Under the pieces are notes generated by a model, which was given only the letters and a program-made list of their open reading frames with translations, was not told the DNA's origin and did no database searches. From a virus (lineage: Duplodnaviria > Caudoviricetes): 56,366 nucleotides of DNA. Positions 1 through 56,366 of this stretch are shown piece after piece. Location: the IMG/VR virus record IMGVR_UViG_3300028920_000081, positions 1 through 56,366 of that record; one strand, written 5' to 3'. Positions within the stretch are counted from its first letter, which is position 1; every line of letters begins with the position of its first letter. Both the position numbers and the translations under genes were made by a program.

Positions 1-14
1 GTAGATAAGATTAT
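1..14. repeat. 14-nt terminal direct repeat GTAGATAAGATTAT (other copy 56353-56366)
   Basis: Exact match at both window ends. Confidence 0.9.
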
Positions 15-162
15 AGAAGATATGCCATTAAGATTATATCCTTTTATTAGATTCTGGGATTATCTTTCTTGGGAAAAGAAAGGATTAAGTTACCATGAAG
101 TAAGAAGATTAATAGGACAAGGTAGAGGATTAAAATATTTATATTTAAGGAGGAAAAAATGA
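1..162 (+). CDS. C-terminal part of the FkbM-family methyltransferase that starts at 55780 (gene spans the window ends)
   Basis: Frame 1 is open from base 1 to TGA 160-162 (VDKIIEDMPLRLYPF...YLYLRRKK). Bases 1-14 equal bases 56353-56366, in the same frame. Confidence 0.75.
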   Translation, partial: VDKIIEDMPLRLYPFIRFWDYLSWEKKGLSYHEVRRLIGQGRGLKYLYLRRKK

Positions 163-353
163 CTTATCAATATATTAAATTAAAAGGTAAAGAAAAACTT
201 GAATGGGCTATTAGTGAATTGAAAAGAGAGTTACAACCGGGAATTCATACTTATTCTCAATGCGATTGTGGAAGAAAGATGTGTAGAGCAAATAAATGTG
301 TTTATTGTTGGATTGAGGATATAGCAGAACAATTAAGGAAGAAAAAATGCTAG
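159..353 (+). CDS. Small Cys-rich (probable Zn-binding) hypothetical protein
   Basis: CDCG...C...CVYC; GGAGG upstream; ATGA overlap with the preceding ORF. Confidence 0.6.
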   Translation: MTYQYIKLKGKEKLEWAISELKRELQPGIHTYSQCDCGRKMCRANKCVYCWIEDIAEQLRKKKC

Positions 354-465
354 TATCTACAATAACCCTTTTTATGAGAAAGATAAATTATGAAGAATGG
401 CTATTTGGAATGTTAATTGAAACTATAGTATGGGCTTTGATAGTAGCAGGGGTTATTAATTTAAT

Positions 466-843
466 ATGAATTTAAAAGAAGAAACTAAAAAATATTTAGA
501 ATCTCAGGGATTTACTTGTATTGAAAGACAGAAAGAATTTTCAGATTTCATAGCATATCATAGATGTGATTTTGAAATGACTGGAGTAATAAACAAACAA
601 AACGATAATACTCAAGTTCCATTCAAACTTTACCCTTTTGTTATATTTAAAATTAAATGCCAAAAAACCTTTAAAGTAAATAAGAAAGATAAGAAAAAGA
701 TAGATAAAATATTAGATGATAAACAATGTAATGCTTTTTTAATTGCTTTTAAGAAAAACAAAAAACTTTTATTCAATCAATTCTTTCTTACTGGGAAAGG
801 AGTACCAATCTTAAATGATAACAACACAGGATATATTAGGTGA
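466..843 (+). CDS. Hjc-like PD-(D/E)xK fold protein, probably catalytically inactive
   Basis: EETKKYLESQGF, DFIAY and FLIAFKK align with 53144..53680; the ExK position reads KCQ. Confidence 0.55.
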   Translation: MNLKEETKKYLESQGFTCIERQKEFSDFIAYHRCDFEMTGVINKQNDNTQVPFKLYPFVIFKIKCQKTFKVNKKDKKKIDKILDDKQCNAFLIAFKKNKKLLFNQFFLTGKGVPILNDNNTGYIR

Positions 844-2218
844 TGATTTTGAGCATATGGCAGAATTTAATGCCGTAGCAAAAATAGATTTTAAACTTTT
901 TTGCAAAAGAATGCTTAACTTAGATTTACAAGAATATCATATGGATTGGTTTTATACCATAAGAAATAATCCAAGAGTTTCAATACTTGCTCCTACTGGT
1001 TTTGGTAAAACTGCAATTTTGGGAGCAGCTTATTCTATTTGGATGGCTTATTTTTATCAAAATAAAGAAATATTAATTATTTCTAATACTCTCCCCCAAT
1101 CTACCAGAGTTTTATCAGAAATTAAAAAACATATAGAAGATAATGAGATTCTTCAAATGCTTAAACCAAAGAACCATTTAGAAACTTGGAGTAAGCAAAC
1201 AATAAAAACTTCTTCACAATGTGTTATAAAATGCAGACCCTATTCTGAAAATATTAAAGGAGAACATGTTGATCATATTTTATTAGATGAGGCATCAAGT
1301 TATAGAGAATTACAAATTTATTTTGATTATATAGTTCCGAGAGTTAATTCAAAGGGGGGAAGAATAGTTTTAATTTCTACTCCAGAATCTCCAACAGATT
1401 TAATGGGAGTTATAAGAGCCAGGAAATTAGATTATGTATGTAAATCTTATCCAGCAGTAAATAAAAAAGGAGAATCTATTTGGCCTGAAAGATTTCCTTT
1501 AGAAAAGCTTGAAAAAATAAAAGCAGAATTAGGGGAACAATATTTTGAGAAGAATTATATGTGTAACCCAACTGCTGAAACTGAAGATGCTATTTATCCA
1601 TTATCTTCAATAATGAATTGTTATGATTATACTGAAAAATTCACAATGGCTCCAGAAGAAGAAGAACAAACATTTATGGCTTGTGATTTTGCTGTTAGTT
1701 CTGGTCCAACTGCTGACTTTGATGCTTATGTCATAATAGGTAAAGTTAGAAAACTTCATTATATAAGACATATAGAAATACATAAAGGCCTTCCAGTAAA
1801 TGCTAAAGTTGAAAGAATTAAAGAATTATTTGAAGCATATACCCCACTAAGAGTTATAGTTGATGAATCTAATGTTGGAAGCGCAATAATTGATGATTTA
1901 AGATTTGCTGGACTTCCAGTTGTTCCTCAATCATTCCAATATAAAGCCAGAAATAAATTATTAATGACTATGAAAAATATTATTGATGGAAAGAAACTTG
2001 TAATTCCTAGAAGCAAAGATGATCATAATGCTCTTAGATTAACAGATACATTAACAAAGCAATTATTAGGATTTAAAGAAACCAAATCCCCTAATACTCA
2101 AATGACTCAATATTTATCTACGGCTGCTCACGATGATATAGCAGTGTCATTAGCTATGGCGTTAAGTGAGTCTTCTAGGCAAAAGGACTTTGAAGGTAGT
2201 TTATTTGCTAGTGGGTAA
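815..2218 (+). CDS. terL: Terminase large subunit
   Basis: Walker A APTGFGKT, Walker B ILLDEA, motif III ISTP, nuclease ACDFA...DFDA...HDDIAVS. Confidence 0.95.
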   Translation: MITTQDILGDDFEHMAEFNAVAKIDFKLFCKRMLNLDLQEYHMDWFYTIRNNPRVSILAPTGFGKTAILGAAYSIWMAYFYQNKEILIISNTLPQSTRVLSEIKKHIEDNEILQMLKPKNHLETWSKQTIKTSSQCVIKCRPYSENIKGEHVDHILLDEASSYRELQIYFDYIVPRVNSKGGRIVLISTPESPTDLMGVIRARKLDYVCKSYPAVNKKGESIWPERFPLEKLEKIKAELGEQYFEKNYMCNPTAETEDAIYPLSSIMNCYDYTEKFTMAPEEEEQTFMACDFAVSSGPTADFDAYVIIGKVRKLHYIRHIEIHKGLPVNAKVERIKELFEAYTPLRVIVDESNVGSAIIDDLRFAGLPVVPQSFQYKARNKLLMTMKNIIDGKKLVIPRSKDDHNALRLTDTLTKQLLGFKETKSPNTQMTQYLSTAAHDDIAVSLAMALSESSRQKDFEGSLFASG

Positions 2219-2228
2219 AATTTAAATA
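2217..2228 (+). promoter_or_regulatory. Archaeal-type BRE/TATA promoter
   Basis: AAAATTTAAATA about 30 nt upstream of ATG 2260. Confidence 0.5.
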
Positions 2229-2259
2229 GTTATAATCCCTTGTAATAAGGAATAAAAAG

Positions 2260-2484
2260 ATGGCAGAAACAAAATCTAAAGACAAATATAATTTTAAGAC
2301 AGAACTTTCTGTATTATTAGAATTTTTACTGAGAACAATAGGATACGGATTTCCGTTAAATGTTTTTCTTACTACTGTTTTTGGTCTTCCTTTTACCTTG
2401 TTTTCTTGGATAGGTTATGGAATAGGTTTTTGGTTTTTAGAATTTAAATTAACAAAAATTGTAAGGAGCATTTTTTTTAGATAA
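2260..2484 (+). CDS. Small membrane protein (2 TM)
   Basis: Long hydrophobic stretches; lies between TerL and portal. Confidence 0.7.
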   Translation: MAETKSKDKYNFKTELSVLLEFLLRTIGYGFPLNVFLTTVFGLPFTLFSWIGYGIGFWFLEFKLTKIVRSIFFR

Positions 2485-3812
2485 TGGGTATAATTCAAGA
2501 ACTATTTGATACTCAAGGGAAGGCTTACGAATTAGCAGGTTCTAAAACTTCAGATGATTCTAATCCTATTTCAATTAAACTTTCTGATAAAAAAAATGAA
2601 GTTGAGAGAGTTGAACCTGTTGAATTGGAACAAGTATATTATTCTGATCCTATTTCTTTTAACTCTATTAATAAATCTACCCAAATGATTATGGCTGCTG
2701 GATATGAATTTAGAGGGGAAAATGCAGATTATTTTGAGGAATTTTTCAAGAATATAGGAAAGGTGGGGGATAATTTAACTTTTGATGAATTACTTGAAGG
2801 AATATTCAGAAATCAAATGATATATGGGAATGCTTATGTTGAATTAGTTAATGGGAAAAAAACAGGGGATATTGTTGATATTACTTTAATAGATTCTAAG
2901 AATATGGATTTAGCAAGAAATACAGATGGTAAAGTTGTTACGGATAATTATGGAAGACCAGTAGGATATGTTCAGAAAGTTCCTTATGGATATAATACAG
3001 ATGGTAAGGGAGATAAAGTTCCTCCAGAAGTTAATTTAAATAATGGGATATTTTTAAAGGCTGAAAGAATATGCCAATTTAAATTATATGCTATTGGTGA
3101 TAGATTTTCTGGAGTTGGATTAATAGAACCTGCTTATAAATCAATTTATAGGAGATTGAGCATTGAAGAAGCACAGACTAATTCAATTTATACTAAAGGA
3201 ACATTTCCTGTTCTTGCTTCAGTTGGAGATGAACTTCATCACCCAACACCTAGTATGACTAATGATACTCTTAAAATGTTAAGAAATTTAAAACATGATA
3301 GATACCTTGCTCACCCATATTATGTTAAACCTTATCCATTAGAAGTTAAGCAGCCAGATATAGTTGATCAATCTTTAATTTATTTGAGAAAAAATATTAC
3401 TGCATCTCTTGGAGTTCCAGAAGCTTTTGCTGTTGGAAGTGGAGAAGCAACAAATAGAGCTACTTTAAATAACCAACAAAGATTTTTAGAATTTACTTTA
3501 AGAGATATAATTAAAAGAACTATTTCTACTTTCCAAAAATATGTTTCTTCTAAAATTGCTGAAGTTAATTTAAAAACTGAAAAATATCCTGAACTGCACT
3601 TTGGAGATGTTGGAGTAGAGGAGATTAATGATAAGTCAAAAAGATTAGTTTCTTATGTTGAAAAGGGAATATTATTTCCAGAAGATATTAGGTCTTATGC
3701 TATAAAGTCTGAAGGTTTAGAAGCTGGGGAAAAAGGGGAAAGTAAAGAAGAAAAGAAAGAGGAACCAAAAGAAGAAAAGAAAGAAAAAGGAGGTAAGGAA
3801 GATGCCGAATAA
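2484..3812 (+). CDS. Portal protein
   Basis: Position after TerL; IYGNAYVEL, GVGLIEP, ASLGVPEAF...GEATNRAT portal motifs; charged C-terminal tail. Confidence 0.9.
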   Translation: MGIIQELFDTQGKAYELAGSKTSDDSNPISIKLSDKKNEVERVEPVELEQVYYSDPISFNSINKSTQMIMAAGYEFRGENADYFEEFFKNIGKVGDNLTFDELLEGIFRNQMIYGNAYVELVNGKKTGDIVDITLIDSKNMDLARNTDGKVVTDNYGRPVGYVQKVPYGYNTDGKGDKVPPEVNLNNGIFLKAERICQFKLYAIGDRFSGVGLIEPAYKSIYRRLSIEEAQTNSIYTKGTFPVLASVGDELHHPTPSMTNDTLKMLRNLKHDRYLAHPYYVKPYPLEVKQPDIVDQSLIYLRKNITASLGVPEAFAVGSGEATNRATLNNQQRFLEFTLRDIIKRTISTFQKYVSSKIAEVNLKTEKYPELHFGDVGVEEINDKSKRLVSYVEKGILFPEDIRSYAIKSEGLEAGEKGESKEEKKEEPKEEKKEKGGKEDAE

Positions 3813-4122
3813 TTTAATATTGACAGATGCTGGAGAAACTATTAATATTCAAAAAGCTTTTGCTGAAAGTTATGATTCAAATGCTGAAGTTATAAAGATT
3901 ATGCCTTATACTGATTTATTGACACAGGTAATATCTTATAATGGAAGTGGCTTTGCAGAATATCTTGGTTTTGCTCCTCCTGGAACTGCAAAAGATTCTG
4001 CAGGGTGGATGATTAAGAAATTAGTTTATTCTGGAACAAATGTAACAGATATTCAATTTGCTGATGGTGATACTAAGTTTGATAATATCTGGGATAATAG
4101 AGAATCTTTAAGTTATAGTTAA
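3802..4122 (+). CDS. Conserved viral hypothetical (possible virion) protein
   Basis: YLGFAPPG...WMIKK...FDNIWDNRESLSYS motif recalled from phage structural regions. Confidence 0.6.
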   Translation: MPNNLILTDAGETINIQKAFAESYDSNAEVIKIMPYTDLLTQVISYNGSGFAEYLGFAPPGTAKDSAGWMIKKLVYSGTNVTDIQFADGDTKFDNIWDNRESLSYS

Positions 4123-4123
4123 A

Positions 4124-5245
4124 ATGAAAAAATTACTTTATTTGATTGGAGCAATATTTTTAATTGGATTGATTTCTGCATATTCTACTACCTTTAATCC
4201 ATTTACCGGAAAATTAGATTATGTTGGTATTGGAAGTGAAAATATTAATGTTACAGGATATAATGTTACTGCAGATTATTTTTGTATTGGAGATACTTGT
4301 TATAACACTTTTGGTGGTAATTCTTCTTGGAATGAAAGTCATGCAGACACTTTGTATTATTCTATTTTAAATCCTTATGGTTTTTATAATTCTACTGATT
4401 TTAATATCACTGATTATTATACTAAATCAAATATAAATAATTTTAATTATTGGAATAGCACAAGTAATGGATTTAATGAAACTTATGCTGATGGATTATA
4501 TGTTAATGTTGATGGAGATAATATGACCGGAAATTTGAATATGAGTGGAAACAATATTACAAATATCAGCAATTTAGTTGGTAGTGGAGATAATATTGTA
4601 ATAGGGGACGCAGGAGTAGATTCTCATTCTCTTACTAGCGATGACGATTTATTTGTTTCTGGAAAATTGGAAGTTGATGGAACTATAGAATTTGATAGTT
4701 TAGTTTCTTTTAATCCTTCTGGAGGACTTTCTTCATGGGTTATTAAAGAAAGTGGAAATTCATTTCTTGGAGCATTACCTATAGCAGATGATGGAGTTCA
4801 TTTTGGTATTGTTGGAACAGATGGAAGAAGTAATTACAACCTTATTTTCACAGATTATGCTAATAGGGAAGATGATTATGACCATAGCATTCCAAGCACC
4901 AATCCAACTATTTTTCTACATTCTGCAACAGACCCAGATACAGATAATACTCAATGGGGAAGTCTTTCTCACGATACTCAAAGCTTTCAAATAGATTCAG
5001 GAACTAATATGACAGAAATAACTTCACAAGCAGAAGTTAATCAAGAACTATATGCTGGTGATGATTTAATTGTTGGAGACCCTGGTTCTGAAATTGATTT
5101 ATTTACTATAAGTGTTAATGGAACTCATGTTGTAATTAATTCAAGTTATGGATTACCAGTTTCAATAGGAAATGCTACAGATATTTGGGCTACATTCCTT
5201 TCAAATGGAACACTACAATTAAATTACGGATGTATAGGATGTTAA
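4124..5245 (+). CDS. Secreted, N-glycosylation-sequon-rich fibre-like protein
   Basis: Signal peptide MKKLLYLIGAIFLIGLISA; about 17 N-x-S/T sequons in 373 aa; YVNVDGDNMTGNLNM fibre-type motif. Confidence 0.75.
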   Translation: MKKLLYLIGAIFLIGLISAYSTTFNPFTGKLDYVGIGSENINVTGYNVTADYFCIGDTCYNTFGGNSSWNESHADTLYYSILNPYGFYNSTDFNITDYYTKSNINNFNYWNSTSNGFNETYADGLYVNVDGDNMTGNLNMSGNNITNISNLVGSGDNIVIGDAGVDSHSLTSDDDLFVSGKLEVDGTIEFDSLVSFNPSGGLSSWVIKESGNSFLGALPIADDGVHFGIVGTDGRSNYNLIFTDYANREDDYDHSIPSTNPTIFLHSATDPDTDNTQWGSLSHDTQSFQIDSGTNMTEITSQAEVNQELYAGDDLIVGDPGSEIDLFTISVNGTHVVINSSYGLPVSIGNATDIWATFLSNGTLQLNYGCIGC

Positions 5246-5246
5246 A

Positions 5247-5900
5247 ATGCCAGAAATAATTACTGAACCAAAAGAAACTAGCATAAAGTTAGGTATAGGA
5301 ATATTCATTTTAGTTGCACTTCTTGGAACTGCATTTATTATCCCAGAAGGTTATGATGCTTATCAATGTAATGATAATGATCAAACAATCGTTGGATTAT
5401 GTTTTAAGTTAAGTGCAGTAAATTCAGATGGATTACAAACAAGATGTTATTATAATGAATCTGCACCTAGAACTTATAAGAATTGTAAAACAGGCTGGAT
5501 TAAATACGACGAAAAAATTGTTGTTGGTAATGAAACCAAAATTCCTACTTACATAGAATATACTGAAAAATCACTTAGAAAGGATTTTGTTAAAAAAATA
5601 GATGCAGAAGAATATATTATTGATTTAAAGAAAGAAGTCAAATCTAATGTAACTATTTTAAGAACAGAACAAAGACCCTTTTCTGATGAAATAGAAGTAT
5701 TCTGGAATGCTTTAATATATACAGAAGGGTATGAGGAAATAGATAATGGAACAATTATTACAAGAGAAGTTTTAAGTAATGAAACTCTTAGTTCAAAATT
5801 TTCAGAAGATTCTACTGAAGAACAAATAAATGAAACTATTTCTAAGCATGCAGAGGAATATTTAAACAGATGGAATCCAAATATTATTATTTCCTCGTAA
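5247..5900 (+). CDS. Membrane-anchored exported protein
   Basis: N-terminal TM helix (LGIGIFILVALLGTAFII), four Cys, several sequons. Confidence 0.7.
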   Translation: MPEIITEPKETSIKLGIGIFILVALLGTAFIIPEGYDAYQCNDNDQTIVGLCFKLSAVNSDGLQTRCYYNESAPRTYKNCKTGWIKYDEKIVVGNETKIPTYIEYTEKSLRKDFVKKIDAEEYIIDLKKEVKSNVTILRTEQRPFSDEIEVFWNALIYTEGYEEIDNGTIITREVLSNETLSSKFSEDSTEEQINETISKHAEEYLNRWNPNIIISS

Positions 5901-8614
5901 TTGCACTTCTTCTTCTAGTTGGTATTGCAGGAGCAACAATATGGGATTCTGATGGAGATTTAGAAGCATATTGGCATTTAGATGGAAATGGTTTAGATCA
6001 TTCATATAATTTAAATAATTTAAATATAAGTGGCCCAACAGTTGTAGATGGATATTATGGTCAAGCGTATCATTTTGATGGTGTTGATGATAATATGACT
6101 TTTTCTGATATAAATTTAACTGAATGGACTATAACTACTTGGATTAAACCAGATATGAATATGAACCAAGTTTTAATTGCAGGGTCTTATTCTCATTATA
6201 TTTATTATAATACCTTACAACTTTTTTATATTGTAGATTCTGGTGGAACTCATAACTTATTCTTAGATGGAGCAATTTCTACTGATTGGCAAATGTGGAC
6301 ATTAACCTATGATGGAACCGATTACCATGTGTATATTAATGGAGAAATAATTGATTTAATTCCTTCTTCAGATGCAGGTAATTATTTTACGGTTAATAGG
6401 TTAGGGGATGATGGAACTCACGTTCTTAATGGTAGTTTAGATGATTATAGAATTTATGATAGAGCCCTTACTGCTGCAGAAATTGGAGAACTTTATAATG
6501 CTTCCAATATTTCTAATCAAATAATCTTTAAGGGAAGCCCGGAACTTGTTTCATTTGAAAATGATAGTCTTCAAGGAAACCATACAACTACCAATTCTTC
6601 TGAAATGTTAGGACATTGGATGTTAGATGGAAATGCTTTGGATAATACTACAAATAATAATGATGGAACTCTTGGAGAAGATGTATTTTATTCAGATAAT
6701 TGTCTTGTAGGCCAATGTACTATATTTGATGCTATCGGAGATTATGTTGATGTAGGGGATATTGATTTTACTGGCAATTTTTCCATAAGTATGTGGGCTT
6801 ATTCTTATGATTGGGGTACTAATGATAGATTTATCTCCAAGGGATATACAAACAATGGTAATTTTTTTATAGCCTTTTATTCTGGAAGCACCCCAAGAGT
6901 TTATATGAAAGATTCAAATGGGAATATAATAGATAGTTCTAATAATTTTGATGATACTGAATTAGTTGCTGGAAAATGGTATCATCTTGTTTTAGTATAT
7001 AGCAATCTTTCTACGGTTAATCTTTATCTTAATGGTGAAAAAGATTCTTATACCTTGGACGCTAGTTCTTTAACAGGAATATTTAGTTCTGGAGATAATA
7101 TCTGGATTGGTAATGCAGATGATGGAAATGATGCCACTGCTTTTGATGGTGCCATAGACGAAGTAATAATTTTTAATAGGACTTTATCAGATTCTGAAGT
7201 TCAAGAAATTTATAATGAAAGTAAAGACCAAGGGAGTAATCTTGTAGGACATTGGAAACTAAACGGAAATGCTTTAGATTCTGGAGGAATTTTACACGGA
7301 AAAAATTATGGAAATTCTTACTTTTCAAATAAAGGAAAATTTTCTGGGGCAGCAAATGTTTATGGAGAGGGAGATTATATACAAAGCACACACTATTATG
7401 ATATAACTCCTATAAGGAATGAAACATTGTCTGTATGGTTCAAAAGGTTAGGAGATGGACCAAATGCTGCAACTTCTGAAGGTATTCTTTGCAATGCAGT
7501 TCCCACATTAAATGCACAATCAAATATATATCTTCAGGAATATGGAGAAGAAATAAATTGTGTTATGGCAACTAAAAATATTAATTATGGTTATTCTACA
7601 ACTAATGAATGGGTTCATGTTGTTTGCACAGAAGAATATGATAATTCTTCTGGGGAAGAAAGAGTAACAATATATATGTATGTCAATGGAGAACTTGTTA
7701 CTGGAGGTTATAAAACTGGAGTTTCTAGTTATCAATATATTTCAAATAGTATTTTGCTTGGGGTTCAAAAAACAAATGGTCATTCCTTTTTTAATGGATT
7801 AATAGACGATGCTAGAGTTTATGAAAGAGTATTAACAGTAGATGAAATAAAAGAATTATATAATGAATCCTTACAATCTCATAAAATTATTTTAAGAGGA
7901 AGTCCAGATAAAGAGGTAGTAGAAGATGATTTAGTAGGATATTGGAAAATGGATAATAACGCATCAGATTTATCTCCTTATAATAATGATGGGACTGTTT
8001 ATTCTGAAACAGGAAAAGCTTTTTTTGGAAATGGTAAATTCTTCAAGGGTTTTCAAACCTCTGGAGATGGTGGAGAAGATAATTATATTCTAGTTCCAGA
8101 TAGTGAGAGTATAGAGATGGACGGAAAAAATATGAGTGTTTCATTATGGTTTAAAATAAATAATTTAGATGATTCAATTAGTTATCTTTTTGCAAGAACA
8201 GGAAGGAGCAATGTGTCTTACACTGCAAGAGTTGGAAATAATGGAGGTTTATTGTTTGGAGGGTATTATTCTGGAGCAGGAGGATTTAATTCTGTAACTT
8301 CTTCTGGATTTGGAATAGGAAAATGGTATCATGCAGTATTTATAGCAAATGGGACTAATTTAAATATTTATATTAATGGAGAATTAAACGCAACCGATTC
8401 ACAAAATCCTTTATTTCCTTTTCATGGAAAAGATGATATAGCAGATTTAAAAATTGGGGGATATGGATATGCTTCCGCACAACAATTTCCTTTTGATGGT
8501 GTTATTGATGAATTCAGATTATATAATAGAACACTAACAGATTCTGAAATAAGATCTCTTTATAATGAATCTACTCATTCAAATAAATTCGTAATAAGAG
8601 GTAACATTTATTAA
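5870..8614 (+). CDS. Secreted protein with four LamG/ConA-like lectin domains
   Basis: Signal peptide; four units of (Y/H)WxLDGNAxD...W(Y/V)H...YxNG...FxGxIDxxRxY(D/N)RxLxxxEIxxLYN. Confidence 0.9.
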   Translation: MESKYYYFLVIALLLLVGIAGATIWDSDGDLEAYWHLDGNGLDHSYNLNNLNISGPTVVDGYYGQAYHFDGVDDNMTFSDINLTEWTITTWIKPDMNMNQVLIAGSYSHYIYYNTLQLFYIVDSGGTHNLFLDGAISTDWQMWTLTYDGTDYHVYINGEIIDLIPSSDAGNYFTVNRLGDDGTHVLNGSLDDYRIYDRALTAAEIGELYNASNISNQIIFKGSPELVSFENDSLQGNHTTTNSSEMLGHWMLDGNALDNTTNNNDGTLGEDVFYSDNCLVGQCTIFDAIGDYVDVGDIDFTGNFSISMWAYSYDWGTNDRFISKGYTNNGNFFIAFYSGSTPRVYMKDSNGNIIDSSNNFDDTELVAGKWYHLVLVYSNLSTVNLYLNGEKDSYTLDASSLTGIFSSGDNIWIGNADDGNDATAFDGAIDEVIIFNRTLSDSEVQEIYNESKDQGSNLVGHWKLNGNALDSGGILHGKNYGNSYFSNKGKFSGAANVYGEGDYIQSTHYYDITPIRNETLSVWFKRLGDGPNAATSEGILCNAVPTLNAQSNIYLQEYGEEINCVMATKNINYGYSTTNEWVHVVCTEEYDNSSGEERVTIYMYVNGELVTGGYKTGVSSYQYISNSILLGVQKTNGHSFFNGLIDDARVYERVLTVDEIKELYNESLQSHKIILRGSPDKEVVEDDLVGYWKMDNNASDLSPYNNDGTVYSETGKAFFGNGKFFKGFQTSGDGGEDNYILVPDSESIEMDGKNMSVSLWFKINNLDDSISYLFARTGRSNVSYTARVGNNGGLLFGGYYSGAGGFNSVTSSGFGIGKWYHAVFIANGTNLNIYINGELNATDSQNPLFPFHGKDDIADLKIGGYGYASAQQFPFDGVIDEFRLYNRTLTDSEIRSLYNESTHSNKFVIRGNIY

Positions 8615-8620
8615 TGAGCA

Positions 8621-8633
8621 AAAGAATTATAAA
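8621..8633 (+). promoter_or_regulatory. BRE/TATA promoter, leaderless gene
   Basis: AAAGAATTATAAA about 27 nt before ATG 8660, no SD. Confidence 0.55.
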
Positions 8634-8659
8634 CTTTAAAATCTATATTACAATATAAA

Positions 8660-9244
8660 ATGGCATTTGTTTTTCCAGAAAATATAAAAAAAGGAGTTGA
8701 TTTAACTGAATTAGATGAATATTCTTTAATTTATTGGCATGATAAAATGCACATTCTTTGGCAGAAAATTTCTGAAGGATTAGTAATACCAGAGTGGGAT
8801 TTTATAAGTATTCATGCTATTCACGAAGAAGTTTTAGGTTTAATGATGGGTAAGGGAATACCTCATTTACATCCAATTAATTCTTTGGATATTGTTACTA
8901 ATGATGAAGATAAAGTTACGAAGTTTAATACGGATAATCTTATTTCTATTGAGAAGAAAGGAGAGGAAGTTAAAATACTTTCTAAAGATGGGGAAGATTT
9001 AACTAAAAAATTATATGGTAAATATAAAGACATTCATAAATCTCTTTTGAATCTTCATAAAGAAAATTTTGCTGCATTAGGAAATATTGAAGGAGATTCA
9101 ATAGTTTTATTTGATTTGATAGAATATAATGGGGTTAATGTTGGATATGTTCCATTTAAACAAAGAGTAAAATATCTTAATAACTTTTATTTTGATGAGA
9201 GGATAAAAAAGAATGAGAAAGAAATTAAGCCAAACAAAGATTAA
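8660..9244 (+). CDS. Degenerate ATP-dependent DNA ligase adenylation-domain protein
   Basis: IEKKGEEVKILSKDGEDLT and VLFDLIEYNGVNVGYVPFKQRVKYL resemble ligase motifs Ia and IIIa; KxDG is altered (KFNT); motifs IV/V and OB domain absent. Confidence 0.55.
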   Translation: MAFVFPENIKKGVDLTELDEYSLIYWHDKMHILWQKISEGLVIPEWDFISIHAIHEEVLGLMMGKGIPHLHPINSLDIVTNDEDKVTKFNTDNLISIEKKGEEVKILSKDGEDLTKKLYGKYKDIHKSLLNLHKENFAALGNIEGDSIVLFDLIEYNGVNVGYVPFKQRVKYLNNFYFDERIKKNEKEIKPNKD

Positions 9245-9455
9245 CAACGGATTAGATAGTGTTGTTGTTCAAATTCTTTTTTTTGAAACAGATGATACAC
9301 AAAGATTAGAAAAATTAAATAAATTTGGCTCTTGCTTGGATATTCTAGCAAAACAAGGATATGATGTTACAGAATATCGTGGGATTTATGAAGAATTAAA
9401 AGGTGATGAAGAAAAATACGGGTGGATTCATAATAATGGAAAAAGACATAGGTAA
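9213..9455 (+). CDS. Hypothetical protein
   Basis: ORF in an overlapping gene series. Confidence 0.5.
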   Translation: MRKKLSQTKINNGLDSVVVQILFFETDDTQRLEKLNKFGSCLDILAKQGYDVTEYRGIYEELKGDEEKYGWIHNNGKRHR

Positions 9456-9651
9456 AATAAAAAAGAACGAAGAAGTTGATATTGTAGTTAGAGTTGATGA
9501 CTTTGGTGGAAAACCAGGATTAACTATCAGAGAATTTGTTTGCTCAGAAAGATATACCGGGTTCACTAAATCTGGGGTTAGAATCTTGGCAAAAGATTTA
9601 CCTCTATTTAAAGAAATGATAAATTCTATTGAAGAAAAAGATTTAAACTAA
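9436..9651 (+). CDS. PC4/YdbC-like ssDNA-binding protein
   Basis: IVVRVDDFGGKPGLTIREF...GFTKSGVRI PC4 pattern; start reassigned to MEKDIG. Confidence 0.7.
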   Translation: MEKDIGKIKKNEEVDIVVRVDDFGGKPGLTIREFVCSERYTGFTKSGVRILAKDLPLFKEMINSIEEKDLN

Positions 9652-10103
9652 TGGAAAATTTAATTGAAACTGGTGGAAAAATAGAAGAAGTAAAAGAATC
9701 TCCAACGTCTAATAATAAGATTAAAACAGACGTTAAATTAGTTAATGATTTAAAAAGATATTCAATGTTTTCTACTCTCCCAGATAATGCTAATATAGGG
9801 GATAATATTTATTTTAAGTATAAGGAAGTTAAAAAAGATGACAGAACATTCTATAATATCGACCATATAATTGCTGTAGAAAAGGTAGGAGATACTCCAA
9901 CAGATGGTGAAAAAAAAGCTATTATTAGACCTGAAAGAACTGAAAGTGATGAAAAGTCATTGAAAGCTTCTGAAATTGATTCTAATAAAGCTATTCTTAT
10001 GAGGTCTGCAGTAGAATTGTGTATAAAAAGAAATGATTTATCTGATGAATCTGTAGAAAAATCATATAATAGATTATTAAATTTGGTGAATAAAAGTGGC
10101 TAA
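9651..10103 (+). CDS. OB-fold (SSB-like) protein
   Basis: YSMF...IGDNIYFKY...FYNI beta pattern; paralogue of 39148..39594. Confidence 0.55.
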   Translation: MENLIETGGKIEEVKESPTSNNKIKTDVKLVNDLKRYSMFSTLPDNANIGDNIYFKYKEVKKDDRTFYNIDHIIAVEKVGDTPTDGEKKAIIRPERTESDEKSLKASEIDSNKAILMRSAVELCIKRNDLSDESVEKSYNRLLNLVNKSG

Positions 10104-10734
10104 AGTAGTTATGGCTGTTCCGATATATGTATCTCAAGACCCTAAAATTAGAAAGAACCACGAATGGATAAGAAAAACCTCTAAGCACGAAGTTCTTCTT
10201 TTGGAAGTTTCTGGAATTACAATAGTTAATGCAAGACAGATTATTCAAGATAAATTTTTAGAAACAGATGCAGATTATTTCTTTATGCTAGATGATGATT
10301 TATTCTTTTATGATGTCCCACATATCAATCCTCTAGATAAACTTATTGAATTAAATAAAGATGTTGTTGGAGCATTATACGTAATAAAACACCCTCCTCA
10401 TTATCCAGTTTATAGGCCAATAGATTTGCAGAGAGAATATGAGAAAACAGGAAAATTTCCAAATTATAAATTTGAAATTCCTACAGAAGTTTTTGAAGCT
10501 GAATGGATTGGGGGTGGTTGTATTCTTGCTAAAAGAGAAGTGATAGAAAAAATCGCAGCTAAATATCATTATGCTTATTGTCCTATGGTTCATTGTGGAG
10601 AATTTTTAGGGGAAGATTATTCTTTTTGTAAAAGAGCAAGAGATTTAGGATATTCTATTTGGATGGACCCCTCGATAAAAATTGGACATCAAGGAAAATA
10701 TTTCTATTCTTTAAGTGATTATAACCCTAATTGA
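10096..10734 (+). CDS. Glycosyltransferase, GT-A/GT2-like
   Basis: DYFFMLDDD (DxD), GGGCIL, GEDYSFC...DPSIKIGH. Confidence 0.85.
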   Translation: MAKVVMAVPIYVSQDPKIRKNHEWIRKTSKHEVLLLEVSGITIVNARQIIQDKFLETDADYFFMLDDDLFFYDVPHINPLDKLIELNKDVVGALYVIKHPPHYPVYRPIDLQREYEKTGKFPNYKFEIPTEVFEAEWIGGGCILAKREVIEKIAAKYHYAYCPMVHCGEFLGEDYSFCKRARDLGYSIWMDPSIKIGHQGKYFYSLSDYNPN

Positions 10735-10761
10735 AGTTCTTATAAAAAACCTTACATATAC

Positions 10762-10774
10762 AAAGATTTAAATA
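10762..10774 (+). promoter_or_regulatory. BRE/TATA promoter of the capsid operon, leaderless
   Basis: AAAGATTTAAATA 25 nt before ATG 10799. Confidence 0.6.
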
Positions 10775-10798
10775 TTAGTTATCCCTCTATATATTAGA

Positions 10799-11992
10799 AT
10801 GGCTTACAAAACTTTAATACTTGGAGAAGAAACTCTTTCTAAAAACGATGTTCTAAAAGTCCCTCATATTATAAAAAATAAAGTTTTGATGGCTCCTGGA
10901 ACTTGGAATGATATGAATTATACTTCTGAAGATATTAAACAAGCTTTTGAAAACACTAATTGGAGTGATAAAGATGTTTGTTCTTTAATTTTAGATCATG
11001 CAGATAAACCTCTCTCTTTAAAAGATTGGGTTGGCTGGGTTAAAAATCCTAGATTTGATGAAGCTAGTGGAAAAGTATTAGGAGATTTAGAATTTTATGA
11101 TGAAAATATTCTTACTAAGGTTTTAGTTGCTGGTGCTAGATGTGGAGTATCTCCAAAGGTTAGGGGAGATGAAATGGACGGTTTTTTAAGAAATTTTACT
11201 TTTGAAAATTTTTCAGTAGTTACAAATCCTGCTGTAAAAAAAGCTTACATAAATCTTTCTGAAAATTATTCTTGTGAATGTTTAAAATGTGGTCATACTA
11301 TTCAAACAAAAGAACATTGTAGGGATATTAAATGTCCTAAATGTGGAGGAGAAATGAGAAGGTCTGAAAGACCTGGCCCAGGTCAAGAAAATTCAAATTT
11401 TAAAGAGGTGAAAGGAGGTTTAAAAAAAGAAATGTCCGAAGATAAAATTGAAGAAAAAGTTGATGAAAAAGAAAAAGAAGAAAAATCTGAAGTAAAGGAA
11501 GAAGAAAAAGATGAAGAATCTAAGGAATCTGAATCTGAAGAAGAAGAAAAAACTTCTGAAGAAATGAGTGATTTATTAGAGGTTTCATCAAATGAAGACT
11601 GGCCTGGATTTGTTAAATCAATGAAAGAAAAGAAATCTGACGTTACTCTAAGTGAGATAATGAAAGCTTACAAAGAAGGAAGGGAAGCTTCTGCTAAGCT
11701 AGAAGAATTATCTACTGATGAGATTGTTAAGAGAGTAAATGAATTAACAGCAGTCTTGAAAAAGAGAAACAATGCAATTCCTGAACCTAAGAAAGATAAT
11801 ACTCAAGAAATGGCTAATGAAATAAAAGATTTGAAAAATCAAATCAAAGAAATGTCTGCTAAGATGAATGAACCAGATTCAAAATCTGTTCATAACCTTT
11901 CAGAACAAAGCTATACTTTAGAGGAAAAACATCATTCTGATGGTGTAATGGGAATGGCGGACTTTTTGAAAAAGTTAAAAAACGAACAATGA
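10799..11992 (+). CDS. Prohead protease/scaffold with internal Zn-ribbon
   Basis: ILDH, GVSP, FSVVTNPA protease motifs; CLKCG...HC...CPKCGG; acidic/coiled-coil C-terminus; directly upstream of MCP. Confidence 0.8.
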   Translation: MAYKTLILGEETLSKNDVLKVPHIIKNKVLMAPGTWNDMNYTSEDIKQAFENTNWSDKDVCSLILDHADKPLSLKDWVGWVKNPRFDEASGKVLGDLEFYDENILTKVLVAGARCGVSPKVRGDEMDGFLRNFTFENFSVVTNPAVKKAYINLSENYSCECLKCGHTIQTKEHCRDIKCPKCGGEMRRSERPGPGQENSNFKEVKGGLKKEMSEDKIEEKVDEKEKEEKSEVKEEEKDEESKESESEEEEKTSEEMSDLLEVSSNEDWPGFVKSMKEKKSDVTLSEIMKAYKEGREASAKLEELSTDEIVKRVNELTAVLKKRNNAIPEPKKDNTQEMANEIKDLKNQIKEMSAKMNEPDSKSVHNLSEQSYTLEEKHHSDGVMGMADFLKKLKNEQ

Positions 11993-13095
11993 AACCAAAA
12001 AGTATAAGAGAATTAGCTGCAACTGAAACTCCTGATGTAAGAGGTGCTAGTAATACATTCTACGGATTGCAACCTGTACAATTTCTTAAGGAAATTGTTG
12101 ATGCTGCAAAGAAGCAATTATATTTTGCTAATTTTGTAAGAGTTATGTATGCTCCAAAAGGAGTACATGATGTTGTAATTCCAAAGAGAACTGCATTTGA
12201 GGGAAGATCTGGAATGACTTTCAATACTGCTGGTAGTGATACTGGTGGTAGTGGAGCTGGAACAGGTCCTTACGCAAATACTATAGCAGATATTAGCTGG
12301 ACATCATTGGATAATTTAACTTCTGTAACTGTAACACCACAACCGGTTCTTGCAGGGTATGCTCTTAGAAGATACGATATTGATACTAATGCCGTTAATC
12401 TTTTAGAAGCTGCTAGAGAAGAATTAAGTTATGCTATTGGTGATAGAGTTGATAGAGCTGTTGCTGTTGCTATTGGTGATGCAACTGTTGCTGCAGACAC
12501 AACTGTTGGTGCTCAAACACTATACGGTGGTGATGCAACTGGTGCTGACGAATTATCTGCTGGAGATGTTATTACAACTGATCTAGTAGCTAAGGGTAAA
12601 AGATATTTACAGCAAACAAAGATGTATTATCGTGCAGATGGAGCTAATGGAACAGAAACTTTAGCTACAAGTACTAAGAATCCTTGGAATAATACTTCAG
12701 ACGATCCTTTCGTTCTGTTTATTGCTCCTGCTCAAGAAGAAACTTTCTTGAAAGATTCTCAATTTGTAAATGCTGCTGAATATGGAAGTGATATGATTGT
12801 TAAGAATGGTGAAATTGGAACATATCTTGGTATCAGAGTTGTTGTAACAAACAATGTTGAACAAACTGCTGCTAGTGGAACTGCGCCAGACGCAACTAGT
12901 GCTGCTGTTGCTTGTACAAGATGTATTCTATGTAAGCCAAAAGCTGCATGTGCTTTAGTATGGGGAAAGAGTCCAGAAATAAAAGTATTTGATTACCCTA
13001 CTCAAGATCAGATGAGAATTGGATTGTACACTGCATATAATGTTGGTGTATTACAAGCTGATGCTATAGTTTTCATCGATGTTTCAGACGCATAA
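11989..13095 (+). CDS. Major capsid protein (HK97 fold)
   Basis: Position; LSYAIGDRVD, LLKD-like FLKDSQF, NGEIGTYLGIRVVVTN signature. Confidence 0.9.
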   Translation: MKPKSIRELAATETPDVRGASNTFYGLQPVQFLKEIVDAAKKQLYFANFVRVMYAPKGVHDVVIPKRTAFEGRSGMTFNTAGSDTGGSGAGTGPYANTIADISWTSLDNLTSVTVTPQPVLAGYALRRYDIDTNAVNLLEAAREELSYAIGDRVDRAVAVAIGDATVAADTTVGAQTLYGGDATGADELSAGDVITTDLVAKGKRYLQQTKMYYRADGANGTETLATSTKNPWNNTSDDPFVLFIAPAQEETFLKDSQFVNAAEYGSDMIVKNGEIGTYLGIRVVVTNNVEQTAASGTAPDATSAAVACTRCILCKPKAACALVWGKSPEIKVFDYPTQDQMRIGLYTAYNVGVLQADAIVFIDVSDA

Positions 13096-13099
13096 ACAT

Positions 13100-13137
13100 T
13101 AATTTATTTTATTTTTTTTATGTTTTTTATTTTTTTT
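13100..13137 (+). terminator. Oligo-T terminator after MCP
   Basis: Several T5-T8 runs right after the stop codon. Confidence 0.65.
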
Positions 13138-13224
13138 AGGTAAAAACATACCATTCGTGTGGAAGTTGTTAAAACAACAGGCCTCCTTAGGAGGTATCAC
13201 GAAATTAAATTTAGGAGGAAAAAA

Positions 13225-13515
13225 ATGGGAAGATATGGATTACACTCAGGTTACGGAAAATTCCAAAATATTCAAAGTGGGAATACAGACATTACTGTAG
13301 ATGGAAATGGAGATGGAACTCAAGCAGTTGTTTTTGCTAAACCTATGAAGAATACGCCTTCTGTATTATTAACTCAACAAGAAGAAGATACTACAGGAAC
13401 TTTGAATGCTACAAGTATTACTGGTGCTGGATTCACTGCAAAAATTGATGGTTCATCAGTTACTGGTGATGATGTAACAGTTGGTTGGTTAGCAATAGAT
13501 GACGAACAAAACTAA
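13225..13515 (+). CDS. Probable capsid decoration/fibre protein (H-type-lectin/gp53-like beta fold)
   Basis: AVVFAKPMKNTPSVLLT...GFT...WLAI; start moved to ATG 13225 behind AGGAGG. Confidence 0.6.
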   Translation: MGRYGLHSGYGKFQNIQSGNTDITVDGNGDGTQAVVFAKPMKNTPSVLLTQQEEDTTGTLNATSITGAGFTAKIDGSSVTGDDVTVGWLAIDDEQN

Positions 13516-13532
13516 TTCTTCTCTGTTTAAAA

Positions 13533-13787
13533 ATGAAGGAAAAAGTTAACCTAAAACATGAATATAAGAAGTTAGTAAGATCTGGAGATAGCTCTAAGGC
13601 TCAAAAAGTTTTAGAAAAAATTTGGAAACTTTGTGGTATTGTTAAAAATACTATTACTCCAAAGAAATATACAAAAGAAGAATTGGAGTCAAAAAGTTTT
13701 TTTGAATTAAGAAAAATTGGATATAAAGTAGGAACAAAAGGCAGAGGAAAAGAAGAATTAGTTAAAGAGATCTTGGAATTACAATAA
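13533..13787 (+). CDS. Small protein with Rho-N/HeH-like C-terminal domain
   Basis: YTKEELESKSFFELRKIG...KEELVKEILELQ. Confidence 0.6.
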   Translation: MKEKVNLKHEYKKLVRSGDSSKAQKVLEKIWKLCGIVKNTITPKKYTKEELESKSFFELRKIGYKVGTKGRGKEELVKEILELQ

Positions 13788-13789
13788 AA

Positions 13790-13820
<31 letters not shown>

Positions 13821-13826
13821 AAAAAG

Positions 13827-13866
13827 ATTTATAAAGTCCATTATACATAGGATTATATAATGGATA
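13827..13866 (+). promoter_or_regulatory. 40-bp TATA + palindromic operator + ATG, copy 1 (exact inverted copy at 39758-39797)
   Basis: ATTTATAAAGTCCATTATACATAGGATTATATAATGGATA; arms TCCATTATA/TATAATGGA with 10-nt spacer. Confidence 0.9.
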
Positions 13867-14540
13867 CATTAATTGTTGGTCGTGGGGAGATTGGTAAATC
13901 TCTTTATTCTGTTTTAAAGGATTCTTATAATGTTAATATAGTGGACATTAGTGATACTAGTGAGATGCTTCCAGGAATAATGCATATTTGTTTTCCTTAT
14001 TCTGAAAGATTTGTAGAACAAGTTAAAGCATATCAAAAATATTATGAACCTACATATACAATAATTCATTCTACTGTTCCTGTTGGAGTATCTAAGAAAT
14101 GTAATGCAATTCATTCTCCTTGCGTCGGGATACACCCTCATTTAGCAAAGAGTCTGAAAACTTTTACTAAGTTTCTTGGAGGAGAAAAAGCTAGTGAAGT
14201 TGCTCAATATTTTAGAAGGGCTGGAATTAATATTTATTTATTTGATAAGTCGGAAACAACAGAATTAATGAAAGTTCTTTCTACAAGTTTTTATGGATTG
14301 CTAATAGAATGGACTAAGGAAGTTAAAAGACAATGCGAAAAATATGATGTTCCTTTTGAAGCATGGACTTTATGGACTAATAATTATAACAGAGGATATA
14401 ATCTTCTTGGGTACCCAGAATATACCAGACCAAATTTAATTCCTATAAAAACTAAGATTGGTGGGCATTGCATTATTCCTAATTTAGATTTTTTAGAAGG
14501 AACTTTTTTTAAATTAATTAAGGAGTTGAATAATGGTTAA
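13860..14540 (+). CDS. Nucleotide-sugar (UDP-glucose/GDP-mannose-type) dehydrogenase-like protein, lacking C-terminal domain
   Basis: IVGRGEIG, IIHSTVPVG, ETTELMK, IGGHCI (catalytic Cys). Confidence 0.8.
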   Translation: MDTLIVGRGEIGKSLYSVLKDSYNVNIVDISDTSEMLPGIMHICFPYSERFVEQVKAYQKYYEPTYTIIHSTVPVGVSKKCNAIHSPCVGIHPHLAKSLKTFTKFLGGEKASEVAQYFRRAGINIYLFDKSETTELMKVLSTSFYGLLIEWTKEVKRQCEKYDVPFEAWTLWTNNYNRGYNLLGYPEYTRPNLIPIKTKIGGHCIIPNLDFLEGTFFKLIKELNNG

Positions 14541-15600
14541 ATTTAATTGGAGGCAAAAAGATAATTATGTTTTTCTTCAGAATAAAGATATTGAAATCCA
14601 CTTTGAAGTTCCAAATAATTTTAAATTAAATGATACCCATCCAACTTTATTAAGATTAGTTGAATATTTAGTCTTTGGTCCTTTTGAGAAAGAGGTTTTT
14701 AAAAGAAGTGATATTCTTAAATGGAAGAAAAGAGTATTTAAAAAAACAGGAGATATTGCTCTTTCATGGAGTACTGGAAAGGACTCTACTGCTGCAATGT
14801 TAGTTCTCCCAGAAAATACTTTATTATTTTATCATCAAAGAGATGAATATCTTGGAGGTTCACTAGACCAAGATAACGCATTTAGATTTATAAATCATAT
14901 TAAAGGAAAAAAGAGATTATTTGTTTCTAAATCTAATCAAGAAAAAGTTAGAATGTTGCATGGAAAAGAAAGGGGTTTTTCTACACCCTTTAGTTGTGTT
15001 GCTGGTCTTGTTTTATTAGCTGATCATTTTAAATTAAATTATATCGCTACTGGGACTATGTTAGATTCTACTTTTATTGAAAAAGGATGTAAATATAGAG
15101 ATTTAAAAGAATTTTGGAGTAGATGGGGGCTTATTTTTGGTAGAGCTGGTTTAAAGCTTGTGCTTCCTGTTGGAAATATTTCAGAGGTTTTAACAAGCAA
15201 GATAGTTTCTATGAGTGAATATGATGAATATTCTTTTTCTTGTATAAGAGGGAATAATGGAAAGGCTTGTGGGAAATGTTATAAATGTTTTAGAAAAAAT
15301 CTTTTAGATGGAAAGGAAGTGATTTATTCTTCAAATGCAGATAGAGCTCTTTATCATTCAGATCATTTACATCAAGGAGATGCTTTAATTTGGGCGTATC
15401 AAAGGAGTAATTTAAAAATTCCTAGATTAGAAGAATATAGAAATCTTGATTTGTCTTTTTTGGAAAGATATTATCCTCTTGGGAATCATTTAATTCCAGA
15501 AAAATATAGATCTTTTGTATTGGAAAAATTTAAAGAATATGATATTAAACCAATGAATAAGGAGGATATTAAGAAACTCAAAAAAATAGATATAAAATGA
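14533..15600 (+). CDS. PP-loop (adenine nucleotide alpha-hydrolase, QueC/DUF6395-like) protein
   Basis: ALSWSTGKDSTAA PP-loop; SCIR...CGKCYKCFRK Zn motif. Confidence 0.65.
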   Translation: MVKFNWRQKDNYVFLQNKDIEIHFEVPNNFKLNDTHPTLLRLVEYLVFGPFEKEVFKRSDILKWKKRVFKKTGDIALSWSTGKDSTAAMLVLPENTLLFYHQRDEYLGGSLDQDNAFRFINHIKGKKRLFVSKSNQEKVRMLHGKERGFSTPFSCVAGLVLLADHFKLNYIATGTMLDSTFIEKGCKYRDLKEFWSRWGLIFGRAGLKLVLPVGNISEVLTSKIVSMSEYDEYSFSCIRGNNGKACGKCYKCFRKNLLDGKEVIYSSNADRALYHSDHLHQGDALIWAYQRSNLKIPRLEEYRNLDLSFLERYYPLGNHLIPEKYRSFVLEKFKEYDIKPMNKEDIKKLKKIDIK

Positions 15601-16511
15601 TAAAAGTTTTTTTAATTGCTACTGGTTATTCTGATAATTTTAATCATGTATTTGGTGGAAGTCCAATGGAATATTTGTCTCTCAAAACTGCTTTTGATAG
15701 GGAAAAAGATTATATCTTTGAAGTTATGCCTCAATCAAAATTTGATTTTGAAGTAGTAAAGAGGAAAAGAGAAGAAGGTTATATTATCCATTGTGAATCT
15801 TGGACTTGCCTATGTAAATTATATAAGGAAAATTTTATTCCAGATGTTTTAGGTCCAACAATTCAATCTCCTTTTAAAAATGAACAAAGATTACAAAGTT
15901 TAAAGGATATAAATTTTCCTATTGATAATTACTTTTTATCTACAGTTATTAGAAATAATTCTGCAGAAGAAAGATCTTATCCAGAAATGGCCAAAAAAAT
16001 TAAGTATATTCACTTGGGGGTTGATACTGATAAGCTTAAACCTTCTAATAATGAAAAAAAATTAATTCTTTGGGCAGGAGATTCTTCTCGTTCTTGTAAG
16101 AATTTTGAATTAATGAAAGAAATAATGAAGATTACTAAACTTCCAAAACCTTATGAATTTAAGATATTATCTCAGTATAATGTATTAGATTATTGGAATA
16201 TCCTTAATCAAACAAAGATAGTTATTAATACAAGCAAATGGGAAAGCTTTTGTTTTGCTATGTTTGAAGCAGAATCTAAAGGAGTTCCAGTTATTTATAA
16301 AAAAGGCTTACATGGAAATGTTCATAAAGACAATCATATACAAGTAGAAAATACTCCAGAAGCATATAGGGACAAAATATTAGAATTATTAAATAATGAA
16401 GAATTATATAAAAAAGAAAGCAAATATGCCAGAGATTATACTATTAAAAATTCAAGTTATGAGATGATGGTTAAAACTTTTGGGGATATTTATAAGGGGA
16501 TTAAAAAATGA
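15597..16511 (+). CDS. Glycosyltransferase, GT-B/GT4-like
   Basis: LGVDTDKLKP, TSKWESFCFAMFEAESKGVPVI (Ex7E). Confidence 0.85.
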   Translation: MIKVFLIATGYSDNFNHVFGGSPMEYLSLKTAFDREKDYIFEVMPQSKFDFEVVKRKREEGYIIHCESWTCLCKLYKENFIPDVLGPTIQSPFKNEQRLQSLKDINFPIDNYFLSTVIRNNSAEERSYPEMAKKIKYIHLGVDTDKLKPSNNEKKLILWAGDSSRSCKNFELMKEIMKITKLPKPYEFKILSQYNVLDYWNILNQTKIVINTSKWESFCFAMFEAESKGVPVIYKKGLHGNVHKDNHIQVENTPEAYRDKILELLNNEELYKKESKYARDYTIKNSSYEMMVKTFGDIYKGIKK

Positions 16512-17200
16512 TAGTTTTTTTTAGAGATGATGATGTAGATGAAGTTAATCCTCAATTAACTAATTTGGTTAAGATGTTTGCAGAGGAAAAAGTTCCTATT
16601 AATTTAGAAGTTGTTCCTGGGAGAGTTGGAATTAGTACAACGCCAATAAATAATTTAAAGAATTTTTTTAATAAATATAAAGATTTTATAGAGGTTCATC
16701 AACATGGATTTAATCATTTTGAATATGCTCCAAGAAATGAATTTCCTGATGAGAGGATAAATTTAGTGGTTAGTGAAGAAATTAAGGCAGGAAAGATATT
16801 TTTAGAAACTTATTTCAAGGAATTTTTTTATCCTGCATTTACTCCCCCCTGGCATAGAATAGGAAAATTTCATATCCCAGTAATAGAAAAATTAGGCTTT
16901 AAGATAATTTCTGCAGGATTTAATTTAAATCATAAACTAAAAGATTTATCTGTTTATACTGACCTCTCTATATTTGATAATAAACTTAAAAAAAGTAGAT
17001 TTGCTACAAAAGAAGAATTAATTGAAAAGTTTGAAAAACTTAAGAAAGAAAAATCTTCTGAAATGATAGGATTTTATCTTCACCATAAGTTCTATAAAAC
17101 TCCGGAATCTATAGAACCTATAAGAGAATTTATTAAATATTTAAAAGAAAAGGAGGTAAAAATTAAAACATTTAGTCAAATATGGGAGCTTCACAAATAA
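16508..17200 (+). CDS. Polysaccharide deacetylase (NodB/CE4-like)
   Basis: FFRDDDV, HQHGFNH, FTPPWHR, YLHH. Confidence 0.85.
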   Translation: MIVFFRDDDVDEVNPQLTNLVKMFAEEKVPINLEVVPGRVGISTTPINNLKNFFNKYKDFIEVHQHGFNHFEYAPRNEFPDERINLVVSEEIKAGKIFLETYFKEFFYPAFTPPWHRIGKFHIPVIEKLGFKIISAGFNLNHKLKDLSVYTDLSIFDNKLKKSRFATKEELIEKFEKLKKEKSSEMIGFYLHHKFYKTPESIEPIREFIKYLKEKEVKIKTFSQIWELHK

Positions 17201-17673
17201 GTTACGTTCCAGCATTATGGGATATTGCAAATAGTGGATTTAAACCTAATAAGGTTTTAGAATTAGGTTGTGGTTGTAGTTCTTTCATGCTTAGATGGTT
17301 ATTTGAAAAGTCAAAATTACATATAATAGATGATAATTCCATTTGGTTTAATTGTACTGAAAATATGGGGGGATATTCAGCAGATTTTAGAAAATTAGCT
17401 AGAACCAAGCAGGATTTTTTAGACGGAATATTACAATTTGGAAAAATGGATTTGATCTTTGTAGATTGTGGACGTAGAGGGGATTATTCAGATAAATGGA
17501 GAAGTGATTTTTTGAAATTAATTAGGGAGAAAAAAATATTAAATCCAGAAGGGTTGATAATTTTACATGATGCAACTCGTCCTGAATATCAAGAAGAATG
17601 TAAAAATTGGGAATGTGATAAAAAGAAAGAGGAGGATACTTACATTTTAAAATGGCCTTTGAACCAAAAATAG
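17182..17673 (+). CDS. Class I SAM-dependent methyltransferase
   Basis: VLELGCGCSS, DLIFVD, GLIILHDA. Confidence 0.85.
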   Translation: MGASQISYVPALWDIANSGFKPNKVLELGCGCSSFMLRWLFEKSKLHIIDDNSIWFNCTENMGGYSADFRKLARTKQDFLDGILQFGKMDLIFVDCGRRGDYSDKWRSDFLKLIREKKILNPEGLIILHDATRPEYQEECKNWECDKKKEEDTYILKWPLNQK

Positions 17674-18485
17674 ATTTTGTAATTTCAGTAAGGGATAGAG
17701 ACAATAAAAGAATACAGATATGTGTAAATAGTCTTTTATCTAATATTACAAATAAGATATATGTTGTGGACTATGGTTCTAAAAAACCTATTAAGGGTTT
17801 AAAAAATTGTAAAGTAATAAGAGTTGATACTAAAAATAGATGGAACAAATGCCATGCTTTAAATATAGGAATAAAAAAATGCAAATCTTCCTATATTGGA
17901 ACAGTTGATTGTGATATGGTTATTGGGAATTGTTTTATGAAAAAAGTAAAGGAACATTTAAAGGGAGATGTTTTTCTTTTTACTCGTTCTGTTGCTAGGA
18001 TTGCTCCAGATCTTTTAGATTGGGGATTAGATAGAGAAAAGCTTATTAGACTTTCTTCTCCTTGGTCTGAAACAAAACTTCCGAGTTTGCATGCTGCTGT
18101 TGGAGGAATACAAATATTTCCAAAATGGTGGATTTTTAGAATAAGAGGATATGATGAAAATCTTACTTATTGGGGGGGAATGGATAATGATATATATGAA
18201 AGAGCATTTAGAACAGAATTGATTATGATTGATATTAATGAAATAATCTTTCATCAAGAACATAAGAATGTTAAAGAACAGAATTTAACTTCTAAAAAAG
18301 AGCAGGAAACTGCTTTATCTGAAAGACAAAAAAGAAGAATATATCTTATGTATAAATGGACTAAAAATATTAATGTTGGACCTAAAACATGGGGTGCTCC
18401 AACTAAACCTCAACAAAATCAAATAAATATTAATTTTCAAAATGGCAAAAAGAAAAAAGATACTGTTAGCAATAATAAGCAATAG
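17652..18485 (+). CDS. Glycosyltransferase GT2 with GT7C-like C-terminus
   Basis: YVVDYGS, LNIGIK, TVDCD, GYDENLTYWGGMDND. Confidence 0.9.
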   Translation: MAFEPKIDFVISVRDRDNKRIQICVNSLLSNITNKIYVVDYGSKKPIKGLKNCKVIRVDTKNRWNKCHALNIGIKKCKSSYIGTVDCDMVIGNCFMKKVKEHLKGDVFLFTRSVARIAPDLLDWGLDREKLIRLSSPWSETKLPSLHAAVGGIQIFPKWWIFRIRGYDENLTYWGGMDNDIYERAFRTELIMIDINEIIFHQEHKNVKEQNLTSKKEQETALSERQKRRIYLMYKWTKNINVGPKTWGAPTKPQQNQININFQNGKKKKDTVSNNKQ

Positions 18486-19077
18486 AAAATATTATCCTGC
18501 ATATTTTGTTAGGAGTGTTTTTGCAATAGCAAATCATACAAGACAATTTCATGACTTGGATATACAAACTTTTGAATCAGTTGAAGTTCAGCAAATGAGA
18601 AATAACGCATGCCATTTTGCTATTCATCATAAATATGATTATCTCTTTATGTTAGATGATGATATGAATTATCCTCAAAAATGTATAGTTGAATTAATGA
18701 AGCATAAGAAAGAATTTGTTGTTGGGAGTGCAACTCAAAGACGACCTCCATTCTATCCTACTCAATATAAAAATTTAAATGCAAAAAGATTTAAGGATAA
18801 AGTTAATAGAGTTTTTATAACAAAAGAAGATAAAAAATTAATAGAAGTTGATGGCTCTGGAGTTGTTGGAGCTCTAATAAAGGTTGATTCTCTTAAAAAA
18901 TTAAAGGCACCTTATTTTAGATTAGTTTGGAAGAAAAATGGATTTGATATAATTGGGAGTGATGTTTATTTTTGTAAGGAATGGAGAAAAACAGGGAAAA
19001 AAATTTATTTAGACCCTAAAATAAATTATGATCACGAAATAACTGCTTTTTCTAATAGTTTTGGAATTGTAACATAA
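18442..19077 (+). CDS. Glycosyltransferase, GT-A/GT2-like
   Basis: DYLFMLDDDM, GSDVYFC...DPKINYDH; paralogue of 10096..10734. Confidence 0.85.
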   Translation: MAKRKKILLAIISNRKYYPAYFVRSVFAIANHTRQFHDLDIQTFESVEVQQMRNNACHFAIHHKYDYLFMLDDDMNYPQKCIVELMKHKKEFVVGSATQRRPPFYPTQYKNLNAKRFKDKVNRVFITKEDKKLIEVDGSGVVGALIKVDSLKKLKAPYFRLVWKKNGFDIIGSDVYFCKEWRKTGKKIYLDPKINYDHEITAFSNSFGIVT

Positions 19078-19118
19078 GATTTATATAGTTTATTGTATTA
19101 TCTATTTTGGAGGTTAAT

Positions 19119-19277
19119 ATGACAGTATCTGTTACTCAAAAAGGAAAATTGGTGAGGCTTTCTGGAACTATCGCTGAAGTTCTAACTGAAATAGACGACC
19201 AGAATTTAGTTCAAGTTGTTTATTGGTCTGACAATGGAACAACTGCTACAGCATTATGCAGTAGAATAAAATTTTAA
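19119..19277 (+). CDS. Small hypothetical protein, 52 aa (not in ORF track)
   Basis: TATA (AAGATTTATATA 19076-19087) and GGAGG upstream; MTVSVTQKGKLVRLSG...SRIKF. Confidence 0.65.
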   Translation: MTVSVTQKGKLVRLSGTIAEVLTEIDDQNLVQVVYWSDNGTTATALCSRIKF

Positions 19278-19278
19278 T

Positions 19279-20286
19279 ATGGCTTATACAACTTATTCGA
19301 AAGTTTATTTATTGTCCAATTTAACAACTTCTGATGTTTCTGCGGATGATGTAACTGATATAATTTCTGAAGTTACTAAGGAATTAAATAATGATATTAA
19401 CATTCGAGTCTCTAGGGAATATGTAGATTACATAGACCAAACAAGACAAAATAAAAGAGATGGTTCTAACACCACTTATTACATTACAAATTGGAGAAAA
19501 TATCTTGCAGATATGAATAATGATGGAAGAATAACTCCCGAAGATATTGCAGTATATAAGATTGATTCTGATGGTAATGAAACTAAGGTTGCTGTTAAAA
19601 CAATAGCAGGATGTTCTTCTTATCAAAAATGGGGATTTAGTGCAAAAAAAACTAAAAACTCTCCAACTGGTTTAACAAATGATTCTACAGCTTATACAGC
19701 TTCTATATCTGTTGATGGAACTACAAATTCTATTTCAGTTACTGGTTCTGATGCTCAAACACTTTCTACTTTAATTGACGAAATAAATTCCGATTTAAGT
19801 GGCGCAACTGCTAGTTGGGATACAACTGGAAATGGGTATATCAAAATAACTTCTAATTCTTCTGGGGAGGAAACTTCAGAATCTTCTATTGCTATTACTG
19901 ATACTGACTTATTTTCTTCACTTACTAATATTAATGCTTCTGTTGAAACTGCTGTTACTGGGGTTAGCAATAAGGATTATCCTGGACAATTTGTTCTTGA
20001 AACTGCGGTTGATGCAGATTACAAATTATATGTTACTTATGAATATTGTAATAGAGATCCTTCTGAACCAGATGAAAAAATTAATTTAGCTTGTACATTT
20101 CTTGCTATAGCATACTGTTATGCTAAAGAAAATATTGGTAGAGCTCCACAAGTTGCTTTTGGGAATACTAAACTTTTCAGACACATGCCCTCTTTTGAAC
20201 ATTATTATCAAAGATATAAAAATATGGTAAGTCAAGTTAACCAAGAAGGTTTATTTGATTTTACTGAATCTAAAATCAAGATATAA
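19279..20286 (+). CDS. Head-tail adaptor with an inserted S/T-rich beta domain
   Basis: MAYTTYSKV start and helical C-terminus typical of adaptors; position after the head genes. Confidence 0.6.
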   Translation: MAYTTYSKVYLLSNLTTSDVSADDVTDIISEVTKELNNDINIRVSREYVDYIDQTRQNKRDGSNTTYYITNWRKYLADMNNDGRITPEDIAVYKIDSDGNETKVAVKTIAGCSSYQKWGFSAKKTKNSPTGLTNDSTAYTASISVDGTTNSISVTGSDAQTLSTLIDEINSDLSGATASWDTTGNGYIKITSNSSGEETSESSIAITDTDLFSSLTNINASVETAVTGVSNKDYPGQFVLETAVDADYKLYVTYEYCNRDPSEPDEKINLACTFLAIAYCYAKENIGRAPQVAFGNTKLFRHMPSFEHYYQRYKNMVSQVNQEGLFDFTESKIKI

Positions 20287-20516
20287 TGGGAGAAGGGTGT
20301 TCATATGGTAAAGTTACCAGGCAAATGGTAAGCGACATGAAAGAATCTACTGATAAAGGTCTTAAATTAATAGATACTCGATTGGAAAAAATGGAAAATA
20401 ATATGACTGATATGTTTAATCATCAATCTTCTAGACTACCTCCATGGGTAGCTATTATTTTTACTATAGGAGGAAGTCTCATTACAGGAATGTTAATGTG
20501 GATAATTACTCATTAA
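20286..20516 (+). CDS. Coiled-coil protein with C-terminal TM helix
   Basis: IDTRLEKME coiled coil followed by WVAIIFTIGGSLITGMLMWII. Confidence 0.6.
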   Translation: MGEGCSYGKVTRQMVSDMKESTDKGLKLIDTRLEKMENNMTDMFNHQSSRLPPWVAIIFTIGGSLITGMLMWIITH

Positions 20517-20873
20517 ATGGTTAATTTAGATGCACAACATATAACTAATGAAATTGATTATTATGGAAGTACTGTTACATTAAGAACAGTTACAGATGGT
20601 TCATATTCTAAATGGGGTGATGCTTCAGAAACAACCTCTGATGAAACAAGTTTAAAAGCCATGGTTCAGGTTCTTGATCAATCTGATGATTTAGTTCAAG
20701 AAGGAATTTTCCAAACAGGAGATAAAATATTCTGGTTTAAATCTACTCAAACAGGCCTAAATAGAGGAAATAGAATACAACATAATTCTAAATGGTATGA
20801 GATAGATGAAGTAATTGAACATGATGTTGCTGATTCTTCTTATGTAATAGAAATAAGAACCAAAAAAATATGA
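20517..20873 (+). CDS. Head closure (stopper) protein
   Basis: YGSTVTLRTV...GNRIQHNSKWYEI; position. Confidence 0.7.
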   Translation: MVNLDAQHITNEIDYYGSTVTLRTVTDGSYSKWGDASETTSDETSLKAMVQVLDQSDDLVQEGIFQTGDKIFWFKSTQTGLNRGNRIQHNSKWYEIDEVIEHDVADSSYVIEIRTKKI

Positions 20874-21457
20874 TACACTTTGTCCATGTTCCTAAGACTG
20901 GGGGGACTACGTTTATTACTAATCTTAAAAAGAATAAAGTTAAATTTGAAGCAGGGCATAATGTTTGGTGTGAGAAGAAAAATTTTGGTAAGTATATCAC
21001 TTTCTTAAGACATCCCCTTTATAGAACGTTATCACAAGCTAAATGGGAGATTGAAAAATCTCATATAGTTGATTCTGATTTTTTAGACTGGTTTGTTTTC
21101 AGGCAGCATAATTTTCAAGTAAAGTTTTTACGTAATAGATTTTTTAAAATTCCAGAATCTAAGGAAGTAACTAAAACTGATGTTAATAATATTAAGAAAT
21201 TTCTAAAGAAGAATTTTTTATTTGTTTTTCTTACTGAAGAATTAGATATTAGTCTCCCTAAATTGCTGAAGTTTTTTGATTTAAAACTTTATAAAGAAAA
21301 GGCTAACGTATCTAAAAGAGATATTAGAGTCTCCGAATCTACTATTAAACATATTATAGAGAGCAATAAATTAGATTTTGAATTATATGAGTGGGTTAGA
21401 AAAATATATAAAGATGGTATGCTTAATAATAGTAACTTCAGGGGAAGCAATTTATAG
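20870..21457 (+). CDS. Sulfotransferase family protein
   Basis: PAPS-binding motifs HVPKTGGTT and FLRHPLYRTLS; NKLDFELYE. Confidence 0.85.
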   Translation: MIHFVHVPKTGGTTFITNLKKNKVKFEAGHNVWCEKKNFGKYITFLRHPLYRTLSQAKWEIEKSHIVDSDFLDWFVFRQHNFQVKFLRNRFFKIPESKEVTKTDVNNIKKFLKKNFLFVFLTEELDISLPKLLKFFDLKLYKEKANVSKRDIRVSESTIKHIIESNKLDFELYEWVRKIYKDGMLNNSNFRGSNL

Positions 21458-21512
21458 CGAGTTGTTTTCCCTTTGGCTTGCCTCGGGTGAGGCAAAAACT
21501 TTCAGGTGAAAG

Positions 21513-21995
21513 ATGGCGACAACTCCAAGTGCCTTAAGTAAGAGCACTATAATCCAAAAAGTATTTGAGAATATATATGATAGATTAGCAGATAATGTTT
21601 CTTCTGTTACAATTACTGGAAGCAATTCAATAACAATTCAAACTTATACTAATTCTTATGGAGATAAAAATGTTGATGAAAAATCAGATTATCCTATTTT
21701 AGTTGTTAATTCTCCAGAAATAGATTGGGAAGATTTTACATTTACTACAAAAAAATGTATGGGAACTTTTTCAGTAGATATATTATGCACCCAATCAGAA
21801 GCTGCAGATAAATTCATAGATGCAATAATTAATTCAATAGAAACTTATAGAGATGATTTAAAATCTGTTGGAATGCAATTTGTTAATCTTGAAGGAACAT
21901 CAAGAGATCAATTTTTCAGAGGTAAAATTAAAATTCATGTAAGGAGTTGCGAATTTTCATTCGAATATATCTTTACAAAATCACAAACAAGATGA
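21513..21995 (+). CDS. Tail terminator/completion protein
   Basis: DYPILVVN motif, size, position upstream of tail tube. Confidence 0.6.
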   Translation: MATTPSALSKSTIIQKVFENIYDRLADNVSSVTITGSNSITIQTYTNSYGDKNVDEKSDYPILVVNSPEIDWEDFTFTTKKCMGTFSVDILCTQSEAADKFIDAIINSIETYRDDLKSVGMQFVNLEGTSRDQFFRGKIKIHVRSCEFSFEYIFTKSQTR

Positions 21996-22423
21996 TAAAA
22001 GTTCAAGTTAAAGGTTTAAACAAAGTTAGAAGATATTTATCTAACTTAGGTCCTAGAATAAATAAACAGATTATGAAAGCAGGAGATGAATTTACTGGAT
22101 TTGTTCAAAAGTCTGCTAAACTTAGAGCTCCAAGAATGACAGGAGAATTGGCTAGAAGCATTAAAAAGAAAAAAGGTAGAAAACATATAACTGTATTTTC
22201 AGATTCTCCTTATGCAGCATTCCAGGAATTTGGTTTTAAACCACATTGGGTTCATGCAGGAACATCTACAAGGAACTCTGCAGGAACTATCGGAGCAGCT
22301 TATAATGTATCTGGTTTCTTATTTGTTAAGAAACATACTCCCTTTATTCTCCCAGCATTTGAAATGGGAATTTCACAGTTGCCTAATTTAATTGAAAGGA
22401 AGATGGCAAAGGCATTAAAATGA
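21992..22423 (+). CDS. HK97 gp10-like neck protein
   Basis: AKLRAPRMTGELARSI, PYAAFQEFG, PFILPA; start reassigned to ATG 21992. Confidence 0.85.
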   Translation: MIKVQVKGLNKVRRYLSNLGPRINKQIMKAGDEFTGFVQKSAKLRAPRMTGELARSIKKKKGRKHITVFSDSPYAAFQEFGFKPHWVHAGTSTRNSAGTIGAAYNVSGFLFVKKHTPFILPAFEMGISQLPNLIERKMAKALK

Positions 22424-22472
22424 ATAGTCGAAGAAGTCGAAGCGTTGAAACAATGAAAGGAGGTTTTAATTA

Positions 22473-23078
22473 ATGGTATCAAGACCTGATACATGGAGTG
22501 AAACAGCAAAAGTAGCAATAGCTGCTCAAAGTGGAAGTGATGTTCATTTCGATACAATCACAGAAACTGTTGACGTAGATATTGGAAATAAAGATTTCGA
22601 TGTAATAGCAACTCTTGGCGGAGGAAGATTAGTAAAATTTACCCCCCAAGAACCAACAACAATTACTCTGGAAGCATATCCATTAGATGCAGGAACTGAC
22701 TCTGGGACTACTGGAGAAGGTTTTTTTGATTTAATGAATAGTTCAGATACATCACAACCAGTTGTTGTGAGTGCAGATAGAGAAAGAAACAAATATAGAA
22801 TTGCTATTATGTGGACTACTGATACTGCTAGCACTACATATGCGGAAAGTCAAGTTGCTTCCCCAACTCAAGCTTGTATGAGAGTTGTGGCTGCAGATGG
22901 ATTTTTTACTAGCGTTAAGCCAAGTTATACAGATGGTGTTTTGAAGTTTACTATAACTTACAAAGTTCCACCGTTTGATAAATCTGGAAATGCTAATTTA
23001 AAGATTGAATCTATAGATGGAAGTGCAACTGCGACATTGACAGCTCTAGCTTCATATACTTCTACGACTAAGTGGTGA
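22473..23078 (+). CDS. Major tail tube protein
   Basis: Position, about 200 aa, S/T/A-rich beta protein, AGGAGG SD. Confidence 0.65.
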   Translation: MVSRPDTWSETAKVAIAAQSGSDVHFDTITETVDVDIGNKDFDVIATLGGGRLVKFTPQEPTTITLEAYPLDAGTDSGTTGEGFFDLMNSSDTSQPVVVSADRERNKYRIAIMWTTDTASTTYAESQVASPTQACMRVVAADGFFTSVKPSYTDGVLKFTITYKVPPFDKSGNANLKIESIDGSATATLTALASYTSTTKW

Positions 23079-23087
23079 GGTAACTAT

Positions 23088-24011
23088 ATGAAGAATATTG
23101 CTCCAAAGATTTTGATTTGCGCTCCAACGAGTGCAAGACATAAGCATCTTATTGATAAATGGCTTAAACATTTAGATAAGCTAGATTATCCTTATTTTGA
23201 TGTTTGCTTAGTTGATACTACACCAGATAAAACCGATTATTTTAATTTTATAAAGAATAAAAAAGTTAAAGATAAAAAGATTATTTCTTGGAGATATAAC
23301 TGGGATTATAAAAAAGAATATTCCCTACAAATGTTAGCAAATGTTAGGGAGGAAATTAGGAAATATTTTGTTGATCATAAAGAGTATGATTTCTTATTTT
23401 GGTTAGATGATGATATATTTATACCAAAATGGGGCTTACAAAGGCTTCTAAGCTACAATAAAGATTTGGTAGGGTTTTATGTTCATGTTTATTATAAACC
23501 CAGCAGAAGGCCTTGTGTGTTTAAATCAGGCGAAATTGTAGTAGGGAAAGGACTAGAATACTATACTTTTAAAGAAATCCTTAAATATAAGGAATTTGCA
23601 AGGAAATATGAGAAGGGTAATTTATCAAAAGAAGAAAAACTTCTAATACCTTATTTAATAAAAGATAGATGGCATCCTTATATTTTTCCAACTTATGCTG
23701 TTGGATTAGGGTGTTGTATGTGCAGTAGAAAAGTTAGTGAAGCTGTTCCTTTTAGGACTCATCCTACTTTTTTAATGGGGGAAGACCTTTGGTGGTTTGC
23801 TGAATGCAATGATAAAAATTTTCAATTTTGGTGTGATAGTAAAACAAGATGTAAGCATGAGAATACTAGCTGGAGTCCTGTAAATAAATTAGATTTGGCT
23901 TATAAAAAGAAAACAGGAATATATATCGTTCAAGGTAAAGAAGGCCCTCCAACAGGAGCTGTATTTTTACAACATAATAAAGAATGGGAGAAGAAAAATG
24001 ATAAGAAGTGA
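23088..24011 (+). CDS. Glycosyltransferase, GT-A/GT2-like
   Basis: DFLFWLDDD, GLGCCM, GEDLWWF...CKH. Confidence 0.85.
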   Translation: MKNIAPKILICAPTSARHKHLIDKWLKHLDKLDYPYFDVCLVDTTPDKTDYFNFIKNKKVKDKKIISWRYNWDYKKEYSLQMLANVREEIRKYFVDHKEYDFLFWLDDDIFIPKWGLQRLLSYNKDLVGFYVHVYYKPSRRPCVFKSGEIVVGKGLEYYTFKEILKYKEFARKYEKGNLSKEEKLLIPYLIKDRWHPYIFPTYAVGLGCCMCSRKVSEAVPFRTHPTFLMGEDLWWFAECNDKNFQFWCDSKTRCKHENTSWSPVNKLDLAYKKKTGIYIVQGKEGPPTGAVFLQHNKEWEKKNDKK

Positions 24012-24486
24012 TTATGAAAATTATTTTGACCCTTATACCCAGGGGGTTATAAGAAATCACGGATTAGATGAAGCTACCTTAAATTTTTTAAAAAATCATC
24101 ATAAAATTCTTGATGCTGGTTCTGGAGCAGGAGTATTGGCTCTAAAACTAAAGGAACTAGGAAAAGATGTTACTTGTATTGATATTTTTAGTAAAAATGT
24201 TGAATACATGAAATCTAAGGGTTTAAACGCCTTAAAAGGCAATATTTGTAATCTCCCTTTCAAGGATAAAGAATTTGATTGTGTAGTTTGTCAAGAAGTT
24301 TTAGAACATTTAATTAATCCTGGGGAAGGGTTAAAGGAATTATGTAGGATTGGGAAAAATGTTGTTTTTACTTTACCTAAAATGTTTCCTGAGGAGTGGC
24401 ATTTTTGGGATATTGATTACGTTCCTTCTGTTTCTAATGCTAATTGTATTATTATTAAATTAATTGATAAGGAGGCAAATAAATGA
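23998..24486 (+). CDS. Class I SAM-dependent methyltransferase (Methyltransf_11-like)
   Basis: ILDAGSGAG, LPFKDKEFDCVVCQEVLEHL. Confidence 0.9.
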   Translation: MIRSDYENYFDPYTQGVIRNHGLDEATLNFLKNHHKILDAGSGAGVLALKLKELGKDVTCIDIFSKNVEYMKSKGLNALKGNICNLPFKDKEFDCVVCQEVLEHLINPGEGLKELCRIGKNVVFTLPKMFPEEWHFWDIDYVPSVSNANCIIIKLIDKEANK

Positions 24487-24791
24487 CTGCAGATGCTATT
24501 TTAAGGAAAGCTAAATCACAAGGTTTGGTTATTAGTAATGTTCCTCAAAAAGTAAGAGATGAATTTACTCATTTTGCAGAAGAAGAATTTGCAGATAATT
24601 ATGCTTCTTGTTTAAAATATGTATGGGATAGTTTTAAACTATGGAAAATGTATTTTGAAAATATGGATATGAAGTTAGATAATATCCTTGAATTATTAAA
24701 TAAAAAAGATAATGTTCCACATAACAAAGAAGAAATAAAACTTCTTTCTGGAAAAACAATTTATAAAACTAAAAAGGAGGTAACGCCATGA
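24483..24791 (+). CDS. Hypothetical protein, possibly RHH-like DNA-binding
   Basis: LVISNVPQKVRDEFTHFA beta-alpha pattern. Confidence 0.4.
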   Translation: MTADAILRKAKSQGLVISNVPQKVRDEFTHFAEEEFADNYASCLKYVWDSFKLWKMYFENMDMKLDNILELLNKKDNVPHNKEEIKLLSGKTIYKTKKEVTP

Positions 24792-25108
24792 GTAAATTAG
24801 GAAATTTTTTAGGGCAGTCTAAAAAGATTCAGATAAAAGAGCAAGAGCTTGAATTATTTCCTCTAAAAGTTAAGGATTTGAAGAAGTTTAATGGTATGGA
24901 AAAGGCTTCAGTAGAAGAACAAGAAAAATTAACTTATGATATGATTAGACTATCATTAAGAGACGAAACAATAACTAATGATGAAATCGGTTCAATGCCA
25001 ATAGAAATATTCAAACAATTAACTAATGAAATAATGGAGTTTAATGGAATGAAAGATGAAAGAGTTGAATCAATTAAAGAGAAGATTGCTCAAGCAAGAA
25101 ACAAGTGA
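24788..25108 (+). CDS. Tail assembly chaperone
   Basis: Size and position upstream of tape measure; LFPLKVKDL...EIMEFNG. Confidence 0.6.
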   Translation: MSKLGNFLGQSKKIQIKEQELELFPLKVKDLKKFNGMEKASVEEQEKLTYDMIRLSLRDETITNDEIGSMPIEIFKQLTNEIMEFNGMKDERVESIKEKIAQARNK

Positions 25109-25277
25109 AAAGGATTTAATATTTAATCTCTGTGAGGTTATGAAGATTGTTGGAGGATATGAACAATTAATGAATCTTCCAATTCCAGCATTAATGGAAA
25201 TATTAAAATACTTGGAACACGTTAATAAAGAGGAGCAGAAAGCTATGGAAAAGGCAAAAAATAGGGGTAAAAGATAA
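25056..25277 (+). CDS. Second tail assembly chaperone ORF (T-like)
   Basis: Overlaps the previous ORF by 53 nt; YEQLMNLPIP motif; precedes tape measure. Confidence 0.55.
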   Translation: MKELNQLKRRLLKQETSEKDLIFNLCEVMKIVGGYEQLMNLPIPALMEILKYLEHVNKEEQKAMEKAKNRGKR

Positions 25278-26480
25278 ATGGTAGATCACAATGAAAGAGT
25301 TAATGTATTCTGGAATTTTATTAATCAAGGTTCTGCTTCTTTAAAAGAAGTTACCAATCAACATCAAAAATTGAGTAATGGAATGGCTCAAACTCAACAG
25401 ATTACTGCTAAGGCAAATACTGGCATGAAAAAGCTTAATCAGTCTGCAGGTAAAGGTATTGGTATTGGAAAAGGTTTTCAATTTGCTTGGTTAGGAGTTA
25501 TGTTTGCTGGTATGGCTTTATATAGAGTATTTGGAGGATTAATTAAACAACAATTAGAAATGTGGGGTGTTACAGAATTATTAAGTCAAACATTGAGTGT
25601 TGTGTTTATACCTTTAATGTCTTTATTAACTCCAATTTTATACGGTTTATTAGCTTTTTTTATGGATCTTCCAGATGGTGTTAAAATGGCTATTGGTGTT
25701 TTTATTCTTTTGGCTGCTGGATTAGGATTATTTTTAATGGTTGTTGGGCAGATAATGTTGGGAGTTTTAGCATTTATTGCCTTATGGCCTACGTTAAGTG
25801 CTGTTGCAACCCCAATAATAGCTGGTTTGGGGGCTAGTTTAGGATTAATTCTTATTATTATTGCTGTAGTAATAGCTGTTGTTGCTGGTATGTATATTGC
25901 TTGGAAAAATAATTTTTTGGGCATGCAACAGGTAGTTCAGAATATTGTTAATGGTATTAAACAATGGTTTGAAGGTTTAAAACAATTTTTTGGTGGAATA
26001 TTAAAAGTTATAAAAGGTTTATTTACAGGAGATTTTGAAATGGTTAAGGAAGGGATTATTATGATTTTTAAGGGATTATGGAATATGTTAATTGGTGGTT
26101 GGCATGCAACAATGAATGCTATTAAAGCAATAGTAATTGGAGCTATTCAAATTGTTTGGAATATTATCAAAGTTGTTATTGATGGTATAAAATGGGTTTT
26201 TGAAAAAATTCCTGGTTTAAATAAATTAAATCCTTTTGGAGCCATAACTTCTATAGGAAAAGGAATATTGGGAAGTTTTGCAACTGGAGGAGTAGTCCCT
26301 CAAACAGGACCTTATGTTCTTCATAAGGGAGAAACAGTAGTTCCAAATGGAAGTGGTTCTGGAATTAATATGAATGTTTCTTACAATGTTACTGTTTCTG
26401 ATAAAAGAGAATTTGAAAATATGTTAAAAGATAATAACAATAAACTTACTCAGGATGTAAGGAGGTTAGTAAATGGCTGA
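25278..26480 (+). CDS. Tape measure protein (short, 400 aa)
   Basis: Hydrophobic/amphipathic W/F-periodic helices, LPDGVK, FATGGVV...LHKGETVVP. Confidence 0.85.
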   Translation: MVDHNERVNVFWNFINQGSASLKEVTNQHQKLSNGMAQTQQITAKANTGMKKLNQSAGKGIGIGKGFQFAWLGVMFAGMALYRVFGGLIKQQLEMWGVTELLSQTLSVVFIPLMSLLTPILYGLLAFFMDLPDGVKMAIGVFILLAAGLGLFLMVVGQIMLGVLAFIALWPTLSAVATPIIAGLGASLGLILIIIAVVIAVVAGMYIAWKNNFLGMQQVVQNIVNGIKQWFEGLKQFFGGILKVIKGLFTGDFEMVKEGIIMIFKGLWNMLIGGWHATMNAIKAIVIGAIQIVWNIIKVVIDGIKWVFEKIPGLNKLNPFGAITSIGKGILGSFATGGVVPQTGPYVLHKGETVVPNGSGSGINMNVSYNVTVSDKREFENMLKDNNNKLTQDVRRLVNG

Positions 26481-26907
26481 AATAACTATATCAAAAGGGG
26501 ATTATAGTGTTACAGTATATGCTACAGAGATAGATGAAGAATATAGTAATAAAATTTTTAATATCATTCCTCCACAATCTAAAAGTTCTCAAGGTTCTGG
26601 ACCTAAAGATGTTAAATTGGTAGATTTGCTTAGAATAACGCATCAAATTGCTATTAAAAGAGCTTATATAACTGCTAGTGATACAAAAACTGCAAAAGAA
26701 GTTAAAGATGATTTAAAATCTATTTTTAATGGTGGAGATGAAAATGGAGGAGAAGTGACATTAACCTATGATGGGGATAGTTTTACAGGATATATAGAAA
26801 AGTTAGGAATTACAGAAGATGCTAATGATGAACCAGATAATTATACCGGAAAAGATAATGCAAAATATCATATCCAAATCACATTCATAGAAGGGGTATC
26901 AATATAA
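26473..26907 (+). CDS. Distal tail-like protein
   Basis: Position after tape measure, size, beta-rich. Confidence 0.55.
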   Translation: MAEITISKGDYSVTVYATEIDEEYSNKIFNIIPPQSKSSQGSGPKDVKLVDLLRITHQIAIKRAYITASDTKTAKEVKDDLKSIFNGGDENGGEVTLTYDGDSFTGYIEKLGITEDANDEPDNYTGKDNAKYHIQITFIEGVSI

Positions 26908-29900
26908 TGGTAACAAAAAAATTAGTTGGTGGATTGCTTTTATTAGTTATTCTTACCGCTTCTGTTTATTTAGTATTTGATAATAAATATAAAATTCTTG
27001 TAGAGAACACCAGAACTCAATATTTTGTAAATGAAAATAGTTCTTGGGTTTTAGCTGCAACTGAATATGTTAATTTATTTGATGGAACAACTAAAATGAG
27101 AGCAAGTTCCAGAGATATAAATTATTCTTTTGATAATTATTATACTACCATAGTTAGAACTTCAGAATGGAAAGATAATATTACTACAATTCAAACTTAT
27201 GTCTTTGAAAATAATGCAACAGATATAGAAGAAGTTCCAATTAAAAATACTCTTGAATGTATTAATTGTGTTGGTAAGATAGTTCATTATGAGATTAGAG
27301 ATATACTCTATGAAGGAGAAACAGAAGTAATTTCTAGTCCATTTGAATTTGGTCATAATATGAAAATTAGTTGGCAAGATGGAGCTTATTATTCTAAGGT
27401 CTTCCAACAAAAAGTAGCAAGTGATAAGATTATAATTAGATATAGACCAGAAGATAATTATGAAACTTATGAAGTTAGATTATTTGATCCAAGTTGGTGG
27501 AATAGTTCTTTCCTTTACAAAAAAGAAATTACTATTAATGAAACTTCCGGAGAGGATTTAATAAATTTTTCGGTTTTAATGAATGTTTCTTATGAAGAAA
27601 ATATGCTTAATGATTTTGCTGATTTAAGGTTTGTTAATTCTACTGATGATGTTGAATTGGGCTATTGGATTGAAAATAAATCAGATGGGGCTTATGCCTG
27701 GATTTGGGTTAATGTTAATTTAACTGCTAGTTCAAATAATACAATTTATATGTATTATGGGAATAATACAGAAGTTGAATCTAATTCTAATGAAAATAAA
27801 ACTTTTTGGTTTTATTATTATGACGATTCAACTCATCAATCTTCATCTCATCACGTTGTTGAGCCAGTTACTGAGGTTAATGTTACTCTTTGGGACGAGT
27901 GGGAATATAAAATTGCTCATTTGACTTCTTATAAAAGTGGGACTACTTGGAGCCAATATGCTGGAGCAGGTTTTGATTATGATGGGACTTCTTATAGAGA
28001 TGGTGATGATGTTTTATTGTTTGGTTCTCAGTCTTGTGATGCAGGAGGGATATATTGGGAAGATGACCCATCTCATTCTGGTTGTAGATTTGGTAATCCT
28101 GATGGAGAGATAGCTTCGGAAGGGACATATACACACCCCTCTACTTATAACGCATCAATAGGTGATGTTCACGAATTGACTATTTTTCAATGGATAGATA
28201 CTTCAGGTAAAACTGCTCAGATAAGATTAACGCAATTTATTCTTAAAGGATATGCAAGTTCAGATCCAATAGTTTATTTTGGAGAGGAAGAAGAATTATC
28301 TGGTGATGCTCCAAATATAACATTAAATGCTCCAGAAGATACATACAACTCATCAAGTCAAACAATAGTCTTTAATTGTACAGGAACAGATGATCAATTA
28401 GTTCAGAATATTTCTTTAATTTTAAATTCAACATATAATGAGACTCTCGTTAGGTCTTATTTATTCACTCCTTCAAATTATTTGGAAGATATTTATTTTT
28501 ATTACTCTTTGAATGATTCTACTAATAGTATTATAGATTATTCTGGTAATGGAATTAATGGTACAAATAGTGGAGGGCAATTAAATTCCCAAGGATATGT
28601 TGATGATGGAATTTATTTTTCTGGAGGATATTCTCAATATATTAATGGAACTTCTACTCCTTTAATATCTCCCAAAAATGGTTCCGTTGTTTTTTGGGTA
28701 AATATAACAAATAGGAGTGATGAAAATTATTTATTCCTTTCTTCTGGTAATCTCGGAAATTTATATATGAGAGCTGGTTTAACTTCTTCAGGAAATTTAA
28801 AACTAAACTTTTATGATTATGATTCAACACCATCACATTTGGAAAAATTTGAAGTTGATTTTATTCCAAATTTAAATGAATGGTATCAAATTGGTTATTC
28901 TTGGGGCGATGCAGGGAGAAAAATTTATGTTAATGGAACCCTTATTGATTCTGACTTAAGTTACCTTGGTAATGGTGGAAGTTCTGATCATGACCCAGGA
29001 TTATATATTGGAAGTTTGTATATGATTGCTCCCCAACAAAAATCTATAAATGGAACAATAGATGATGTGATATTATGGAATAGAAGTTTATCTGATGAAG
29101 AATTTTCATTAATATATAAGGAATATAATAATATAAAGAATGAAACTACTCTTACATTAATAACCACAAAAACATTAGATGATGGAGCATATAATTGGAC
29201 GTGTGAAGCCTGTGATAATGATTCTCAATGCACTAATGCTACTCCAAGACAAGTAAATATTGACACAACTTATCCTCTTATTGAATTTATAGCATATACT
29301 GAAGATAATAATTCTTATGTTTCTCAAGATTGGATTTTAGCAAATGTAAGTATGACTGAAATTAATCCTAAGAATGTTACTTATAGACTTTGGAAGGATA
29401 TAACTTATTGCTATCAAGAAAGTGTTAATGTTTCAAATCAAACAGGAATTGATGGAAATTGTGGATTGAATTATTCTGGTAATTATTCATTTGAAGATTA
29501 TTATTTTTATATTAATTATACTAAACCAGAAGGAGTATTTAATGCTAAATGGTTAGTTAAACATGGTACTTTAGGAATATATAATATAACAATTTTACCA
29601 GAATGTTTTAATGATTTAATAGAATTAAGAATCATTTCAAATGGTACAGATGATGGAGCAAATAGTGTATTTTGGTCAAGACCTCAATGTTATAACACTA
29701 CACATTGGATTGATATAGGTAGTTTATCAAATGGAACTGTTACAAGTTTTAGTTTAAATTATGATAATAATTGGAGTAAAATGTATGATGGGGATTGGAA
29801 TACTTATGCGACTTTTATAACAGATTTAGGGGCTACTCAGATTTGGGATAATCTTGTTACAGGAGATGCTTTTAGAAGTACAGTTTATGAGGAAGGAATG

Positions 29901-32900
29901 TATTGGGTTTATTCTAATACTACTACATATGAACTTTCAGATGTAACGGAAAATAATACAATTAATTGGACAGATCTTTCTAATGGAGAATATTTTTATA
30001 ATGTTACAATCTGTGATAGTTTTGATTTATGTAATTCAACAGAGACAAGATACATAACTTTAGATACAACTGAGCCAATGATTTATTTAGAAACAGAAAA
30101 CAATACAATAGAATATATGAATAGAACCCCCACTTTTTCTTTTAATGTAAGTGATAACCTAAATGATACTTTAGAATGTTTACTTTATTTAAATAATGGT
30201 TCAGATATTGCTGCAGGAATTAATAGTTCTGTTCTAAATGCCACAAGCACATCAATTACTTCAAACACAACTTTAGCAAATGGAAATTATACTTGGTGGG
30301 TTAATTGTTCAGATGGATTACAAGAAAATAAATCAGTAGATTATAGAATAAATATTTCAGTAGTTCCTCCTAGTGTAACTTTAAACTCTCCTGAAAATGC
30401 TTATAATTCATCAAGTTCAAGTATAACTTTTAATTGCTCTGCTACATCACTTAGTGGAAATTTAACTAATATGTCTTTAATTTTAAATGGAGTTTATAAT
30501 GAAAGTATTGATTTAGAAGAAGGTATTTGTTATCAAGAAAGTGTTAATGTTTCAGATCAAACAGGAATTGATGGAAATTGTGGATTGAATTATTCTGGTA
30601 ATTGGTCATCAACTGCTACTGGAACTATTCCTGTAAGTGCAGTTTTTGATGGTTTATGGGTTAGTAGTTATAATCGTGCTCCATTTACAGATTATTATCA
30701 TTATATTAATTATTCTATTCCTTCTTCAAGTTTTGGGGCTATTTGGAAAAGTTCAATGCGAGTTTATCCATATAACCAACCAATATCTAATGAAACTATA
30801 GATGTAAATTGTCTTAGTGGGGATTTTCTTCAAATAAGAATTTCTCAATTAGGAAATTCTACATTATATGGACAGTGTTATAATGGAACTGATTGGATTG
30901 GAGCTTATAATTCAATGTCTTCAAGTCAATTAGGAAATACTAATATTGATGAAGAAGCAGTTTATTGGAATGTTTCCTTTGGGAGTAATTATACATTAAC
31001 TGCCACAAAGACTTTAAGTGATGGATTAAATCAAAATTGGACTTGCGAAGCATGTAGTGCTATTGGTTGCACAAAGGGAACATCAAGGAATATTTCTGTT
31101 GATACTCTTTACCCTGGAATTAATTTTGATGACCCTACCCCCGACAATAATAGTGCTTATGGTGCAAGTTATTTAGATATTGCTGTTAGAATTAATGAAT
31201 CTAATACGAACAATGTAACTTATAGGATTTATAATGATACTGGAGTAATTTGGAATGAAACTACTTATTTACAAGATTCTAAATTAGATAATGTAACAAT
31301 TAATTGGACTCCTCTTGCAGAAGATACTTACCTATATAATGTAACTGCTTGTGATGATTTTGATCAATGTAATTCTACTGGAACTAGATATGTTGTAATT
31401 GATAATACTTATCCTCTTATTGATTATGAAGATAATTCAGATCCTATAAATGAATCTGGAGATTTTGATGTTAAGGATTGGGTTTTTGTTAATGTAAGTG
31501 TAACAGAAACTAATGAGAAAAATATAACTTTTACTCTTTGGGATGTAAGTGGAATAGAAAATCAAACAACCTATACTACTGCTGTTAGAGATATTAACTG
31601 GACTGATTTGCCAGAATCTATGTGGTTTTGGAATGTAACTGTATGTGATGACGCTTCTCTTTGCAATACAACTTCTACCAGACACTATGGTGTTGAATTA
31701 GTTAATTTATCTTTTGAAGGAACTTATGATAATGTTACTGCAGAATTAGGAGGTAATGTTTCTATTTCTGCTATAAATACAAATAATACAGTTTGTATTG
31801 ATATAGACCACCCAGATTATGGTTTAAATTATTCTTGTGCGTCTCAAAATAATACAATAAATTTAGATATTGATTATTTTAGAAAAACAACCTTTGCTAA
31901 TGGAAATGAATATCAAAATAGAACTTTTTCAGGAGATAATATTTCTATAAATATTACTGGACATGAATACGATGAAATAGATAATTTAACTGTTAATATA
32001 TCCAGTGATGATAGTCTTAAAGATATTATATTTTACAATACAAATTCTTCTTCAATAGATAGAATATTTTATGGATATTTGATTGGAAGTAATATTTATC
32101 AAAATGTAACTTATGAAGATGAAAGCTCTAAGAATTTTACTTATGTTGGAGAGGAAAGCAAAGAAACTTATCTTGAGATGGATGGAAGCTCTACTTTAAT
32201 TAATTTATCTTTTAATGTTACTGGATTTGAATATGGATTTAGTACAGTAGATTGGTTAAATAATTCCTTTGAAAATATAGATAGAGATACTCCAAAAACT
32301 ACAGCACATTTATCTGGAGGATTTATTACTGCTCAAGGAACAGACCCAGTAAGTATGACTTATGATGATTTTGACGATGATTCAATAAGTGATATTTTGT
32401 GGAGTTTTGGTTTAGCTAATGGAGCAGGGAATACAGACCCTGGAGACCCAGACGAAGGATATGATTATACTATTGCTAACTTTGAAGGAGGAGATGAGAT
32501 TTCTCTTTATGTTACTGGATTTGATGAGGATTGGTCAGGAGATGAAAGAGGAACAGATACTCTATCTAATACAATGTGGAGTAATATAAGCCATATGAAT
32601 ATTTGGACTGCTGAAGGAATACTTTTGCAATTTGATTATTCTTTTACAGCTCATGAAGATGAAGAATATGGAGATTGTATCTTCTATAACCAAGTACAAT
32701 TAGGAGATAAAACAGCTTGGCAAAGTCAAAGAGATAGATGTAAAGATAGAGGGGAATTAACTTATGATTGTGATGATCATTCCTTAACTTTAGAGCCAAT
32801 TATTTTAAATATAACTAAGAATTTAAACAATAGTTGGAATGTTTCTATCTCTGGTGTTGAACTAACTTATGGAGATTATGTGGATAGAGATGATAGTGAT

Positions 32901-34325
32901 TGTGGAACAAGATACATAGTTTATAATTATTCTAATGGTTCTAAACATACTTATTTTACAGGGTATGATGATTCTGGTGGTGATGCTTGTGAGGAAACTT
33001 TAGATTCTTACGAAACTCTTTCAAATACTACCATGATTTCTGATTTAGATTGGAACATATCAGACCAATTATATTTCAAACAATTTATGCAGGGAAGCTG
33101 GGATAATGAAGATGGAACTGGATGTGAATATTATTCTAATCCTTGGTGGAATATATCTTATGTTAATCAAACACTACTTAATAGAAGTAATGGAACTGTT
33201 TATTCTTATAGTATGTATAGTTCAGAGCAAATTCCAAAAGCAACTTTAAATGTAAGCAACTATACTAATTCTACTCTAACTGGAGATAATATAACTCTCT
33301 ATATGTCTGCAGATAATGTTAATTATGAATCAGTTATAGAAGCAACAGAGCATACATTTACTAATTCTGGAGGAGAATTAACTTATAAAATTGAGTTTAA
33401 CATTACAAATACAGGATATGTTAATAGCACCCCTATGATTTATAATATAAATATTTCTACTCCTCAAGATAATGCGAGTAATGTAGATTTTGATTTTGGT
33501 GATGATGGAAATGTTGATTATACAATCTCTGGAGATTTAACAAATACACAAACAATAAATATCTCTAGTGCAACATTATCTTCTGTTTTTTCTGGAATAG
33601 CAGATTATGGAGATTATGGTTATTATGTTCCTTTAATCATTTCTTCTGATACTCCAGGAATAATACAAATAAGTGCAATTAATTTAACATATAATCCTAA
33701 TCCTGTCTCATTAAATGTTACAAAAATATATGATTTTATGAATACCTATGGAGCAAATGAAACTAATTTCACTATTAATCTTTCATCAAATTCTACTGGA
33801 ACTATTAACTTAACTGATTTAAGATATGATTATGCAGGAGGAAATGATACAATAGTTATTAGTGCCTCTAATGATGACGATTCTCAAATTGTTACTAGAA
33901 ATATAACCTATTATTATTCTAAATGGGATTATAATTTTGTTCCTTCTGGAATAAACTTTTTAGAATTTTCTCCTAGAAAACCAACTTCAGATAATGTTAC
34001 TCCTTATGGACAAAGTTCAAGCACACCTATATTAAATATAACAAATTATGGTTATGGGGGAAGGGTGGCAGATTTATCTGTTTATGTAAATGATTCTCTT
34101 GAATGTGTTAATTTAACAATAAGTACAGATAATAATAAATCTAATGGAGTAATGGTTAATGAATCTTGGAATAATTTAAGCCAGGATTTAGATTATTTAG
34201 ATTCTGTTGATATTTGGATGTGGGCTGACTTTGAATGTGATTATTCTACTTGGAATTATTTTAATCCATATATTTATTTTAGACAATGTGCTAATAATTC
34301 CCTTTGTTCCGAGGAGGTTTTATAA
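26907..34325 (+). CDS. Giant 2472-aa membrane-anchored/secreted adhesin: DUF2341, LamG, Cys-containing Ig-like repeats, two CYQE modules
   Basis: N-terminal TM (LVGGLLLLVILTASVYLVF); SWWNSSF...DFADLRF...YWIE...IYMYYGN (DUF2341); LamG; repeated PxITLxxP...YxWxxxxCD; very many N-x-S/T sequons. Confidence 0.85.
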   Translation: MVTKKLVGGLLLLVILTASVYLVFDNKYKILVENTRTQYFVNENSSWVLAATEYVNLFDGTTKMRASSRDINYSFDNYYTTIVRTSEWKDNITTIQTYVFENNATDIEEVPIKNTLECINCVGKIVHYEIRDILYEGETEVISSPFEFGHNMKISWQDGAYYSKVFQQKVASDKIIIRYRPEDNYETYEVRLFDPSWWNSSFLYKKEITINETSGEDLINFSVLMNVSYEENMLNDFADLRFVNSTDDVELGYWIENKSDGAYAWIWVNVNLTASSNNTIYMYYGNNTEVESNSNENKTFWFYYYDDSTHQSSSHHVVEPVTEVNVTLWDEWEYKIAHLTSYKSGTTWSQYAGAGFDYDGTSYRDGDDVLLFGSQSCDAGGIYWEDDPSHSGCRFGNPDGEIASEGTYTHPSTYNASIGDVHELTIFQWIDTSGKTAQIRLTQFILKGYASSDPIVYFGEEEELSGDAPNITLNAPEDTYNSSSQTIVFNCTGTDDQLVQNISLILNSTYNETLVRSYLFTPSNYLEDIYFYYSLNDSTNSIIDYSGNGINGTNSGGQLNSQGYVDDGIYFSGGYSQYINGTSTPLISPKNGSVVFWVNITNRSDENYLFLSSGNLGNLYMRAGLTSSGNLKLNFYDYDSTPSHLEKFEVDFIPNLNEWYQIGYSWGDAGRKIYVNGTLIDSDLSYLGNGGSSDHDPGLYIGSLYMIAPQQKSINGTIDDVILWNRSLSDEEFSLIYKEYNNIKNETTLTLITTKTLDDGAYNWTCEACDNDSQCTNATPRQVNIDTTYPLIEFIAYTEDNNSYVSQDWILANVSMTEINPKNVTYRLWKDITYCYQESVNVSNQTGIDGNCGLNYSGNYSFEDYYFYINYTKPEGVFNAKWLVKHGTLGIYNITILPECFNDLIELRIISNGTDDGANSVFWSRPQCYNTTHWIDIGSLSNGTVTSFSLNYDNNWSKMYDGDWNTYATFITDLGATQIWDNLVTGDAFRSTVYEEGMYWVYSNTTTYELSDVTENNTINWTDLSNGEYFYNVTICDSFDLCNSTETRYITLDTTEPMIYLETENNTIEYMNRTPTFSFNVSDNLNDTLECLLYLNNGSDIAAGINSSVLNATSTSITSNTTLANGNYTWWVNCSDGLQENKSVDYRINISVVPPSVTLNSPENAYNSSSSSITFNCSATSLSGNLTNMSLILNGVYNESIDLEEGICYQESVNVSDQTGIDGNCGLNYSGNWSSTATGTIPVSAVFDGLWVSSYNRAPFTDYYHYINYSIPSSSFGAIWKSSMRVYPYNQPISNETIDVNCLSGDFLQIRISQLGNSTLYGQCYNGTDWIGAYNSMSSSQLGNTNIDEEAVYWNVSFGSNYTLTATKTLSDGLNQNWTCEACSAIGCTKGTSRNISVDTLYPGINFDDPTPDNNSAYGASYLDIAVRINESNTNNVTYRIYNDTGVIWNETTYLQDSKLDNVTINWTPLAEDTYLYNVTACDDFDQCNSTGTRYVVIDNTYPLIDYEDNSDPINESGDFDVKDWVFVNVSVTETNEKNITFTLWDVSGIENQTTYTTAVRDINWTDLPESMWFWNVTVCDDASLCNTTSTRHYGVELVNLSFEGTYDNVTAELGGNVSISAINTNNTVCIDIDHPDYGLNYSCASQNNTINLDIDYFRKTTFANGNEYQNRTFSGDNISINITGHEYDEIDNLTVNISSDDSLKDIIFYNTNSSSIDRIFYGYLIGSNIYQNVTYEDESSKNFTYVGEESKETYLEMDGSSTLINLSFNVTGFEYGFSTVDWLNNSFENIDRDTPKTTAHLSGGFITAQGTDPVSMTYDDFDDDSISDILWSFGLANGAGNTDPGDPDEGYDYTIANFEGGDEISLYVTGFDEDWSGDERGTDTLSNTMWSNISHMNIWTAEGILLQFDYSFTAHEDEEYGDCIFYNQVQLGDKTAWQSQRDRCKDRGELTYDCDDHSLTLEPIILNITKNLNNSWNVSISGVELTYGDYVDRDDSDCGTRYIVYNYSNGSKHTYFTGYDDSGGDACEETLDSYETLSNTTMISDLDWNISDQLYFKQFMQGSWDNEDGTGCEYYSNPWWNISYVNQTLLNRSNGTVYSYSMYSSEQIPKATLNVSNYTNSTLTGDNITLYMSADNVNYESVIEATEHTFTNSGGELTYKIEFNITNTGYVNSTPMIYNINISTPQDNASNVDFDFGDDGNVDYTISGDLTNTQTINISSATLSSVFSGIADYGDYGYYVPLIISSDTPGIIQISAINLTYNPNPVSLNVTKIYDFMNTYGANETNFTINLSSNSTGTINLTDLRYDYAGGNDTIVISASNDDDSQIVTRNITYYYSKWDYNFVPSGINFLEFSPRKPTSDNVTPYGQSSSTPILNITNYGYGGRVADLSVYVNDSLECVNLTISTDNNKSNGVMVNESWNNLSQDLDYLDSVDIWMWADFECDYSTWNYFNPYIYFRQCANNSLCSEEVL
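29408..29484 (+). repeat. 77-bp direct repeat, copy 1 (CYQESVNVSNQTGIDGNCGLNYSGN)
   Basis: 75/77 identical to 30527-30603. Confidence 0.9.
30527..30603 (+). repeat. 77-bp direct repeat, copy 2
   Basis: Differs from copy 1 by one C/T and one A/G. Confidence 0.9.
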
Positions 34326-35857
34326 TGCCAGTTAGAAATATTGGAGCAATAGGCGTTAAGAATAGAGATAGAGATAAACCAATACCAATTCATGTTCCAA
34401 TTCCTCCACTATATGACGCTGTTTATAAAATTGAAGTAATTTCTGATGGAACTACCTATGATATAACTCTTGATTTAATTGAGGGAAAATATACAGATGG
34501 GATTACAGATACTATTGGAGATTTTGAGTTTAAAATACAAAATGGTGGGGAGGATTATACTGATATTTTTAGTGTTTATGATGAAGTTAGAGTGTATCTT
34601 GATTATGGAAGTTCAGCGGATAATCAAAGATTTACAGGATACATAGAAAGAGTTAGCAGATCAAATAATAATATTGTTCTTAGTGGTAAAGGTGGAGCGA
34701 TTAAAGTTATGGGAAAAAAGGTTATCTATTCTGCAACAAGCAAAGCAAGAAGTACTATCCTTGCTGAAATAATCTCTGAAAATTTTTCAGATATATTAAC
34801 TACAAATAATTTAGAATCTGATACCGGAACTGCTACTGTTAGTTATTCCGAAAAACCTTTTTGGGAAATAGTTCAAGAATTATGCAGACAAGGAGGATAT
34901 GATGCTTATATTGATAAGGATTTAGATTTTAATTATTTTGAATCTGGTTCTAGGAAAACAACTACAGAATCTATAGTTCATGATAGAAATTTAATTGAAA
35001 CAGGAGATTTTGCTCCAGATGCAGAAGGAATTTATAATAAAGTTAGAGTTTATGGAAAAGAATATAATGGAATTCCTATAATTGCAACTGCAAAAGATTC
35101 AACATCTATTTCTACTTATGGCCCTAAAGAATTAAAAATTAATGATTCAAATATCACTACTCAATCACAAGCACAAGCAAGAGCTGATTTTGAATTATCC
35201 TCCTCTCAAAATCCTCCAACAGTTGGGACTTTAAAATCCTTATGTCTTCCTACTCTTGCTCCAGGAGAGCAACTTCCAATAAGTGATCCAATGAATGGCT
35301 TAGAACCAGGGTATTATTCAATTCAAAAATTCACTCATACTTTTTCAAATGATGACCCTCTTATGACTGAAGTAACAATCCAACAAGAAAGATCTTCTAT
35401 TCCTACTATTATGAAAAAAAGAATAAAATTTGAATCAGAGATAACAGCTATTACTAATCTTAATGATATGGATTATACAATTCTTTATAATTTTAATTCA
35501 GATATTGGAAGCAATTCAAATACTACTATCACTAAAACAAATCCAGACCCTAATACTGGAGAATTTCAAGATGGTTATTTAGCTATTTCTGAAGGAAGTA
35601 GTGTTGGAACATGGACAAGTGCTACAACTACCTTAGATTCAAATGTTGATTCTGTTGAAATGAGAATTAGTGGGGATAACATAGGCGTTGATAGTATGAG
35701 TGGATGGGTGAGTACTGATGGAGGAACTACTTGGACAGAAGCTACAAGAACTCAAGGTATTTCTGTTCCTAGTGGAAAGAGATTAGCAATCAAATTAGAA
35801 TTATTTGATACAGATACTAAAATAAATACTGTTGCATTATTATATAAATTAGAATAG
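34325..35857 (+). CDS. Baseplate hub / tail-tip protein
   Basis: FTGYIERV, YNKVRVYG, SISTYG...INDSNITTQSQAQARA; start reassigned to ATG 34325. Confidence 0.75.
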   Translation: MPVRNIGAIGVKNRDRDKPIPIHVPIPPLYDAVYKIEVISDGTTYDITLDLIEGKYTDGITDTIGDFEFKIQNGGEDYTDIFSVYDEVRVYLDYGSSADNQRFTGYIERVSRSNNNIVLSGKGGAIKVMGKKVIYSATSKARSTILAEIISENFSDILTTNNLESDTGTATVSYSEKPFWEIVQELCRQGGYDAYIDKDLDFNYFESGSRKTTTESIVHDRNLIETGDFAPDAEGIYNKVRVYGKEYNGIPIIATAKDSTSISTYGPKELKINDSNITTQSQAQARADFELSSSQNPPTVGTLKSLCLPTLAPGEQLPISDPMNGLEPGYYSIQKFTHTFSNDDPLMTEVTIQQERSSIPTIMKKRIKFESEITAITNLNDMDYTILYNFNSDIGSNSNTTITKTNPDPNTGEFQDGYLAISEGSSVGTWTSATTTLDSNVDSVEMRISGDNIGVDSMSGWVSTDGGTTWTEATRTQGISVPSGKRLAIKLELFDTDTKINTVALLYKLE

Positions 35858-35867
35858 GAGGTTAAAA

Positions 35868-36071
35868 ATGGCAAAATCTAAGTATAGCAAGTTAGTTGGA
35901 TTGTGGAAGTCGGTTAAGAATGTCTTAGTTGTATGGGGTATTCCTGCAGCTTTGTTCTTATTAAATAACTGGCTTGATTGGGTTCCAACAAAATATCAAG
36001 CTTCGCTTACTCCTGTAATGGGATGTATTGCTTACTTTGTTAAGAACTGGGTTCAAAACAAGGATAAGTAA
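35868..36071 (+). CDS. Small 2-TM membrane protein (holin-like position)
   Basis: Two hydrophobic helices, basic termini, last gene of the tail operon. Confidence 0.55.
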   Translation: MAKSKYSKLVGLWKSVKNVLVVWGIPAALFLLNNWLDWVPTKYQASLTPVMGCIAYFVKNWVQNKDK

Positions 36072-36073
36072 AA

Positions 36074-36104
36074 TTCTTTATTTTTTATTTTTCTTTTTTT
36101 ATTT
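36074..36104 (+). terminator. Oligo-T terminator ending the tail operon
   Basis: T-rich tract after stop 36071. Confidence 0.6.
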
Positions 36105-36186
36105 AGAAAAGTATTTAAATTACTAATTCTATTTCTAATTGTCTGCATTAGCGGACTTAATTTGGTTAAATAAACTGGAGGTGTAA

Positions 36187-36510
36187 ATGGCAGAAATAGA
36201 TTTTTATATAGATTGGGATAAAGAAGTCTTAGAAAAATTAATCCCTATTGGGCATAAGGAATCTCTTGAAAGAGATGGTGATGAATATAATAATGTCTTA
36301 TTGAGTGATTGTAATCTTGTATCAGATGAATTTTATTTTGATGATGGAGATAATTGTATTAAGTTGAATGGTCAAGTATTGAAAGGTGAATCGAATTTAG
36401 GTTATGTTTCTTTAGATATTCCTTTGCCTTTTGATATGTTAATAGAGATTATTGAAACATATAGAAAAAGATTGGCTAAACTTAAGAACGTTCTCGAATC
36501 TACTAAATAA
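36187..36510 (+). CDS. Acidic hypothetical protein with its own promoter
   Basis: AAAAGTATTTAAAT at 36107-36120, leader hairpin GTCTGC/GCGGAC, GGAGGTG SD. Confidence 0.7.
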   Translation: MAEIDFYIDWDKEVLEKLIPIGHKESLERDGDEYNNVLLSDCNLVSDEFYFDDGDNCIKLNGQVLKGESNLGYVSLDIPLPFDMLIEIIETYRKRLAKLKNVLESTK

Positions 36511-36543
36511 AATAAATAATTTTCTTTTCTTTTTTTAATTTTT

Positions 36544-36831
36544 TTATAGAACTAATATAAAGAATATTGTTAGGGCTGTGCTTGTTATTGTTGCAGGAAT
36601 AATGTCCCTCCAATCTGTTAAAACAGACCAAATTCTATACTCAAATATATAAGATAATTTTGTATGATACAATTTATTATCTCTAACGATAAAATCAGAT
36701 GTTAATAAAAACCATTTTAATTTCTTAAAAGTATCATATTCTGGACTTGAACTAATCCAGCATATATTATCTATACACATATTAAATATTGTGAATAAAT
36801 AACAGCATATCCAAAGTAATATAGGGTTCAT
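36544..36831 (-). CDS. Membrane protein
   Basis: Hydrophobic N- and C-terminal segments. Confidence 0.55.
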   Translation of the reverse strand: MNPILLWICCYLFTIFNMCIDNICWISSSPEYDTFKKLKWFLLTSDFIVRDNKLYHTKLSYIFEYRIWSVLTDWRDIIPATITSTALTIFFILVL

Positions 36832-37196
36832 ATTAACTCCAAATTATCTATATCTTTCTGAGTTTTAATTTTTATAATTGTTACTTCTGAAGGATATTTT
36901 TTTATTTTCTCACTAAGTTCTTTATCTGTTTCTGTTTCCAATATTTCATAACCAGTCCAAATTCCATCTTTAAATGCTAAAATATCAAATCTAATCCCAG
37001 TGTCAAAGATTGGCTCAGTCCATACTTCATATCCAGCTTTTCTTAACTTATACCATACAAGGAATTTTTTATTAATATGATTCCATGTTTCAGACATATA
37101 ACAATAGAAGAATCCTTCTTTATTTCCAGATAATGAATTAAATCTTATTTGGTTTAATATACTTCTTTTTTCCATTTGTTCTTTAACCTTATTCAT
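36828..37196 (-). CDS. PD-(D/E)xK-like nuclease-fold protein
   Basis: H...K...YEVWTE...RFDIL...GYEIL. Confidence 0.6.
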   Translation of the reverse strand: MNKVKEQMEKRSILNQIRFNSLSGNKEGFFYCYMSETWNHINKKFLVWYKLRKAGYEVWTEPIFDTGIRFDILAFKDGIWTGYEILETETDKELSEKIKKYPSEVTIIKIKTQKDIDNLELI

Positions 37197-37510
37197 TCTT
37201 CTTCCTCCTCTTTAATAATATCCTTTTTTACTATCTTAATTATTTTATTAAGGTTTATAGCTACGTGAATATTTTGATTTTTAATCTTATGTGTTTTTGG
37301 GTCTATATGAAGAAATATCTGCTTTCTTGCGTTAAATTCTTTTGAAATTTCTAATAGATGATTATAGAAATTATCCCTATCTATTTCTTTATCAAACAAA
37401 CAATCCCCTCCTGCATATTCTTCCATATGAATATAAACAGAAAAATATTTAGTGTAAACTTTTGGCTTAATTTCTTTTTTAGTAAAGTAGTTTTTTATCT
37501 TTTCTAACAT
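37193..37510 (-). CDS. Hypothetical protein
   Basis: Overlapping operon ORF. Confidence 0.55.
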   Translation of the reverse strand: MLEKIKNYFTKKEIKPKVYTKYFSVYIHMEEYAGGDCLFDKEIDRDNFYNHLLEISKEFNARKQIFLHIDPKTHKIKNQNIHVAINLNKIIKIVKKDIIKEEEEE

Positions 37511-37737
37511 TTTAATTCTCCTTTTTTCTTTAATTGTTCAAATGCTTCTTTTATGTGTTTGCATGTGCTTTTGTTTTTTATATTATTCTCGCTAAATCTA
37601 AATGCACTTCCAAAAGGACAATCACAATTCCAGGATATTAATTCTTTATCACATATTACTATCCTTTGGTTGTAATCCTTACTTCCTTTGATATTAAAAT
37701 AAAAAACAAAACAATTATTTTTAGCTATTTTTTCCAT
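37504..37737 (-). CDS. SWIM Zn-finger protein
   Basis: WNCDCP...TCKHI. Confidence 0.8.
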   Translation of the reverse strand: MEKIAKNNCFVFYFNIKGSKDYNQRIVICDKELISWNCDCPFGSAFRFSENNIKNKSTCKHIKEAFEQLKKKGELKC

Positions 37738-37998
37738 TTACATATATTTCTCAGTTTTAGTTCTTATCTGTTTCTCATATACCTTTATGTTTGAATCCAG
37801 AATCTTTTGATTATTCTGTAATTTTCTTAAAAGGTTTCTTGCTCTTTTCATTGGAAATTCTCTCTTTATTTCTTCTTCAATTTTTCTAATTTCATTTTCT
37901 GTATCAAAAAGTTGCAATTCTAATTCTTCCATAGCTTGTCTTCTCTTTTTAATATCTTCGTCTGTTAGCTTCCTTGATTTTAATTCTGGTTTAGCCAT
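37738..37998 (-). CDS. Coiled-coil hypothetical protein
   Basis: Heptad-like E/K/L pattern. Confidence 0.55.
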   Translation of the reverse strand: MAKPELKSRKLTDEDIKKRRQAMEELELQLFDTENEIRKIEEEIKREFPMKRARNLLRKLQNNQKILDSNIKVYEKQIRTKTEKYM

Positions 37999-38293
37999 TT
38001 TTTACTCCCATAACTATTTCTATTGTAGAAATAGGTATTTTTTTCCCATTCTTATCCAATTCTACTGAGCCAATAAGAACTTTTTTAATTTCCTTGTTGA
38101 TATTATCAAAGCCTTTCTTAACTACTACTTGAGAAACATCTACTGCTCTACCAACCCATTTCCCTCTAGCTTTCATAATCACTTCTTTTTGTCCATTTTT
38201 GAATTGCATATTAACTGCAGTAACGTAATTCATAAAATTTTTCATTCCAACAAGGACAACGTTTCCTAAATCTTTTGGTTCTTTTTTATCCAT
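37991..38293 (-). CDS. alba: Alba DNA/RNA-binding protein
   Basis: NVVLVGMKNFMNYVTAV...EVIMKARGKWVGRAVDV...IGS...ISTIEIVM; start at ATG 38293 behind GGAGG. Confidence 0.9.
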   Translation of the reverse strand: MDKKEPKDLGNVVLVGMKNFMNYVTAVNMQFKNGQKEVIMKARGKWVGRAVDVSQVVVKKGFDNINKEIKKVLIGSVELDKNGKKIPISTIEIVMGVKNG

Positions 38294-38303
38294 TTTTCCT
38301 CCA

Positions 38304-38453
38304 TTATTTATTTGATTTCTTCTTCCACGAAGAAAAGCATACAGCAAGTCTTTGTTTTTTATCAGGGTATTCTTTTTTCATTATTGAATTACTCATACAT
38401 CTTGCTACAAATTCCCCTTCAATTTCTCCTTTACTTGGTTTTGGTATTGGCAT
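38304..38453 (-). CDS. 49-aa conserved phage mini-domain protein (not in ORF track)
   Basis: MPIPKPSKGEIEGEFVARCMSNSIMKKEYPDKKQRLAVCFSSWKKKSNK; GGAGG upstream. Confidence 0.75.
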   Translation of the reverse strand: MPIPKPSKGEIEGEFVARCMSNSIMKKEYPDKKQRLAVCFSSWKKKSNK

Positions 38454-38563
38454 TTTTTTCCTCCAATTTATTTATTTTTATAACTAACTCATTTATTTTC
38501 TTTCTTATAACTTCTAATTTTTCATATAAATTTTGCTGCTTTCCAGAGTGTATAGTTATTTCT

Positions 38564-39142
38564 TTAATCATTATCTGTAGAATATTGTATTGGTTTAAGT
38601 ATTTTCACAAATCCCTTTTCTCTTAGATATTCCAAACTCTTAGATAAATGTGCATTTATCTGAATCGGGTTAATTAAATAATTCTTTTGTTGAACTTGTA
38701 TCTTTTCCTGTTCTTGCTTCAAATAATTTAATTGATTAACCACTTCTCTTGATAGATTGATAAGTAATGGAATATATTCTTTAGCGTATTTTAAATGTAA
38801 TTGAGGCATATCTTCTTGACTTAATTCTTCTCTTAATTTTTCCATCTCGTCCATAAGATTATCTATTACCTTACAGGCTTTGACATATCTTTTATGTATC
38901 ATTTGATAATCTTTATATGATTGATCATCAACTCTTTTATCATTTAATATTGCCTTAGAAGTCTTTCTGAAATATGCTTTTTGAATAGTTGCATAGACAT
39001 AATCTGTTCCAAATTCTTTATTAAATTTTTCAGTAGTCTTTTTCCAGTTTAATTTTTCTTTAGTCCTTAATTCAACTATTCTTCTTTCTTGTTCATCTGT
39101 AAATTCTACCTTTCTAAATCTATTATCTTTTCTTTTATCCAT
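38564..39142 (-). CDS. HTH + coiled-coil protein, candidate terminase small subunit
   Basis: N-terminal HTH (FTDEQERRIVELR...FNKEFG), long helices, C-terminal NPIQIN strand. Confidence 0.45.
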   Translation of the reverse strand: MDKRKDNRFRKVEFTDEQERRIVELRTKEKLNWKKTTEKFNKEFGTDYVYATIQKAYFRKTSKAILNDKRVDDQSYKDYQMIHKRYVKACKVIDNLMDEMEKLREELSQEDMPQLHLKYAKEYIPLLINLSREVVNQLNYLKQEQEKIQVQQKNYLINPIQINAHLSKSLEYLREKGFVKILKPIQYSTDND

Positions 39143-39147
39143 TCTAT

Positions 39148-39594
39148 TTATTCTAATAATTTGTTTTTGGTATTTTTATAAGTTTCTACAAGTGCAGTAA
39201 CATTACTTTTTAAAGAACCAACTTCAATCTTACCTGCTACAACTAAATCTTTAACATAAGAAATAAGCATTCCAGCAACTCTACTCGCTTCTGCTTCTTT
39301 TCCATAAGAAGAATTTTTTGTAGGTTCTCCTGGTTTTTCTACTGGAACATGTGGTGTTTCTGTAGGAAGATCTCCTTCATATTTTATCATAGATTGTATA
39401 TTATTATATTGGCCATTAATTTCATAAACTACTTGAACAGCATCTCCTATATTAAAATTTAAATTATCAAAAGTACTAAATATTTTTCCATTTATTTTAA
39501 AAGCAGTTCTTGTATAAGGAGTTTTATCTGAACTTTTAATTCCAGATTTAGAATCCTTTGAAAGAATTTTTCCAATTATTTCAGGCATTTGCAA
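39148..39594 (-). CDS. OB-fold (SSB-like) protein
   Basis: FKINGKIFSTF...IGDAVQVVYE...YNNI; paralogue of 9651..10103. Confidence 0.6.
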   Translation of the reverse strand: MQMPEIIGKILSKDSKSGIKSSDKTPYTRTAFKINGKIFSTFDNLNFNIGDAVQVVYEINGQYNNIQSMIKYEGDLPTETPHVPVEKPGEPTKNSSYGKEAEASRVAGMLISYVKDLVVAGKIEVGSLKSNVTALVETYKNTKNKLLE

Positions 39595-39764
39595 TAAGTA
39601 ATCCTCCCTAAAACTTCTATTTGAACTTTATTGTCTCTTTCTAGGTCCTTTAATTCAGAACGAACATAATACCAGTTAGAACCTATTCCCTTAGCAATTT
39701 CATTAATTGTCTTTAAACTATCTTGTTTTTTTAGAAAATCTAATATCTTATCTTTTATATCCAT
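39576..39764 (-). CDS. Winged-HTH transcription regulator
   Basis: KILDFLK...TINEIAKGIGSNWYYVRSELKDLERDNKV. Confidence 0.8.
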   Translation of the reverse strand: MDIKDKILDFLKKQDSLKTINEIAKGIGSNWYYVRSELKDLERDNKVQIEVLGRITYCKCLK

Positions 39765-39797
39765 TATATAATCCTATGTATAATGGACTTTATAAAT
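39758..39797 (-). promoter_or_regulatory. 40-bp TATA + palindromic operator + ATG, copy 2
   Basis: Exact reverse complement of 13827-13866. Confidence 0.9.
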
Positions 39798-39806
39798 GTT
39801 TTGGAA

Positions 39807-40061
39807 TTACTCTTTTAACATTTTTTTAAGCCTATTATAGTAATTATGATATAAATTAAACTCTTCTATATTTTCTGTTACACTTCTTAACCAATTTCTT
39901 GTAGCTAAATCTGTTTCTTCTTGTTGTCTTTCTGTTTCATTAAGAGAATAATTTTTAGCATATCTATCTAAAGTATTAGCAATATTATCCCCATCATTAA
40001 ATATTCTGTCTATTATCATTTTCATTTCTCCTCTTTTTTCTTTATTTCCTCTCTCATACAT
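39807..40061 (-). CDS. Hypothetical protein (start probably about 40025)
   Basis: Overlapping operon ORF. Confidence 0.5.
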   Translation of the reverse strand: MYERGNKEKRGEMKMIIDRIFNDGDNIANTLDRYAKNYSLNETERQQEETDLATRNWLRSVTENIEEFNLYHNYYNRLKKMLKE

Positions 40062-40384
40062 TTACACATTTCATCAATTCCATTAACTTCTTCTCCACAA
40101 ATGAGACATTTCCACCCTTTCTCCTCAAAACCAAACTTCTCTTTGTTTAGTTTGTCTACTATACTATTTACTAACATTTCAGAAGCATCATCTTTAATAA
40201 ATAAATCTGAAACTCTCTGTTTCAATTCCTTAACAAATTCCTCAACTGCTTTTTTGACATCTTCAGAATAGAATACCTTTTGTTTAAGATTATGTCCTCT
40301 ATTATGAGTATGTTCTTTATCTTTTAATGTAGTTGTATGATTTTGTTGTTTTTCTAATGGTGTTTCTTTTCTTGTGTTATTCAT
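40022..40384 (-). CDS. Hypothetical protein with C-terminal Zn-finger; paralogue of 54631..54897
   Basis: TLKD...VKKAVEE...KFGFEE; CLICG...CKC; start behind GGAGG. Confidence 0.6.
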   Translation of the reverse strand: MNNTRKETPLEKQQNHTTTLKDKEHTHNRGHNLKQKVFYSEDVKKAVEEFVKELKQRVSDLFIKDDASEMLVNSIVDKLNKEKFGFEEKGWKCLICGEEVNGIDEMCKCMREEIKKKEEK

Positions 40385-40575
40385 TTTAAATCCTCCTCTG
40401 TGATGTTGAATCTCTTCATCCATTTCTTAGTTGTTTTGTCCACTTCACTAAAACCCAAATATCCTTCTTCTATAATATCTTCTTTTATCCACTTGATTGC
40501 TTCTGCTCTTAATTCTTTTCTTTTAACTTCTCCATGCCAAGAAGTTAAATCATTTAATGTTTTAAGTTCTGTCAT
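40381..40575 (-). CDS. Small hypothetical protein, KTLxDL...EAIK...ITEEDL family
   Basis: Paralogue of 41120..41350. Confidence 0.7.
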   Translation of the reverse strand: MTELKTLNDLTSWHGEVKRKELRAEAIKWIKEDIIEEGYLGFSEVDKTTKKWMKRFNITEEDLK

Positions 40576-40580
40576 TTTAT

Positions 40581-40841
40581 TTAGTCATACAAATAGTTAT
40601 ACAAAGTATTTAAATGTTTTGCTATTTTTTTTCCTAATGGAGTTATATTAATAGTTAATTCTCTACCTTTTTTTGTTGTAGTTACAAATCCTTTTTCAAT
40701 AAATAGTTTTAAAACTTTTCTTCCAGAAGCTTCTGTGAAAAATTCCCTACTTAATCTCGTGAAGTTTTTAACTACGCCTTTTTTATCATTTAGGTATAAT
40801 TTTATTAACAATTCTGTTCTTTTTTTATTTAGTATTTCCAT
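40581..40841 (-). CDS. Winged-HTH (MarR/ArnR-like) protein
   Basis: LFIEKGFVTTTKKGRE...ITPLGKKIA. Confidence 0.7.
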   Translation of the reverse strand: MEILNKKRTELLIKLYLNDKKGVVKNFTRLSREFFTEASGRKVLKLFIEKGFVTTTKKGRELTINITPLGKKIAKHLNTLYNYLYD

Positions 40842-41145
40842 TTCTTAAATCTATTAGTTTATTTATGAGTATAAATTCTTCCCTAATTGGATCTCTTTCA
40901 AAAACTTCTCTAAAAACATCTAAAGCAAATCTAACATCATCTTCAATTTTAGTATCTATCTGTTCTTTATCTTTTATCTTTTCCAATTCTTGTAATGAAA
41001 TAATTTTCTTCTTCTTCTTATCTAAATAAACAATATCCCCTTTTTTTATTTTTCCTTTGAAAGAAAATTCATTAAACCACTCCTGTCCATCATATATGTT
41101 TATTTTTCCTTTTGCTTCTTTAAGGGCCACAACTTTTATTTCCAT
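40825..41145 (-). CDS. Hypothetical protein (possible OB-like N-terminus)
   Basis: IYDGQEWFN...IKKGDIVYL; GGAGG SD. Confidence 0.55.
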   Translation of the reverse strand: MEIKVVALKEAKGKINIYDGQEWFNEFSFKGKIKKGDIVYLDKKKKKIISLQELEKIKDKEQIDTKIEDDVRFALDVFREVFERDPIREEFILINKLIDLRNGNTK

Positions 41146-41350
41146 TTAAATCCTCCTCAGTTATATCAAATTTAACTAAAATATAATCAATAGCAGTCAT
41201 CTTCTTAACTCTTTCATTTCTTAAATCTTTGATTGCTTCTTTTTTTAAATCTTTATGAAAATACTCTTGTATAATTTGTATTAACTCTTTCATATCTTTA
41301 TCCTTTTCTGTTATATTAAACCTTAAATCCTTTAATGTTTTTATTTCCAT
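41120..41350 (-). CDS. Small hypothetical protein, KTLxDL...EAIK...ITEEDL family
   Basis: Paralogue of 40381..40575. Confidence 0.7.
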   Translation of the reverse strand: MEIKTLKDLRFNITEKDKDMKELIQIIQEYFHKDLKKEAIKDLRNERVKKMTAIDYILVKFDITEEDLNGNKSCGP

Positions 41351-41633
41351 TTTTTACCCCCATTCTTTTATGTTGTCTTTTAAAATCTTGAGTATCTCTA
41401 ATTTCCTTTAAAATTACATTAGAAGTTATCTTTTTAGCAGCAAAAAGTTTAACATCAAAGTGCCTTAAAATTAACTTTTGTAATTCCCTTAAAAAAATTT
41501 TATTCTCCCCTTGAACACCACAGGTTAATGTAAAATGAGTATTTGAATTTCTAAATTTTAATGTTCCAGATTTATTGAAGTTATGCTTACTTCTTAAGGA
41601 TATTATCATTATATATCTCTCCTGCATTTCCAA
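41316..41633 (-). CDS. Hypothetical protein
   Basis: Overlapping operon ORF. Confidence 0.5.
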   Translation of the reverse strand: MEMQERYIMIISLRSKHNFNKSGTLKFRNSNTHFTLTCGVQGENKIFLRELQKLILRHFDVKLFAAKKITSNVILKEIRDTQDFKRQHKRMGVKNGNKNIKGFKV

Positions 41634-41890
41634 AATATAGTTTTTTTGTTTGTAATAGGGCAGAGATCTTTTTTGTAAAAGATAACAACCCCCATTTTTC
41701 TTAACTCATAGATTCTTGGAACAACTGAATTTATTGGAAGTCCTATTTTTTCTGCTATCATAGTATTATTAGCAGTTTTTAATTCTCTAAGAACTCTAAA
41801 TACTTCTTTTTGTCTTTCCCCTAATTGTTCTAAAACATCTGCATAAGCTAATAAACTTGTATCCCTCATCTTATGTTTTTTATGTTCCAT
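41609..41890 (-). CDS. Winged-HTH protein
   Basis: LGERQKEVFRVL...IAEKIGLPINSVVPRIYELRKMGVV. Confidence 0.8.
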   Translation of the reverse strand: MEHKKHKMRDTSLLAYADVLEQLGERQKEVFRVLRELKTANNTMIAEKIGLPINSVVPRIYELRKMGVVIFYKKDLCPITNKKTIFWKCRRDI

Positions 41891-42795
41891 TATAATTTTA
41901 CCTGTTCCTCAACTAATTTAACTTGTTTTTCTTGATAATCTTCATTTAAATCATTATTAACCCACAATTCTTTTGGAGTCCAATTTTCCATTATGTATGG
42001 TAATTCTTCCCACTCTTTGCTTCTTTCAGTAATTCCCTTAAGTAAATTCCCAAAAGTTTCCTCACTTCCTGTATATCTGTTCTTATAAATTGCTTTTAAA
42101 TCATAACTCCAACCCAAGTCATCAAGTAGTTTCTTCCCTCTTTTATGAATTTCATCAATAATTTCCATTCTCGTATAAAACTCCCCTTTTTCATCGGGGT
42201 GTCCCATTCTCATTATTTCTAAAATTCTTTGTGGAGTTTCCTTGCTTAAATCATATCCAAATCTTTTCATAAGAGATTTTCTCATATCTTCTTCTGAATA
42301 AAATAACTCACTATCTTTTAATTTATCTACCTTAGGAGCATTTTCAAATTCCCATTTTTTTAGAGTATTTAATTTTTGCAGTTTTTTTGTTAGGTTTTGT
42401 ATTTCTTCCTTAAGTTCTTGCCTTGCTCTTTCAATACTTCTCTTATCTATGTCTATACTCCACTCCTCGTGCCTTATTATTCTATCTTTATCGGATTCAA
42501 ATTCCTTATTATTATAAGGGATTTCTACAAGAAATATGTTTTCTTCTTTATATCCTTTCTCTTTTAATTCTTGTTTCATTTCCTTTATTAGAAATTTTAG
42601 CTTTGCTTCCTTATCATTTTCATCACCCTCAAAGTTATTTCCTGCTCCCCCAGATGAGTGATAGATACACATATCCCCCATAATTCTGCAATTCCAATCT
42701 TCTTTTAAATCACTATCTATCCCTCTAATTACTTGAATTACTGCTCTCTTATCGTGTTTTATTGTTTCTGTTTTTAAGCTGTTTTCAATAGGCAT
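41890..42795 (-). CDS. Hypothetical protein, 301 aa, central coiled coil
   Basis: Long ORF in operon; no motif recognised. Confidence 0.65.
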   Translation of the reverse strand: MPIENSLKTETIKHDKRAVIQVIRGIDSDLKEDWNCRIMGDMCIYHSSGGAGNNFEGDENDKEAKLKFLIKEMKQELKEKGYKEENIFLVEIPYNNKEFESDKDRIIRHEEWSIDIDKRSIERARQELKEEIQNLTKKLQKLNTLKKWEFENAPKVDKLKDSELFYSEEDMRKSLMKRFGYDLSKETPQRILEIMRMGHPDEKGEFYTRMEIIDEIHKRGKKLLDDLGWSYDLKAIYKNRYTGSEETFGNLLKGITERSKEWEELPYIMENWTPKELWVNNDLNEDYQEKQVKLVEEQVKL

Positions 42796-43106
42796 TTTTC
42801 TTCCTCACTTATAAAATTTTTAATTAAAACTTTCTTTTCTTCCAAGATATTTGTTATTTCTTTTATCTTGTATTCTGTGAAATTTCTTCTTTGATAAAGA
42901 ATTTTAATCTTATCTACTAATTCCTTTATCTCTAATCCCTTAATTTCTTGCTTAAATCTCCATTTCATTAAGCTAAATCTTCCTTTTGGTTTCTTCCTAT
43001 ATCTTTGTCTATACTTATCTCTACATTTATTTGAACAAACTTTTCCTAATTTGGTGTGATATTTATTACACTCAACGCATCTTTTTGGTGGTTTTAATCT
43101 TCCCAT
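42774..43106 (-). CDS. Zn-finger protein
   Basis: CVEC...CSNKCRDKYR. Confidence 0.6.
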   Translation of the reverse strand: MGRLKPPKRCVECNKYHTKLGKVCSNKCRDKYRQRYRKKPKGRFSLMKWRFKQEIKGLEIKELVDKIKILYQRRNFTEYKIKEITNILEEKKVLIKNFISEEEKCLLKTA

Positions 43107-43327
43107 AGTTCATCTACCTCTTTTACTATTATGTTTTCTATCTTCACATTATATTCATCTGCAAGTTCTTTGATTATCTCTTTTTCTGAAGAATATCTTA
43201 TGTTTGTTTGTATAGTTAGGGGGAAAGTAACTTCATCATCAAAGTCATCACTATTTTCAACTGCATAAACCCCCTCTTTCTTTCTTATAATCAATTTCTT
43301 TTCAGATTTGAATAAAGTTACTTGCAT
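43094..43327 (-). CDS. Acidic hypothetical protein
   Basis: Operon ORF. Confidence 0.55.
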   Translation of the reverse strand: MQVTLFKSEKKLIIRKKEGVYAVENSDDFDDEVTFPLTIQTNIRYSSEKEIIKELADEYNVKIENIIVKEVDELWED

Positions 43328-43782
43328 TATTTCATCTCCACGCAGAATAACCGATTTTGATCAATCATGCAATAACCCTCATCTGCATAAACAAAAGCTA
43401 CTCTATGTGCTATTCCACCTTTTTCGTAAATTCTTTTAGTTGTAGCATTAACTCCTCTTTGATTTGCTAAATCTTGGTATAACATAGCCCAATTTCTACA
43501 ATCCCCACCCTCATCTATTAACTCTTTTAGTGTCATATTTCTACTATCTTCTTGGGATTTAAATTTGTAAATTGTTTTTACATAATCATTTAAACAACTT
43601 GCAGTTTCAAAGAAAGTTAGATTATAGCAACCACCAAATTCTGTTTCCTTAAAAACTTCATTAGGATATTTGATTACTTCTTCATCACAAACTTTGAAAT
43701 AATTTGCTATTAACCCTATCTGCATTACTACCACAACTGCTAAAATTACTAAAATTATTTTATCTATTTTCATTTTCCTCAT
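43327..43782 (-). CDS. Membrane-anchored transglutaminase-like Cys protease
   Basis: N-terminal TM; GGDCRNWA, AHRVAFV, CMIDQ (Cys-His-Asp). Confidence 0.7.
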   Translation of the reverse strand: MRKMKIDKIILVILAVVVVMQIGLIANYFKVCDEEVIKYPNEVFKETEFGGCYNLTFFETASCLNDYVKTIYKFKSQEDSRNMTLKELIDEGGDCRNWAMLYQDLANQRGVNATTKRIYEKGGIAHRVAFVYADEGYCMIDQNRLFCVEMK

Positions 43783-44938
43783 CTTTTTGTGTCATGTCAT
43801 TTTGGCACTTAGTTTTAATTCTATAAAATTGCCTACGAGAATACCCTGTTTCATCAGTAAATTTCTGTTGTGCTTCTTTTATAGTATTGCTCTCTTGAAG
43901 AAACTTCTTAAGCAAATATAATCTTTCATCTCTTTTAAACAAGTTCTTTGATAGTTCTTTCCAATTTTCTTTATCTGCTATATACAAATCATATAGTTTA
44001 ATCAGAGTCCTAAAGTTTAAGTCCTTTACACTTTCATCTATGCTTTCTTGTAAAAAATTGAAGATTTCTTGTCTTTTCTCTAAAGTTAAGTTCTTATAAG
44101 GTATCTTAACAAATTCTGCTAATATCTGAAGTATCTCTGAATAGCTAAAGTTAATCTCATAAACTAAACTTCTACTTAATAATGCCTTAACTAACTCATC
44201 ATTTTCATTTGGTTTCTTGTTTAGTAGGAAAAACATTTTTCCAGTAAATTCAAATTGATGTGGGGCTTTCAATCTCTTATCTGTTGTAAGGTATGAAATA
44301 ATCCTTTTGTTGTTTTTACCAATACCCCATAATCCCCCTTTTAGAAGATTAATGAACTTACTTCCTAAACTAAAAATTCCCTCAACATCATCTAAAACAA
44401 TAGTTTTATCTTTATGTTCATATAAGAAATTGATAAATTCTACACAAGTAGTATAATTACTTAGATAAACATAATCTACTTTTTCTTCCTTTAATGTGCT
44501 TAATACCTGAGTTGTTTTCCCATATCCACCACTACTCACAACAAATAAACTATTAAGATAACCTTTACTTTTAGCTACTGCTTTTACATAATTCTTTAGA
44601 TTTCCAAAGTATTTTTCTAAATCTGCATTTTTGTTTTTAGAAATTTCCTTGATTTCATTATCTAATTTCTGTTGTGCTTCTGCTTGTTCTAAAACAAATT
44701 GTTCTTTTTCTGCTTTGCTTACTTCTTCTTTCTCTTGCTTAATTCCTTTCTCTTTTTTCTTTGGTTCTATTGTATTTTCAATCCCTTTAGAAGTGCTTAA
44801 TGTTAAAACCACTTCTTTTATAGCATTAAAGTTTTCTTCATCTGTTAGTGATTTATCTATTAAACTTTCTGTATCTATCAAATCTGTTTCAACATTATAC
44901 TCTTTACATAGCTTCTCAATTTTTTCTTTAATCTTCAT
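43760..44938 (-). CDS. AAA+ ATPase with C-terminal HTH
   Basis: Walker A SSGGYGKT, Walker B IVLDDVE, ALLSRS Arg finger, ETGYSRRQFYRIK HTH. Confidence 0.8.
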   Translation of the reverse strand: MKIKEKIEKLCKEYNVETDLIDTESLIDKSLTDEENFNAIKEVVLTLSTSKGIENTIEPKKKEKGIKQEKEEVSKAEKEQFVLEQAEAQQKLDNEIKEISKNKNADLEKYFGNLKNYVKAVAKSKGYLNSLFVVSSGGYGKTTQVLSTLKEEKVDYVYLSNYTTCVEFINFLYEHKDKTIVLDDVEGIFSLGSKFINLLKGGLWGIGKNNKRIISYLTTDKRLKAPHQFEFTGKMFFLLNKKPNENDELVKALLSRSLVYEINFSYSEILQILAEFVKIPYKNLTLEKRQEIFNFLQESIDESVKDLNFRTLIKLYDLYIADKENWKELSKNLFKRDERLYLLKKFLQESNTIKEAQQKFTDETGYSRRQFYRIKTKCQNDMTQKDEENENR

Positions 44939-45113
44939 CTTCTTCGTACTCCTCTTTAGTTAATGCTCTAACACAAAAATCAAAATCTTCCGAGTAAGAA
45001 TTTAAAAATGTATTTATCATCTCTTTTTCCACTCTATTGTGAGTTTCAAATTCCTCTCCAGTTTCTTTGTCTATTAAAACAACAACCCAATATCTTAAGT
45101 GTTCTTTACTCAT
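44928..45113 (-). CDS. Small acidic hypothetical protein
   Basis: Operon ORF with SD. Confidence 0.55.
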   Translation of the reverse strand: MSKEHLRYWVVVLIDKETGEEFETHNRVEKEMINTFLNSYSEDFDFCVRALTKEEYEEDED

Positions 45114-45200
45114 TTTCTATTAACTCCCTTGATTTTCTTTCAAAATCTCTTTCTCTTGCTTCTTCCAATAAATAATCCTCTTGTTCTGCATTTAGTTCTA

Positions 45201-45971
45201 TCATTTTTTACCCCCATTAAGACACATAGAGAAAGGATTTGACTCCTCTCTCTTATGTGTTTGGCTACTTACAACTCCATTTCTAATTTGGCTTACAAAA
45301 CTTTTCAGTAGTTGTTTCTTTTCCTCAATTACTGAGTCTTGTGTTACAAGATTTTTGTAACTATTAAGAAATTCTTTGGCTTGTTCTACATATTCTAATT
45401 TGTTTAGTTCTTTACCCTCGTGTTCTATTATCTCTTTTAATCTGCTTACTTCCTCGTTATTACTATAAGAGTTAAATGGTATTTCAACATAAATCAAGTC
45501 CTCTTTATTGTTTAACATAATAACTAAATGCTCTTTTCCTCTAATCACTAATTTACATATAGCATAGTAATCTGTTAAACTTTCTTTGAAAGAATAGAAA
45601 GTTTTAAAGTCAGATTTCTTATATCCTTTGGCTATGCTTGGTAACAGAATCTTTGAATTTTTAACATAAGGAAAGATATTACTAATGGTATCTTTTCCTA
45701 ATTTCTTAATTCCTAATACTTCTAATCTTCCATTTTCAAGCAATTCCTTTAGTTTATTTTCTTGTTCTTTTGAAAGTATTGTGTCCTTATCTAATCCCTT
45801 AAGAATATCATTTCCTAAAAGTTCTTTATCGCAATTCTTACAATATTTCTTATATCCTACCCTTGCTTTACAACACTCGCTAAATTGATGAAGTGATGAA
45901 TAACCACTTTGATTATTGTAAAGATTTAATGTCATTACAGGTATTTTTATTAGTCCTATTTGTATCTGCAT
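45201..45971 (-). CDS. ku: Ku-like DNA end-binding protein
   Basis: IGLIKIPV...LHQF...RVGYKKYCKNCDKEL...DILKG and AICKLVIRGKEHLVIM match the prokaryotic Ku core. Confidence 0.8.
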   Translation of the reverse strand: MQIQIGLIKIPVMTLNLYNNQSGYSSLHQFSECCKARVGYKKYCKNCDKELLGNDILKGLDKDTILSKEQENKLKELLENGRLEVLGIKKLGKDTISNIFPYVKNSKILLPSIAKGYKKSDFKTFYSFKESLTDYYAICKLVIRGKEHLVIMLNNKEDLIYVEIPFNSYSNNEEVSRLKEIIEHEGKELNKLEYVEQAKEFLNSYKNLVTQDSVIEEKKQLLKSFVSQIRNGVVSSQTHKREESNPFSMCLNGGKK

Positions 45972-45972
45972 T

Positions 45973-47438
45973 TTATAACTCCTCTATAATTTTTTGTTTA
46001 AATTCTTCTATCCTATGTCCTCTTTCGCATAGTTCTATTAACTTATCCTTACAACTTACTTCGTCAGGATAGGTATCCATTAACCACTCTGAATATAAGT
46101 CCATAATTCTATCAGTAAAACTTAAACTCATTTTTGTAACTCCTTTAAACACTCGTAGCAAATCCTTAATTCTACCATAGTTTCTGAATCGTCATAAGGG
46201 TATGTTTTATTTACTTCTTTGTTACAGAATTGACATTTTTCCATTTTTCTCTATTTACCTCAAGTTGTTTAATTTTTTCCTTAAGTGCCTTAAATTGTTC
46301 TTCAGTTAAGATAGTTATATGACTAAGGTTATGAAATCCCTCATCAAGATAGTCATTTAAATCATCTTCGTCCTTAAATTCTTCCTCAAATATATCAACC
46401 CTTTCGTCTAAGGCATTTGTTTCAATAAAATATCTGTTTATCATCTTGAATTTTGTATGATTAACCTATCTAAATTAACCTCAAGGTAATCATTTAGTTT
46501 ATTTGGATTTTTTTCTAATGCTTTGAAAGTTTCAGTATCTAAAAACTTCTTAAGCAAGTTTATTTTTTCTTCTTTTGTTAAGTTCATTTTCTACTCCCTA
46601 ATTTTTCAAGCAGTTTTTTATTTTCTACTTCTTCAAGAGTCAGTATAACTCCCCCTAATTGTTCTAAACAATTTAGATTAAATATCGTAGCAGGTAAGTT
46701 GTATTTTTCCAAAACTTCTTTAATTTTATCCTTTAAAGCATACGAAATATAACCATTTCTATCCTTGTGCAGTTTTTCCCATAGTGGATTATTTACCTTA
46801 AATGGTTCTATACTCCACTCGGTTAATAAATAATAAGTTTTCATAGTTCCCTCACTCCTAAAAACTCAAAAATAGATTTTTTAGGTTTAATTTTATTAAA
46901 GTCCTTTCCAAATTTTCTTATTTTCTCTTGCTCTATTAAGTTTAAGACATCTTCATAAGTGTTTATAATATCCTCACATCTCTTTTTTAATATCGGTTCT
47001 TCTTCTGCCTTGTCCTTAAAATATTCTATTTTTCTTTGAATTTTTATTATTAATTCTTTCATTTTTGGTCTTGCTCCTTATCCCACTCTTTTAAAAGAAT
47101 ATCTTGTATTTTATTGAAAACCTCAACATTTGTTATTTCTTTTTTAAAGTGATAATTCTTACTTTTTAATTCTATAATATATTTTTCTTTCATTATAATA
47201 CCTCAAATGTAGTAAATCCATTTTTACTCACTGCTTTAAAGTGTGTGTCATCTATTTTAAAAAACTCATTTTCTAATCCTAAAATAAACTTAGGTGTGCA
47301 GAATCCATATCTTTTATCCTTGTTTATATAAAACTTCTGAACTTCCCACTCTCTAACTTTTAAAGGATTTTTCCATTTATATTTTACTTTCTTATGGTGT
47401 GTTTCTTTCTTAAATCTATTAAAACTTATTTCTTTCAT
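45973..47438 (-). other. Cluster of small hypothetical early genes (45973..46161, 46211..46444, 46584..46844, 46841..47062, 47193..47438 and shorter ORFs)
   Basis: Dense co-oriented 40-90 aa ORFs with GAGG/GGAG SD-like motifs. Confidence 0.6.
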
Positions 47439-47764
47439 TTTATTTTTATTCCTCTGTGTCTAAATCTTCCCAAAAATTACCCATTTTAAAAACCCTCAAA
47501 TACTAATTTAATTAACTTTACAAATTCTTTAATTTCTTCTTTTTTAAACTCCTCGTGCCTATCTAAAATGTCTGTAACTGCTAAATAAACTTCTCTTAAT
47601 CTTCCTTTAATCATTTTAAACACTCCTTAATTCTTAATTCCATAGCTTGTTTTAAGCTCAAAACTACAATTTTTAATCTTAAAAAATCACTTTCCTTTAT
47701 ATGATTTCCAAAATATAAACTCTTTATAAGTTCAAAATCCTTATTTATTTGTTTTTCTTCCATT

Positions 47765-48130
47765 TTAATAACCCCTTATAATAAACCCTTCGTCTAAGTC
47801 ATCACCCAATTTAATTAAAGTTGTTTTGTTTCTTATTTCTTCCTCTATTATCTTTGAAATATCCCCTTCTCCATTTTCTTTTAAATCTTGTATTTTTTCG
47901 TTTATCTCGTCTGTTGTATAATAATTATTTAAGTATTCTTCAATGTTTCCATATTCGCAAAACTCACAACATAAAGCTATAATGTCCAGTTCTAATTCCT
48001 CTCCTGTATCTTCCTCGTAATCTTCCAAATAATCAAATAATACTCTTTTACCCTCATAACTAAAATTGTTATCTCTATTCATCTGTTTAAATCTATCGCA
48101 AAATTGACTAAAATTTACTTCTTCTTTCAT
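47765..48130 (-). CDS. Very acidic conserved phage early protein (possible DNA mimic)
   Basis: FSYEGKRVLFDYLEDYEEDTGEELELDIIALCCEFCEY. Confidence 0.6.
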   Translation of the reverse strand: MKEEVNFSQFCDRFKQMNRDNNFSYEGKRVLFDYLEDYEEDTGEELELDIIALCCEFCEYGNIEEYLNNYYTTDEINEKIQDLKENGEGDISKIIEEEIRNKTTLIKLGDDLDEGFIIRGY

Positions 48131-48254
48131 TTTGAAACCTCAATATTTATTTTATAATCCCTATCATCTGTTAATTCTTCCATAATTAACTTTATGACTT
48201 CTTCTTTTGAGAGTTGTTTTAAGTCGTAGCACTTATTTATATATACTAAATCTA

Positions 48255-48548
48255 TCATTTTAACCACCTCTTAAATTTATTATAACTTCCTTGTTTGTTT
48301 TCTGTAAATCCAACAATATACCCTAACATTTCCCACTTATTAATAAAAAACTTCTGTTCAGAAATACAACTTTTTAAATCAACTAAGCTAATACTAATAG
48401 CTCCCCTTATATCTTGCTTTCCAAACTCTACTCTTTTAATTAATTTTGGATTAAATAACTCGGCAAATTCTTTTAATTTACTTAGGTAATAGTTCTTATA
48501 ATCCCCAGTAATTCTTATATTTAAAATTGCAGTTTCCATTTTAAGCAA
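48255..48548 (-). CDS. Hypothetical protein
   Basis: Co-oriented early ORF. Confidence 0.55.
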   Translation of the reverse strand: MLKMETAILNIRITGDYKNYYLSKLKEFAELFNPKLIKRVEFGKQDIRGAISISLVDLKSCISEQKFFINKWEMLGYIVGFTENKQGSYNKFKRWLK

Positions 48549-48700
48549 AAACCTTTATGCTAAAATTGGGCATAATCCCAACTTCTGCACTATTAAAGTT
48601 CTTATTGTATTTAATTCTTGAAAGTTCTATAAACTTTCTTAAGTCAGCTAAGCCAACCCTTTTGTTTTGTCTTTTGTAAGCCATTTTATTTCTTATTTTT

Positions 48701-49570
48701 TTATAAGGTTTCTTTCCTTGTTTTATTTAGTTTAATAGAGGTAACCCCTATTTTATTATGATTTTTTGCTTTCTTACTTCCCTTATATTGATTATTAAAA
48801 AATCTATCCTTAAATTGTCTTATATGCTTAATTTTAACACTATTAGAACTTACTTTAAGATTATTATAATTATTATAACTCTTATCAATATTCGTATTAT
48901 GAATAGAGGTTTTATTTTTACCATTTCTTTTAGAAAAATAAAGTGCCTTATCTGTCCTTAATATACTTAAATTTAAGTCATTTGAGTATTTAGCTATACC
49001 TAAACTTAAGGTGTTACTTGTATTTTTATATACTGCTTTCCTTATTCTCTCACTAATTTTATAAGCTGTTTTAAGTTCTGTGTTTGGTAGTATAATAATA
49101 AATTCTTCCCCACCATACCTATAAACCTTATCTATGCCTTGTCTTAAACTGCCTTGTATTTGCTCAGAAACTTGTTTTAAGAGCATATCGCCTTGTAAGT
49201 GTCCATAAGTATCATTAACTTTCTTAAAGTCGTCTATATCTGCTAATATAAAGCATAGTGAGTAATTAAGAGTAATTGCTTTATTTACTTCTTGTATTAC
49301 TTCATAATTAAATGTATTTCTGTTCTTTATGCCTGTTAATTTATCATAATACATAATAGTTTTTAATATCTCTTGTTCTTCTATTGATAGTTTATTAAGA
49401 ATTTGATTTATTAAACTTCTATTTTCTATTTTATTTAACCTTTGTTTCTTATGGAGATTTACCTTTTTAAGTCCTAATTCTTGTAAATTTAAGCTATTTG
49501 CTTTATTAGTTTCCACTGGAAATATAGGTGTTTTGTCCATAGGGCATAGTTTTTGTTGTTCTGCTCTCAT
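48701..49570 (-). CDS. GGDEF-domain diguanylate cyclase
   Basis: DKLTGIKNR, ADIDDFKKVNDTYGHLQGD, RYGGEEF, LSLGIA, DKALYFSKRNGKN. Confidence 0.93.
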   Translation of the reverse strand: MRAEQQKLCPMDKTPIFPVETNKANSLNLQELGLKKVNLHKKQRLNKIENRSLINQILNKLSIEEQEILKTIMYYDKLTGIKNRNTFNYEVIQEVNKAITLNYSLCFILADIDDFKKVNDTYGHLQGDMLLKQVSEQIQGSLRQGIDKVYRYGGEEFIIILPNTELKTAYKISERIRKAVYKNTSNTLSLGIAKYSNDLNLSILRTDKALYFSKRNGKNKTSIHNTNIDKSYNNYNNLKVSSNSVKIKHIRQFKDRFFNNQYKGSKKAKNHNKIGVTSIKLNKTRKETL

Positions 49571-49827
49571 TTTAAGCTAAACCTCACTATAAAGGGTATT
49601 AACCAATTAGTGCAAGGAGTAAGCAGACAGGCAATAACTCCTATACTTCCAAATCCTACCCTCACTTTATTTAATTTAGGTGTATATGTTTCAAAGCTAT
49701 ACCTTGTTTTTACTGGTTTGATAAATCTTATAATATTCATTACTTTCTTTTGTATAATGTTCTGTCTATGATAGTAAATCATTTTAAACTCCATACTAAA
49801 GCCAAGCCAAGCAATAAGAAGGGGCAT
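49567..49827 (-). CDS. Small membrane protein coupled to the GGDEF gene (true start probably 49794 or 49782)
   Basis: C-terminal hydrophobic segment; ATGA overlap with the cyclase start. Confidence 0.6.
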   Translation of the reverse strand: MPLLIAWLGFSMEFKMIYYHRQNIIQKKVMNIIRFIKPVKTRYSFETYTPKLNKVRVGFGSIGVIACLLTPCTNWLIPFIVRFSLK

Positions 49828-49885
49828 ACTACTTTAAGTGTATCAAGTAATACCCCCCTGCTTATGTGAGATTTAATTTTAAGTA

Positions 49886-50173
49886 TTAACTGCATTTTAA
49901 CCCCTTTGTGTCTTTATTTTCAATTATGACCCAATCGTGTTGTTTTGCTTGTTCTCTTTGTCTTTCTATCGTTTTTATAAAATCCTCTCTTGTTGCCTTT
50001 CTTACTATTGGTTTTTTATATGCTTGTAACTCTTTTATTTCTTGTCTTAAACTTTCTATTCTTCTTTTTATGCTTTCTTTAGTTCTTTTGTATTCTTCTT
50101 TATTATATTGGTTACTATTTTTTATACTCTCTTTATAATCCTTATAGTTCCATAGTGTAAATGTGTATTTCAT
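49886..50173 (-). CDS. Coiled-coil hypothetical protein
   Basis: Second gene of the leftward operon. Confidence 0.6.
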   Translation of the reverse strand: MKYTFTLWNYKDYKESIKNSNQYNKEEYKRTKESIKRRIESLRQEIKELQAYKKPIVRKATREDFIKTIERQREQAKQHDWVIIENKDTKGLKCS

Positions 50174-50355
50174 TTCTTTATCCTATGACTACAAATAAAA
50201 AGTTCTTTCTTTGTGTCGTGTTCTATCTGTCTTGTTATACACTTACAAATACTACAATACAAATCTTTATAAATAACCTTATCCTTATCAGAATTGTTAT
50301 AAAGATTTGTATCCTCTTGTCTTTCTATCTGTGTTCTTTGTTTGTTTATTTCCAT
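50170..50355 (-). CDS. Small Zn-binding hypothetical protein
   Basis: CSICK...FICSH; leaderless, behind a TATA box. Confidence 0.6.
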   Translation of the reverse strand: MEINKQRTQIERQEDTNLYNNSDKDKVIYKDLYCSICKCITRQIEHDTKKELFICSHRIKK

Positions 50356-50375
50356 AATATAATAATATGAATATT

Positions 50376-50434
50376 CTTTATAAATCTTTTGTATAATCTA
50401 TTATACATACTCTATTACAATAATATTTATAAAG
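50376..50434. promoter_or_regulatory. Divergent promoters with a central palindrome
   Basis: Minus-strand AAAAGATTTATAAAG (50377-50390), palindrome TGTATAAT-CT-ATTATACA (50390-50407), plus-strand ATTTATAAAG (50425-50434); marks the strand switch. Confidence 0.7.
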
Positions 50435-50587
50435 GGAGTTATTCGGTTATAATTTCACGAAGAATAATCTGAAAATTGCTAATAGTCAACTTTATAATTT
50501 ATTTAGACCAAAATCAAAAGTGAAGATTGTAAGACACATTGTATAATGAAACAAAAAGTATTTAAAGTTTAGGCGTCTTGTTTTTCT

Positions 50588-50728
50588 ATGAAAGAAATAA
50601 AACAATGTCCTGTTTGTCAATCAAGAAAGATTTCTCAAAAAGGATCTGAGATGAGATGTAATAATTGTGGTTACACTCACTCCGATAAAGAGGAGGCGTA
50701 TGTCAAAACTTTAAATGAAACTAAATAA
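50588..50728 (+). CDS. 46-aa Zn-ribbon protein (not in ORF track)
   Basis: CPVC...CNNCGY; AAAAAGTATTTAAAG TATA about 25 nt upstream. Confidence 0.7.
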   Translation: MKEIKQCPVCQSRKISQKGSEMRCNNCGYTHSDKEEAYVKTLNETK

Positions 50729-51173
50729 AACAAAATTTCATTTGGACATTTTGAAGCATCAAAAACTCTTAGGCGTAACAGCTTATAATTTGGATTCCAT
50801 AGAAAGAAAAGATGAAGATTTCAATAAACTCTTGTCCAAAATTGTTGGACAAGGAGAGGATTTAGCCATTGCAAGGTCTGGTTTTAAATGTGAAAATCCT
50901 AATTGTTTTGAAACAAAAAATCTTCAAATCCATCATTTAATTATGAGAAAAACAAAAGAAATAATACCTCCAAATATTTATTTATCTCAAAGAAATTATT
51001 TTGCAAACATGGTAATTTTATGTGCTACATGCCATAAAAAGATTCACAAGATTACTGAAGGGAAGAACAATAAAGATTTAGTTCTTTCAGATGAGAGGAA
51101 AGATAAAATAATTAAAAAATATTACAAAAAAGTCGATATACCCGGCGAAACGACGGCTAACGCCGTTTTATAA
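50715..51173 (+). CDS. HNH endonuclease
   Basis: CENPNC...LQIHHLI...NMVILCATCHKKIH. Confidence 0.85.
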   Translation: MKLNKTKFHLDILKHQKLLGVTAYNLDSIERKDEDFNKLLSKIVGQGEDLAIARSGFKCENPNCFETKNLQIHHLIMRKTKEIIPPNIYLSQRNYFANMVILCATCHKKIHKITEGKNNKDLVLSDERKDKIIKKYYKKVDIPGETTANAVL

Positions 51174-51388
51174 TGTTTGAAGATGCTAAAACAAGAGTTG
51201 TTAAAGCTAAAGATGAGATTCAAGCGTATAAATTTCACAATAAAGGACATGAAGTTAAAATACCTAAATCAGTAAAGCAGGGTAAAGGAAAATGGATCAA
51301 AGATACAAAATCATCACAATCACATGGAGTTGAAAAAAAAGTAAAAAATGCAACAAAATATTATACAAAATTTGCAAGAAGAACATAA
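51173..51388 (+). CDS. Small basic hypothetical protein
   Basis: Lys-rich ORF coupled to HNH. Confidence 0.55.
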   Translation: MFEDAKTRVVKAKDEIQAYKFHNKGHEVKIPKSVKQGKGKWIKDTKSSQSHGVEKKVKNATKYYTKFARRT

Positions 51389-51533
51389 TCCCCTACATTG
51401 CAGGGCAGAGATGTCCGAGTTTCAAGGTTCTATGGCTTAGTTAAAAGCTAAGTTTTAGCCTGAGTGAACAAAGAGATGTTGGTTGGGGAAAGAAACATTA
51501 CTGAAGTTGTTTGTTTGACCACATCTCAATCAT

Positions 51534-51644
51534 GCTCCAGTAGCATAAAGGCATTGCATCTGCCTTGTAAGGAAGGTTATTCATCTCAGTTTAATACTTC
51601 TTTAAGAAAGCAGAAGGTTGCAGGTTCGACTCCTGTCTGGAGCT
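51534..51644 (+). tRNA. tRNA-Thr(UGU) with 39-nt intron (about 51570-51608)
   Basis: Acceptor GCTCCAG/CTGGAGC, anticodon stem TCTGC/GCAGA, CT-TGT-A, T arm GCAGG-TTCGACT-CCTGT, U73, no CCA; relaxed BHB (CTTG/TAAG helix, AAA bulge). Confidence 0.9.
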
Positions 51645-51646
51645 TT

Positions 51647-51702
51647 TGGCCATAGCATAATACTAGTTATGGTGTTGGTGCGTTCGATTCGCACATGGTT
51701 AA
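51647..51702 (+). ncRNA. D-armless tRNA-like mini-element
   Basis: TGGCCAT/ATGGTTA acceptor-like stem, one hairpin CATAAT/GTTATG, perfect T arm GTGCG-TTCGATT-CGCAC. Confidence 0.55.
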
Positions 51703-51769
51703 AGGACAACTGGAAAGACAGCTTTATTCCGGAGTTCTCCCTTCCGGTAAAATAAATAAGGGGGACCAA

Positions 51770-51914
51770 TGCTCGGTAGTCTAATGGTAGGATATGAGAC
51801 TCATGCAGCCACGCTTGATAACTAAGTTTGAAACCATTGAAAAATTCTCCTTTTGAAGTGTGTTTCTGTGGCTGGAGAAATCTCAAGATGGAGGTTCAAA
51901 TCCTCCCTGAGCAA
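51770..51914 (+). tRNA. tRNA with CAU anticodon (Met-like) and 74-nt intron (about 51805/6-51878/9)
   Basis: Acceptor TGCTCGG/CTGAGCA, anticodon stem TGAGA/TCTCA, CT-CAT, T arm GGAGG-TTCAAAT-CCTCC; intron stem CAGCCACG/TGTGGCTG with BHB-like bulges. Confidence 0.85.
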
Positions 51915-52006
51915 TTAAATAAGACAAAAATTAAATAAGGGAATAAGGCATTTAACAATAACCCAAACCTTTAAATAGTTTATATAATTGATTATACAAA
52001 GATAAA

Positions 52007-52156
52007 ATGACAAATATAGAATTAAAAGATAACTTCGCATTGATTGCATGTGATCCTCCATTAAATAAAGAATCTAAACTATTCTGGTTAGCTGTTGCTT
52101 CTGCATTATTTTTGTTATCCGGTATTGGAGTATTCTTATACATATTCCTAAGATGA
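52007..52156 (+). CDS. 49-aa C-terminally anchored membrane protein (not in ORF track)
   Basis: TTTAAATA TATA at 51970-51977; TM helix LFWLAVASALFLLSGIGVFLYIFL; ATGA overlap with the ligase. Confidence 0.65.
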   Translation: MTNIELKDNFALIACDPPLNKESKLFWLAVASALFLLSGIGVFLYIFLR

Positions 52157-52752
52157 AAATAAAAGATATGCCTAAACTTGAATGTCCTTTTGTTAGAAAG
52201 GAAGTTAATGGAAAATATATTGTAATAAATGAAGTTAATCCTGGATATGAATGGGTATTTGAAGATGAAAGTGTTATGGCAATAGAAAAACTTCATGGAA
52301 CTAATGTTAGTATTTTAATTCAAGAGGGAACTGTTACTGCTGTTTTTAATAGAACAGAGAGAATACCATTTATTAATAAAGGTAAGAAGTGGATAATTGA
52401 AGGTTTACTTAATTCTAAAGAAAGAGGATATTTAGAGTTTTTAAGTGATGGCCAACATTTTGGTGAATTAATTGGACCTAAAGTAAATGGAAATCCGTAT
52501 AAGTTAGATGAACATTTATGGATTCCTTTTGAAACATTTTGCCAAAAACATTTAAAATATAAATCATGGGGGAAATATCCTAAAGATTTTCAAACAATTA
52601 GTAATTGGTTTAAAGAATTACTTCCTCTATATACTTCTATGAAAGGAGATAGAAATGGATTTGTAGAAGGAATAGTATTTACTCACCCAGATGGAAGAAT
52701 GGCTAAATTAAGATGTGATATGTTTGATTGGTTTGAAGGGAGGAGGCATTAA
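52153..52752 (+). CDS. ATP-dependent RNA ligase, RLIG1/DUF5565-like
   Basis: Motif I EKLHGTN, Ia FNR, III GELIGPKVNGNPY, IV EGIVF, V MAKLR; nucleotidyltransferase domain only. Confidence 0.85.
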   Translation: MKIKDMPKLECPFVRKEVNGKYIVINEVNPGYEWVFEDESVMAIEKLHGTNVSILIQEGTVTAVFNRTERIPFINKGKKWIIEGLLNSKERGYLEFLSDGQHFGELIGPKVNGNPYKLDEHLWIPFETFCQKHLKYKSWGKYPKDFQTISNWFKELLPLYTSMKGDRNGFVEGIVFTHPDGRMAKLRCDMFDWFEGRRH

Positions 52753-53165
52753 TGAAAAACAAAAAAGCAGAAGAATACAAATTAAAATTTTTAGAAAGCG
52801 AATTAGAAAGAGTAAAACAGAGGTATGAAACTTATTTAAAAGTATTAATAAAATATAAACTTCCAGAAACAGCTTATGCTGCTATAATGTATGATGAATT
52901 ATATCACGATATGTTATTAAAATATATGGAGGATGGTGGAAAGTTTACTGATTTTATATTTGGAAATAATAAAACTCCAATAGATAAAATAAACTCAGAA
53001 ATAAAAAATTATGAAACTCTAATAAAATTAATAATAGGAAAGATAACAATGTTTGATGATAAAACTAAAAGAGAAATAGTAGATGATGCTATAACTTATA
53101 AAAAATTGTGGTTAGAAATTCCAAATCCATTAGGTAAAAAGAAATGCAAACAAAGGAAAAAATGA
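52752..53165 (+). CDS. Hypothetical protein
   Basis: Coupled ORF. Confidence 0.6.
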   Translation: MKNKKAEEYKLKFLESELERVKQRYETYLKVLIKYKLPETAYAAIMYDELYHDMLLKYMEDGGKFTDFIFGNNKTPIDKINSEIKNYETLIKLIIGKITMFDDKTKREIVDDAITYKKLWLEIPNPLGKKKCKQRKK

Positions 53166-53680
53166 TAGATAAGAAAAAACAAGGAAAAAAGAATAGAGCA
53201 TCAGGAGCTGCTTGGGAAAGGAAAGTAAGAGCAGATTTACAAAGCAAGGGATGGATTGTTTGTAAATGGATGAATAATGTTGAGTTTGAAAATTTTGCAG
53301 AGGTTAATGATGAAGGATTTAAATTTGGAGTTAGAATTCCAAGAACAGGAAAATGCGTTCCAGCTAAAAGAAAATATAATCCATTTAATAGAGCATTAAG
53401 TGTAGGAGTTGGATTTCCTGATTTTATTGCTTACAAATACGCTTATAATCAATCTTGTGGAGGATTTGGAGATGTAATAAATAAATCTCCAGAACTGAGT
53501 GGAAAAATTGAATATTGTATTATTTTTGTAGAATGCAAAACTAATGGTTATTTAGATAAAGAAGAAAAAGAGAAAGCTAGATGGTATTTAGATAACAACT
53601 ATTGCAGTAAGTTCCTTATTGCATCAAAAGTAAAAGAAGGAAGAAAAGTTATAGTTAAGTATAAGGAGTTACAAAAATGA
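53144..53680 (+). CDS. Archaeal-type Holliday junction resolvase (Hjc-like)
   Basis: GAAWERKVRADLQSKGW, GFPDFIAY, IFVECKT. Confidence 0.8.
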   Translation: MQTKEKMIDKKKQGKKNRASGAAWERKVRADLQSKGWIVCKWMNNVEFENFAEVNDEGFKFGVRIPRTGKCVPAKRKYNPFNRALSVGVGFPDFIAYKYAYNQSCGGFGDVINKSPELSGKIEYCIIFVECKTNGYLDKEEKEKARWYLDNNYCSKFLIASKVKEGRKVIVKYKELQK

Positions 53681-55172
53681 TAACAAATAATAGAGATATA
53701 CTTTATAGATTAGAAGAAATTTATCAAGTAAGAGGAATGGCTGGTTTTGAACATTATTCTAGATATGAATGCTTTAGAGAAGAAACAACTATCTTAGAAG
53801 CTTTAATGCCAATATTAAGAGAAAGAAATTCACAGGCAAGTACAAGAGTATGGAGTTTCACAGATGATTTAGTAAAGGAGGTATTGGAAAGAATATGAAT
53901 CTACAAGAAGATTGGATTGAAGGAAGACTTTGTGAAAAAGGTTTTTTAAAAGAAACTTTTACTGGAGGAGATTTGAAAAGAGAATTTACATCTAAAGGAC
54001 TTAAGGAAGTAAAAAGACTTCTTGAAACAGATGATGGAGCAAGAGCATTTATGCTTAAATACTTAATTTCTCTGCCAGAAGATCAAAGAAAAGAAACAAT
54101 AAGAAAAATTAAATCACGATTAGGAGGTATTTAAATGAAAGATATAATTATTTTATTATGTTGTTTAGATATTGCCTTGTTTTTTTTAATATTGGGAATA
54201 TTAAGTTTAACTTCAGAGATTAAATTAATTGGATGGACATTAAAGAAAAAAGAGGAGAAACAAAAAATGAAAGAGGTTGATAAAATAATTGAAATAGTTA
54301 AAGAGGTATTTAATGAATTTGAAGAAGGATATTCAAGTAATCAATGTTGGTGTGGTTGTCATGAAGGTGATATTAATGAATGTTATAAAGGAACTAAAGA
54401 GAATTTTATTAAAGAATTAAGGAAAAAACTGGAGAGGAAATAATGGGAACTTATGGAGTATCTGCACAAGAGTTGGTAGGAGAATTAACAGAGTGTTTAG
54501 ATAATATTGAAGGAGATTTTACAACTCAAGAATTAAGTGAAGCATTAGATTTTTTGAAGGGTTATTGTCCAACAATAGATTCTACTAAAAAACAAGAAAA
54601 GTGGTGGAGAAAAAAATTGGAGGATTTGAAATGACATTAAAAGATAACTTTTGGGAGATATTTAATGAAAATGGAGAAGACCAATCTAAAGAAGCAATTT
54701 ATAGAAGAGAGAGTTTAATAAGATTAAGAAATAAAATAAAGAAAGCAGTTGAGGAATTGATTAATTTTCATAAAGATAGAATTGAGGAGTTATCTAAATT
54801 TGAGTGTTTTGCAGGAATAATGTTACAAAAAGAAGAGCATAAGAGTTCATTAAAGAAAATAAACAAAATATTTGGTTTTGAGGAGGAAGAAGAATGAAGC
54901 AAATTTTATATGCTTTTTGTCCATATTGTAAAAGTCCTTTGATTTTGAAAAAAGATTTTAAGGTTTCTGGAAAAACAAAGGCAAGAAGTTTAGAAAAGGC
55001 TTGGTGGAGCTGTAGAAATGATAAATGCCATCACTCATTTCAACATGGTTGGTTCCAAAGATTTAACCAATATGATAAATTTTTAATCCTTAAAGGACAA
55101 GATGTAGTAAGTAGGGTTAGTGAGATAAAGCAGATTGAAATTTATAAATCAGTTTTTGAAAAACAATGGTAG
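53677..55172 (+). other. Cluster of small hypothetical genes (53677..53898, 53895..54134, 54135..54443, 54443..54634, 54631..54897, 54894..55172 Zn-finger)
   Basis: Translationally coupled ORFs with GGAGG SDs. Confidence 0.65.
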
Positions 55173-55453
55173 AAAAAATTATAATAGATCCAGATAAAGA
55201 AGAAGATATAGCAGACGATGTAGCTGAATTAAATAAAGAGATAGAAGATTCTGGAATGTTCCTTAAAGGCCCTGGATATATTTATTCCAAAAAATTAGAT
55301 GCTTATGTTTTTAGAAAAAAGAAAGTATCTTATGCTGGAAGTTCTGGTTGTATTTTCATTCCAAAGGAATTTATAGGTAAACATTTTAGGATAGTACTTA
55401 TGAAATTAAAAGAGGAAGAAGTAAAAAGAGAGGAGGAAGGATTAGATATATGA
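55166..55453 (+). CDS. DUF2080-like (AbrB-fold) DNA-binding protein
   Basis: KKVSYAGSSGCIFIPKEFIGKHFRIV. Confidence 0.65.
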   Translation: MVEKIIIDPDKEEDIADDVAELNKEIEDSGMFLKGPGYIYSKKLDAYVFRKKKVSYAGSSGCIFIPKEFIGKHFRIVLMKLKEEEVKREEEGLDI

Positions 55454-55779
55454 GTAGAGTAGTATTTTCTGGGGTTATTGAAACAGAAGAATCAGAAGAA
55501 TTAATCTTTGCTGCATTAAAAAAGTGGATGAATGAGAATTTCCAAAAATTCAATATGCAGGTAGCAGGAAAAGAAAAAACATTAAGACATGAAGGAGATA
55601 TGAAAAAGAATGAATAGACATGGATTAAAACAAAAGTTAAAGGAAGCTACAAAGGAACTAAATGGAGGACGTAAACTTAGTTTAAAAAGAACTAATAGTC
55701 TTAAAAGAAGGATACTTATGTATAGAAACTTATTGCAATATAAACACCCTAAGAAAAAGAAAGGGTTTGGGAATAAAAA

Positions 55780-56366
55780 ATGAAAAATTTTATAGAAAAA
55801 CTAACGTGGCTGCCATTTCATTTAAATAGAATTATTTCTCATAAAAAATCAATAGTATGTGTAGATGTTGATGGGTTTAAGTTTAAAATGAAATTAATAG
55901 AAGATGATTCTCCCTATTCTTTAACAAGTACTTTAAGAAGTTGTGGAATGAGAGAACCAAGAAATGTTAGAAATTATATCAAATTTATTGATAAAAATGA
56001 TATTGTATTAGATGTAGGAGCAAATGTTGGTTTCTTTACCCTTCTTTCAAGAAATGCTAAGAAGATTATTGCTATTGAACCTATTAAAAGATGTTTAGGA
56101 ATATTAGAAGATAATTTAAAATTAAATAATATAAATAATGTAGAGATTTACAATTTAGCATTAGGAGATGGTAAAGATGTTAATTTTATGGAAGCAGAAT
56201 CATTAAATCAATCTAGAGTTGTTAAAGGTAAAGGTTATAAAGTTAAATCAAAAAAATTAAATTATTTTGTTAAAAAATTTAAAGTAAATATGATTAAAAT
56301 TGATGTTGAGGGTTATGAATATGAGGTATTTAAGAAGGGTATTCCTAAAAGGGTAGATAAGATTAT
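55780..56366 (+). CDS. FkbM-family methyltransferase, runs off the window end (not in ORF track)
   Basis: VLDVGANVGFF, IAIEP, NLALGD, IKIDVEGYEYEV. Confidence 0.9.
   Translation, partial: MKNFIEKLTWLPFHLNRIISHKKSIVCVDVDGFKFKMKLIEDDSPYSLTSTLRSCGMREPRNVRNYIKFIDKNDIVLDVGANVGFFTLLSRNAKKIIAIEPIKRCLGILEDNLKLNNINNVEIYNLALGDGKDVNFMEAESLNQSRVVKGKGYKVKSKKLNYFVKKFKVNMIKIDVEGYEYEVFKKGIPKRVDKI

What the first reader, a model, noticed from the sequence alone, without database searches (positions are those of the whole stretch)
4124..8614. Exported, sequon-rich glycoprotein cassette inside the head operon
Seen: three consecutive genes between portal and protease carry signal peptides or TM anchors. The 373-aa protein has about 17 N-x-S/T sequons, versus about 4 each in MCP and portal by my count. 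The 914-aa protein has four LamG lectin domains. Established: tailed virions assemble in the cytoplasm, whereas archaeal AglB N-glycosylation acts on exported proteins. Inference: either the virus remodels the host surface (exclusion, or changed attachment of the DPANN cell to its own host) or virions acquire glycoproteins outside the cytoplasm. I know of no described case of the latter for head-tail viruses.
Basis: partly seen in the sequence, partly recalled or inferred. Interest (0 to 1): 0.8.

Follow-up and report, generated by a model that had tools for sequence, protein, structure and literature searches.

The report
Exported glycoprotein module in archaeal tailed virus
An archaeal head-tail virus carries, inside its head and tail gene blocks, a conserved set of genes for fibre and lectin proteins that look exported and sugar-coated, which is odd because such virus particles are built inside the cell.

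Summary
o373, o217 and o914 each start with a hydrophobic N-terminal segment. Each is enriched in N-x-S/T over shuffles (17 vs 7.6, 6 vs 2.1, 24 vs 13.3), while the reverse motif is not enriched. A 2472-aa protein in the tail block shows the same features far more strongly (152 vs 51, z 16).

The cassette is not a recent host capture. A four-part unit recurs in head blocks of distantly related low-GC virus contigs: a small cytoplasmic protein, then a signal-peptide fibre with an NPFTG motif at its mature end, then signal-peptide lectin-like protein(s), then a small membrane-anchored Cys protein. The small-protein/fibre pair occurs in 8 of 9 loci. Closer relatives lack the unit.

A full-length homologue in another phage contig (L012) starts directly at the NPFTG motif, with no signal peptide and no sequon enrichment. 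Across 48 family members, sequon enrichment tracks the signal peptide.

The candidate host order has small genomes, and 96 of 101 sampled carry STT3/AglB.

Export plus N-glycosylation is likely (about 0.8). The destination is open: acting at the infected cell's surface (0.42) or being picked up by particles after export (0.33). The second would be without precedent in the papers I searched.

The parts
2484..3812 (+). Portal gene, upstream flank. Its 3' end overlaps the start of o106 by 11 nt.
   Evidence: PF04860 E 2.9e-11; phrog_9232; coordinates.
3802..4122 (+). o106: small protein with no hydrophobic segment, the conserved upstream partner of the fibre gene.
   Evidence: Homologues sit directly upstream of the signal-peptide NPFTG protein in L014, L017, L033, L034, L035, L038 and L040 (31-52% identity; 43% by tblastn; L017 frame). 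AF2 pLDDT is 70.7, with a four-stranded sheet at residues 41-87. BFVD gives 5 hits at E <= 1e-3, all uncharacterized Caudovirales proteins.
4124..5245 (+). o373: fibre-like protein. Signal peptide residues 1-19 (nt 4124-4180), NPFTG motif residues 25-29 (nt 4196-4210), C-terminal module about residues 135-347 (nt 4526-5164). 17 sequons.
   Evidence: The family has 48 proteins. The C-terminal module occurs in phage structural regions. N-terminal alignment is A4.
5247..5900 (+). o217: signal-anchored small protein (TM residues 15-33, nt 5289-5345) with a four-Cys ectodomain and 6 sequons, all after the TM segment.
   Evidence: Aligns with TM proteins of L033, L034 and L038, sharing the Cys pattern. 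Only L038 reaches blastp E 7e-4.
5870..8614 (+). o914: signal peptide (residues 1-22, nt 5870-5935) followed by four Laminin_G_3 lectin-fold domains. 24 sequons.
   Evidence: Relatives in the cassettes of L038 and L033. Best hit outside is 31% identity.
10096..10734 (+). Glycosyltransferase-like gene of the head block (context). It is conserved directly before the protease/scaffold gene in L015 and L016, which lack the cassette at that place.
   Evidence: phrog_1574 E 1e-19.
13860..19077 (+). Glycan-related gene cluster between MCP and tail genes (context). Holds a DUF6395 protein, GT1, a methyltransferase-like gene, GT2 and a second phrog_1574 GT-like gene.
26907..34325 (+). o2472: giant protein between tape measure/o144 and the tail hub. 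Hydrophobic N-terminus (residues 2-20), DUF2341 and Laminin_G_3 domains, 152 sequons spread along its whole length. The N-terminal domain (residues 2-195) is shared with cassette-linked proteins of other viruses.
34304..35857 (+). Tail hub (YQBQ-like), downstream flank of the giant.
   Evidence: PF24032 E 1.9e-9; phrog_400 and phrog_4930.

Best explanation
This is a conserved, late-operon module of a group of archaeal head-tail viruses. It makes extracytoplasmic, N-glycosylated adhesin-type proteins.

How it works:
1. o373 (fibre) and o914 (four lectin-fold domains) are made with cleavable Sec-type signal peptides.
2. o217 is a signal-anchored membrane protein.
3. o106 stays in the cytoplasm.
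4. The 2472-aa tail-block protein belongs to the same system.
5. After export, the host oligosaccharyltransferase AglB loads their many N-x-S/T sites. The glycan may be tailored by the virus's own glycosyltransferase-like genes.

Committed final step (inference): the complex stays on the outer face of the infected cell's envelope, held by o217, and binds envelope glycans there. That would mask receptors, excluding further infection and keeping progeny from sticking to debris, or would change cell adhesion.

Shown here: gene order, hydrophobic N-termini, sequon enrichment, conservation across viruses, homologues without a signal peptide, and STT3 in the candidate host order.

Inferred: export, cleavage, glycosylation, location and function.

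My odds: export plus N-glycosylation about 0.8; action at the cell surface 0.42.
For: - N-terminal hydrophobic segments, with small residues at -3/-1 in 9 of 9 signal-peptide NPFTG proteins (my reading of alignment A4).
- Sequon enrichment is specific to N-x-S/T and absent for control motifs.
- Within the window, enrichment is confined almost entirely to ORFs with such N-termini: 202 vs 75.6 expected in 7 ORFs, against 93 vs 81.1 in the other 75.
- In the o373 family, 26 members with a hydrophobic N-terminus have mean z +2.27. The 22 without have mean z -0.03.
- 8 of 9 signal-peptide NPFTG proteins have z >= 2.3. The two without a signal peptide have z 1.4 and -1.3.
- STT3 is over the cut-off in 96 of 101 genomes of the candidate host order.
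- A membrane-anchored partner family (o217) appears in 4 cassettes, which fits a complex held at the membrane.
- Every exported or membrane protein of a phage structural operon that I can recall (lambda Lom/Bor, HK97 gp15, T5 Llp) acts at the cell envelope and not in the virion.
- PMC11310336 reads LamG proteins and GTs of DPANN/CPR viruses as cell-surface modification (passages).
Against: - The module is tightly joined to the portal gene (11-nt overlap, 1-nt gaps). It keeps its place in head blocks of viruses whose portals are about 24% identical. That suits a structural role better than an accessory one.
- The fibre's C-terminal module and its N-terminal NPFTG motif occur in phage structural regions without a signal peptide.
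- The window holds no signal-peptide-less copy of o373 that could serve the virion while the exported copy masks receptors.
- The giant keeps the order tape measure, giant, hub in a second, distant virus, G302.
- Late co-expression with head genes is a poor fit for exclusion, which is needed early.
- A 2472-aa glycoprotein is a large cost for a non-virion product.
- No signal-peptide predictor, proteomics or expression data were available.
Confidence: 0.42

Rival explanations
1. Virion pick-up after export. The fibre, the lectin protein and the giant are true particle parts (head- or neck-proximal fibres and a tail-tip adhesin). They are exported and N-glycosylated first. They dock onto cytoplasm-built particles only when the membrane is breached at lysis, in the space under the S-layer. 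Docking would use the free N-terminal NPFTG strand exposed by signal-peptide cleavage. o106 could be the particle-side partner.
For: - L012 has a full-length homologue that begins at the same motif with no signal peptide, between TerL and portal.
- The C-terminal module lies next to MCP, portal or TerL in 5 other phage contigs.
- The N-terminus is conserved while the C-terminus varies, as in receptor-binding fibres.
- The cassette sits in the head block in all 5 loci where context is visible: window, L014, L033, L034, L038.
- It is translationally coupled to the portal gene.
- The order tape measure, giant, hub holds in two distant viruses.
- There is no other large fibre candidate without a signal peptide in the tail block.
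- o914 matches phrog_8510, annotated 'virion structural protein'.
- HRTV-DL1 particles gave faint glycoprotein-stained bands (PMC10384203, passages).
Against: - My five literature searches found no head-tail virus with a Sec-exported particle protein.
- Dilution after lysis argues against efficient docking.
- The o217 anchor suggests retention at the membrane.
- Deleting aglB did not affect HRTV-DL1.
- A virus of the same host order (G148:C1) has large structural-region proteins with no signal peptide and no sequon enrichment, so export is not required there.
- The giant's N-domain has no detectable likeness to known distal tail proteins.
Confidence: 0.33
2. Host-derived adhesins kept as accessory genes. 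The cassette would be captured cell-surface genes that help the small host cell attach to its own partner cell, as proposed in print for DPANN/CPR viruses.
For: - Giant LamG ORFs (1862-5280 aa open frames) occur in genomes of the candidate host order.
- Half of the six pieces examined are sequon-enriched (z 2.0, 2.9, 6.7).
- The cassette is absent from three relatives.
- PMC11310336 proposes this reading.
Against: - The best hit to o914 outside the window is 31% identity over 49% of the query, and 28-34% in host-order genomes.
- The cassette's GC (0.297-0.308) equals that of its surroundings.
- o373 and o106 belong to virus families, not cellular ones.
- There is no room for a separate promoter between portal and o106, so expression outside the late operon is not evident.
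- No integrase was seen in the window, but the record is about 65% complete.
Confidence: 0.1
3. No export. The hydrophobic N-termini would be buried anchors or membrane-insertion helices of particle proteins, kept soluble by chaperones as tape measure proteins are. The sequons would be used in the cytoplasm by the virus's own glycosyltransferases.
For: - Five GT-like genes, a sulfotransferase-like gene and two methyltransferases lie among the structural genes.
- One GT-like gene is a fixed member of the head block in relatives.
- Cytoplasmic N-x-S/T glycosylation exists in bacteria (HMW1C-type enzymes; recalled, not tested).
Against: - Enrichment is confined to proteins with export-type N-termini. 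MCP, portal, TerL, tape measure and hub are not enriched.
- The N-termini have the n/h/c layout and -3/-1 residues of cleaved signal peptides.
- No GT41-type family was seen among the Pfam hits.
Confidence: 0.08
4. Chance or composition. The sequons would simply follow from Asn-, Ser- and Thr-rich low-GC sequence.
For: - The proteins are rich in N (9.7-10.7%) and S+T (15-20%).
- 3 of 75 ORFs without the N-terminal segment also reach z >= 2.5.
Against: - Shuffles keep composition and still give z 3-16.
- The reverse and offset motifs are flat.
- The same signal is seen in independent homologues.
Confidence: 0.01

Closest known systems
Concanavalin/LamG proteins and glycosyltransferases of CPR/DPANN viruses (Nat Commun 2024, PMC11310336; passages read)
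   Same: Virus-encoded LamG-fold proteins and GTs in viruses of ultrasmall archaea, read as cell-surface modification and adhesion aids.
   Different: The passages I read mention no signal peptides, sequon enrichment, fibre partner, conserved four-gene unit or placement inside head and tail operons.
Exported or membrane 'moron' and exclusion proteins of tailed phages (lambda Lom/Bor, HK97 gp15, T5 Llp; recalled, not tested here)
   Same: Genes for envelope proteins lodged among structural genes, acting at the cell surface.
   Different: Those are single small genes, often with their own promoter. This is a multi-gene unit coupled to the portal gene, built from fibre and lectin folds, conserved across deep divergence. 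Neither o373 nor o914 has a lipobox Cys.
Spike glycoproteins of enveloped archaeal viruses (HRPV-1, HFPV-1; as summarised in PMC10384203, passages)
   Same: Virus adhesins that pass through the host's N-glycosylation route.
   Different: Those viruses bud through the membrane, so the topology is natural. This virus has TerL, portal, an HK97-type MCP, a tape measure and a hub, and such particles are built in the cytoplasm.
Head-tailed haloarchaeal virus HRTV-DL1 (PMC10384203; passages)
   Same: A tailed archaeal virus whose particle proteins gave faint glycoprotein-stained bands. Its ORF24, a candidate attachment protein, has nine sequons.
   Different: The passages I read mention no signal peptide. 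Deleting aglB had no effect on its life cycle. Enrichment over composition was not assessed there.
6-kb LamGL-like gene in the morphogenetic module of Poseidoniales viruses (PMC11706807; passages)
   Same: A giant LamG-type gene among head and tail genes of a marine archaeal tailed virus, with GT genes near tail or MCP genes read as glycosylation of particle proteins.
   Different: The paper gives its function as unknown, and 'signal peptide' occurs 0 times in its main text.

Membership tests
Laminin_G_3 / concanavalin A-like lectin fold (PF13385), for o914 | Profile match above Pfam's gathering score | tested here: met
   268.1 bits against a cut-off of 27.6, four stretches, E 2.9e-80.
Laminin_G_3 / concanavalin A-like lectin fold (PF13385), for o914 | Carbohydrate binding | not testable with these tools
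   Needs glycan arrays or binding assays.
Sec-type (class I) signal peptide or signal anchor | Short charged n-region, hydrophobic h-region within the first ~35 residues | tested here: met
   Kyte-Doolittle scan: o373 residues 4-22, o217 15-33, o914 7-25, o2472 2-20. AF2 models o373 residues 2-19 as a helix.
Sec-type (class I) signal peptide or signal anchor | Small residues at -3/-1 after the h-region (rule recalled) | tested here: met
   My reading of A4: 9 of 9 signal-peptide NPFTG proteins end the stretch with x-S/T/Y/A-A/G/S/T, 4-8 residues before the motif. o914 ends in A-G-A. o217 has no such site and reads as an anchor.
Sec-type (class I) signal peptide or signal anchor | Call by a trained predictor; actual export and cleavage | not testable with these tools
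   No SignalP or DeepTMHMM here, and no experiment.
AglB-dependent archaeal N-glycoproteins | N-x-S/T sites on the extracytoplasmic part, more than composition gives | tested here: met
   z 4.0, 3.1, 3.2 and 16.4, with control motifs flat. Window-wide contrast; family-wide.
AglB-dependent archaeal N-glycoproteins | Host has the oligosaccharyltransferase | tested here: met
   PF02516 is over the cut-off in 96 of 101 sampled genomes of the order of G001. The host assignment is itself indirect.
AglB-dependent archaeal N-glycoproteins | Glycan actually attached | not testable with these tools
   Needs glycoproteomics.
Phage moron (autonomous accessory insert) | Own transcription unit, set apart from neighbours | tested here: inconclusive
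   There is an 11-nt overlap with the portal gene and 1-nt gaps inside the cassette, which leaves no intergenic room. A promoter inside the portal gene cannot be excluded, and no archaeal promoter scan is available.
Phage moron (autonomous accessory insert) | Patchy presence among relatives | tested here: met
   Absent between portal and GT/protease/MCP in L015, L023 and L022. Present in L014.
Phage moron (autonomous accessory insert) | Foreign composition or close cellular source | tested here: not met
   GC 0.297-0.308, like its surroundings. Best outside hit to o914 is 31% identity.
Phage tail/head fibre or receptor-binding protein, for o373 | Match to a described fibre family or solved fibre | tested here: inconclusive
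   No Pfam or PHROG family, no PDB profile hit, no INPHARED hit. The AF2 model is poor (pLDDT 55.6) and the best VIA Z is 3.3.
Phage tail/head fibre or receptor-binding protein, for o373 | Conserved N-terminal end with swapped C-terminal parts, encoded among structural genes | tested here: met
   A4; varied lengths (101-1016 aa) and C-termini; contexts.
Phage tail/head fibre or receptor-binding protein, for o373 | Presence in particles | not testable with these tools
   The virus is uncultured.
Distal tail protein (Dit), for the N-domain of o2472 | Gene between tape measure and hub | tested here: met
   In the window o144 lies between tape measure and giant. In G302 the 1162-aa homologue directly follows the tape measure.
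Distal tail protein (Dit), for the N-domain of o2472 | Sequence or fold likeness to known Dit | tested here: inconclusive
   No PHROG or PDB match.
Lipoprotein-type exclusion proteins (Llp/Cor kind) | Lipobox Cys at the end of the signal peptide (recalled) | tested here: not met
   No Cys follows the hydrophobic stretch of o373 or o914.

The most novel reading that the evidence does not exclude
Head-tail particles of this virus group are finished outside the cytoplasm. Fibres, lectin proteins and a giant tail-tip adhesin are exported by Sec and N-glycosylated by the host's AglB, with glycans tailored by viral enzymes. They join cytoplasm-built capsids and tails only once the membrane opens, via the N-terminal NPFTG strand that signal-peptide cleavage exposes. 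My five literature searches found no tailed virus with Sec-exported, N-glycosylated particle parts.
Probability: 0.33. Interest if true: 0.9.

Novelty: new variant of a known kind. Interest (0 to 1): 0.68.

Why it matters
Tailed viruses are assumed to be built wholly in the cytoplasm, so their particle proteins should escape the host's N-glycosylation route.

This work finds a conserved gene unit, welded to the portal and tail-tip genes of a group of archaeal tailed viruses, whose products bear every sequence mark of export and heavy N-glycosylation. One full-length relative in another phage contig lacks exactly those marks.

There are two possible outcomes:
- The virus group spends much of its late protein budget on rebuilding the infected cell's surface.
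- Particle assembly has an extracellular step.

This makes an open question in archaeal virology directly testable: how tailed viruses deal with a glycosylated S-layer envelope, and whether their particles carry glycans.

It also gives a simple sequence test (signal peptide plus sequon excess) for sorting virus adhesin genes in metagenomes.

Tried and rejected
- **AF2 of o373** with a 22-row alignment: poor (mean pLDDT 55.6; only residues 240-300 confident). VIA-align against 48,161 chains gave a best Z of 3.3, so no fold was assigned.
- **PDB sequence searches:** the o373 family profile gave 0 hits at E <= 1. o217 gave one hit at E 0.74, which I ignored. The giant's N-domain profile gave 0 hits at E <= 10.
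- **GenBank phages (INPHARED), tblastn:** no match for o373 or o106.
- **o106 model against PDB** (Foldseek): nothing at E <= 0.001.
- **ESM Atlas for o217:** no usable hit; structure rows had TM <= 0.37.
- **Complex prediction**, o106 with fibre residues 20-80: no answer (score 0.00 in both runs). I do not use this either way.
- **hhalign** of the o106 family against the proteins upstream of the signal-peptide-less fibres (L041, L012): probability 0.2, no relation.
- **PHROGs on the first 250 residues** of the giant and its two homologues, and on o144: nothing below E 0.06.
- **Sequencing runs:** no RNA holder listed.
- **Literature:** five searches found no description of signal-peptide-bearing, sequon-enriched proteins in head or tail operons of archaeal tailed viruses. 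The library lacks most subscription journals, and supplements were closed.
- **Considered and dropped by reading the sequences:** class III (pilin-type) signal peptides, because there is no K/R-G/A site before the hydrophobic stretch; and lipoproteins, because there is no lipobox Cys.
- **Chance or composition:** rejected by shuffles and control motifs.
- **Host-order LamG proteins as calibration:** mixed result, with 3 of 6 pieces enriched and 3 not. It neither helps nor hurts.

Full report
**What the window is.** The window is one whole IMG/VR virus record: linear, with a CheckV estimate of 65% complete. It encodes:
- a large terminase (815-2218) and a portal (2484-3812);
- an HK97-type major capsid protein (11989-13095);
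- neck proteins, a tape measure (25278-26480) and a tail hub (34304-35857).

An Alba-domain protein and a DUF2080 protein point to an archaeal host. GC is 0.26-0.34 throughout, and the cassette (0.297-0.308) does not stand out.

Gene order. Between portal and the protease/scaffold candidate lie o106 (3802-4122), o373 (4124-5245), o217 (5247-5900) and o914 (5870-8614). These are followed by o194, three small ORFs (80, 82 and 150 aa) and a glycosyltransferase-like gene.

N-termini. o373, o217 and o914 each start with a hydrophobic segment. o373 and o914 end it with small residues at -3/-1. o217 does not, and reads as a signal anchor (my reading). No trained predictor was available.

Sequons. Against 1000 composition-preserving shuffles:
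- o373: 17 vs 7.6 expected (z 4.0);
- o217: 6 vs 2.1 (z 3.1);
- o914: 24 vs 13.3 (z 3.2).

The reverse motif S/T-x-N, the adjacent N-S/T, N-x-x-S/T, and Q- or D-x-S/T are flat or depleted.

Lectin domains. o914 has four Laminin_G_3 stretches (E 2.9e-80).

**It reaches beyond the given coordinates.** A 2472-aa protein (26907-34325) lies between the tape measure/o144 and the hub. It has a hydrophobic N-terminus and DUF2341 and Laminin_G_3 domains. It carries 152 sequons against 51.4 expected (z 16.4; reverse motif z 0.1), spread over its whole length.

Over all 82 non-nested ORFs, 7 have such an N-terminus, and 5 of the 7 have z >= 2.8. Together these 7 hold 202 sequons against 75.6 expected. 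The other 75 hold 93 against 81.1, and 3 of the 75 reach z >= 2.5. One of those three is the protease/scaffold candidate. The one-sided Mann-Whitney p is 0.009.

**What o373 is.** It has no Pfam or PHROG family. The large protein collection gave 48 proteins including itself.

Its C-terminal part (about residues 135-347) is a module that also occurs, sometimes in tandem, in proteins of 11 IMG/VR contigs with GC from 0.34 to 0.63. Where neighbours could be named, the carrier gene lies beside MCP, portal or TerL (L004, L008, L009, L011, L012) or among baseplate and sheath genes (L006). Seven of the 11 carriers have no hydrophobic N-terminus. Four do (L003, L005, L008, L010), all at GC 0.51-0.63 (my reading).

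Across the 48 proteins:
- the 26 with a hydrophobic N-terminus have mean sequon z +2.27 (reverse motif +0.36);
- the 22 without have mean z -0.03 (reverse motif +0.83);
- four signal-peptide members that look bacterial to me have z of -0.5 to -1.5.

So sequon excess goes with export, and seemingly only in archaeal-type members.

**A conserved unit.**

The N-terminal motif. The mature end of o373 begins a few residues before an invariant N-P-F-T-G..D motif. A scan with that motif brought in further IMG/VR contigs. Together with L014 and a contig of genome G001 (L017), there are nine proteins with a signal peptide followed at once by the motif: window, L014, L017, L033, L034, L035, L036, L038 and L040. 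Their lengths run from 101 to 1016 aa and their C-terminal parts differ. Eight of the nine have sequon z >= 2.3 (up to 12.9). The 101-aa one has none.

The upstream partner. In eight of the nine, an o106 homologue with no hydrophobic segment lies directly upstream (31-52% identity). L036 has none.

What follows. In all seven loci where downstream sequence exists, the fibre is followed by one or more further proteins with hydrophobic N-termini. Those of L033 and L038 are LamG relatives of o914. That of L036 shares the N-domain of the giant.

The membrane protein. A small membrane-anchored protein with a shared four-Cys pattern aligns with o217 in L033, L034 and L038. Only L038 is supported by blastp (E 7e-4), so this fourth member is the weakest.

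Position. The unit sits in the head block in all five loci where context is visible:
- after the portal in the window, L014, L034 and L038;
- before the protease and MCP in the window and L034;
- after the MCP in L033.

The portals of L034 and L038 are only about 24% identical to the window's.

**Relatives without the marks.**
- L012 (GC 0.43) has a protein that starts Met-Pro-Trp and then the same motif. It also shares the C-terminal module (38% over 112 residues). It has no signal peptide, and its sequon z is -1.3. It lies between TerL and portal.
- L041 (GC 0.57) has a motif-level match, again at the very N-terminus, just after a 781-aa protein in the portal position that no PHROG family named. 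Its z is 1.4.
- The proteins upstream of these two are unrelated to o106.

**Relatives without the unit.** L015 (portal 54% identical) goes straight from portal to the GT-like gene, protease/scaffold and MCP. L023 and L022 also lack the unit. L015 does carry a large signal-peptide protein further on, with 45 sequons against 19.7 expected (z 7.0). So the unit is old and mobile among these viruses, and it is not universal.

**The giant.** Its first ~195 residues, hydrophobic start included, are conserved in two other proteins:
- the 548-aa protein that follows the fibre in L036;
- a 1162-aa protein of G302, the record of L034 (CheckV 100% complete), with 68 sequons against 26.6 expected (z 9.5).

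In G302 that protein lies directly between the tape measure and a homologue of the window's hub. The same order in two viruses this far apart argues for a link to the tail tip.

**Host and glycosylation machinery.**

Host. The MCP has a 76% identical match on a 2.5-kb contig of a genome whose record title says Methanosarcinales. But the GTDB order of that genome holds genomes of 0.6-2.7 Mb. Two further genomes of the order have MCP relatives at 45-49% identity (3 of 301 searched). Pieces of these genomes have GC 0.29-0.37. A small-genome, DPANN-like host is therefore plausible but not shown.

Machinery. STT3/AglB is over Pfam's cut-off in 96 of 101 sampled genomes of the order.

Calibration. 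LamG-bearing ORF pieces from these genomes are mixed for sequon excess (z 6.7, 2.9, 2.0, 0.4, -1.6, -2.9).

Viral glycan genes. Among its structural genes the virus encodes three phrog_1574 GT-like genes, a GT1, a GT2, a sulfotransferase-like gene and two methyltransferases. These could tailor the lipid-linked glycan. That is inference.

**How it most likely works.** Export and N-glycosylation are the best reading of the sequence marks (about 0.8). I see two ways to read the last step.

For action at the cell surface (0.42):
- every exported or membrane protein of a phage structural operon that I can recall acts at the envelope;
- the unit includes its own membrane anchor;
- the same reading is already proposed for LamG proteins and GTs of DPANN/CPR viruses (PMC11310336, passages).

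For pick-up by particles after export (0.33):
- the unit is welded to the portal gene (11-nt overlap, 1-nt gaps);
- it keeps its place across deep divergence;
- the fibre family and its N-terminal motif occur without a signal peptide in other phages' structural regions;
- the window has no signal-peptide-less copy of the fibre and no other large fibre candidate in the tail block;
- the giant sits at the tail-tip position in two viruses;
- faint glycoprotein staining of HRTV-DL1 particle proteins is on record, although deleting aglB had no effect there (PMC10384203, passages).

I commit to surface action on prior grounds, by a narrow margin.

**Novelty.** In print already are LamG proteins and GTs in DPANN/CPR viruses (PMC11310336), a giant LamGL gene in a Poseidoniales virus morphogenetic module, and GT genes near MCP or tail genes (PMC11706807, passages). 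My five searches did not find:
- the signal-peptide and sequon signature;
- the conserved small-protein, fibre, lectin and anchor unit;
- the signal-peptide-less counterparts;
- the tape measure, giant, hub arrangement.

Supplements were closed and subscription journals are mostly absent from the library.

Noticed in passing
window 10096-10734, 13860-19077, 20870-21457, 23088-24486: A glycan toolkit is scattered among the head and tail genes: three phrog_1574 GT-like genes, a GT1, a GT2, a sulfotransferase-like gene, two methyltransferases and a DUF6395 protein.
   Followed up: partly
window 13159-13515: An H-type lectin domain protein (PF09458, E 4e-6) lies right after the MCP. Proteins with a similar N-terminus follow the MCP in L015 (11784-12641) and L023 (5561-5854), by my reading. 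It may be a capsid decoration.
   Followed up: partly
window 48701-49570 (-): A GGDEF-domain protein (E 1e-35) with a weak Csm1_B hit, in an archaeal virus. It may be a nucleotide cyclase.
   Followed up: no
window 37991-38347 (-), 45201-45971 (-), 52153-52752 (+): An Alba-domain protein, a Ku beta-barrel protein and an RNA ligase lie in the non-structural blocks. GC skew flips at about 36.5 kb and 50.3 kb, matching the strand switch.
   Followed up: no
window 43327-43782 (-): A 151-aa protein outside the structural region has an N-terminal TM segment and 3 sequons against 0.6 expected (z 3.3).
   Followed up: no
L035 1471-4839: A 1122-aa protein with no signal peptide and no sequon excess (z -0.7). 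Its N-terminal part resembles o914's LamG region (27%), and its middle matches PHROG 'minor head protein' phrog_4311. So a LamG-like part is fused to a head protein in a cassette-bearing virus.
   Followed up: partly
L003, L005, L008, L010 (GC 0.51-0.63): Higher-GC phage contigs carry o373-module proteins with signal-peptide-like N-termini. In L008 the gene lies between MCP and an endolysin. So fibre-like proteins with export signals in structural regions are not confined to archaeal viruses.
   Followed up: partly
L015 14524-17184: A relative that lacks the head cassette has a protein of more than 887 aa with a signal-peptide-like start and 45 sequons against 19.7 expected (z 7.0), just after its head-tail connector genes.
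   Followed up: partly
L042/L043 (G302:C1 ends): The tape measure gene of G302 appears to run across the end and start of the linear record. That fits a permuted complete genome.
   Followed up: no
L016 (record title) and the order of G001: The record title says Methanosarcinales, but the GTDB order of that genome holds genomes of 0.6-2.7 Mb with GC near 0.3. The label and the grouping seem at odds.
   Followed up: partly
window 4754-4775 and 16725-16746 (-): A 22-nt exact match between o373 and a gene in the glycan cluster. This is probably chance in AT-rich DNA.
   Followed up: no

Follow-up and report, generated by a model that had tools for sequence, protein, structure and literature searches.

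An exactly duplicated, palindrome-bearing promoter element precedes both a glycan gene cassette and a winged helix-turn-helix gene in an uncultured tailed virus

The window analysed here, 56,366 nt in length, is the entire virus record IMGVR_UViG_3300028920_000081, which belongs to an uncultured tailed virus of 28–30% G+C from marine-sediment metagenomes and has an estimated completeness of approximately 65%. Two of its gene blocks, one encoding glycan-related enzymes and the other headed by a small winged helix-turn-helix (wHTH) gene, begin with the same promoter-like element. The features concerned are as follows.

13788..13821, plus strand: T-rich tract between an 84-aa gene and copy 1.
13822..13866, plus strand: copy 1 of the promoter-operator, located by repeat search, with its geometry read from the sequence: A-rich BRE-like tract (13822-13826), TATA box TTTATAAA (13828-13835), left arm TCCATTATA (13837-13845), spacer CATAGGATTA, right arm TATAATGGA (13856-13864) and ATG (13860).
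13860..19077, plus strand: glycan cassette of seven ORFs, absent from the closest long relative (G001).
36544..39594, minus strand: rest of the putative copy-2 transcription unit, annotated by profile and structure searches.
39576..39764, minus strand: 62-aa wHTH protein, the candidate regulator; its gene comes first behind copy 2.
39758..39802, minus strand: copy 2 of the promoter-operator, with 40 identical nt (39797 to 39758, minus strand): TATA box (39796-39789), arms (39787-39779 and 39768-39760) and ATG (39764).

The virus probably infects archaea. The four closest terminase large subunit (TerL)-bearing MAG contigs, all short and binned, are labelled archaeon (two), Methanosarcinales (one) and Dojkabacteria (one); an Alba gene matches its NCBIfam model at 1.4e-20, and several weak family matches in the window are to families that we take to be mainly archaeal. 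TerL has 146 relatives at E ≤ 1e-20. G001 has a TerL 56% identical to that of the window and a collinear gene order. The structural genes of the assembled record follow the canonical terminase-portal-capsid-tail order, and a Ku homologue is encoded at 45201-45971.

When the window was searched with up to three mismatches allowed, the 40-mer was present exactly twice, at 13827-13866 (+) and 39758-39797 (−), while all 100 of 100 dinucleotide-preserving shuffles gave no match. The pair of inverted copies identical at 40/40 positions, as originally observed, is confirmed. Repeat searching extended the arms to 45 nt (13822-13866 and 39758-39802; 44/45 identical), the sole mismatch, a G in one copy and a C in the other, falling 5 nt before the TATA box. 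Identity between the copies stops at the A-tract on one side and just past ATGGATA on the other.

In archaeal promoters, a purine-rich BRE directly precedes an 8-bp TATA box (TTTAWATA-like) whose centre lies approximately 26–27 bp before the start. The element can be read as a promoter of this BRE/TATA kind, AAAAG/C-ATTTATAAAG, with AAAAG in copy 1 and AAAAC in copy 2, and no sigma-70-type site is present in either copy. Because the centre of TTTATAAA sits 28.5 nt before the ATG, transcription is predicted to start 1–3 nt before the ATG, and the 40-mer reads as a complete archaeal-type promoter with a predicted leaderless start. The anatomy claimed for the repeat is borne out: TATA box, palindrome and start codon all lie inside it, and its BRE/TATA core recurs elsewhere at a fixed distance from start codons. 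This core, AAGATTTAWAWA, precedes the first genes of gene blocks at a near-constant distance. Counted with up to two mismatches, it is found before genes 8660, 10799, 13860, 39764 and 50355, whose ATG falls between +33 and +38 when counted from the first base of the core, and before gene 19120, where the ATG is at +44 and has a Shine–Dalgarno (SD) sequence. At least four further gene blocks in the window have a palindrome-free version 33–44 nt ahead of their start, among them three at the following positions.

10763..10774, plus strand: promoter core AAGATTTAAATA, preceding a 397-aa gene and the major capsid gene.
19076..19088, plus strand: restart promoter core AAGATTTATATAG, at the right-hand end of the insertion and followed by the SD sequence GGAGGT and ATG 19120.
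50356..50434, no strand assigned: divergent control region with promoter cores on both strands.

At the first of these, the distance from ATTTA to the ATG (10799) is 33 nt, as in the 40-mer, and the palindrome is absent. In the divergent region, the minus-strand promoter has an identical 15-nt core, AAAAGATTTATAAAG (50390 to 50376, ATG 50355), the plus-strand core is AATATTTATAAAG (50422-50434), and between the two lies a different palindrome, TGTATAAT-CT-ATTATACA (50391-50408), of which ATTATACATA is common to the 40-mer. The gene-50355 promoter matches the 40-mer over the exact 15-nt core and at 16 of 19 bases up to ATGGA. It lacks the left arm, and the palindrome is therefore an addition specific to the two copies. 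Since part of the right arm (an AT-rich stretch, the ATG and GA) is common to this palindrome-less promoter, it may simply be promoter or start context of a generic kind.

The core is also used in G001, where AGAAAGATTTATAAA recurs many times, the ATG lies at +33 for three exact cores, and one copy stands directly before the wHTH homologue, again with the ATG at +33. The G001 wHTH promoter and a divergent promoter approximately 950 bp away have an exact 20-nt match and agree at 15 of 21 bases between core and ATG; this pair looks like a weaker version of the duplicated-promoter design.

The palindrome, TCCATTATA-N10-TATAATGGA, is a perfect 9-N10-9 repeat in both copies, with the ATG inside the right arm, and takes up the interval of approximately 24 nt that separates the TATA box from the predicted leaderless start. 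Archaeal repressors classically bind at this position (PMC5569661). Searching the window with up to three mismatches yielded three matches where 0.17 were expected, and the next-best 9-N10-9 match has four mismatches. The third match is listed below.

30860..30887, no strand assigned: TACATTATA-N10-TATAATGGA, with one mismatch, another spacer and no TATA box, inside the gene for a giant fibre of 2472 aa.

Among half-site pairs with at most one mismatch each and spacings of 0–30, only spacing 10 occurs, and its instances are the two copies and the 30860 site. The third site has a different spacer, which argues that the arms, and not the entire 40-mer, are the recognised unit. Conservation in relatives, named in the original prediction as a check, was found for one part of the element: the core promoter is kept in G001, including before the wHTH homologue, while the palindrome is not kept with the wHTH gene in G001 or in a second relative, G008, and no other relative examined conserves it. 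The G001 wHTH promoter, which is 3 nt shorter, lacks a 9-N10-9 repeat; in G008, the wHTH homologue has no separate promoter and is translationally coupled.

Copy 1 lies within a block whose insertion is specific to this lineage. The cassette downstream comprises seven ORFs, one more than the six-gene operon first proposed: a 226-aa protein with a Rossmann-like N-terminus, a DUF6395 protein, a GT1 glycosyltransferase, a 230-aa protein of no assigned function, a methyltransferase, a GT2 glycosyltransferase and a GT-like phrog_1574 protein. Archaeal transcription generally terminates at T-rich tracts, and that at 13788..13821 is likely to be an archaeal-type oligo-T terminator insulating the cassette from the capsid operon. 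By tblastn synteny and the G001 junction sequence, a 5.8-kb block (13516-19278) holding the predicted terminator, copy 1, the seven glycan genes and the restart promoter is missing in G001; there the flanking structural genes abut, a small gene and then the 19279 homologue coming directly after an H-lectin homologue, with neither promoter nor terminator between. At the sequence level, the block has the T-rich tract and copy 1 at its left edge and the restart promoter at its right. Given that the collinear G001 lacks the block, the likeliest origin of copy 1 is that the wHTH promoter was copied and the copy taken up by an inserted cassette of moron-like type; the joint absence of glycan block and copy 1 from the same locus supports the promoter capture suggested at the outset.

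The first gene after copy 2 encodes a wHTH protein by several measures. It matches Pfam FaeA-like at 26.4 bits (cut-off 20.7), its AlphaFold2 model (pLDDT 91.5) has three helices and a β-hairpin wing, its Foldseek matches are all small wHTH DNA binders, and its start codon aligns with those of its homologues. The top Foldseek match is the PKZ Z-alpha domain 4kmf (E 4e-4, 29% identity), and we considered a Z-DNA-binding role. Z-alpha domains are recognized by a conserved Asn and Tyr in the recognition helix. In the HMMER alignment the PKZ Asn and Tyr (..VNRHLY..) face Arg35 and Lys39, and the G001 homologue scores 19.9 bits against PF02295, under the 21-bit cut-off; this assignment was not supported.

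The rest of the putative unit consists of an OB-fold-like gene (39148-39594), an HTH/coiled-coil gene (38564-39142), small SD-led ORFs, Alba (ending at 37991, with a probable start at ATG 38292) and five more small genes, and it ends at a convergent T/A-rich stop region (36511-36543). Homologues of several of these genes adjoin the wHTH homologue in G001 and G008. Of the functions originally assigned here, wHTH (Pfam, model and Foldseek) and Alba (NCBIfam) hold, and OB-fold is no more than a structural lead. TerS-like, proposed for 38564-39142, found no support; that gene gives an HTH-like lead and is a candidate DNA binder. The likelier small terminase is 466-843, adjoining TerL. A further candidate DNA binder, at 40581-40841, is wHTH-like (DUF6293_C winged helix/phrog transcriptional regulator).

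We somewhat favour a reading in which the promoter-operator was duplicated onto the inserted glycan cassette and the wHTH protein autoregulates and co-regulates the glycan genes. The copy at the wHTH gene would be the resident promoter-operator, and the 45-bp copy would have been acquired by, or along with, the 5.8-kb moron-like glycosylation cassette on its insertion into the head-morphogenesis operon. With the cassette carrying a promoter copy, both units would come under one promoter type, fire from identical promoters and answer to whichever factor binds the palindrome. That binder would most likely be the wHTH protein itself, for which binding is plausible, and it would repress transcription by preventing the recruitment of RNA polymerase at the start site; the outcome would be wHTH autoregulation together with co-regulation of the glycan genes.

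There is a lesser but appreciable chance that some other factor, either a regulator of the host or a different DNA binder of the virus, recognises the palindrome, and that the wHTH gene simply happens to come first downstream. Both candidate binders noted above, 40581-40841 and 38564-39142, are encoded in the same module, and the site is not kept beside the wHTH gene in G001 or G008. The half-site centres are 19 bp apart; for a 62-aa protein that lacks an evident dimerisation domain and would bind as a compact dimer, this spacing is wide, and it better suits a larger or tetrameric binder. However, viral and plasmid regulons usually encode the regulator first behind the operator-bearing promoter, examples being SvtR and F55 (PMC5569661) and Stf76 (PMC4027180), which act on their own promoters and are compared below. 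We found no positive evidence for any alternative factor.

It is rather unlikely that the duplication simply copied a strong constitutive promoter, with a palindrome of no regulatory role and an identity that reflects recency. With two copies only, the identity of the spacer and non-palindromic positions is most simply explained by recency, the right arm may in part be generic start context, and the palindrome is kept in no relative. On the other hand, a perfect 9+9 inverted repeat placed exactly between TATA box and start is unlikely to be incidental, and a third site has the same arms and spacing around a different spacer sequence.

An elaboration of the co-regulation reading, which we consider doubtful, is that the cassette is a conversion-type moron wired to the promoter of an immunity-like wHTH repressor, with regulator and enzymes made together and the repressor also touching the site within the receptor-binding fibre gene (30860-30887). 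If true, co-production, for example in a carrier or lysogenic state, could remodel host surface or virion glycans, and a three-site regulon would tie surface glycosylation to adsorption functions.

Recombination between the inverted 40-45-bp repeats, flipping the 26-kb segment to give two genome isomers, is very improbable. The repeats are exact and long enough for rare homologous exchange, exchange within the promoter would leave both operons intact, and the virus encodes a Ku homologue (45201-45971). Against this, the structural and wHTH modules of G001 have the same relative orientation, the assembled gene order is already canonical from terminase to tail, the spacer of the third site is unrelated, and the 9-10-9 layout is unlike the usual core crossover sites of serine invertases or tyrosine recombinases. 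Pfam searches of 97 ORFs, 55 of them also compared with PHROGs, turned up no serine or tyrosine recombinase domain in a record approximately 65% complete, and the inversion first proposed has no support.

Equally remote is an RNA role, in which a hairpin in read-through transcripts hides the AUG and translation is confined to leaderless transcripts made from the internal promoter: folding predicts a 10-bp stem around the AUG, and no T-run separates copy 2 from its upstream gene, making read-through likely there, but the stem is A/U-rich and folds no better than shuffles (z = −1.49; 15/200 fold as well), little read-through is expected at copy 1 because the T-rich terminator-like tract precedes it, and the third site, inside a coding region, is left unexplained.

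The co-regulation reading would supply a concrete candidate transcription factor-operator pair for a large group of uncultivated sediment viruses that lacks genetics, and a clean example of viral regulatory rewiring, in which a 45-bp promoter-operator was copied onto a new seven-gene cassette in the middle of a capsid operon. If the binding is true, the 28-bp site and 62-aa protein would also be a compact repressor-operator part for archaeal promoters.

Several known systems bear comparison. The invertible segments of Mu, P1 and Salmonella (Gin/Cin/Hin) are bounded by short inverted repeats, which likewise flank DNA including tail-fibre genes; here, however, the segment is 26 kb with no recombinase gene nearby, and site layout and G001 orientation argue against inversion. 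Phage morons are autonomous promoter-gene-terminator cassettes inserted between late genes (HK97/lambda). The glycan block is similar in that it is flanked by conserved head genes, carries a promoter of its own as well as a terminator-like tract, and is missing from a collinear relative; it differs in its probably archaeal setting, TATA-type promoter and seven genes, and in a promoter apparently copied from the same genome instead of imported. Among regulators, SvtR of the Sulfolobus rod-shaped virus SIRV1, and similarly AvtR and F55, are each a small viral DNA binder acting on its own promoter and that of a virion-related gene (PMC5569661). Their logic of autoregulation plus late or structural control is the one predicted here from sequence. 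They are ribbon-helix-helix proteins with imperfect, target-dependent sites (PMC5569661), whereas the window has a winged helix and a whole promoter duplicated base for base. Stf76, from the plasmid-virus pSSVx, is closer in form, being a wHTH protein from an archaeal mobile element (approx. 60–76 aa for the two proteins) that binds sites in its own promoter; the available portion of its description mentions no second target operon with an identical promoter (PMC4027180). Stf76 is absent among the wHTH family and PDB matches, in which no sequence relationship was found. Set beside these systems, the duplicated promoter-operator looks like a tidy predicted regulon of a known kind.

The 40-nt element ATTTATAAAGTCCATTATACATAGGATTATATAATGGATA occurs in two exact copies, at 13827-13866 on the plus strand (copy 1) and 39758-39797 on the minus strand (copy 2), as the original prediction had it. 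The repeat is real and highly non-random: the window holds no further copy at up to three mismatches, and 100 dinucleotide-preserving shuffles yielded no match. The repeat arms reach 45 nt (13822-13866 and 39758-39802); their one mismatch, G against C, falls in the A-rich tract ahead of the TATA box, and similarity breaks off abruptly at both ends. The downstream limit of identity, ATGGATA, comprises the first two codons and one more base of two unrelated genes. The element has the following parts, with positions for copy 1.

5' end of the element: A-rich BRE-like tract, AAAAG in copy 1 and AAAAC in copy 2
13828-13835, plus strand: TATA box TTTATAAA, one base away from the left arm
13837-13845, plus strand: left arm TCCATTATA
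10 nt between the arms, plus strand: spacer CATAGGATTA
13856-13864, plus strand: right arm TATAATGGA, holding the ATG at 13860

With the TATA centre 28.5 nt upstream of the ATG, the usual archaeal TATA-to-start spacing would place the transcription start 1-3 nt upstream of the ATG, and the mRNA is predicted to be leaderless. Both start codons are backed by relatives: homologues of the winged helix-turn-helix (wHTH) protein (62 aa, 39576-39764, minus strand), the first gene after copy 2, align from the same Met, and a relative of the first glycan gene, behind copy 1, begins at the equivalent position. The reading that fits the repeat best is a BRE/TATA promoter for leaderless transcripts that carries a putative palindromic operator and was copied onto a glycosylation cassette acquired by insertion. 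A sigma-70 promoter was considered and rejected, with no sigma-70-type site in either copy, as was an RNA hairpin formed by the palindrome, for which the predicted fold was no better than those of shuffles.

Gene starts with a preceding gap of at least 25 nt were listed and the window was scanned for AAGATTTATAAA-like cores, which gave the following.

Before gene 8660: same core, ATG at +38
Before gene 10799: same core, ATG at +36; ATTTA-to-ATG distance 33 nt, as in the 40-mer
Before gene 19120: same core, ATG at +44, with the Shine-Dalgarno sequence GGAGGT
Before gene 50355: same core, ATG at +33
50422: further core, in the opposite direction
50356-50600: divergent control region with two back-to-back TATA cores

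The 15-mer AAAAGATTTATAAAG of copy 1 is found unchanged in the promoter of gene 50355, which also agrees with the copy at 16 of 19 bases in the stretch CATA to ATGGA. With 3 nt fewer than the 40-mer promoter and no left arm, it has no palindrome; together with copies 1 and 2 it looks like a member of one family. The core would be the general promoter of the virus, and the 9-N10-9 symmetry an addition limited to the exact pair. The divergent promoters at 50.4 kb enclose a different perfect palindrome, TGTATAAT-CT-ATTATACA (50391-50408), which has the 10-mer ATTATACATA in common with the 40-mer; this 10-mer has only three exact occurrences in the window. A 46-aa CxxC...CxxC zinc-ribbon ORF (50589-50729, plus strand) follows the divergent control region.

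The window spans one IMG/VR virus record in full (56,366 bp, linear; completeness 65% by CheckV estimate) and has a G+C content of 26-34%. Its 10-20 kb stretch is present in two marine-sediment metagenome DNA runs; the sequencing-run search, restricted to positions 10000-19999, listed no RNA run. The main blocks are as follows.

1 to 36.5 kb, plus strand: structural module of a tailed virus
11989-13095, plus strand: HK97-type major capsid protein
5870-8614 and 26907-34325: two large proteins with many Laminin_G_3/ConA-like domains
50.3 down to 36.5 kb, minus strand: mostly small genes, including Ku, a GGDEF protein, two wHTH-like proteins and Alba
Minus strand, putative copy-2 unit after the wHTH gene: OB-like gene, HTH/coiled-coil gene, two small ORFs, Alba and five more genes

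The plus-strand module encodes TerL, portal, a four-fold Laminin_G_3 protein, head closure, gp10-like, tape measure and hub-like tail proteins and the 2472-aa fibre. In metagenomic protein space, 146 proteins are related to TerL at E <= 1e-20, and its identity to any deposited phage is at most 24%. The nearest four TerL copies in species-representative genomes are 47-56% identical and all sit on short MAG contigs, labelled Dojkabacteria, archaeon, Methanosarcinales and archaeon. Taken together, these labels, the Alba gene and the promoter type make an archaeal host likely, though not proven. The GGDEF-domain protein (48701-49570, minus strand; Pfam E 1e-35), found here in a probably archaeal virus, may serve in cyclic nucleotide signal production or counter-defence; no homologue was found in G001, a related virus record reached via TerL. 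A Ku-like DNA end-binding protein (45201-45971, minus strand; Pfam E 3e-14) has a 54% identical counterpart in G001, and an RNA-ligase-family protein is encoded at 52153-52752. The 2472-aa Laminin_G_3-rich protein also contains DUF2341, and its gene holds internal 83-nt DNA repeats of 95% identity (29408-29490 and 30527-30609).

When the 18 specified arm bases of the palindrome were sought across the whole window with mismatches allowed, a third site emerged at 30860-30887 with one mismatch, after the two copies (none) and ahead of the next best match (four). Half-site pairs with at most one mismatch each occurred at a spacing of 10 only, among spacings of 0-30. A first-order Markov simulation of 300 windows gave no match at one mismatch or fewer and 0.013 per window at two or fewer. 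The third site lies within the 2472-aa fibre gene, has an unrelated spacer and lacks a TATA box. Codons for part of a QCYNxTxW motif fall in its right arm, and the motif recurs in the adjacent repeat of the fibre protein, so coding constraint explains part of the site; empirical half-site counts suggest that it is probably non-random, at roughly p = 0.002-0.015.

The assignment of the first gene after copy 2 to the wHTH class held up, with a Pfam FaeA-like match above cut-off and a confident predicted fold (pLDDT 91.5) of three helices and a beta-hairpin wing. Its PDB neighbours are exclusively small winged-helix DNA binders: PKZ Z-alpha, PapI, ArsR/SmtB, TFE-alpha, MarR and the pNOB8 centromere-binding protein. 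It was rejected as a Z-alpha domain: the signature of that domain is an Asn and a Tyr in the recognition helix, and in the wHTH protein Arg35 and Lys39 face these residues of PKZ. Since the wHTH gene is the first behind the putative operator and the palindrome covers the predicted start, the protein would fit the part of an autoregulated repressor that hinders polymerase recruitment; we infer that it binds the palindrome. The half-site centres are 19 bp apart, which is wide for so small a protein, so a binder other than the wHTH protein stays in play as the reader of the palindrome. For the genes downstream of the wHTH gene, no obvious promoters or T-runs lie between them, and several have GGAGG Shine-Dalgarno sequences; Alba probably starts at the ATG at 38292, and the unit ends in the convergent stop region at 36.5 kb. 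Two names originally given to these genes fared less well. The OB-fold label of 39148-39594 retains an Atlas structural lead and has no Pfam, PHROG, NCBIfam or PDB sequence support; the TerS-like label of 38564-39142, likewise lacking support from those four sources and with an Atlas lead only, was not upheld. The likelier small terminase is the gene at 466-843, adjoining TerL; its homologue adjoins TerL in G001.

In collections that may withhold records close to that of the window, the palindrome with any spacer was found at seven loci in viral_contigs and 54 in metagenome_contigs, none with the TATA box, the same spacer or similar flanks, and the match to TATA box plus left arm continued at none of 14 viral loci. 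As single queries, the wHTH protein and TerL found no relatives in viral_contigs, and a word search of 5.8 billion proteins with the wHTH protein alone found nothing. Only five other matches to it exist among 1.84 billion representative proteins. The best, P0005 (85 aa, 59% identical), is encoded on a 1.5-kb ENA contig; when aligned, the two proteins have the same helix-3 segment, SNWYYVRSEL. The annotation of P0005 adds 21 aa at the N-terminus, ending KKIYKPSYISLY, before the Met. Translated back to DNA, these residues would amount to an in-frame AAR-AAR-ATH-TAY-AAR TATA box 30 nt upstream of the genuine start, which suggests a conserved promoter there.

Related virus records were reached by TerL alignment, rather than by the element or the wHTH protein alone, and two of the 20 searched carry wHTH homologues; a wHTH alignment search returned G001 again and nothing else. 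G001 (43.9 kb, direct terminal repeats, TerL 56% identical) is collinear with the window across both modules, with the structural and wHTH modules in the same relative orientation. Its wHTH homologue, 38% identical in the genome-search match, is preceded by AGAAAGATTTATAAATAC, 18 nt and the ATG, the same core in leaderless geometry, and this core is repeated many times across the genome; the 9-N10-9 repeat was not found in this promoter. In G001 (L216), the wHTH promoter has a divergent counterpart about 950 bp away: the two share 20 nt exactly (18032-18051 and 18997-19016) and agree at 15 of the 21 bases leading to the ATG. The divergent promoter precedes uncharacterized 75-aa and 95-aa genes. 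This pair resembles a looser version of the window's design. In G008, another TerL-related record, the wHTH homologue is translationally coupled to the preceding gene, and its neighbours are homologues of the HTH-like gene and Alba. The comparisons with G001 and G008 indicate that the wHTH/HTH-like/Alba neighbourhood is conserved in the virus group and the putative operator is not; its conservation in relatives, raised with the original prediction, was not borne out, with no comparable palindrome context in viral or metagenome collections.

The comparison with G001 also points to how copy 1 may have arisen. There, the counterpart of the H-lectin gene (window 13159-13515) has a 50-aa gene immediately after it and then the counterpart of window 19279-20286, and the junction contains neither a promoter nor a T-tract. 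At this point the window holds an extra 5.8 kb.

13516-19278, in order: 84-aa gene, T-rich tract, copy 1, seven ORFs, restart promoter (19076), 52-aa gene
13860-19077, plus strand, the seven ORFs: Rossmann-like 226-aa protein, DUF6395, GT1, unknown, methyltransferase, GT2, GT-like phrog_1574 protein

These ORFs, which overlap or abut, number seven and not the six of the proposed glycan operon, and the stretch has a moron-type cassette layout. The idea of promoter capture gains support: the cassette is absent from the G001 locus and the G001 wHTH gene has its TATA promoter in the matching position, so most simply copy 2 would be the resident promoter and copy 1 the captured one. On another viral contig (L011, 432-1154), a protein 59% identical to that of the first glycan gene is encoded between terminase-like genes, in an unrelated context and with no such promoter; apparently the gene is mobile among virus genomes. 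The head and tail genes are interspersed with additional glycosyltransferase-like, sulfotransferase-like and methyltransferase genes (10096-10734, 20870-21457, 23088-24011 and 23998-24486). The tail-module gene 22473-23078 (201 aa) is 72% identical in G001, and an adjoining gene of that set 60% identical; because the latter is conserved, virion glycosylation may be a trait of the whole virus group.

Exchange between the inverted copies could flip the segment between them, and rare flip-flop isomers stay conceivable because such an exchange would leave both operons intact; against this as a mechanism, the assembled gene order is canonical and the same in G001, domain scans of the window ORFs found no recombinase domain, the third site's spacer differs from that of the copies and, to our knowledge, the usual recombinase crossover-site layouts do not match 9-10-9.

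On this reading of the repeat as a duplicated promoter-operator, the window would contain a two-promoter regulon headed by a minimal winged-helix protein, possibly including the third site, and this prediction is directly testable. Autoregulation by small viral repressors is documented for SvtR and F55 (PMC5569661), and the same regulatory logic for the wHTH protein Stf76 (PMC4027180). Viral regulators that control their own gene and morons that bring their own promoter are familiar kinds; the predicted system would add a member to both, in a poorly known virus group.

Follow-up and report, generated by a model that had tools for sequence, protein, structure and literature searches.

A giant candidate tail fibre with an export and N-glycosylation signature in the tail-tip locus of a putative archaeal siphovirus

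The tail-tip locus of an uncultured head-tail virus carries, directly upstream of the baseplate hub gene, a gene for a protein of 2472 amino acids with the features of an exported glycoprotein. On balance, we read this product (26907..34325) as the tail fibre or adhesin, that is, the receptor-binding protein, of an archaeal siphovirus, which would be exported, N-glycosylated and joined to the tail late. We infer that it is located in the virion. The host is probably a small-genome archaeon of the DPANN type. The window (the whole stretch of DNA that was analysed) is a linear IMG/VR virus record of 56366 bases, IMGVR_UViG_3300028920_000081, rated 65% complete by CheckV. The ORF occupies 7419 of these bases (13.2%), which agrees with the size given in a first-pass annotation (2472 aa, 13% of the genome). 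That annotation proposed either a tail receptor-binding protein or a virus-supplied adhesin. Our results support this choice of two, and the tail branch is now the better one given the fibre position in Haloferax tailed virus 1 (HFTV1), together with conserved synteny. The export and glycosylation side of the proposal is also supported, by a conserved signal and by a sequon excess tied to N-terminal helices.

The tail-tip features are as follows:
25278..26480, plus strand: tail tape measure protein, 400 aa (phrog_58, E 4.5e-16, and ten other PHROG tape-measure families)
26473..26907, plus strand: conserved 144-aa tail-tip gene, possibly a distal-tail or baseplate-tail connector to judge by its position
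26907..34325, plus strand: candidate tail fibre and putatively exported giant adhesin, ATG start, 2472 aa, both junctions TAATG
34304..35857, plus strand: baseplate hub, called as an ORF of 517 aa from the TTG at 34304; likely start, the ATG at 34325
34379..34414, plus strand: hub residues 26-37 (PIPIHVPIPPLY), an N-terminal peptide that the C-end domain is predicted to touch (co-fold interface)

The 144-aa ORF ends at 26907, where its TAA overlaps the giant ATG as TAATG, and the giant TAA (34323-34325) overlaps the in-frame hub ATG at 34325 in the same manner, with GAGGAGG preceding it. The translational coupling to both neighbours that had been proposed is borne out by these two overlaps. 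There is no earlier in-frame start for the giant ORF. A downstream start that would remove the N-terminal helix was not found either: the next methionine is residue 64, within a conserved domain, and homologues align starting at residue 1. For the 144-aa gene, the earlier label 'distal-tail' holds as to position and lacks support from sequence: neither Pfam nor PHROGs nor a profile search of the PDB yielded a match, and hhalign against HFTV1 gp41 was not significant (E 0.068). The tape measure protein has internal hydrophobic segments at residues 106-193. The giant protein was itself considered as a tape measure and rejected, as it is all-beta and has no PHROG match and the 400-aa gene fills this role. 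The hub matches Pfam YQBQ-like (E 1.9e-9) and the baseplate hub families phrog_400 and phrog_4930. Its PDB profile matches are the HFTV1 baseplate hub (9h4p_BD, E 1.9e-5), a VgrG-like chain and Mu gp44; hhalign with HFTV1 gp44 gives a probability of 87.8% (E 3.3e-6, 292 columns).

The order tape measure, 144-aa gene, giant gene, hub is kept in relatives, as the annotation had suggested checking. The gene for the C-end domain (the last 273 residues of the giant protein) lies directly 5' of a hub homologue in all nine IMG/VR loci, and tape measure and 144-aa homologues lie upstream of it in seven of the eight loci that have upstream DNA (L034 and L035, both counted, are near-duplicates). A 144-aa homologue separates the tape measure and giant genes in L003, L006, L007, L016, L017, L030, L032-L036 and L038. 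This placement has persisted while the hub diverged to 23-53% BLAST identity. The relatives thus carry the same kind of gene here and not an ordinary fibre. Consistent with the annotation, no second fibre candidate was seen in the tail module; the record being 65% complete, a further fibre gene could lie past its ends. A tblastn search of 50,697 deposited phage records with the hub and with the C-end domain gave zero matches.

The giant protein consists of a conserved N-terminal end, a variable central string of lectin and Ig-like modules, which giant surface proteins of small-genome archaea share, and a conserved C-terminal region:
26907..26963, plus strand: Sec-type signal, residues 1-19 (n-region MVTKK, h-region 6-16, c-region T-A-S)
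26964..27491, plus strand: conserved N-domain, residues 20-195, modelled with a galactose-mutarotase-like beta-supersandwich fold
27612..27842, plus strand: DUF2341, residues 236-312 (Pfam PF10102, E 8.2e-15)
28626..29102, plus strand: LamG/concanavalin-like domain, residues 574-732 (Pfam PF13385, E 7e-16)
29124..31706, plus strand: duplicated Ig-like modules, residues 740-1600, the host-like part (internal repeats; weak Big_13 match)
31704..34322, plus strand: conserved C-terminal region, residues 1600-2472 (~870 aa), all-beta in the model
32343..33182, plus strand: ConA/GH16-like jelly roll with insertions, residues 1813-2092 (VIA structure match)
33504..34322, plus strand: C-end domain, residues 2200-2472 (273 aa), predicted hub-docking module (co-fold, synteny)

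The AF2 model of the N-domain (pLDDT 84.1, pTM 0.77) matches 9o3q_A (VIA Z 13.8, rmsd 2.8 A, 174 aligned) and the YidC P1 domain (VIA Z 11.5). N-domain homologues are 35-64% identical. They occur in a tail context at 7 of 17 loci and as large proteins in other genomic contexts at the remaining 10. The C-terminal region is also modelled confidently (pLDDT 89.2, pTM 0.65), and no Pfam family was found in the pieces scanned. Its jelly roll matches 5wut_B (VIA Z 12.0, rmsd 3.5 A, 162 aligned) and residues 567-885 of the HFTV1 hub chain 9h4p_BD (VIA Z 11.7, 128 aligned). LamG-like proteins from haloarchaeal and Streptomyces tailed viruses are among the look-alikes found in BFVD. With residues 1399-2472 as query, 1009 representative clusters were found at E<=1e-3 and 309 at E<=1e-30. 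In 108 of 127 proteins, at most 15 aa separate the C-end domain from the end of the chain; no PDB chain similar to this domain came up in a profile search. Overall, the models (of monomers) depict a string of beta-sandwich domains and no trimeric fibre.

Cellular relatives were found for the middle only. Of 301 small archaeal genomes, 56 encode giant ORFs that match residues 1399-1600, and the named matches of the middle modules are proteins of Pacearchaeota, Woesearchaeota and Aenigmarchaeota; no cellular homologue of the whole protein was found in these genomes. The N-domain, as a single query, was found in 0/301. The C-end profile gave 17 weak partial matches (16 within positions 14-206, one at 198-294) and its last 200 positions were unmatched. 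The contigs that carry the conserved ends are no longer than 87 kb, and in IMG/VR virus records these ends stand beside tail genes. The annotation had raised the possibility of a recently transferred host gene; with its two ends not found in the 301 candidate host genomes, the protein is not simply a borrowed host adhesin.

Judged by sequence, the tripartite layout of the N-terminus is that of a cleavable Sec signal peptide. Kyte-Doolittle 19-mer windows exceed 1.6 only at starts 1-8 (peak 2.57). Column counts over 24 aligned homologues give an n-region M-A-K-K, an h-region of 11 residues and [TSA]-[SA]-[SG] at 17-19, and residues 20-24 form a beta-strand in the model of the first domain. The predicted TM/signal helix is real and conserved: it is kept in these 24 homologues, and 93 of 100 C-end proteins of full length carry a hydrophobic helix at the N-terminus. 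The median density of sequons in this set is 5.0 per 100 aa. The description 'membrane-anchored' holds for the helix and is insecure as to anchoring, since the small residues at 17-19 fit a cleavable signal peptide.

The claim that the protein is dense in sequons is fully supported. It contains 152 N-x-S/T motifs compared with 51.4 in shuffles (z 16.7), and the reversed motif [ST]-x-N occurs 52 times. The excess is present in all regions but the N-domain. Residues 740-1600 have 66 sequons (21.8 expected), and the C-end domain has 18 (6.4 expected), with nine positions kept in at least five of seven sequences and an excess in all six homologues (z 5.1-6.7). The 40 cysteines are mostly in close pairs, including the two clusters that had been quoted (CEACDNDSQC at 766-775 and CDSFDLC at 1036-1042). 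Residues 740-1600 hold 23 of them, as pairs or triads, and a 'CYQESVNVS..' module recurs there. The hub has no signal and few sequons, as noted earlier, although the exact number is 4 (5.6 expected) rather than about 3. The capsid, tube and tape measure proteins of the window, like the hub, have no sequon excess. Among 252 ORFs (150 aa or longer) from 27 related loci, an excess (z>=3) was found in 26 of the 34 with an N-terminal helix and in 5 of the 218 without (Fisher p 1.5e-23); two of these five are homologues of the giant protein that fall barely below the hydrophobicity cut-off. In the phylum that is the candidate host (a candidate only), 92 of 101 genomes encode STT3/AglB. From these features we infer that the giant protein is exported through Sec and N-glycosylated.

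Other genes of the window may belong in the same picture:
4124..8614, plus strand: three genes (373, 217 and 914 aa), each with an N-terminal signal and a sequon excess
10096-10734 and 23088-24011: paralogous glycosyltransferase-like genes, the latter within the tail module
13860..19077, plus strand: glycan-enzyme cluster between the head and connector genes (DUF6395, GT1, methyltransferase, GT2, Anp1-like glycosyltransferase)

The three genes at 4124..8614, with 17, 6 and 24 sequons (7.5, 2.2 and 13.4 expected), appear to share the exported-glycoprotein signature of the giant gene; the 914-aa product has four LamG domains. The virus encodes at least six glycosyltransferase-like genes and several methyltransferases, with one of each inside the tail module.

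The C-end domain is predicted to clamp the conserved N-terminal peptide of the hub. The co-fold of the two, which the annotation had suggested in outline, scored 0.68 and the best control 0.00 (alignments of 4, 6 and 7 rows). Runs had at least 38% of contacts in common and a partner pLDDT of at least 59. Of 157 solved complexes 116 reached the mark, as did 2 of 215 mismatched pairs; these counts calibrate this case only roughly because it was a three-chain job with custom shallow alignments. The hub has a solved distant relative complexed with its fibre, so some memory effect is possible. The PIPIHVPIPPLY motif is kept in the hub alignment and in the hub homologues of L030-L038.

We propose that Sec would export the giant protein, that the host oligosaccharyltransferase AglB would N-glycosylate many of the 152 sequons, and that the cysteine pairs would become oxidised. 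The glycan might be altered by the viral glycosyltransferases and methyltransferases. If exported, the protein would meet the cytoplasmic hub only once the envelope is breached, so that virions would become complete at lysis or later. By analogy with HFTV1, one fibre would be attached by its C-terminus to each hub subunit, three per tail, with the N-domain distal. Lectin-like modules on the virion would then attach to the next host cell through its glycans or surface-layer proteins. A broader proposal, which we put forward only tentatively, is that in a large group of archaeal head-tail viruses the fibre is Sec-exported, N-glycosylated with a virus-reprogrammed glycan, disulfide-bonded and held at the cell surface, to be captured by hub N-peptides at lysis, and that the 4124-8614 proteins join likewise.

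Several points weigh against an exported fibre. The predicted partners, the hub (without signal) and the giant protein, would be made on opposite sides of the membrane, and the usual polarity of fibres is the reverse of C-terminal attachment. The C-end domain resembles neither HFTV1 gp42 nor any PDB chain in sequence, the models give no trimeric fibre, N-domain proteins stand in other contexts at 10 of 17 loci, and in HRTV-DL1 the loss of aglB left the life cycle unchanged (PMC10384203). Export marks on an adhesin in the fibre position are hard to reconcile with tails that are built inside the cell, and we know of no late-joining mechanism in head-tail viruses.

This problem of topology disappears if the gene encodes a virus-supplied, non-virion protein, shown on or shed from the infected cell. 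Such a protein might help a DPANN cell attach to its partner, or its C-end domain might capture the hub N-termini of virions that arrive or have just been released, in superinfection exclusion or as a decoy; the predicted hub contact suits decoy and fibre equally. The export signature, the strongest signal in the data, is in keeping with this, as are the middle modules common to cellular surface giants, the three further signal-bearing, sequon-rich genes outside the tail module and the 10 of 17 N-domain loci away from tail genes. ConA/LamG proteins and glycosyltransferases of CPR/DPANN viruses have, in the part of the account drawn on here, been read as adhesion help for the symbiont (PMC11310336). 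We nevertheless consider a non-virion role the less likely one: the gene lies within the tail-tip core, not at the edge of the module, with stop/start overlaps on both sides, its placement has survived the divergence of the hub, its position is that of the HFTV1 fibre gene and the tail module offers no other fibre candidate.

It is improbable that the protein is an ordinary fibre assembled in the cytoplasm, with an N-terminal hydrophobic segment that is not an export signal but perhaps a distal membrane-inserting element or assembly tether. Head-tail virus tails are built in the cytoplasm, and the sequons could be modified there by the viral glycosyltransferases (at least six, with several methyltransferases) or be a relic of host-derived modules; mycobacteriophage virions, glycosylated by phage enzymes, are a precedent. 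For the haloarchaeal tailed virus HRTV-DL1, glycostaining of structural proteins and a life cycle unaffected by aglB deletion were reported (PMC10384203). However, the excess of sequons is restricted to proteins bearing an N-terminal helix and spares the capsid, tube, tape measure and hub proteins, and the n-h-c arrangement, in which the residues at -3 and -1 are small, matches a Sec signal. Neither an HMW1C-type (GT41) cytoplasmic N-glycosyltransferase nor an STT3 domain turned up when 57 proteins of the window were scanned with Pfam. The excess in the C-end domain, being positionally conserved, is not a relic of host modules. Finally, an artefact of assembly or of gene calling, or gene decay, is hardly credible: the source is a metagenome assembly and the homologue in L017 is broken into two ORFs (1133 and 1538 aa), but 7.4 kb stays open in DNA of 29-30% G+C, dozens of full-length homologues (1030-3000 aa) have like ends, and the N-domain and C-terminal region give confident models.

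Head-tail viruses are taken to assemble wholly in the cytoplasm. If the favoured reading is true, a secreted, N-glycosylated fibre would add an extracellular assembly step, and the sugar coat of the virus itself, besides that of the host, would take part in host recognition. The family of the giant protein is large and unannotated, and serves as a marker of the tail-tip locus in viruses whose hosts are probably DPANN archaea; we know of no isolate of such viruses. The finding also questions the filing of LamG/ConA genes of DPANN viruses as auxiliary genes for adhesion.

Among known systems, the giant surface proteins of DPANN archaea (DUF2341, LamG, Big_13 and CARDB architectures) share the middle modules at 25-53% identity and likewise have a hydrophobic segment at the N-terminus and sequons in three-fold excess; the N-domain and the last 200 C-end profile positions of the viral protein were not found in the 301 genomes. 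The 'evolved' Dit, Tal and receptor-binding proteins of Gram-positive siphoviruses, which are made and assembled in the cytoplasm, also use lectin, Ig-like and jelly-roll modules for glycan binding, and Pfam, PHROG and structure searches found no Dit or Tal fold or family in the giant protein. The auxiliary genes of CPR/DPANN viruses belong to the same domain class and kind of host and are accompanied by glycosyltransferases, but the portions of that account used here give no tail-module position, signal, sequons or hub-adjacent C-terminal domain (PMC11310336). A precedent for late extracellular completion is the Acidianus two-tailed virus, described as the one virus established to develop its virions outside the host cell (PMC12662068). 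It is spindle-shaped and unrelated, however, and its tails are formed by proteins that the virion already contains rather than by capture of an exported fibre.

The closest parallel in gene order is HFTV1, in which the fibres, gp42, attach to the N-terminus of the hub gp44 (PDB 9h4p; PMC12494034). The proteins differ: gp42 is a homotrimer with a beta-helix (PMC12494034), not a chain of beta-sandwich domains, and has 443 aa, no N-terminal helix (0.32), 6 sequons (4.4 expected) and 1 cysteine. The giant protein gave no PDB profile match to it and an hhalign E of 0.73. The HFTV1 module runs gp40 tape measure, gp41, gp42 fibre, gp43 and gp44 hub, followed by a strand switch. In both viruses, the fibre-position gene follows the tape measure/connector genes and precedes the hub gene, after which the module ends. 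The hubs are homologous, and the site of fibre attachment in HFTV1, the hub N-terminus, is also where the C-end domain is predicted to dock.

The window spans 56,366 bases (about 29% G+C) and is a linear virus record of IMG/VR with a completeness of 65% (CheckV). Its structural genes lie together on one strand and include the 2472-aa ORF referred to here as the giant gene:

466 to 35857, + strand: head-tail structural block
In this block, + strand: large terminase, portal and major capsid protein
In this block, + strand: head-closure and tail-completion proteins
In this block, + strand: tail chaperone (weak match)
25278 to 26480, + strand: tape measure, 400 aa (phrog_58, E 4.5e-16)
26473 to 26907, + strand: 144-aa gene
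26907 to 34325, + strand: giant gene, 2472 aa
34304 to 35857, + strand: baseplate hub (Pfam YQBQ-like; phrog_400 and phrog_4930)

The hub is followed by a 107-aa ORF and then by a strand switch. A homologue of the Alba chromatin protein (37991-38347, - strand; E 3.5e-11), also present in the related locus L032, points to an archaeal host, as do the named homologues of the middle part of the giant protein, which come from Pacearchaeota, Woesearchaeota and Aenigmarchaeota. No tRNA genes were found in the window and Pfam scans of its proteins revealed no diversity-generating retroelement or reverse transcriptase. This apparent archaeal virus also encodes a GGDEF diguanylate-cyclase domain protein (48701-49570, - strand; Pfam E 1e-35). 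A Ku-like protein (45201-45971, - strand; E 3.4e-14), a weak ATP-dependent DNA ligase fragment (8660-9244, + strand) and an RNA-ligase-family protein (52153-52752, + strand) might together serve the end joining or repair of a linear genome. Immediately 3' of the major capsid gene, an H-type lectin domain protein (13159-13515, + strand), kept in the related locus L017, may be a lectin head decoration.

The giant gene is open over its 2472 codons and is coupled to both neighbours. At its 5' end the ATG shares a TAATG with the stop of the 144-aa ORF; at its 3' end another TAATG joins its stop to an in-frame ATG of the next gene, with GAGGAGG upstream of that ATG. The protein has a single strongly hydrophobic stretch (about residues 6-24; Kyte-Doolittle 19-mer peak 2.57). 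These results bear out the first-pass annotation, which had described a translationally coupled gene beginning with such a helix. The close cysteine pairs it had reported are also real (40 cysteines, many spaced 3-6 residues, including both of the strings it quoted), and the contrast it drew between a sequon-dense giant protein and a sequon-poor hub holds: there are 152 N-x-S/T sequons compared with 51.4 in shuffled sequences (z 16.7; reversed motif, 52), whereas the hub has 4 compared with 5.6 expected. A true start further downstream, which would delete the helix, was rejected because homologues are conserved from residue 1. The giant gene was also considered, and rejected, as the tape measure, which is encoded upstream. 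In L017 the giant-gene homologue, flanked by the 144-aa gene and the hub, is divided into two overlapping ORFs (10001-13402, 1133 aa, and 13368-17984, 1538 aa); a frameshift, a programmed shift or a genuine split may lie behind this.

Sixty homologues mapped on the giant protein define three zones. Zone 1 (residues 1 to about 200) is conserved from its first residue with 35-64% identity, and zone 3 (about 1400-2472) with 30-45%. The middle zone is variable, matches only repeats of very large proteins and holds internal duplications (Ig-like modules with Cys pairs or triads). Pfam identifies a DUF2341 (236-312) and a LamG domain (574-732) with nothing more above threshold. The protein has no match in PHROGs or NCBIfam, and its C-terminal 870 aa have none in Pfam, PHROGs or NCBIfam. 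PDB profile searches with the 144-aa protein and with the giant protein's C-terminal region gave nothing significant. The N-domain (residues 20-195) is modelled (pLDDT 84.1) as a galactose-mutarotase-like beta-supersandwich, similar to 9o3q_A (Z 13.8, rmsd 2.8 A, 174 aligned) and to the periplasmic P1 domain of YidC (Z 11.5). The model of residues 1600-2472 is all-beta (pLDDT 89.2). Within it, residues 1813-2092 form a ConA/GH16-like jelly roll (Z 12.0), also like the carbohydrate-binding part of the hub chain of Haloferax tailed virus 1 (HFTV1; Z 11.7). This jelly roll (model 214-493) dominates fold searches of the 873-residue model, which barely cover the last 270 residues. For the C-end domain (residues 2200-2472, the last 273 aa), ESM Atlas returned only archaeal clusters at 0.89, a lead at most.

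With the C-terminal region (1399-2472) as query, 1009 representative clusters were recovered at E<=1e-3 and 309 at E<=1e-30. The C-end domain lies no more than 15 residues from the protein end in 108 of 127 proteins. In 19 of the 127 (P0005, P0006, P0016, P0020, P0021 and 14 others) it contains an extra 200-500 aa, located just before the final Cys-rich segment of about 60 residues, and this site looks like a hot spot for added modules. Among 100 full-length members, an N-terminal hydrophobic helix is present in 93 and the N-domain in 41; the median sequon density is 5.0 per 100 aa.

The tail context is conserved. In IMG/VR loci obtained with the C-end profile, a hub homologue lies directly 3' of the gene in nine out of nine cases and, where upstream DNA is available, tape measure and 144-aa homologues precede it in seven out of eight (L034 and L035 in this set are near-duplicates). 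Scanning IMG/VR with a single N-domain protein gave no match; alignment A1 of this domain gave 17 loci, seven with a tail context. In the other ten the N-domain heads different large proteins, three of them just 3' of a glycosyltransferase-like gene. In L010 (8634-9995), L013 (8516-9802) and L014 (8635-9990) the N-domain giant protein is immediately 3' of a 430-450-aa gene homologous to the GT-A-like paralogues of the window (18442-19077 and 10096-10734), which ties this enzyme family to these exported proteins.

A genome-contig profile scan with alignment A3 identified no relative, and a search with family protein P0029 gave one weak match (L019), which served solely to point to a phylum. From this phylum 301 small (0.5-2.1 Mb) archaeal genomes were analysed, a sample in which 'not found' does not mean 'absent'. 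The N-domain (single-protein query) was found in none of the 301. With the C-end profile, 17 genomes showed weak partial matches, of which 16 fall within profile positions 14-206 and one at 198-294; no match covers the last 200 positions. The Ig-like repeat 1399-1600, on the other hand, matches giant ORFs in 56 of the 301 genomes (one unpublished). Both ends of the protein therefore look virus-specific, and the middle looks like material exchanged with the surface proteins of hosts. A tblastn search of 50,697 deposited phage records found no match to the hub or the C-end domain.

In 24 aligned homologues the N-terminus reads M-A-K-K, 11 hydrophobic residues, [TSA]-[SA]-[SG] at 17-19 and then I-Y-F-L-L-P, which is the first strand of the N-domain model. 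Judged by sequence, such an arrangement is that of a cleavable Sec signal, with a signal anchor as the alternative. Other family members have a longer basic stretch (M-x-K-R-I-Y...K-W) ahead of the helix. An archaeal type IV pilin (class III) signal, whose cleavage motif is [KR]-[GAS], was set aside, since positions 4-6 lack this motif.

The sequon excess extends over every zone except the N-domain (27 vs 9.2, 66 vs 21.8 and 37 vs 12.3; C-end domain, 18 vs 6.4). It recurs in six of six C-end homologues, and nine C-end sequon positions are kept in at least five of seven sequences. We compared 252 ORFs of at least 150 aa from the window and 26 related loci: a sequon z of 3 or more is found in 26 of 34 ORFs with an N-terminal helix compared with 5 of 218 without (Fisher p 1.5e-23), and two of these five are giant homologues barely below the hydropathy cut-off. 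Cysteine content is 1.56% in the helix-bearing ORFs and 0.68% in the rest. Cellular giant proteins with shared middle modules have the same sequon excess. In the sampled phylum, 92 of 101 genomes carry STT3/AglB, and Pfam scans of the window proteins found neither STT3 nor a GT41-type cytoplasmic N-glycosyltransferase. The simplest reading of these patterns is selection for N-glycosylation after export. In exactly four window proteins an N-terminal helix goes together with a marked sequon excess (z about 3 or higher). These are the giant protein and the products of three consecutive genes just 3' of the portal gene:

4124 to 5245, + strand: signal-like helix, 17 sequons vs 7.5
5247 to 5900, + strand: signal-like helix, 6 sequons vs 2.2
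5870 to 8614, + strand: signal-like helix, 24 sequons vs 13.4

The 914-aa protein of this group contains four LamG domains and partly matches the NCBIfam TafC fimbrial protein. The three may be exported virion decorations or surface proteins.

To our knowledge, HFTV1 is the only siphovirus of archaea for which a complete atomic model exists. Its genes run in the order gp40 tape measure, gp41, gp42, gp43 and gp44 hub, followed by a strand switch. The hub-family profile matches the HFTV1 baseplate hub (9h4p, E 1.9e-5), a VgrG-like chain and Mu gp44, and direct comparison of the hub with gp44 (hhalign) gives a probability of 87.8% (E 3.3e-6, 292 columns); the 144-aa family shows no significant relation to gp41. 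The HFTV1 tail fibre is assigned to gp42 (PMC12494034). With the same module order and a homologous hub, the giant gene is thus at the fibre position.

The hub and the 144-aa protein were co-folded with the C-end domain, which was the scored partner, each with its own alignment. The score was 0.68, and the best of three controls 0.00; runs share at least 38% of contacts, with a partner pLDDT of at least 59. Among solved complexes 116 of 157 attain the mark used, and among mismatched pairs 2 of 215; these counts are only rough for such a job. The contacts predicted with confidence run between hub residues 26-37 (PIPIHVPIPPLY), a segment conserved across the hub family, and residues 150-160 and 245-258 of the C-end domain; none of the listed interface residues belongs to the 144-aa protein. 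One of 18 sequons overlaps the 35 interface residues compared with about 2.3 expected, which is not informative. On the hub side, a distant relative has been solved together with a fibre. For the C-end domain, no sequence relation to gp42 or any solved chain could be detected, so the partner side of the prediction is unlikely to reflect memorized structures.

We propose that the giant protein is an exported tail fibre. It would be secreted by Sec, N-glycosylated by host AglB and disulfide-bonded, and would consequently meet the tail only once the envelope opens. The C-end domain is predicted to dock on the N-terminal peptide of the hub. The N-domain would lie distally, and the lectin-like modules would bind glycan or the surface layer. 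More speculatively, virus glycan enzymes could alter the lipid-linked glycan. Such enzymes are encoded within the structural block:

13860 to 19077 (+ strand), 10096 to 10734, 23088 to 24486, 20870 to 21457 and 55780 to 56364: glycan enzymes

The set includes DUF6395, GT1, GT2, an Anp1-like glycosyltransferase, three paralogous GT-A-like genes (one inside the tail module), several methyltransferases including an FkbM type, and a weak sulfotransferase-like match. Between the tail tube and tail chaperone genes lies a pair made up of a glycosyltransferase and a methyltransferase.

The main difficulty is topology: the hub, the predicted partner of an exported fibre, has no export signal. This problem disappears if the giant protein is a non-virion surface protein, an adhesion aid or a decoy capturing hub N-termini, a reading that agrees with the published view of LamG/ConA genes of CPR/DPANN viruses (PMC11310336). 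This reading is hard to square with a gene position that is conserved and doubly coupled at the heart of the tail-tip module, and with the absence of a further fibre gene. A fibre made in the cytoplasm and glycosylated by the virus's own enzymes has a partial precedent in the glycostained structural proteins of HRTV-DL1, whose life cycle is independent of aglB (PMC10384203), but is unlikely because the sequon excess is restricted to signal-bearing proteins. That the giant ORF is an artefact is very unlikely.

The proposed exported fibre can be compared with known systems. We know of no head-tail virus that adds fibres outside the cell. Our search of open-access full text turned up no account of a head-tail virus fibre that bears a signal and is rich in sequons. 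Extracellular virion development is established only for Acidianus two-tailed virus (PMC12662068), and that virus is unrelated to the one described here. HFTV1 gp42, unlike the giant protein, lacks an N-terminal helix (0.32) and a sequon excess (6 vs 4.4), contains one cysteine and is an ordinary cytoplasmic fibre. The giant gene thus appears to combine a known locus for a tail fibre with a new route of biogenesis.

Follow-up and report, generated by a model that had tools for sequence, protein, structure and literature searches.

A sensor-less GGDEF-domain protein encoded by a Caudoviricetes virus whose host is most likely archaeal

The GGDEF gene and its setting

The DNA analysed, called the window from here on, is an entire virus record of IMG/VR with a length of 56,366 bp. 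On its - strand, one gene encodes a stand-alone GGDEF protein, which is a putative diguanylate cyclase (Table 1). This gene is the fourth - strand ORF counted from a 232-nt divergent gap (50356-50587), the same place that an earlier note on this DNA had given it behind a divergent promoter. The start of the GGDEF gene overlaps the stop of the preceding ORF by 4 nt, with the sequence ATGA, and a GAGG Shine-Dalgarno-like site is found 10 nt upstream of the start. Most of the ORFs neighbouring the gene have no match in the Pfam and PHROG scans.

Table 1. Positions of the genes, motifs and sites described in the text.
Feature	Position	Strand	Basis or remark
Stand-alone GGDEF protein, putative diguanylate cyclase, 289 aa	48701..49570	-	ORF, Pfam, PDB, AF2, Foldseek
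GGDEF domain, residues 74-220	48911..49351	-	Pfam, six-frame search
GGEEF active-site motif, residues 153-157	49100..49114	-	Translation
Non-canonical I-site RQGID, residues 143-147	49130..49144	-	Alignments
N-terminal helices (stalk ahead of the domain), residues 39-74	49349..49456	-	AF2
Upstream ORF, 86 aa (71 aa if the start is 49782)	49567..49827	-	Overlaps the GGDEF start
Second ORF of the block, 95 aa	49886..50173	-	No family over threshold
First ORF of the block, 61 aa	50170..50355	-	No family found
BRE/TATA-like box AAAGATTTATAAA	50377..50389	-	TATA part to ATG of the first - strand ORF, 21 nt
TATA-like box TATTTAAA	50559..50566	+	21 nt ahead of ATG 50588, first + strand ORF
HK97-type major capsid protein	11989..13095	+	PHROG major head protein, 1e-15; query for relatives and host link
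tRNA gene, anticodon read UGU, anticodon loop with an insert of about 41 nt	51534..51644	+	Rfam RF00005, 54.4 bits, model 1-71 of 71
tRNA gene, anticodon read CAU, anticodon loop with an insert of about 77 nt	51770..51914	+	Rfam RF00005, 52.2 bits, model 1-71 of 71
Alba chromatin protein, archaeal-host marker	37991..38347	-	Pfam Alba, 3.5e-11

The earlier note had described the GGDEF gene as coupled to a small membrane protein and as part of the earliest operon. The ATGA overlap bears out the coupling. The membrane nature of the 86-aa product is plausible but unsupported: the ORF has a single hydrophobic stretch, at the C-terminal (residues 62-80, Kyte-Doolittle 1.78), no Pfam, PHROG or IMG/VR relative and no usable Atlas match, and its Atlas record begins at residue 16. 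As for the operon, the block is indeed promoter-proximal, while the word "earliest" was drawn from position.

Both divergent first genes have exactly the same spacing between box and ATG. With up to one mismatch to AAAGATTTAWAWA, a purine-rich box followed by a TATA motif was counted 15 times in the window, against 8.85 +/- 2.76 in shuffles. All but one of these 15 motifs have the same orientation as the local genes, and several are found 19-26 nt ahead of start codons. Sites resembling those of sigma-70 are not enriched in the window (23 vs 19 +/- 3.8).

Domain, active site and predicted structure

The protein matches the Pfam GGDEF profile (PF00990) with an E-value of 1e-35 and 123.3 bits, above a cut-off of 23.8, over positions 2-161 of 161. 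A six-frame search of the record gave the same domain at the same place with 125.6 bits. In the PDB, the sequence matches are solved diguanylate cyclases, with 46 distinct chains and E-values of 1e-26 to 1e-11. No second Pfam domain was detected in the 289 residues by the Pfam scan, which leaves the protein with no sensor domain, as had been claimed.

The motifs DKLTG, ILADIDDFKKVNDTYGHLQGD and RYGGEEF are readable in the translation, and the intact DxLT, DIDxFKxVND, GHxxGD and RYGGEEF of the earlier note are all found. Every one of the 22 columns that are invariant in an alignment of 59 GGDEF sequences is retained in the viral protein, G153, G154 and E156 included. The Asn and Asp pair that specifies guanine is present too. 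GGDEF domains of the Hypr type, which make cGAMP, have a serine in place of the xxGD aspartate (PMC13725321, section 2.12). The viral protein reads GHLQGD at this site with Asp128 and has no such serine, in agreement with the previous view that it is not a Hypr protein. One deviation is seen after the active site, where the beta-strand part behind the alpha-helix that follows GGEEF falls short of the Pfam profile by about 13 residues; the 147 residues of the viral domain span 160 profile positions. Judged from the sequence, the gene encodes a real GGDEF-domain enzyme, with diguanylate cyclase activity and c-di-GMP as the predicted activity and product.

The canonical allosteric I-site, RxxD, is located five residues ahead of GG(D/E)EF. 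The viral protein has RQGID instead: D occupies the canonical -6 position and R lies further away by one residue, equivalent to RxxD with one insert and correctly noticed before as one residue off. Across 151 GGDEF domains, 127 have RxxD and 8 have RxxxD as in the virus. The RxxD site is common in GGDEF domains and not obligatory.

The AF2 model has a mean pLDDT of 79.7, with values above 90 in the core. Two helices (39-60 and 63-74) precede the domain and both ends of the protein are disordered, including a Lys/Asn-rich C-terminal tail at residues 226-289. An "L(S/T)xxE" segment of the stalk is kept in the four closest short GGDEF proteins. With Foldseek, the model gave 136 PDB matches at E <= 1e-3, and it superposes on solved GGDEF domains with TMt 0.85-0.89 and rmsd 1.2-2.3 A, which identifies the palm-like GGDEF fold. 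These matches include domains crystallised with c-di-GMP (3ign, TMt 0.88; 5euh, TMt 0.89). The best one is a leucine-zipper-GGDEF fusion, 3i5c, whose layout of helix plus domain resembles the model. The prediction of a homodimer for residues 45-230 scored 0.01, a value that counts neither for nor against a dimer.

The virus and its candidate host

The virus carries the hallmark genes of Caudoviricetes. Its structural genes, assigned by PHROG and Pfam, comprise terminase, portal, HK97-type capsid, tape measure and tail proteins, among them a tail protein of 2,472 aa. A related virus with 59% capsid identity has a complete genome of 60,327 bp with terminal repeats; this makes it probable that the window is close to full length, although CheckV gives 65%.

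Two tRNA genes of the window have an insert in the anticodon loop. ARAGORN missed both, and Rfam recovered them full length. In the fold of the second, the cloverleaf is kept and the insert prolongs the anticodon stem as a helix. Short inserts in the anticodon loop are the archaeal kind of tRNA intron, and those of 41 and 77 nt are far below the size of bacterial group I introns.

With the Alba profile, matches came from 89 of 101 genomes in the candidate host order described below and from 2 of 4 archaeal controls; the 10 bacterial controls gave none. Between the viral Alba gene and those of this order, identity is 66-77% for DNA and 45-51% for amino acids, with DNA matches in at least 25 genomes, and the viral Alba is not much more distant from that of Pyrococcus than from these. 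A homologue search with the viral Alba recovered nothing except itself.

The capsid protein gave a single match in 50,697 GenBank phage records, to an Altiarchaeum virus, and two matches in 185,579 species genomes, both in archaeal MAGs. No peptidoglycan hydrolase was found among the window ORFs scanned with Pfam. Speaking against an archaeal host, the best terminase matches in isolated phages are Bacteroides phages, with 24% identity.

Three contigs of one MAG, G006 (10.9, 6.4 and 2.5 kb), are viral over their whole length and belong to relatives of this virus. Their amino acid identity to it is 76% for the capsid, 53% for the portal, 47% for the terminase and 40-60% for some early genes. An archaeal 16S fragment is present in G006, and archaeal rRNA operons are present in three other genomes of its order, where genome sizes are 0.6-2.7 Mb. 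The named relatives of the G006 SecY, at 66-70% identity, are all Candidatus Woesearchaeota except for one Pacearchaeota. We therefore read G006 as a DPANN archaeon of Woesearchaeota type; its record label, Methanosarcinales, is contradicted by this SecY. In general, small viral contigs can be binned into the wrong MAG.

Several indirect lines, namely the tRNA introns, the Alba gene, the capsid relatives and the co-binned contigs, point to an archaeon as the host. The BRE/TATA-like boxes ahead of start codons, the sigma-70-like sites at no more than background level and the lack of a peptidoglycan hydrolase among the scanned ORFs are further lines in the same direction. The earlier note had likewise taken this for an archaeal virus, with a bacterial host as the less novel alternative; the introns, Alba and capsid relatives found in archaeal records only are on the archaeal side. 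From co-binning and gene similarity, the hosts are most likely DPANN archaea of Woesearchaeota type. Spacers were searched with window 36400-56366 against 251 genomes of the order, and with 1-20000 plus 36400-56366 against G006 and G007, so that 20001-36399 lay outside the search. No CRISPR-spacer link was obtained in this scope: seven short matches of high identity were inspected and none sits in a repeat array. No provirus link to any host was found either.

c-di-GMP genes in the candidate order

For each family, we counted the genomes over the cut-off in a sample of 101 genomes of the G006 order. GGDEF is found in 54 genomes, HD_5, which we take to be the HD-GYP-type family, in 31 and EAL in 4. 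The receptors PilZ and MshEN, which the earlier note had suggested seeking in host genomes, are present in 1 genome each. Short ORFs of 195-250 aa with GGDEF only are common in the order.

Contamination does not explain the GGDEF count, since GGDEF genes share contigs with archaeal rRNA in two genomes (G023 and G092) and in a third (G039) the gene is flanked by ORFs read from translation as archaeal-type. When the viral protein was compared with 401 genomes, 142 matched at E <= 1e-10 with 26-46% identity, a tally that counts six genomes flagged as unpublished. G006 itself has no GGDEF match at all.

In the window, Pfam scans covered 8 ORFs and then 98 of the 105 listed ORFs plus the 3'-open ORF 55780-56364. 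No EAL, HD-GYP, PilZ or other known receptor domain was found in these ORFs, as the earlier note had said of EAL and HD-GYP. Given how often GGDEF and HD-GYP-type genes occur in the order, the virus is more likely to hijack an existing network than to introduce a foreign messenger.

SMODS matches were considered as a marker of CBASS in the order and rejected. They are weak (best 45.5 bits), come from one ORF of 350-510 aa per genome in 54 of the 101 genomes, and are also obtained with the M. jannaschii and S. acidocaldarius controls, and so we read this ORF as a housekeeping nucleotidyltransferase.

Relatives and origin of the gene

The GGDEF gene is accessory in the virus. It is absent from all five related viral records, including the complete 60-kb relative with terminal repeats. 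The exact viral protein is found on three contigs of the protein collection. In two runs, which may be the source samples, contigs of 25.5 and 16.6 kb cover 47500-51500 of the window without differences; run X3 covers only small parts near the GGDEF gene.

The sole close relative, P0002, is 60% identical, has 274 aa and lies on a 2-kb contig. It shares even the N-terminal extension, which argues that both genes are kept under selection. The next relatives (P0003, P0004 and P0125) are short, have 41-46% identity and read GGEEI. Among named proteins, the closest homologues are bacterial, at about 40-47% identity (Marinimicrobia, "uncultured bacterium" and Spirochaetes). Scanning IMG/VR and the JGI metagenomes with an alignment of short GGDEF proteins gave nothing above about 43% identity.

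A quick tree was built from 151 GGDEF domains cut out with phmmer, leaving aside three short ORFs truncated at an end (L052_8, L042_31 and L067_22, by a 180-aa filter) as well as two loci of genomes that are unpublished. In this tree, the virus and P0002 form a pair with support 99 that falls outside the candidate order's main clade, and the viral GGDEFs of IMG/VR do not group with this one. A constrained tree, in which the virus and P0002 were held with the order, scored 19.1 log-likelihood units better (AU p = 0.64), the constrained group having been named after the quick tree had been seen. The comparison with DPANN and bacterial GGDEFs proposed in the earlier note thus points both ways, and the gene may have been captured from the candidate host lineage.

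Discussion

We lean, a little past even, towards the view that the virus carries its sensor-less GGDEF enzyme as a promoter-proximal accessory gene and raises the c-di-GMP of its host. The gene would be transcribed soon after infection, together with the three small ORFs, from the BRE/TATA-like promoter ahead of the block. The protein would pair through its N-terminal helices and convert two GTP to c-di-GMP, without sensory input or the canonical RxxD feedback site. In a lineage that commonly encodes GGDEF and HD-GYP-type proteins, the c-di-GMP raised in this way could override the signalling circuit of the host. Constitutive activity, a switch of host pili or attachment, a jammed immunity and activation of the viral glycosyltransferases (15597-16511 and 17652-18485), all proposed in the earlier note, are hypotheses that gained no support from the analysis.

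The earlier statement that c-di-GMP is not established in archaea is out of date as far as enzymes are concerned. According to the text of PMC13725321 (2026), archaeal GGDEF proteins, including proteins of DPANN MAGs, have diguanylate cyclase activity in Salmonella and E. coli assays. The same text places this demonstration in bacterial hosts only, the molecule itself being so far undetected in archaea. It also reports that, of 7 GGDEF proteins cloned from archaeal MAGs, 3 produced a cyclase signal when the most sensitive assay was used, and that none was consistent across all three assays. With just 3 of 7 giving a signal there, intact motifs are no guarantee of activity.

This brings in a different explanation, in which the domain is intact and the protein is no c-di-GMP synthase in vivo, being a nucleotide-binding scaffold, an enzyme with another product or inactive without a dimer partner. 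The parts available for dimerisation are limited to two short helices with no sensor, the post-GGEEF region is short, and several archaeal GGDEF proteins have catalysis-independent phenotypes in the text of PMC13725321, all of which would suit it. We nevertheless hold it to be unlikely, in view of the full set of invariant residues, the guanine-specifying pair and a fold that superposes closely on GGDEF structures containing c-di-GMP or GTP. A synthase could also serve another end, with the c-di-GMP made by the virus competing with, or desensitising, a host defence based on cyclic nucleotides instead of changing behaviour. Takeover and anti-defence genes usually sit in promoter-proximal places such as this one, and interference between GGDEF signalling and CBASS is discussed in the text of PMC13725321; there is, however, no sign of CBASS in the G006 order, and to this use we give a low probability.

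The remaining doubts concern the host and the role of the gene. Were the host a bacterium and the archaeal signals misleading, the gene would be one more GGDEF moron of a phage. The Bacteroides phages as best isolate matches of the terminase, the bacterial nature of the closest named GGDEF homologues, the 129 GenBank "phage" records with GGDEF matches and the errors that binning of small viral contigs can make would all agree with this. It is very unlikely in our estimate, as the window has intron-bearing tRNA genes and an Alba gene, the capsid relatives are confined to archaeal virus or MAG records, sigma-70 sites are not enriched and no lysin was seen among the scanned ORFs. The gene could otherwise be a recent passenger without a selected role in the virus, to which its absence from all five relatives and its single close relative, on a small contig, would correspond. 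Against this improbable case, the ORF is intact with its GAGG site and translational coupling to the preceding ORF, and every invariant residue is kept.

A further reading of the c-di-GMP-raising enzyme goes beyond the virus. It is possible, though we regard it as doubtful, that c-di-GMP is a working messenger in DPANN archaea of the Woesearchaeota type and that the unregulated cyclase of the virus forces a high-c-di-GMP state. With PilZ and MshEN so rare in the order, this reading posits receptors of unknown kind. If it were true, the cell might for example stay attached to its partner, or an altered surface might block the adsorption of further virions. This would be the first virus to manipulate c-di-GMP signalling in Archaea, and it would argue independently that c-di-GMP is important to them. 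That an unregulated cyclase is kept intact among the promoter-proximal genes of the virus suggests that c-di-GMP makes a difference to the archaeal host. Furthermore, the census points to a DPANN lineage in which the network is common and not sporadic, a place to seek new types of receptor. The viral protein is small, soluble and sensor-free, and easily tested.

Comparison with known systems

Among the papers that the literature search listed, no title or abstract describes a virus of archaea with a GGDEF gene, and the words "virus" and "viral" have no occurrence in the text of PMC13725321, whose protein lists may nevertheless include relatives of the viral protein.

The closest structural parallels are bacterial cyclases composed of a stalk and a GGDEF domain, such as the WspR-GCN4 zipper (3i5c), Caulobacter DgcB (6ttr) and a Marinobacter protein (3ign). 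They share with the viral protein the domain, the catalytic residues and the layout of helix then GGDEF, with sequence E-values of 1e-26 to 1e-13 and TMt up to 0.89. Unlike them, the viral protein has no receiver or sensor module, carries RxxxD for RxxD, is shorter after GGEEF and ends in the disordered tail of residues 226-289, and its gene is carried by a virus that most likely infects an archaeon.

GGDEF proteins of phages, known at the level of annotation, are 30-39% identical to the viral one over the domain, as seen with the "diguanylate cyclase" of Escherichia phage vB_EcoS-683R6, gp350 of Bacillus phage G and Pseudomonas phage Y11. These proteins and that of the Mu-like virus in the text of PMC7785012 are also virus-borne and regarded as auxiliary or host-manipulation genes. 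The hosts of these phages are bacteria with well-known c-di-GMP networks, whereas here the host is most likely archaeal.

Finally, the archaeal GGDEFs in the text of PMC13725321 (Methanocella, haloarchaea and DPANN MAGs) resemble the viral protein in that several are short and "GGDEF-only" and none has the Hypr serine. They are cellular genes, whereas the present one is encoded by a virus. Since archaeal cyclase activity, as given in that text, and phage GGDEFs are already known, the GGDEF family itself is ordinary; what is new is the archaeal-virus setting, not the protein family.

Gene content of the viral genome

The 914-aa lectin-type protein, the glycosyltransferase cluster and the large tail protein of the structural module, taken together, suggest an adsorption directed at glycans, and possibly also glycosylation of the virion.

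Features in the viral genome
Feature	Position	Strand	Region	Remarks
914-aa protein	5870-8614	+	structural module	four LamG-type lectin domains
33-nt stretch	13827-13859	+		TATA-like box and sequence up to ATG; gene start 13860
Cluster of two glycosyltransferases, methyltransferase-like ORF and DUF6395 protein	14533-18485	+	structural module	
2,472-aa tail protein	26907-34325	+	structural module	DUF2341 and LamG domains
Alba chromatin protein	37991-38347	-		DNA-level similarity to Alba of candidate host order
33-nt stretch	39765-39797	-		identical to 13827-13859 (+); gene start 39764
Ku-like end-binding protein	45201-45971	-	non-structural arm	
HNH endonuclease	50715-51173	+	non-structural arm	
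tRNA, anticodon read as UGU	51534-51644	+		Rfam full-length; ~41-nt anticodon-loop insert
tRNA, anticodon read as CAU	51770-51914	+		Rfam full-length; ~77-nt anticodon-loop insert
RNA ligase	52153-52752	+	non-structural arm	81% aa identity to RNA ligase of related contig L020

Neither of the two tRNA genes in the window was detected by ARAGORN. Intron-bearing tRNAs in a virus would need the splicing endonuclease of the host. The two identical 33-nt stretches appear to have arisen by duplication of a promoter and 5' element; the genes behind them are unrelated and lie on opposite strands.

In the candidate host order, 25 or more genomes contain Alba genes that resemble the viral one at the DNA level (66-77%), and a related viral contig, C55 of the metagenome-assembled genome G006, has an Alba gene at its start.

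The candidate host order

The bin of G006 contains three purely viral contigs (C25, C55 and C100). Its record title carries the label Methanosarcinales, at odds with its SecY, which shares 66-70% identity with Candidatus Woesearchaeota proteins. Given these relatives, and genomes of 0.6-2.7 Mb in its order, the label looks wrong.

SMODS-profile matches are present in 54 of the 101 genomes sampled from this order, each as one ORF of 350-510 aa. The matches are weak, and the M. jannaschii and S. acidocaldarius controls give them too. These ORFs probably represent a housekeeping nucleotidyltransferase rather than CBASS.

In terms of c-di-GMP genes, the profile census of the same DPANN-type archaeal order (GTDB) found GGDEF in 54/101 genomes and HD-GYP-type domains in 31. 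The other families are rare, with EAL in four genomes and PilZ and MshEN in one each. This combination, with GGDEF and HD-GYP-type domains common and EAL, PilZ and MshEN rare, implies as yet unrecognised types of receptor. A 2026 paper on archaeal GGDEF proteins with diguanylate cyclase activity (PMC13725321) paints a “sporadic” picture, from which the counts in the order of G006 differ greatly.
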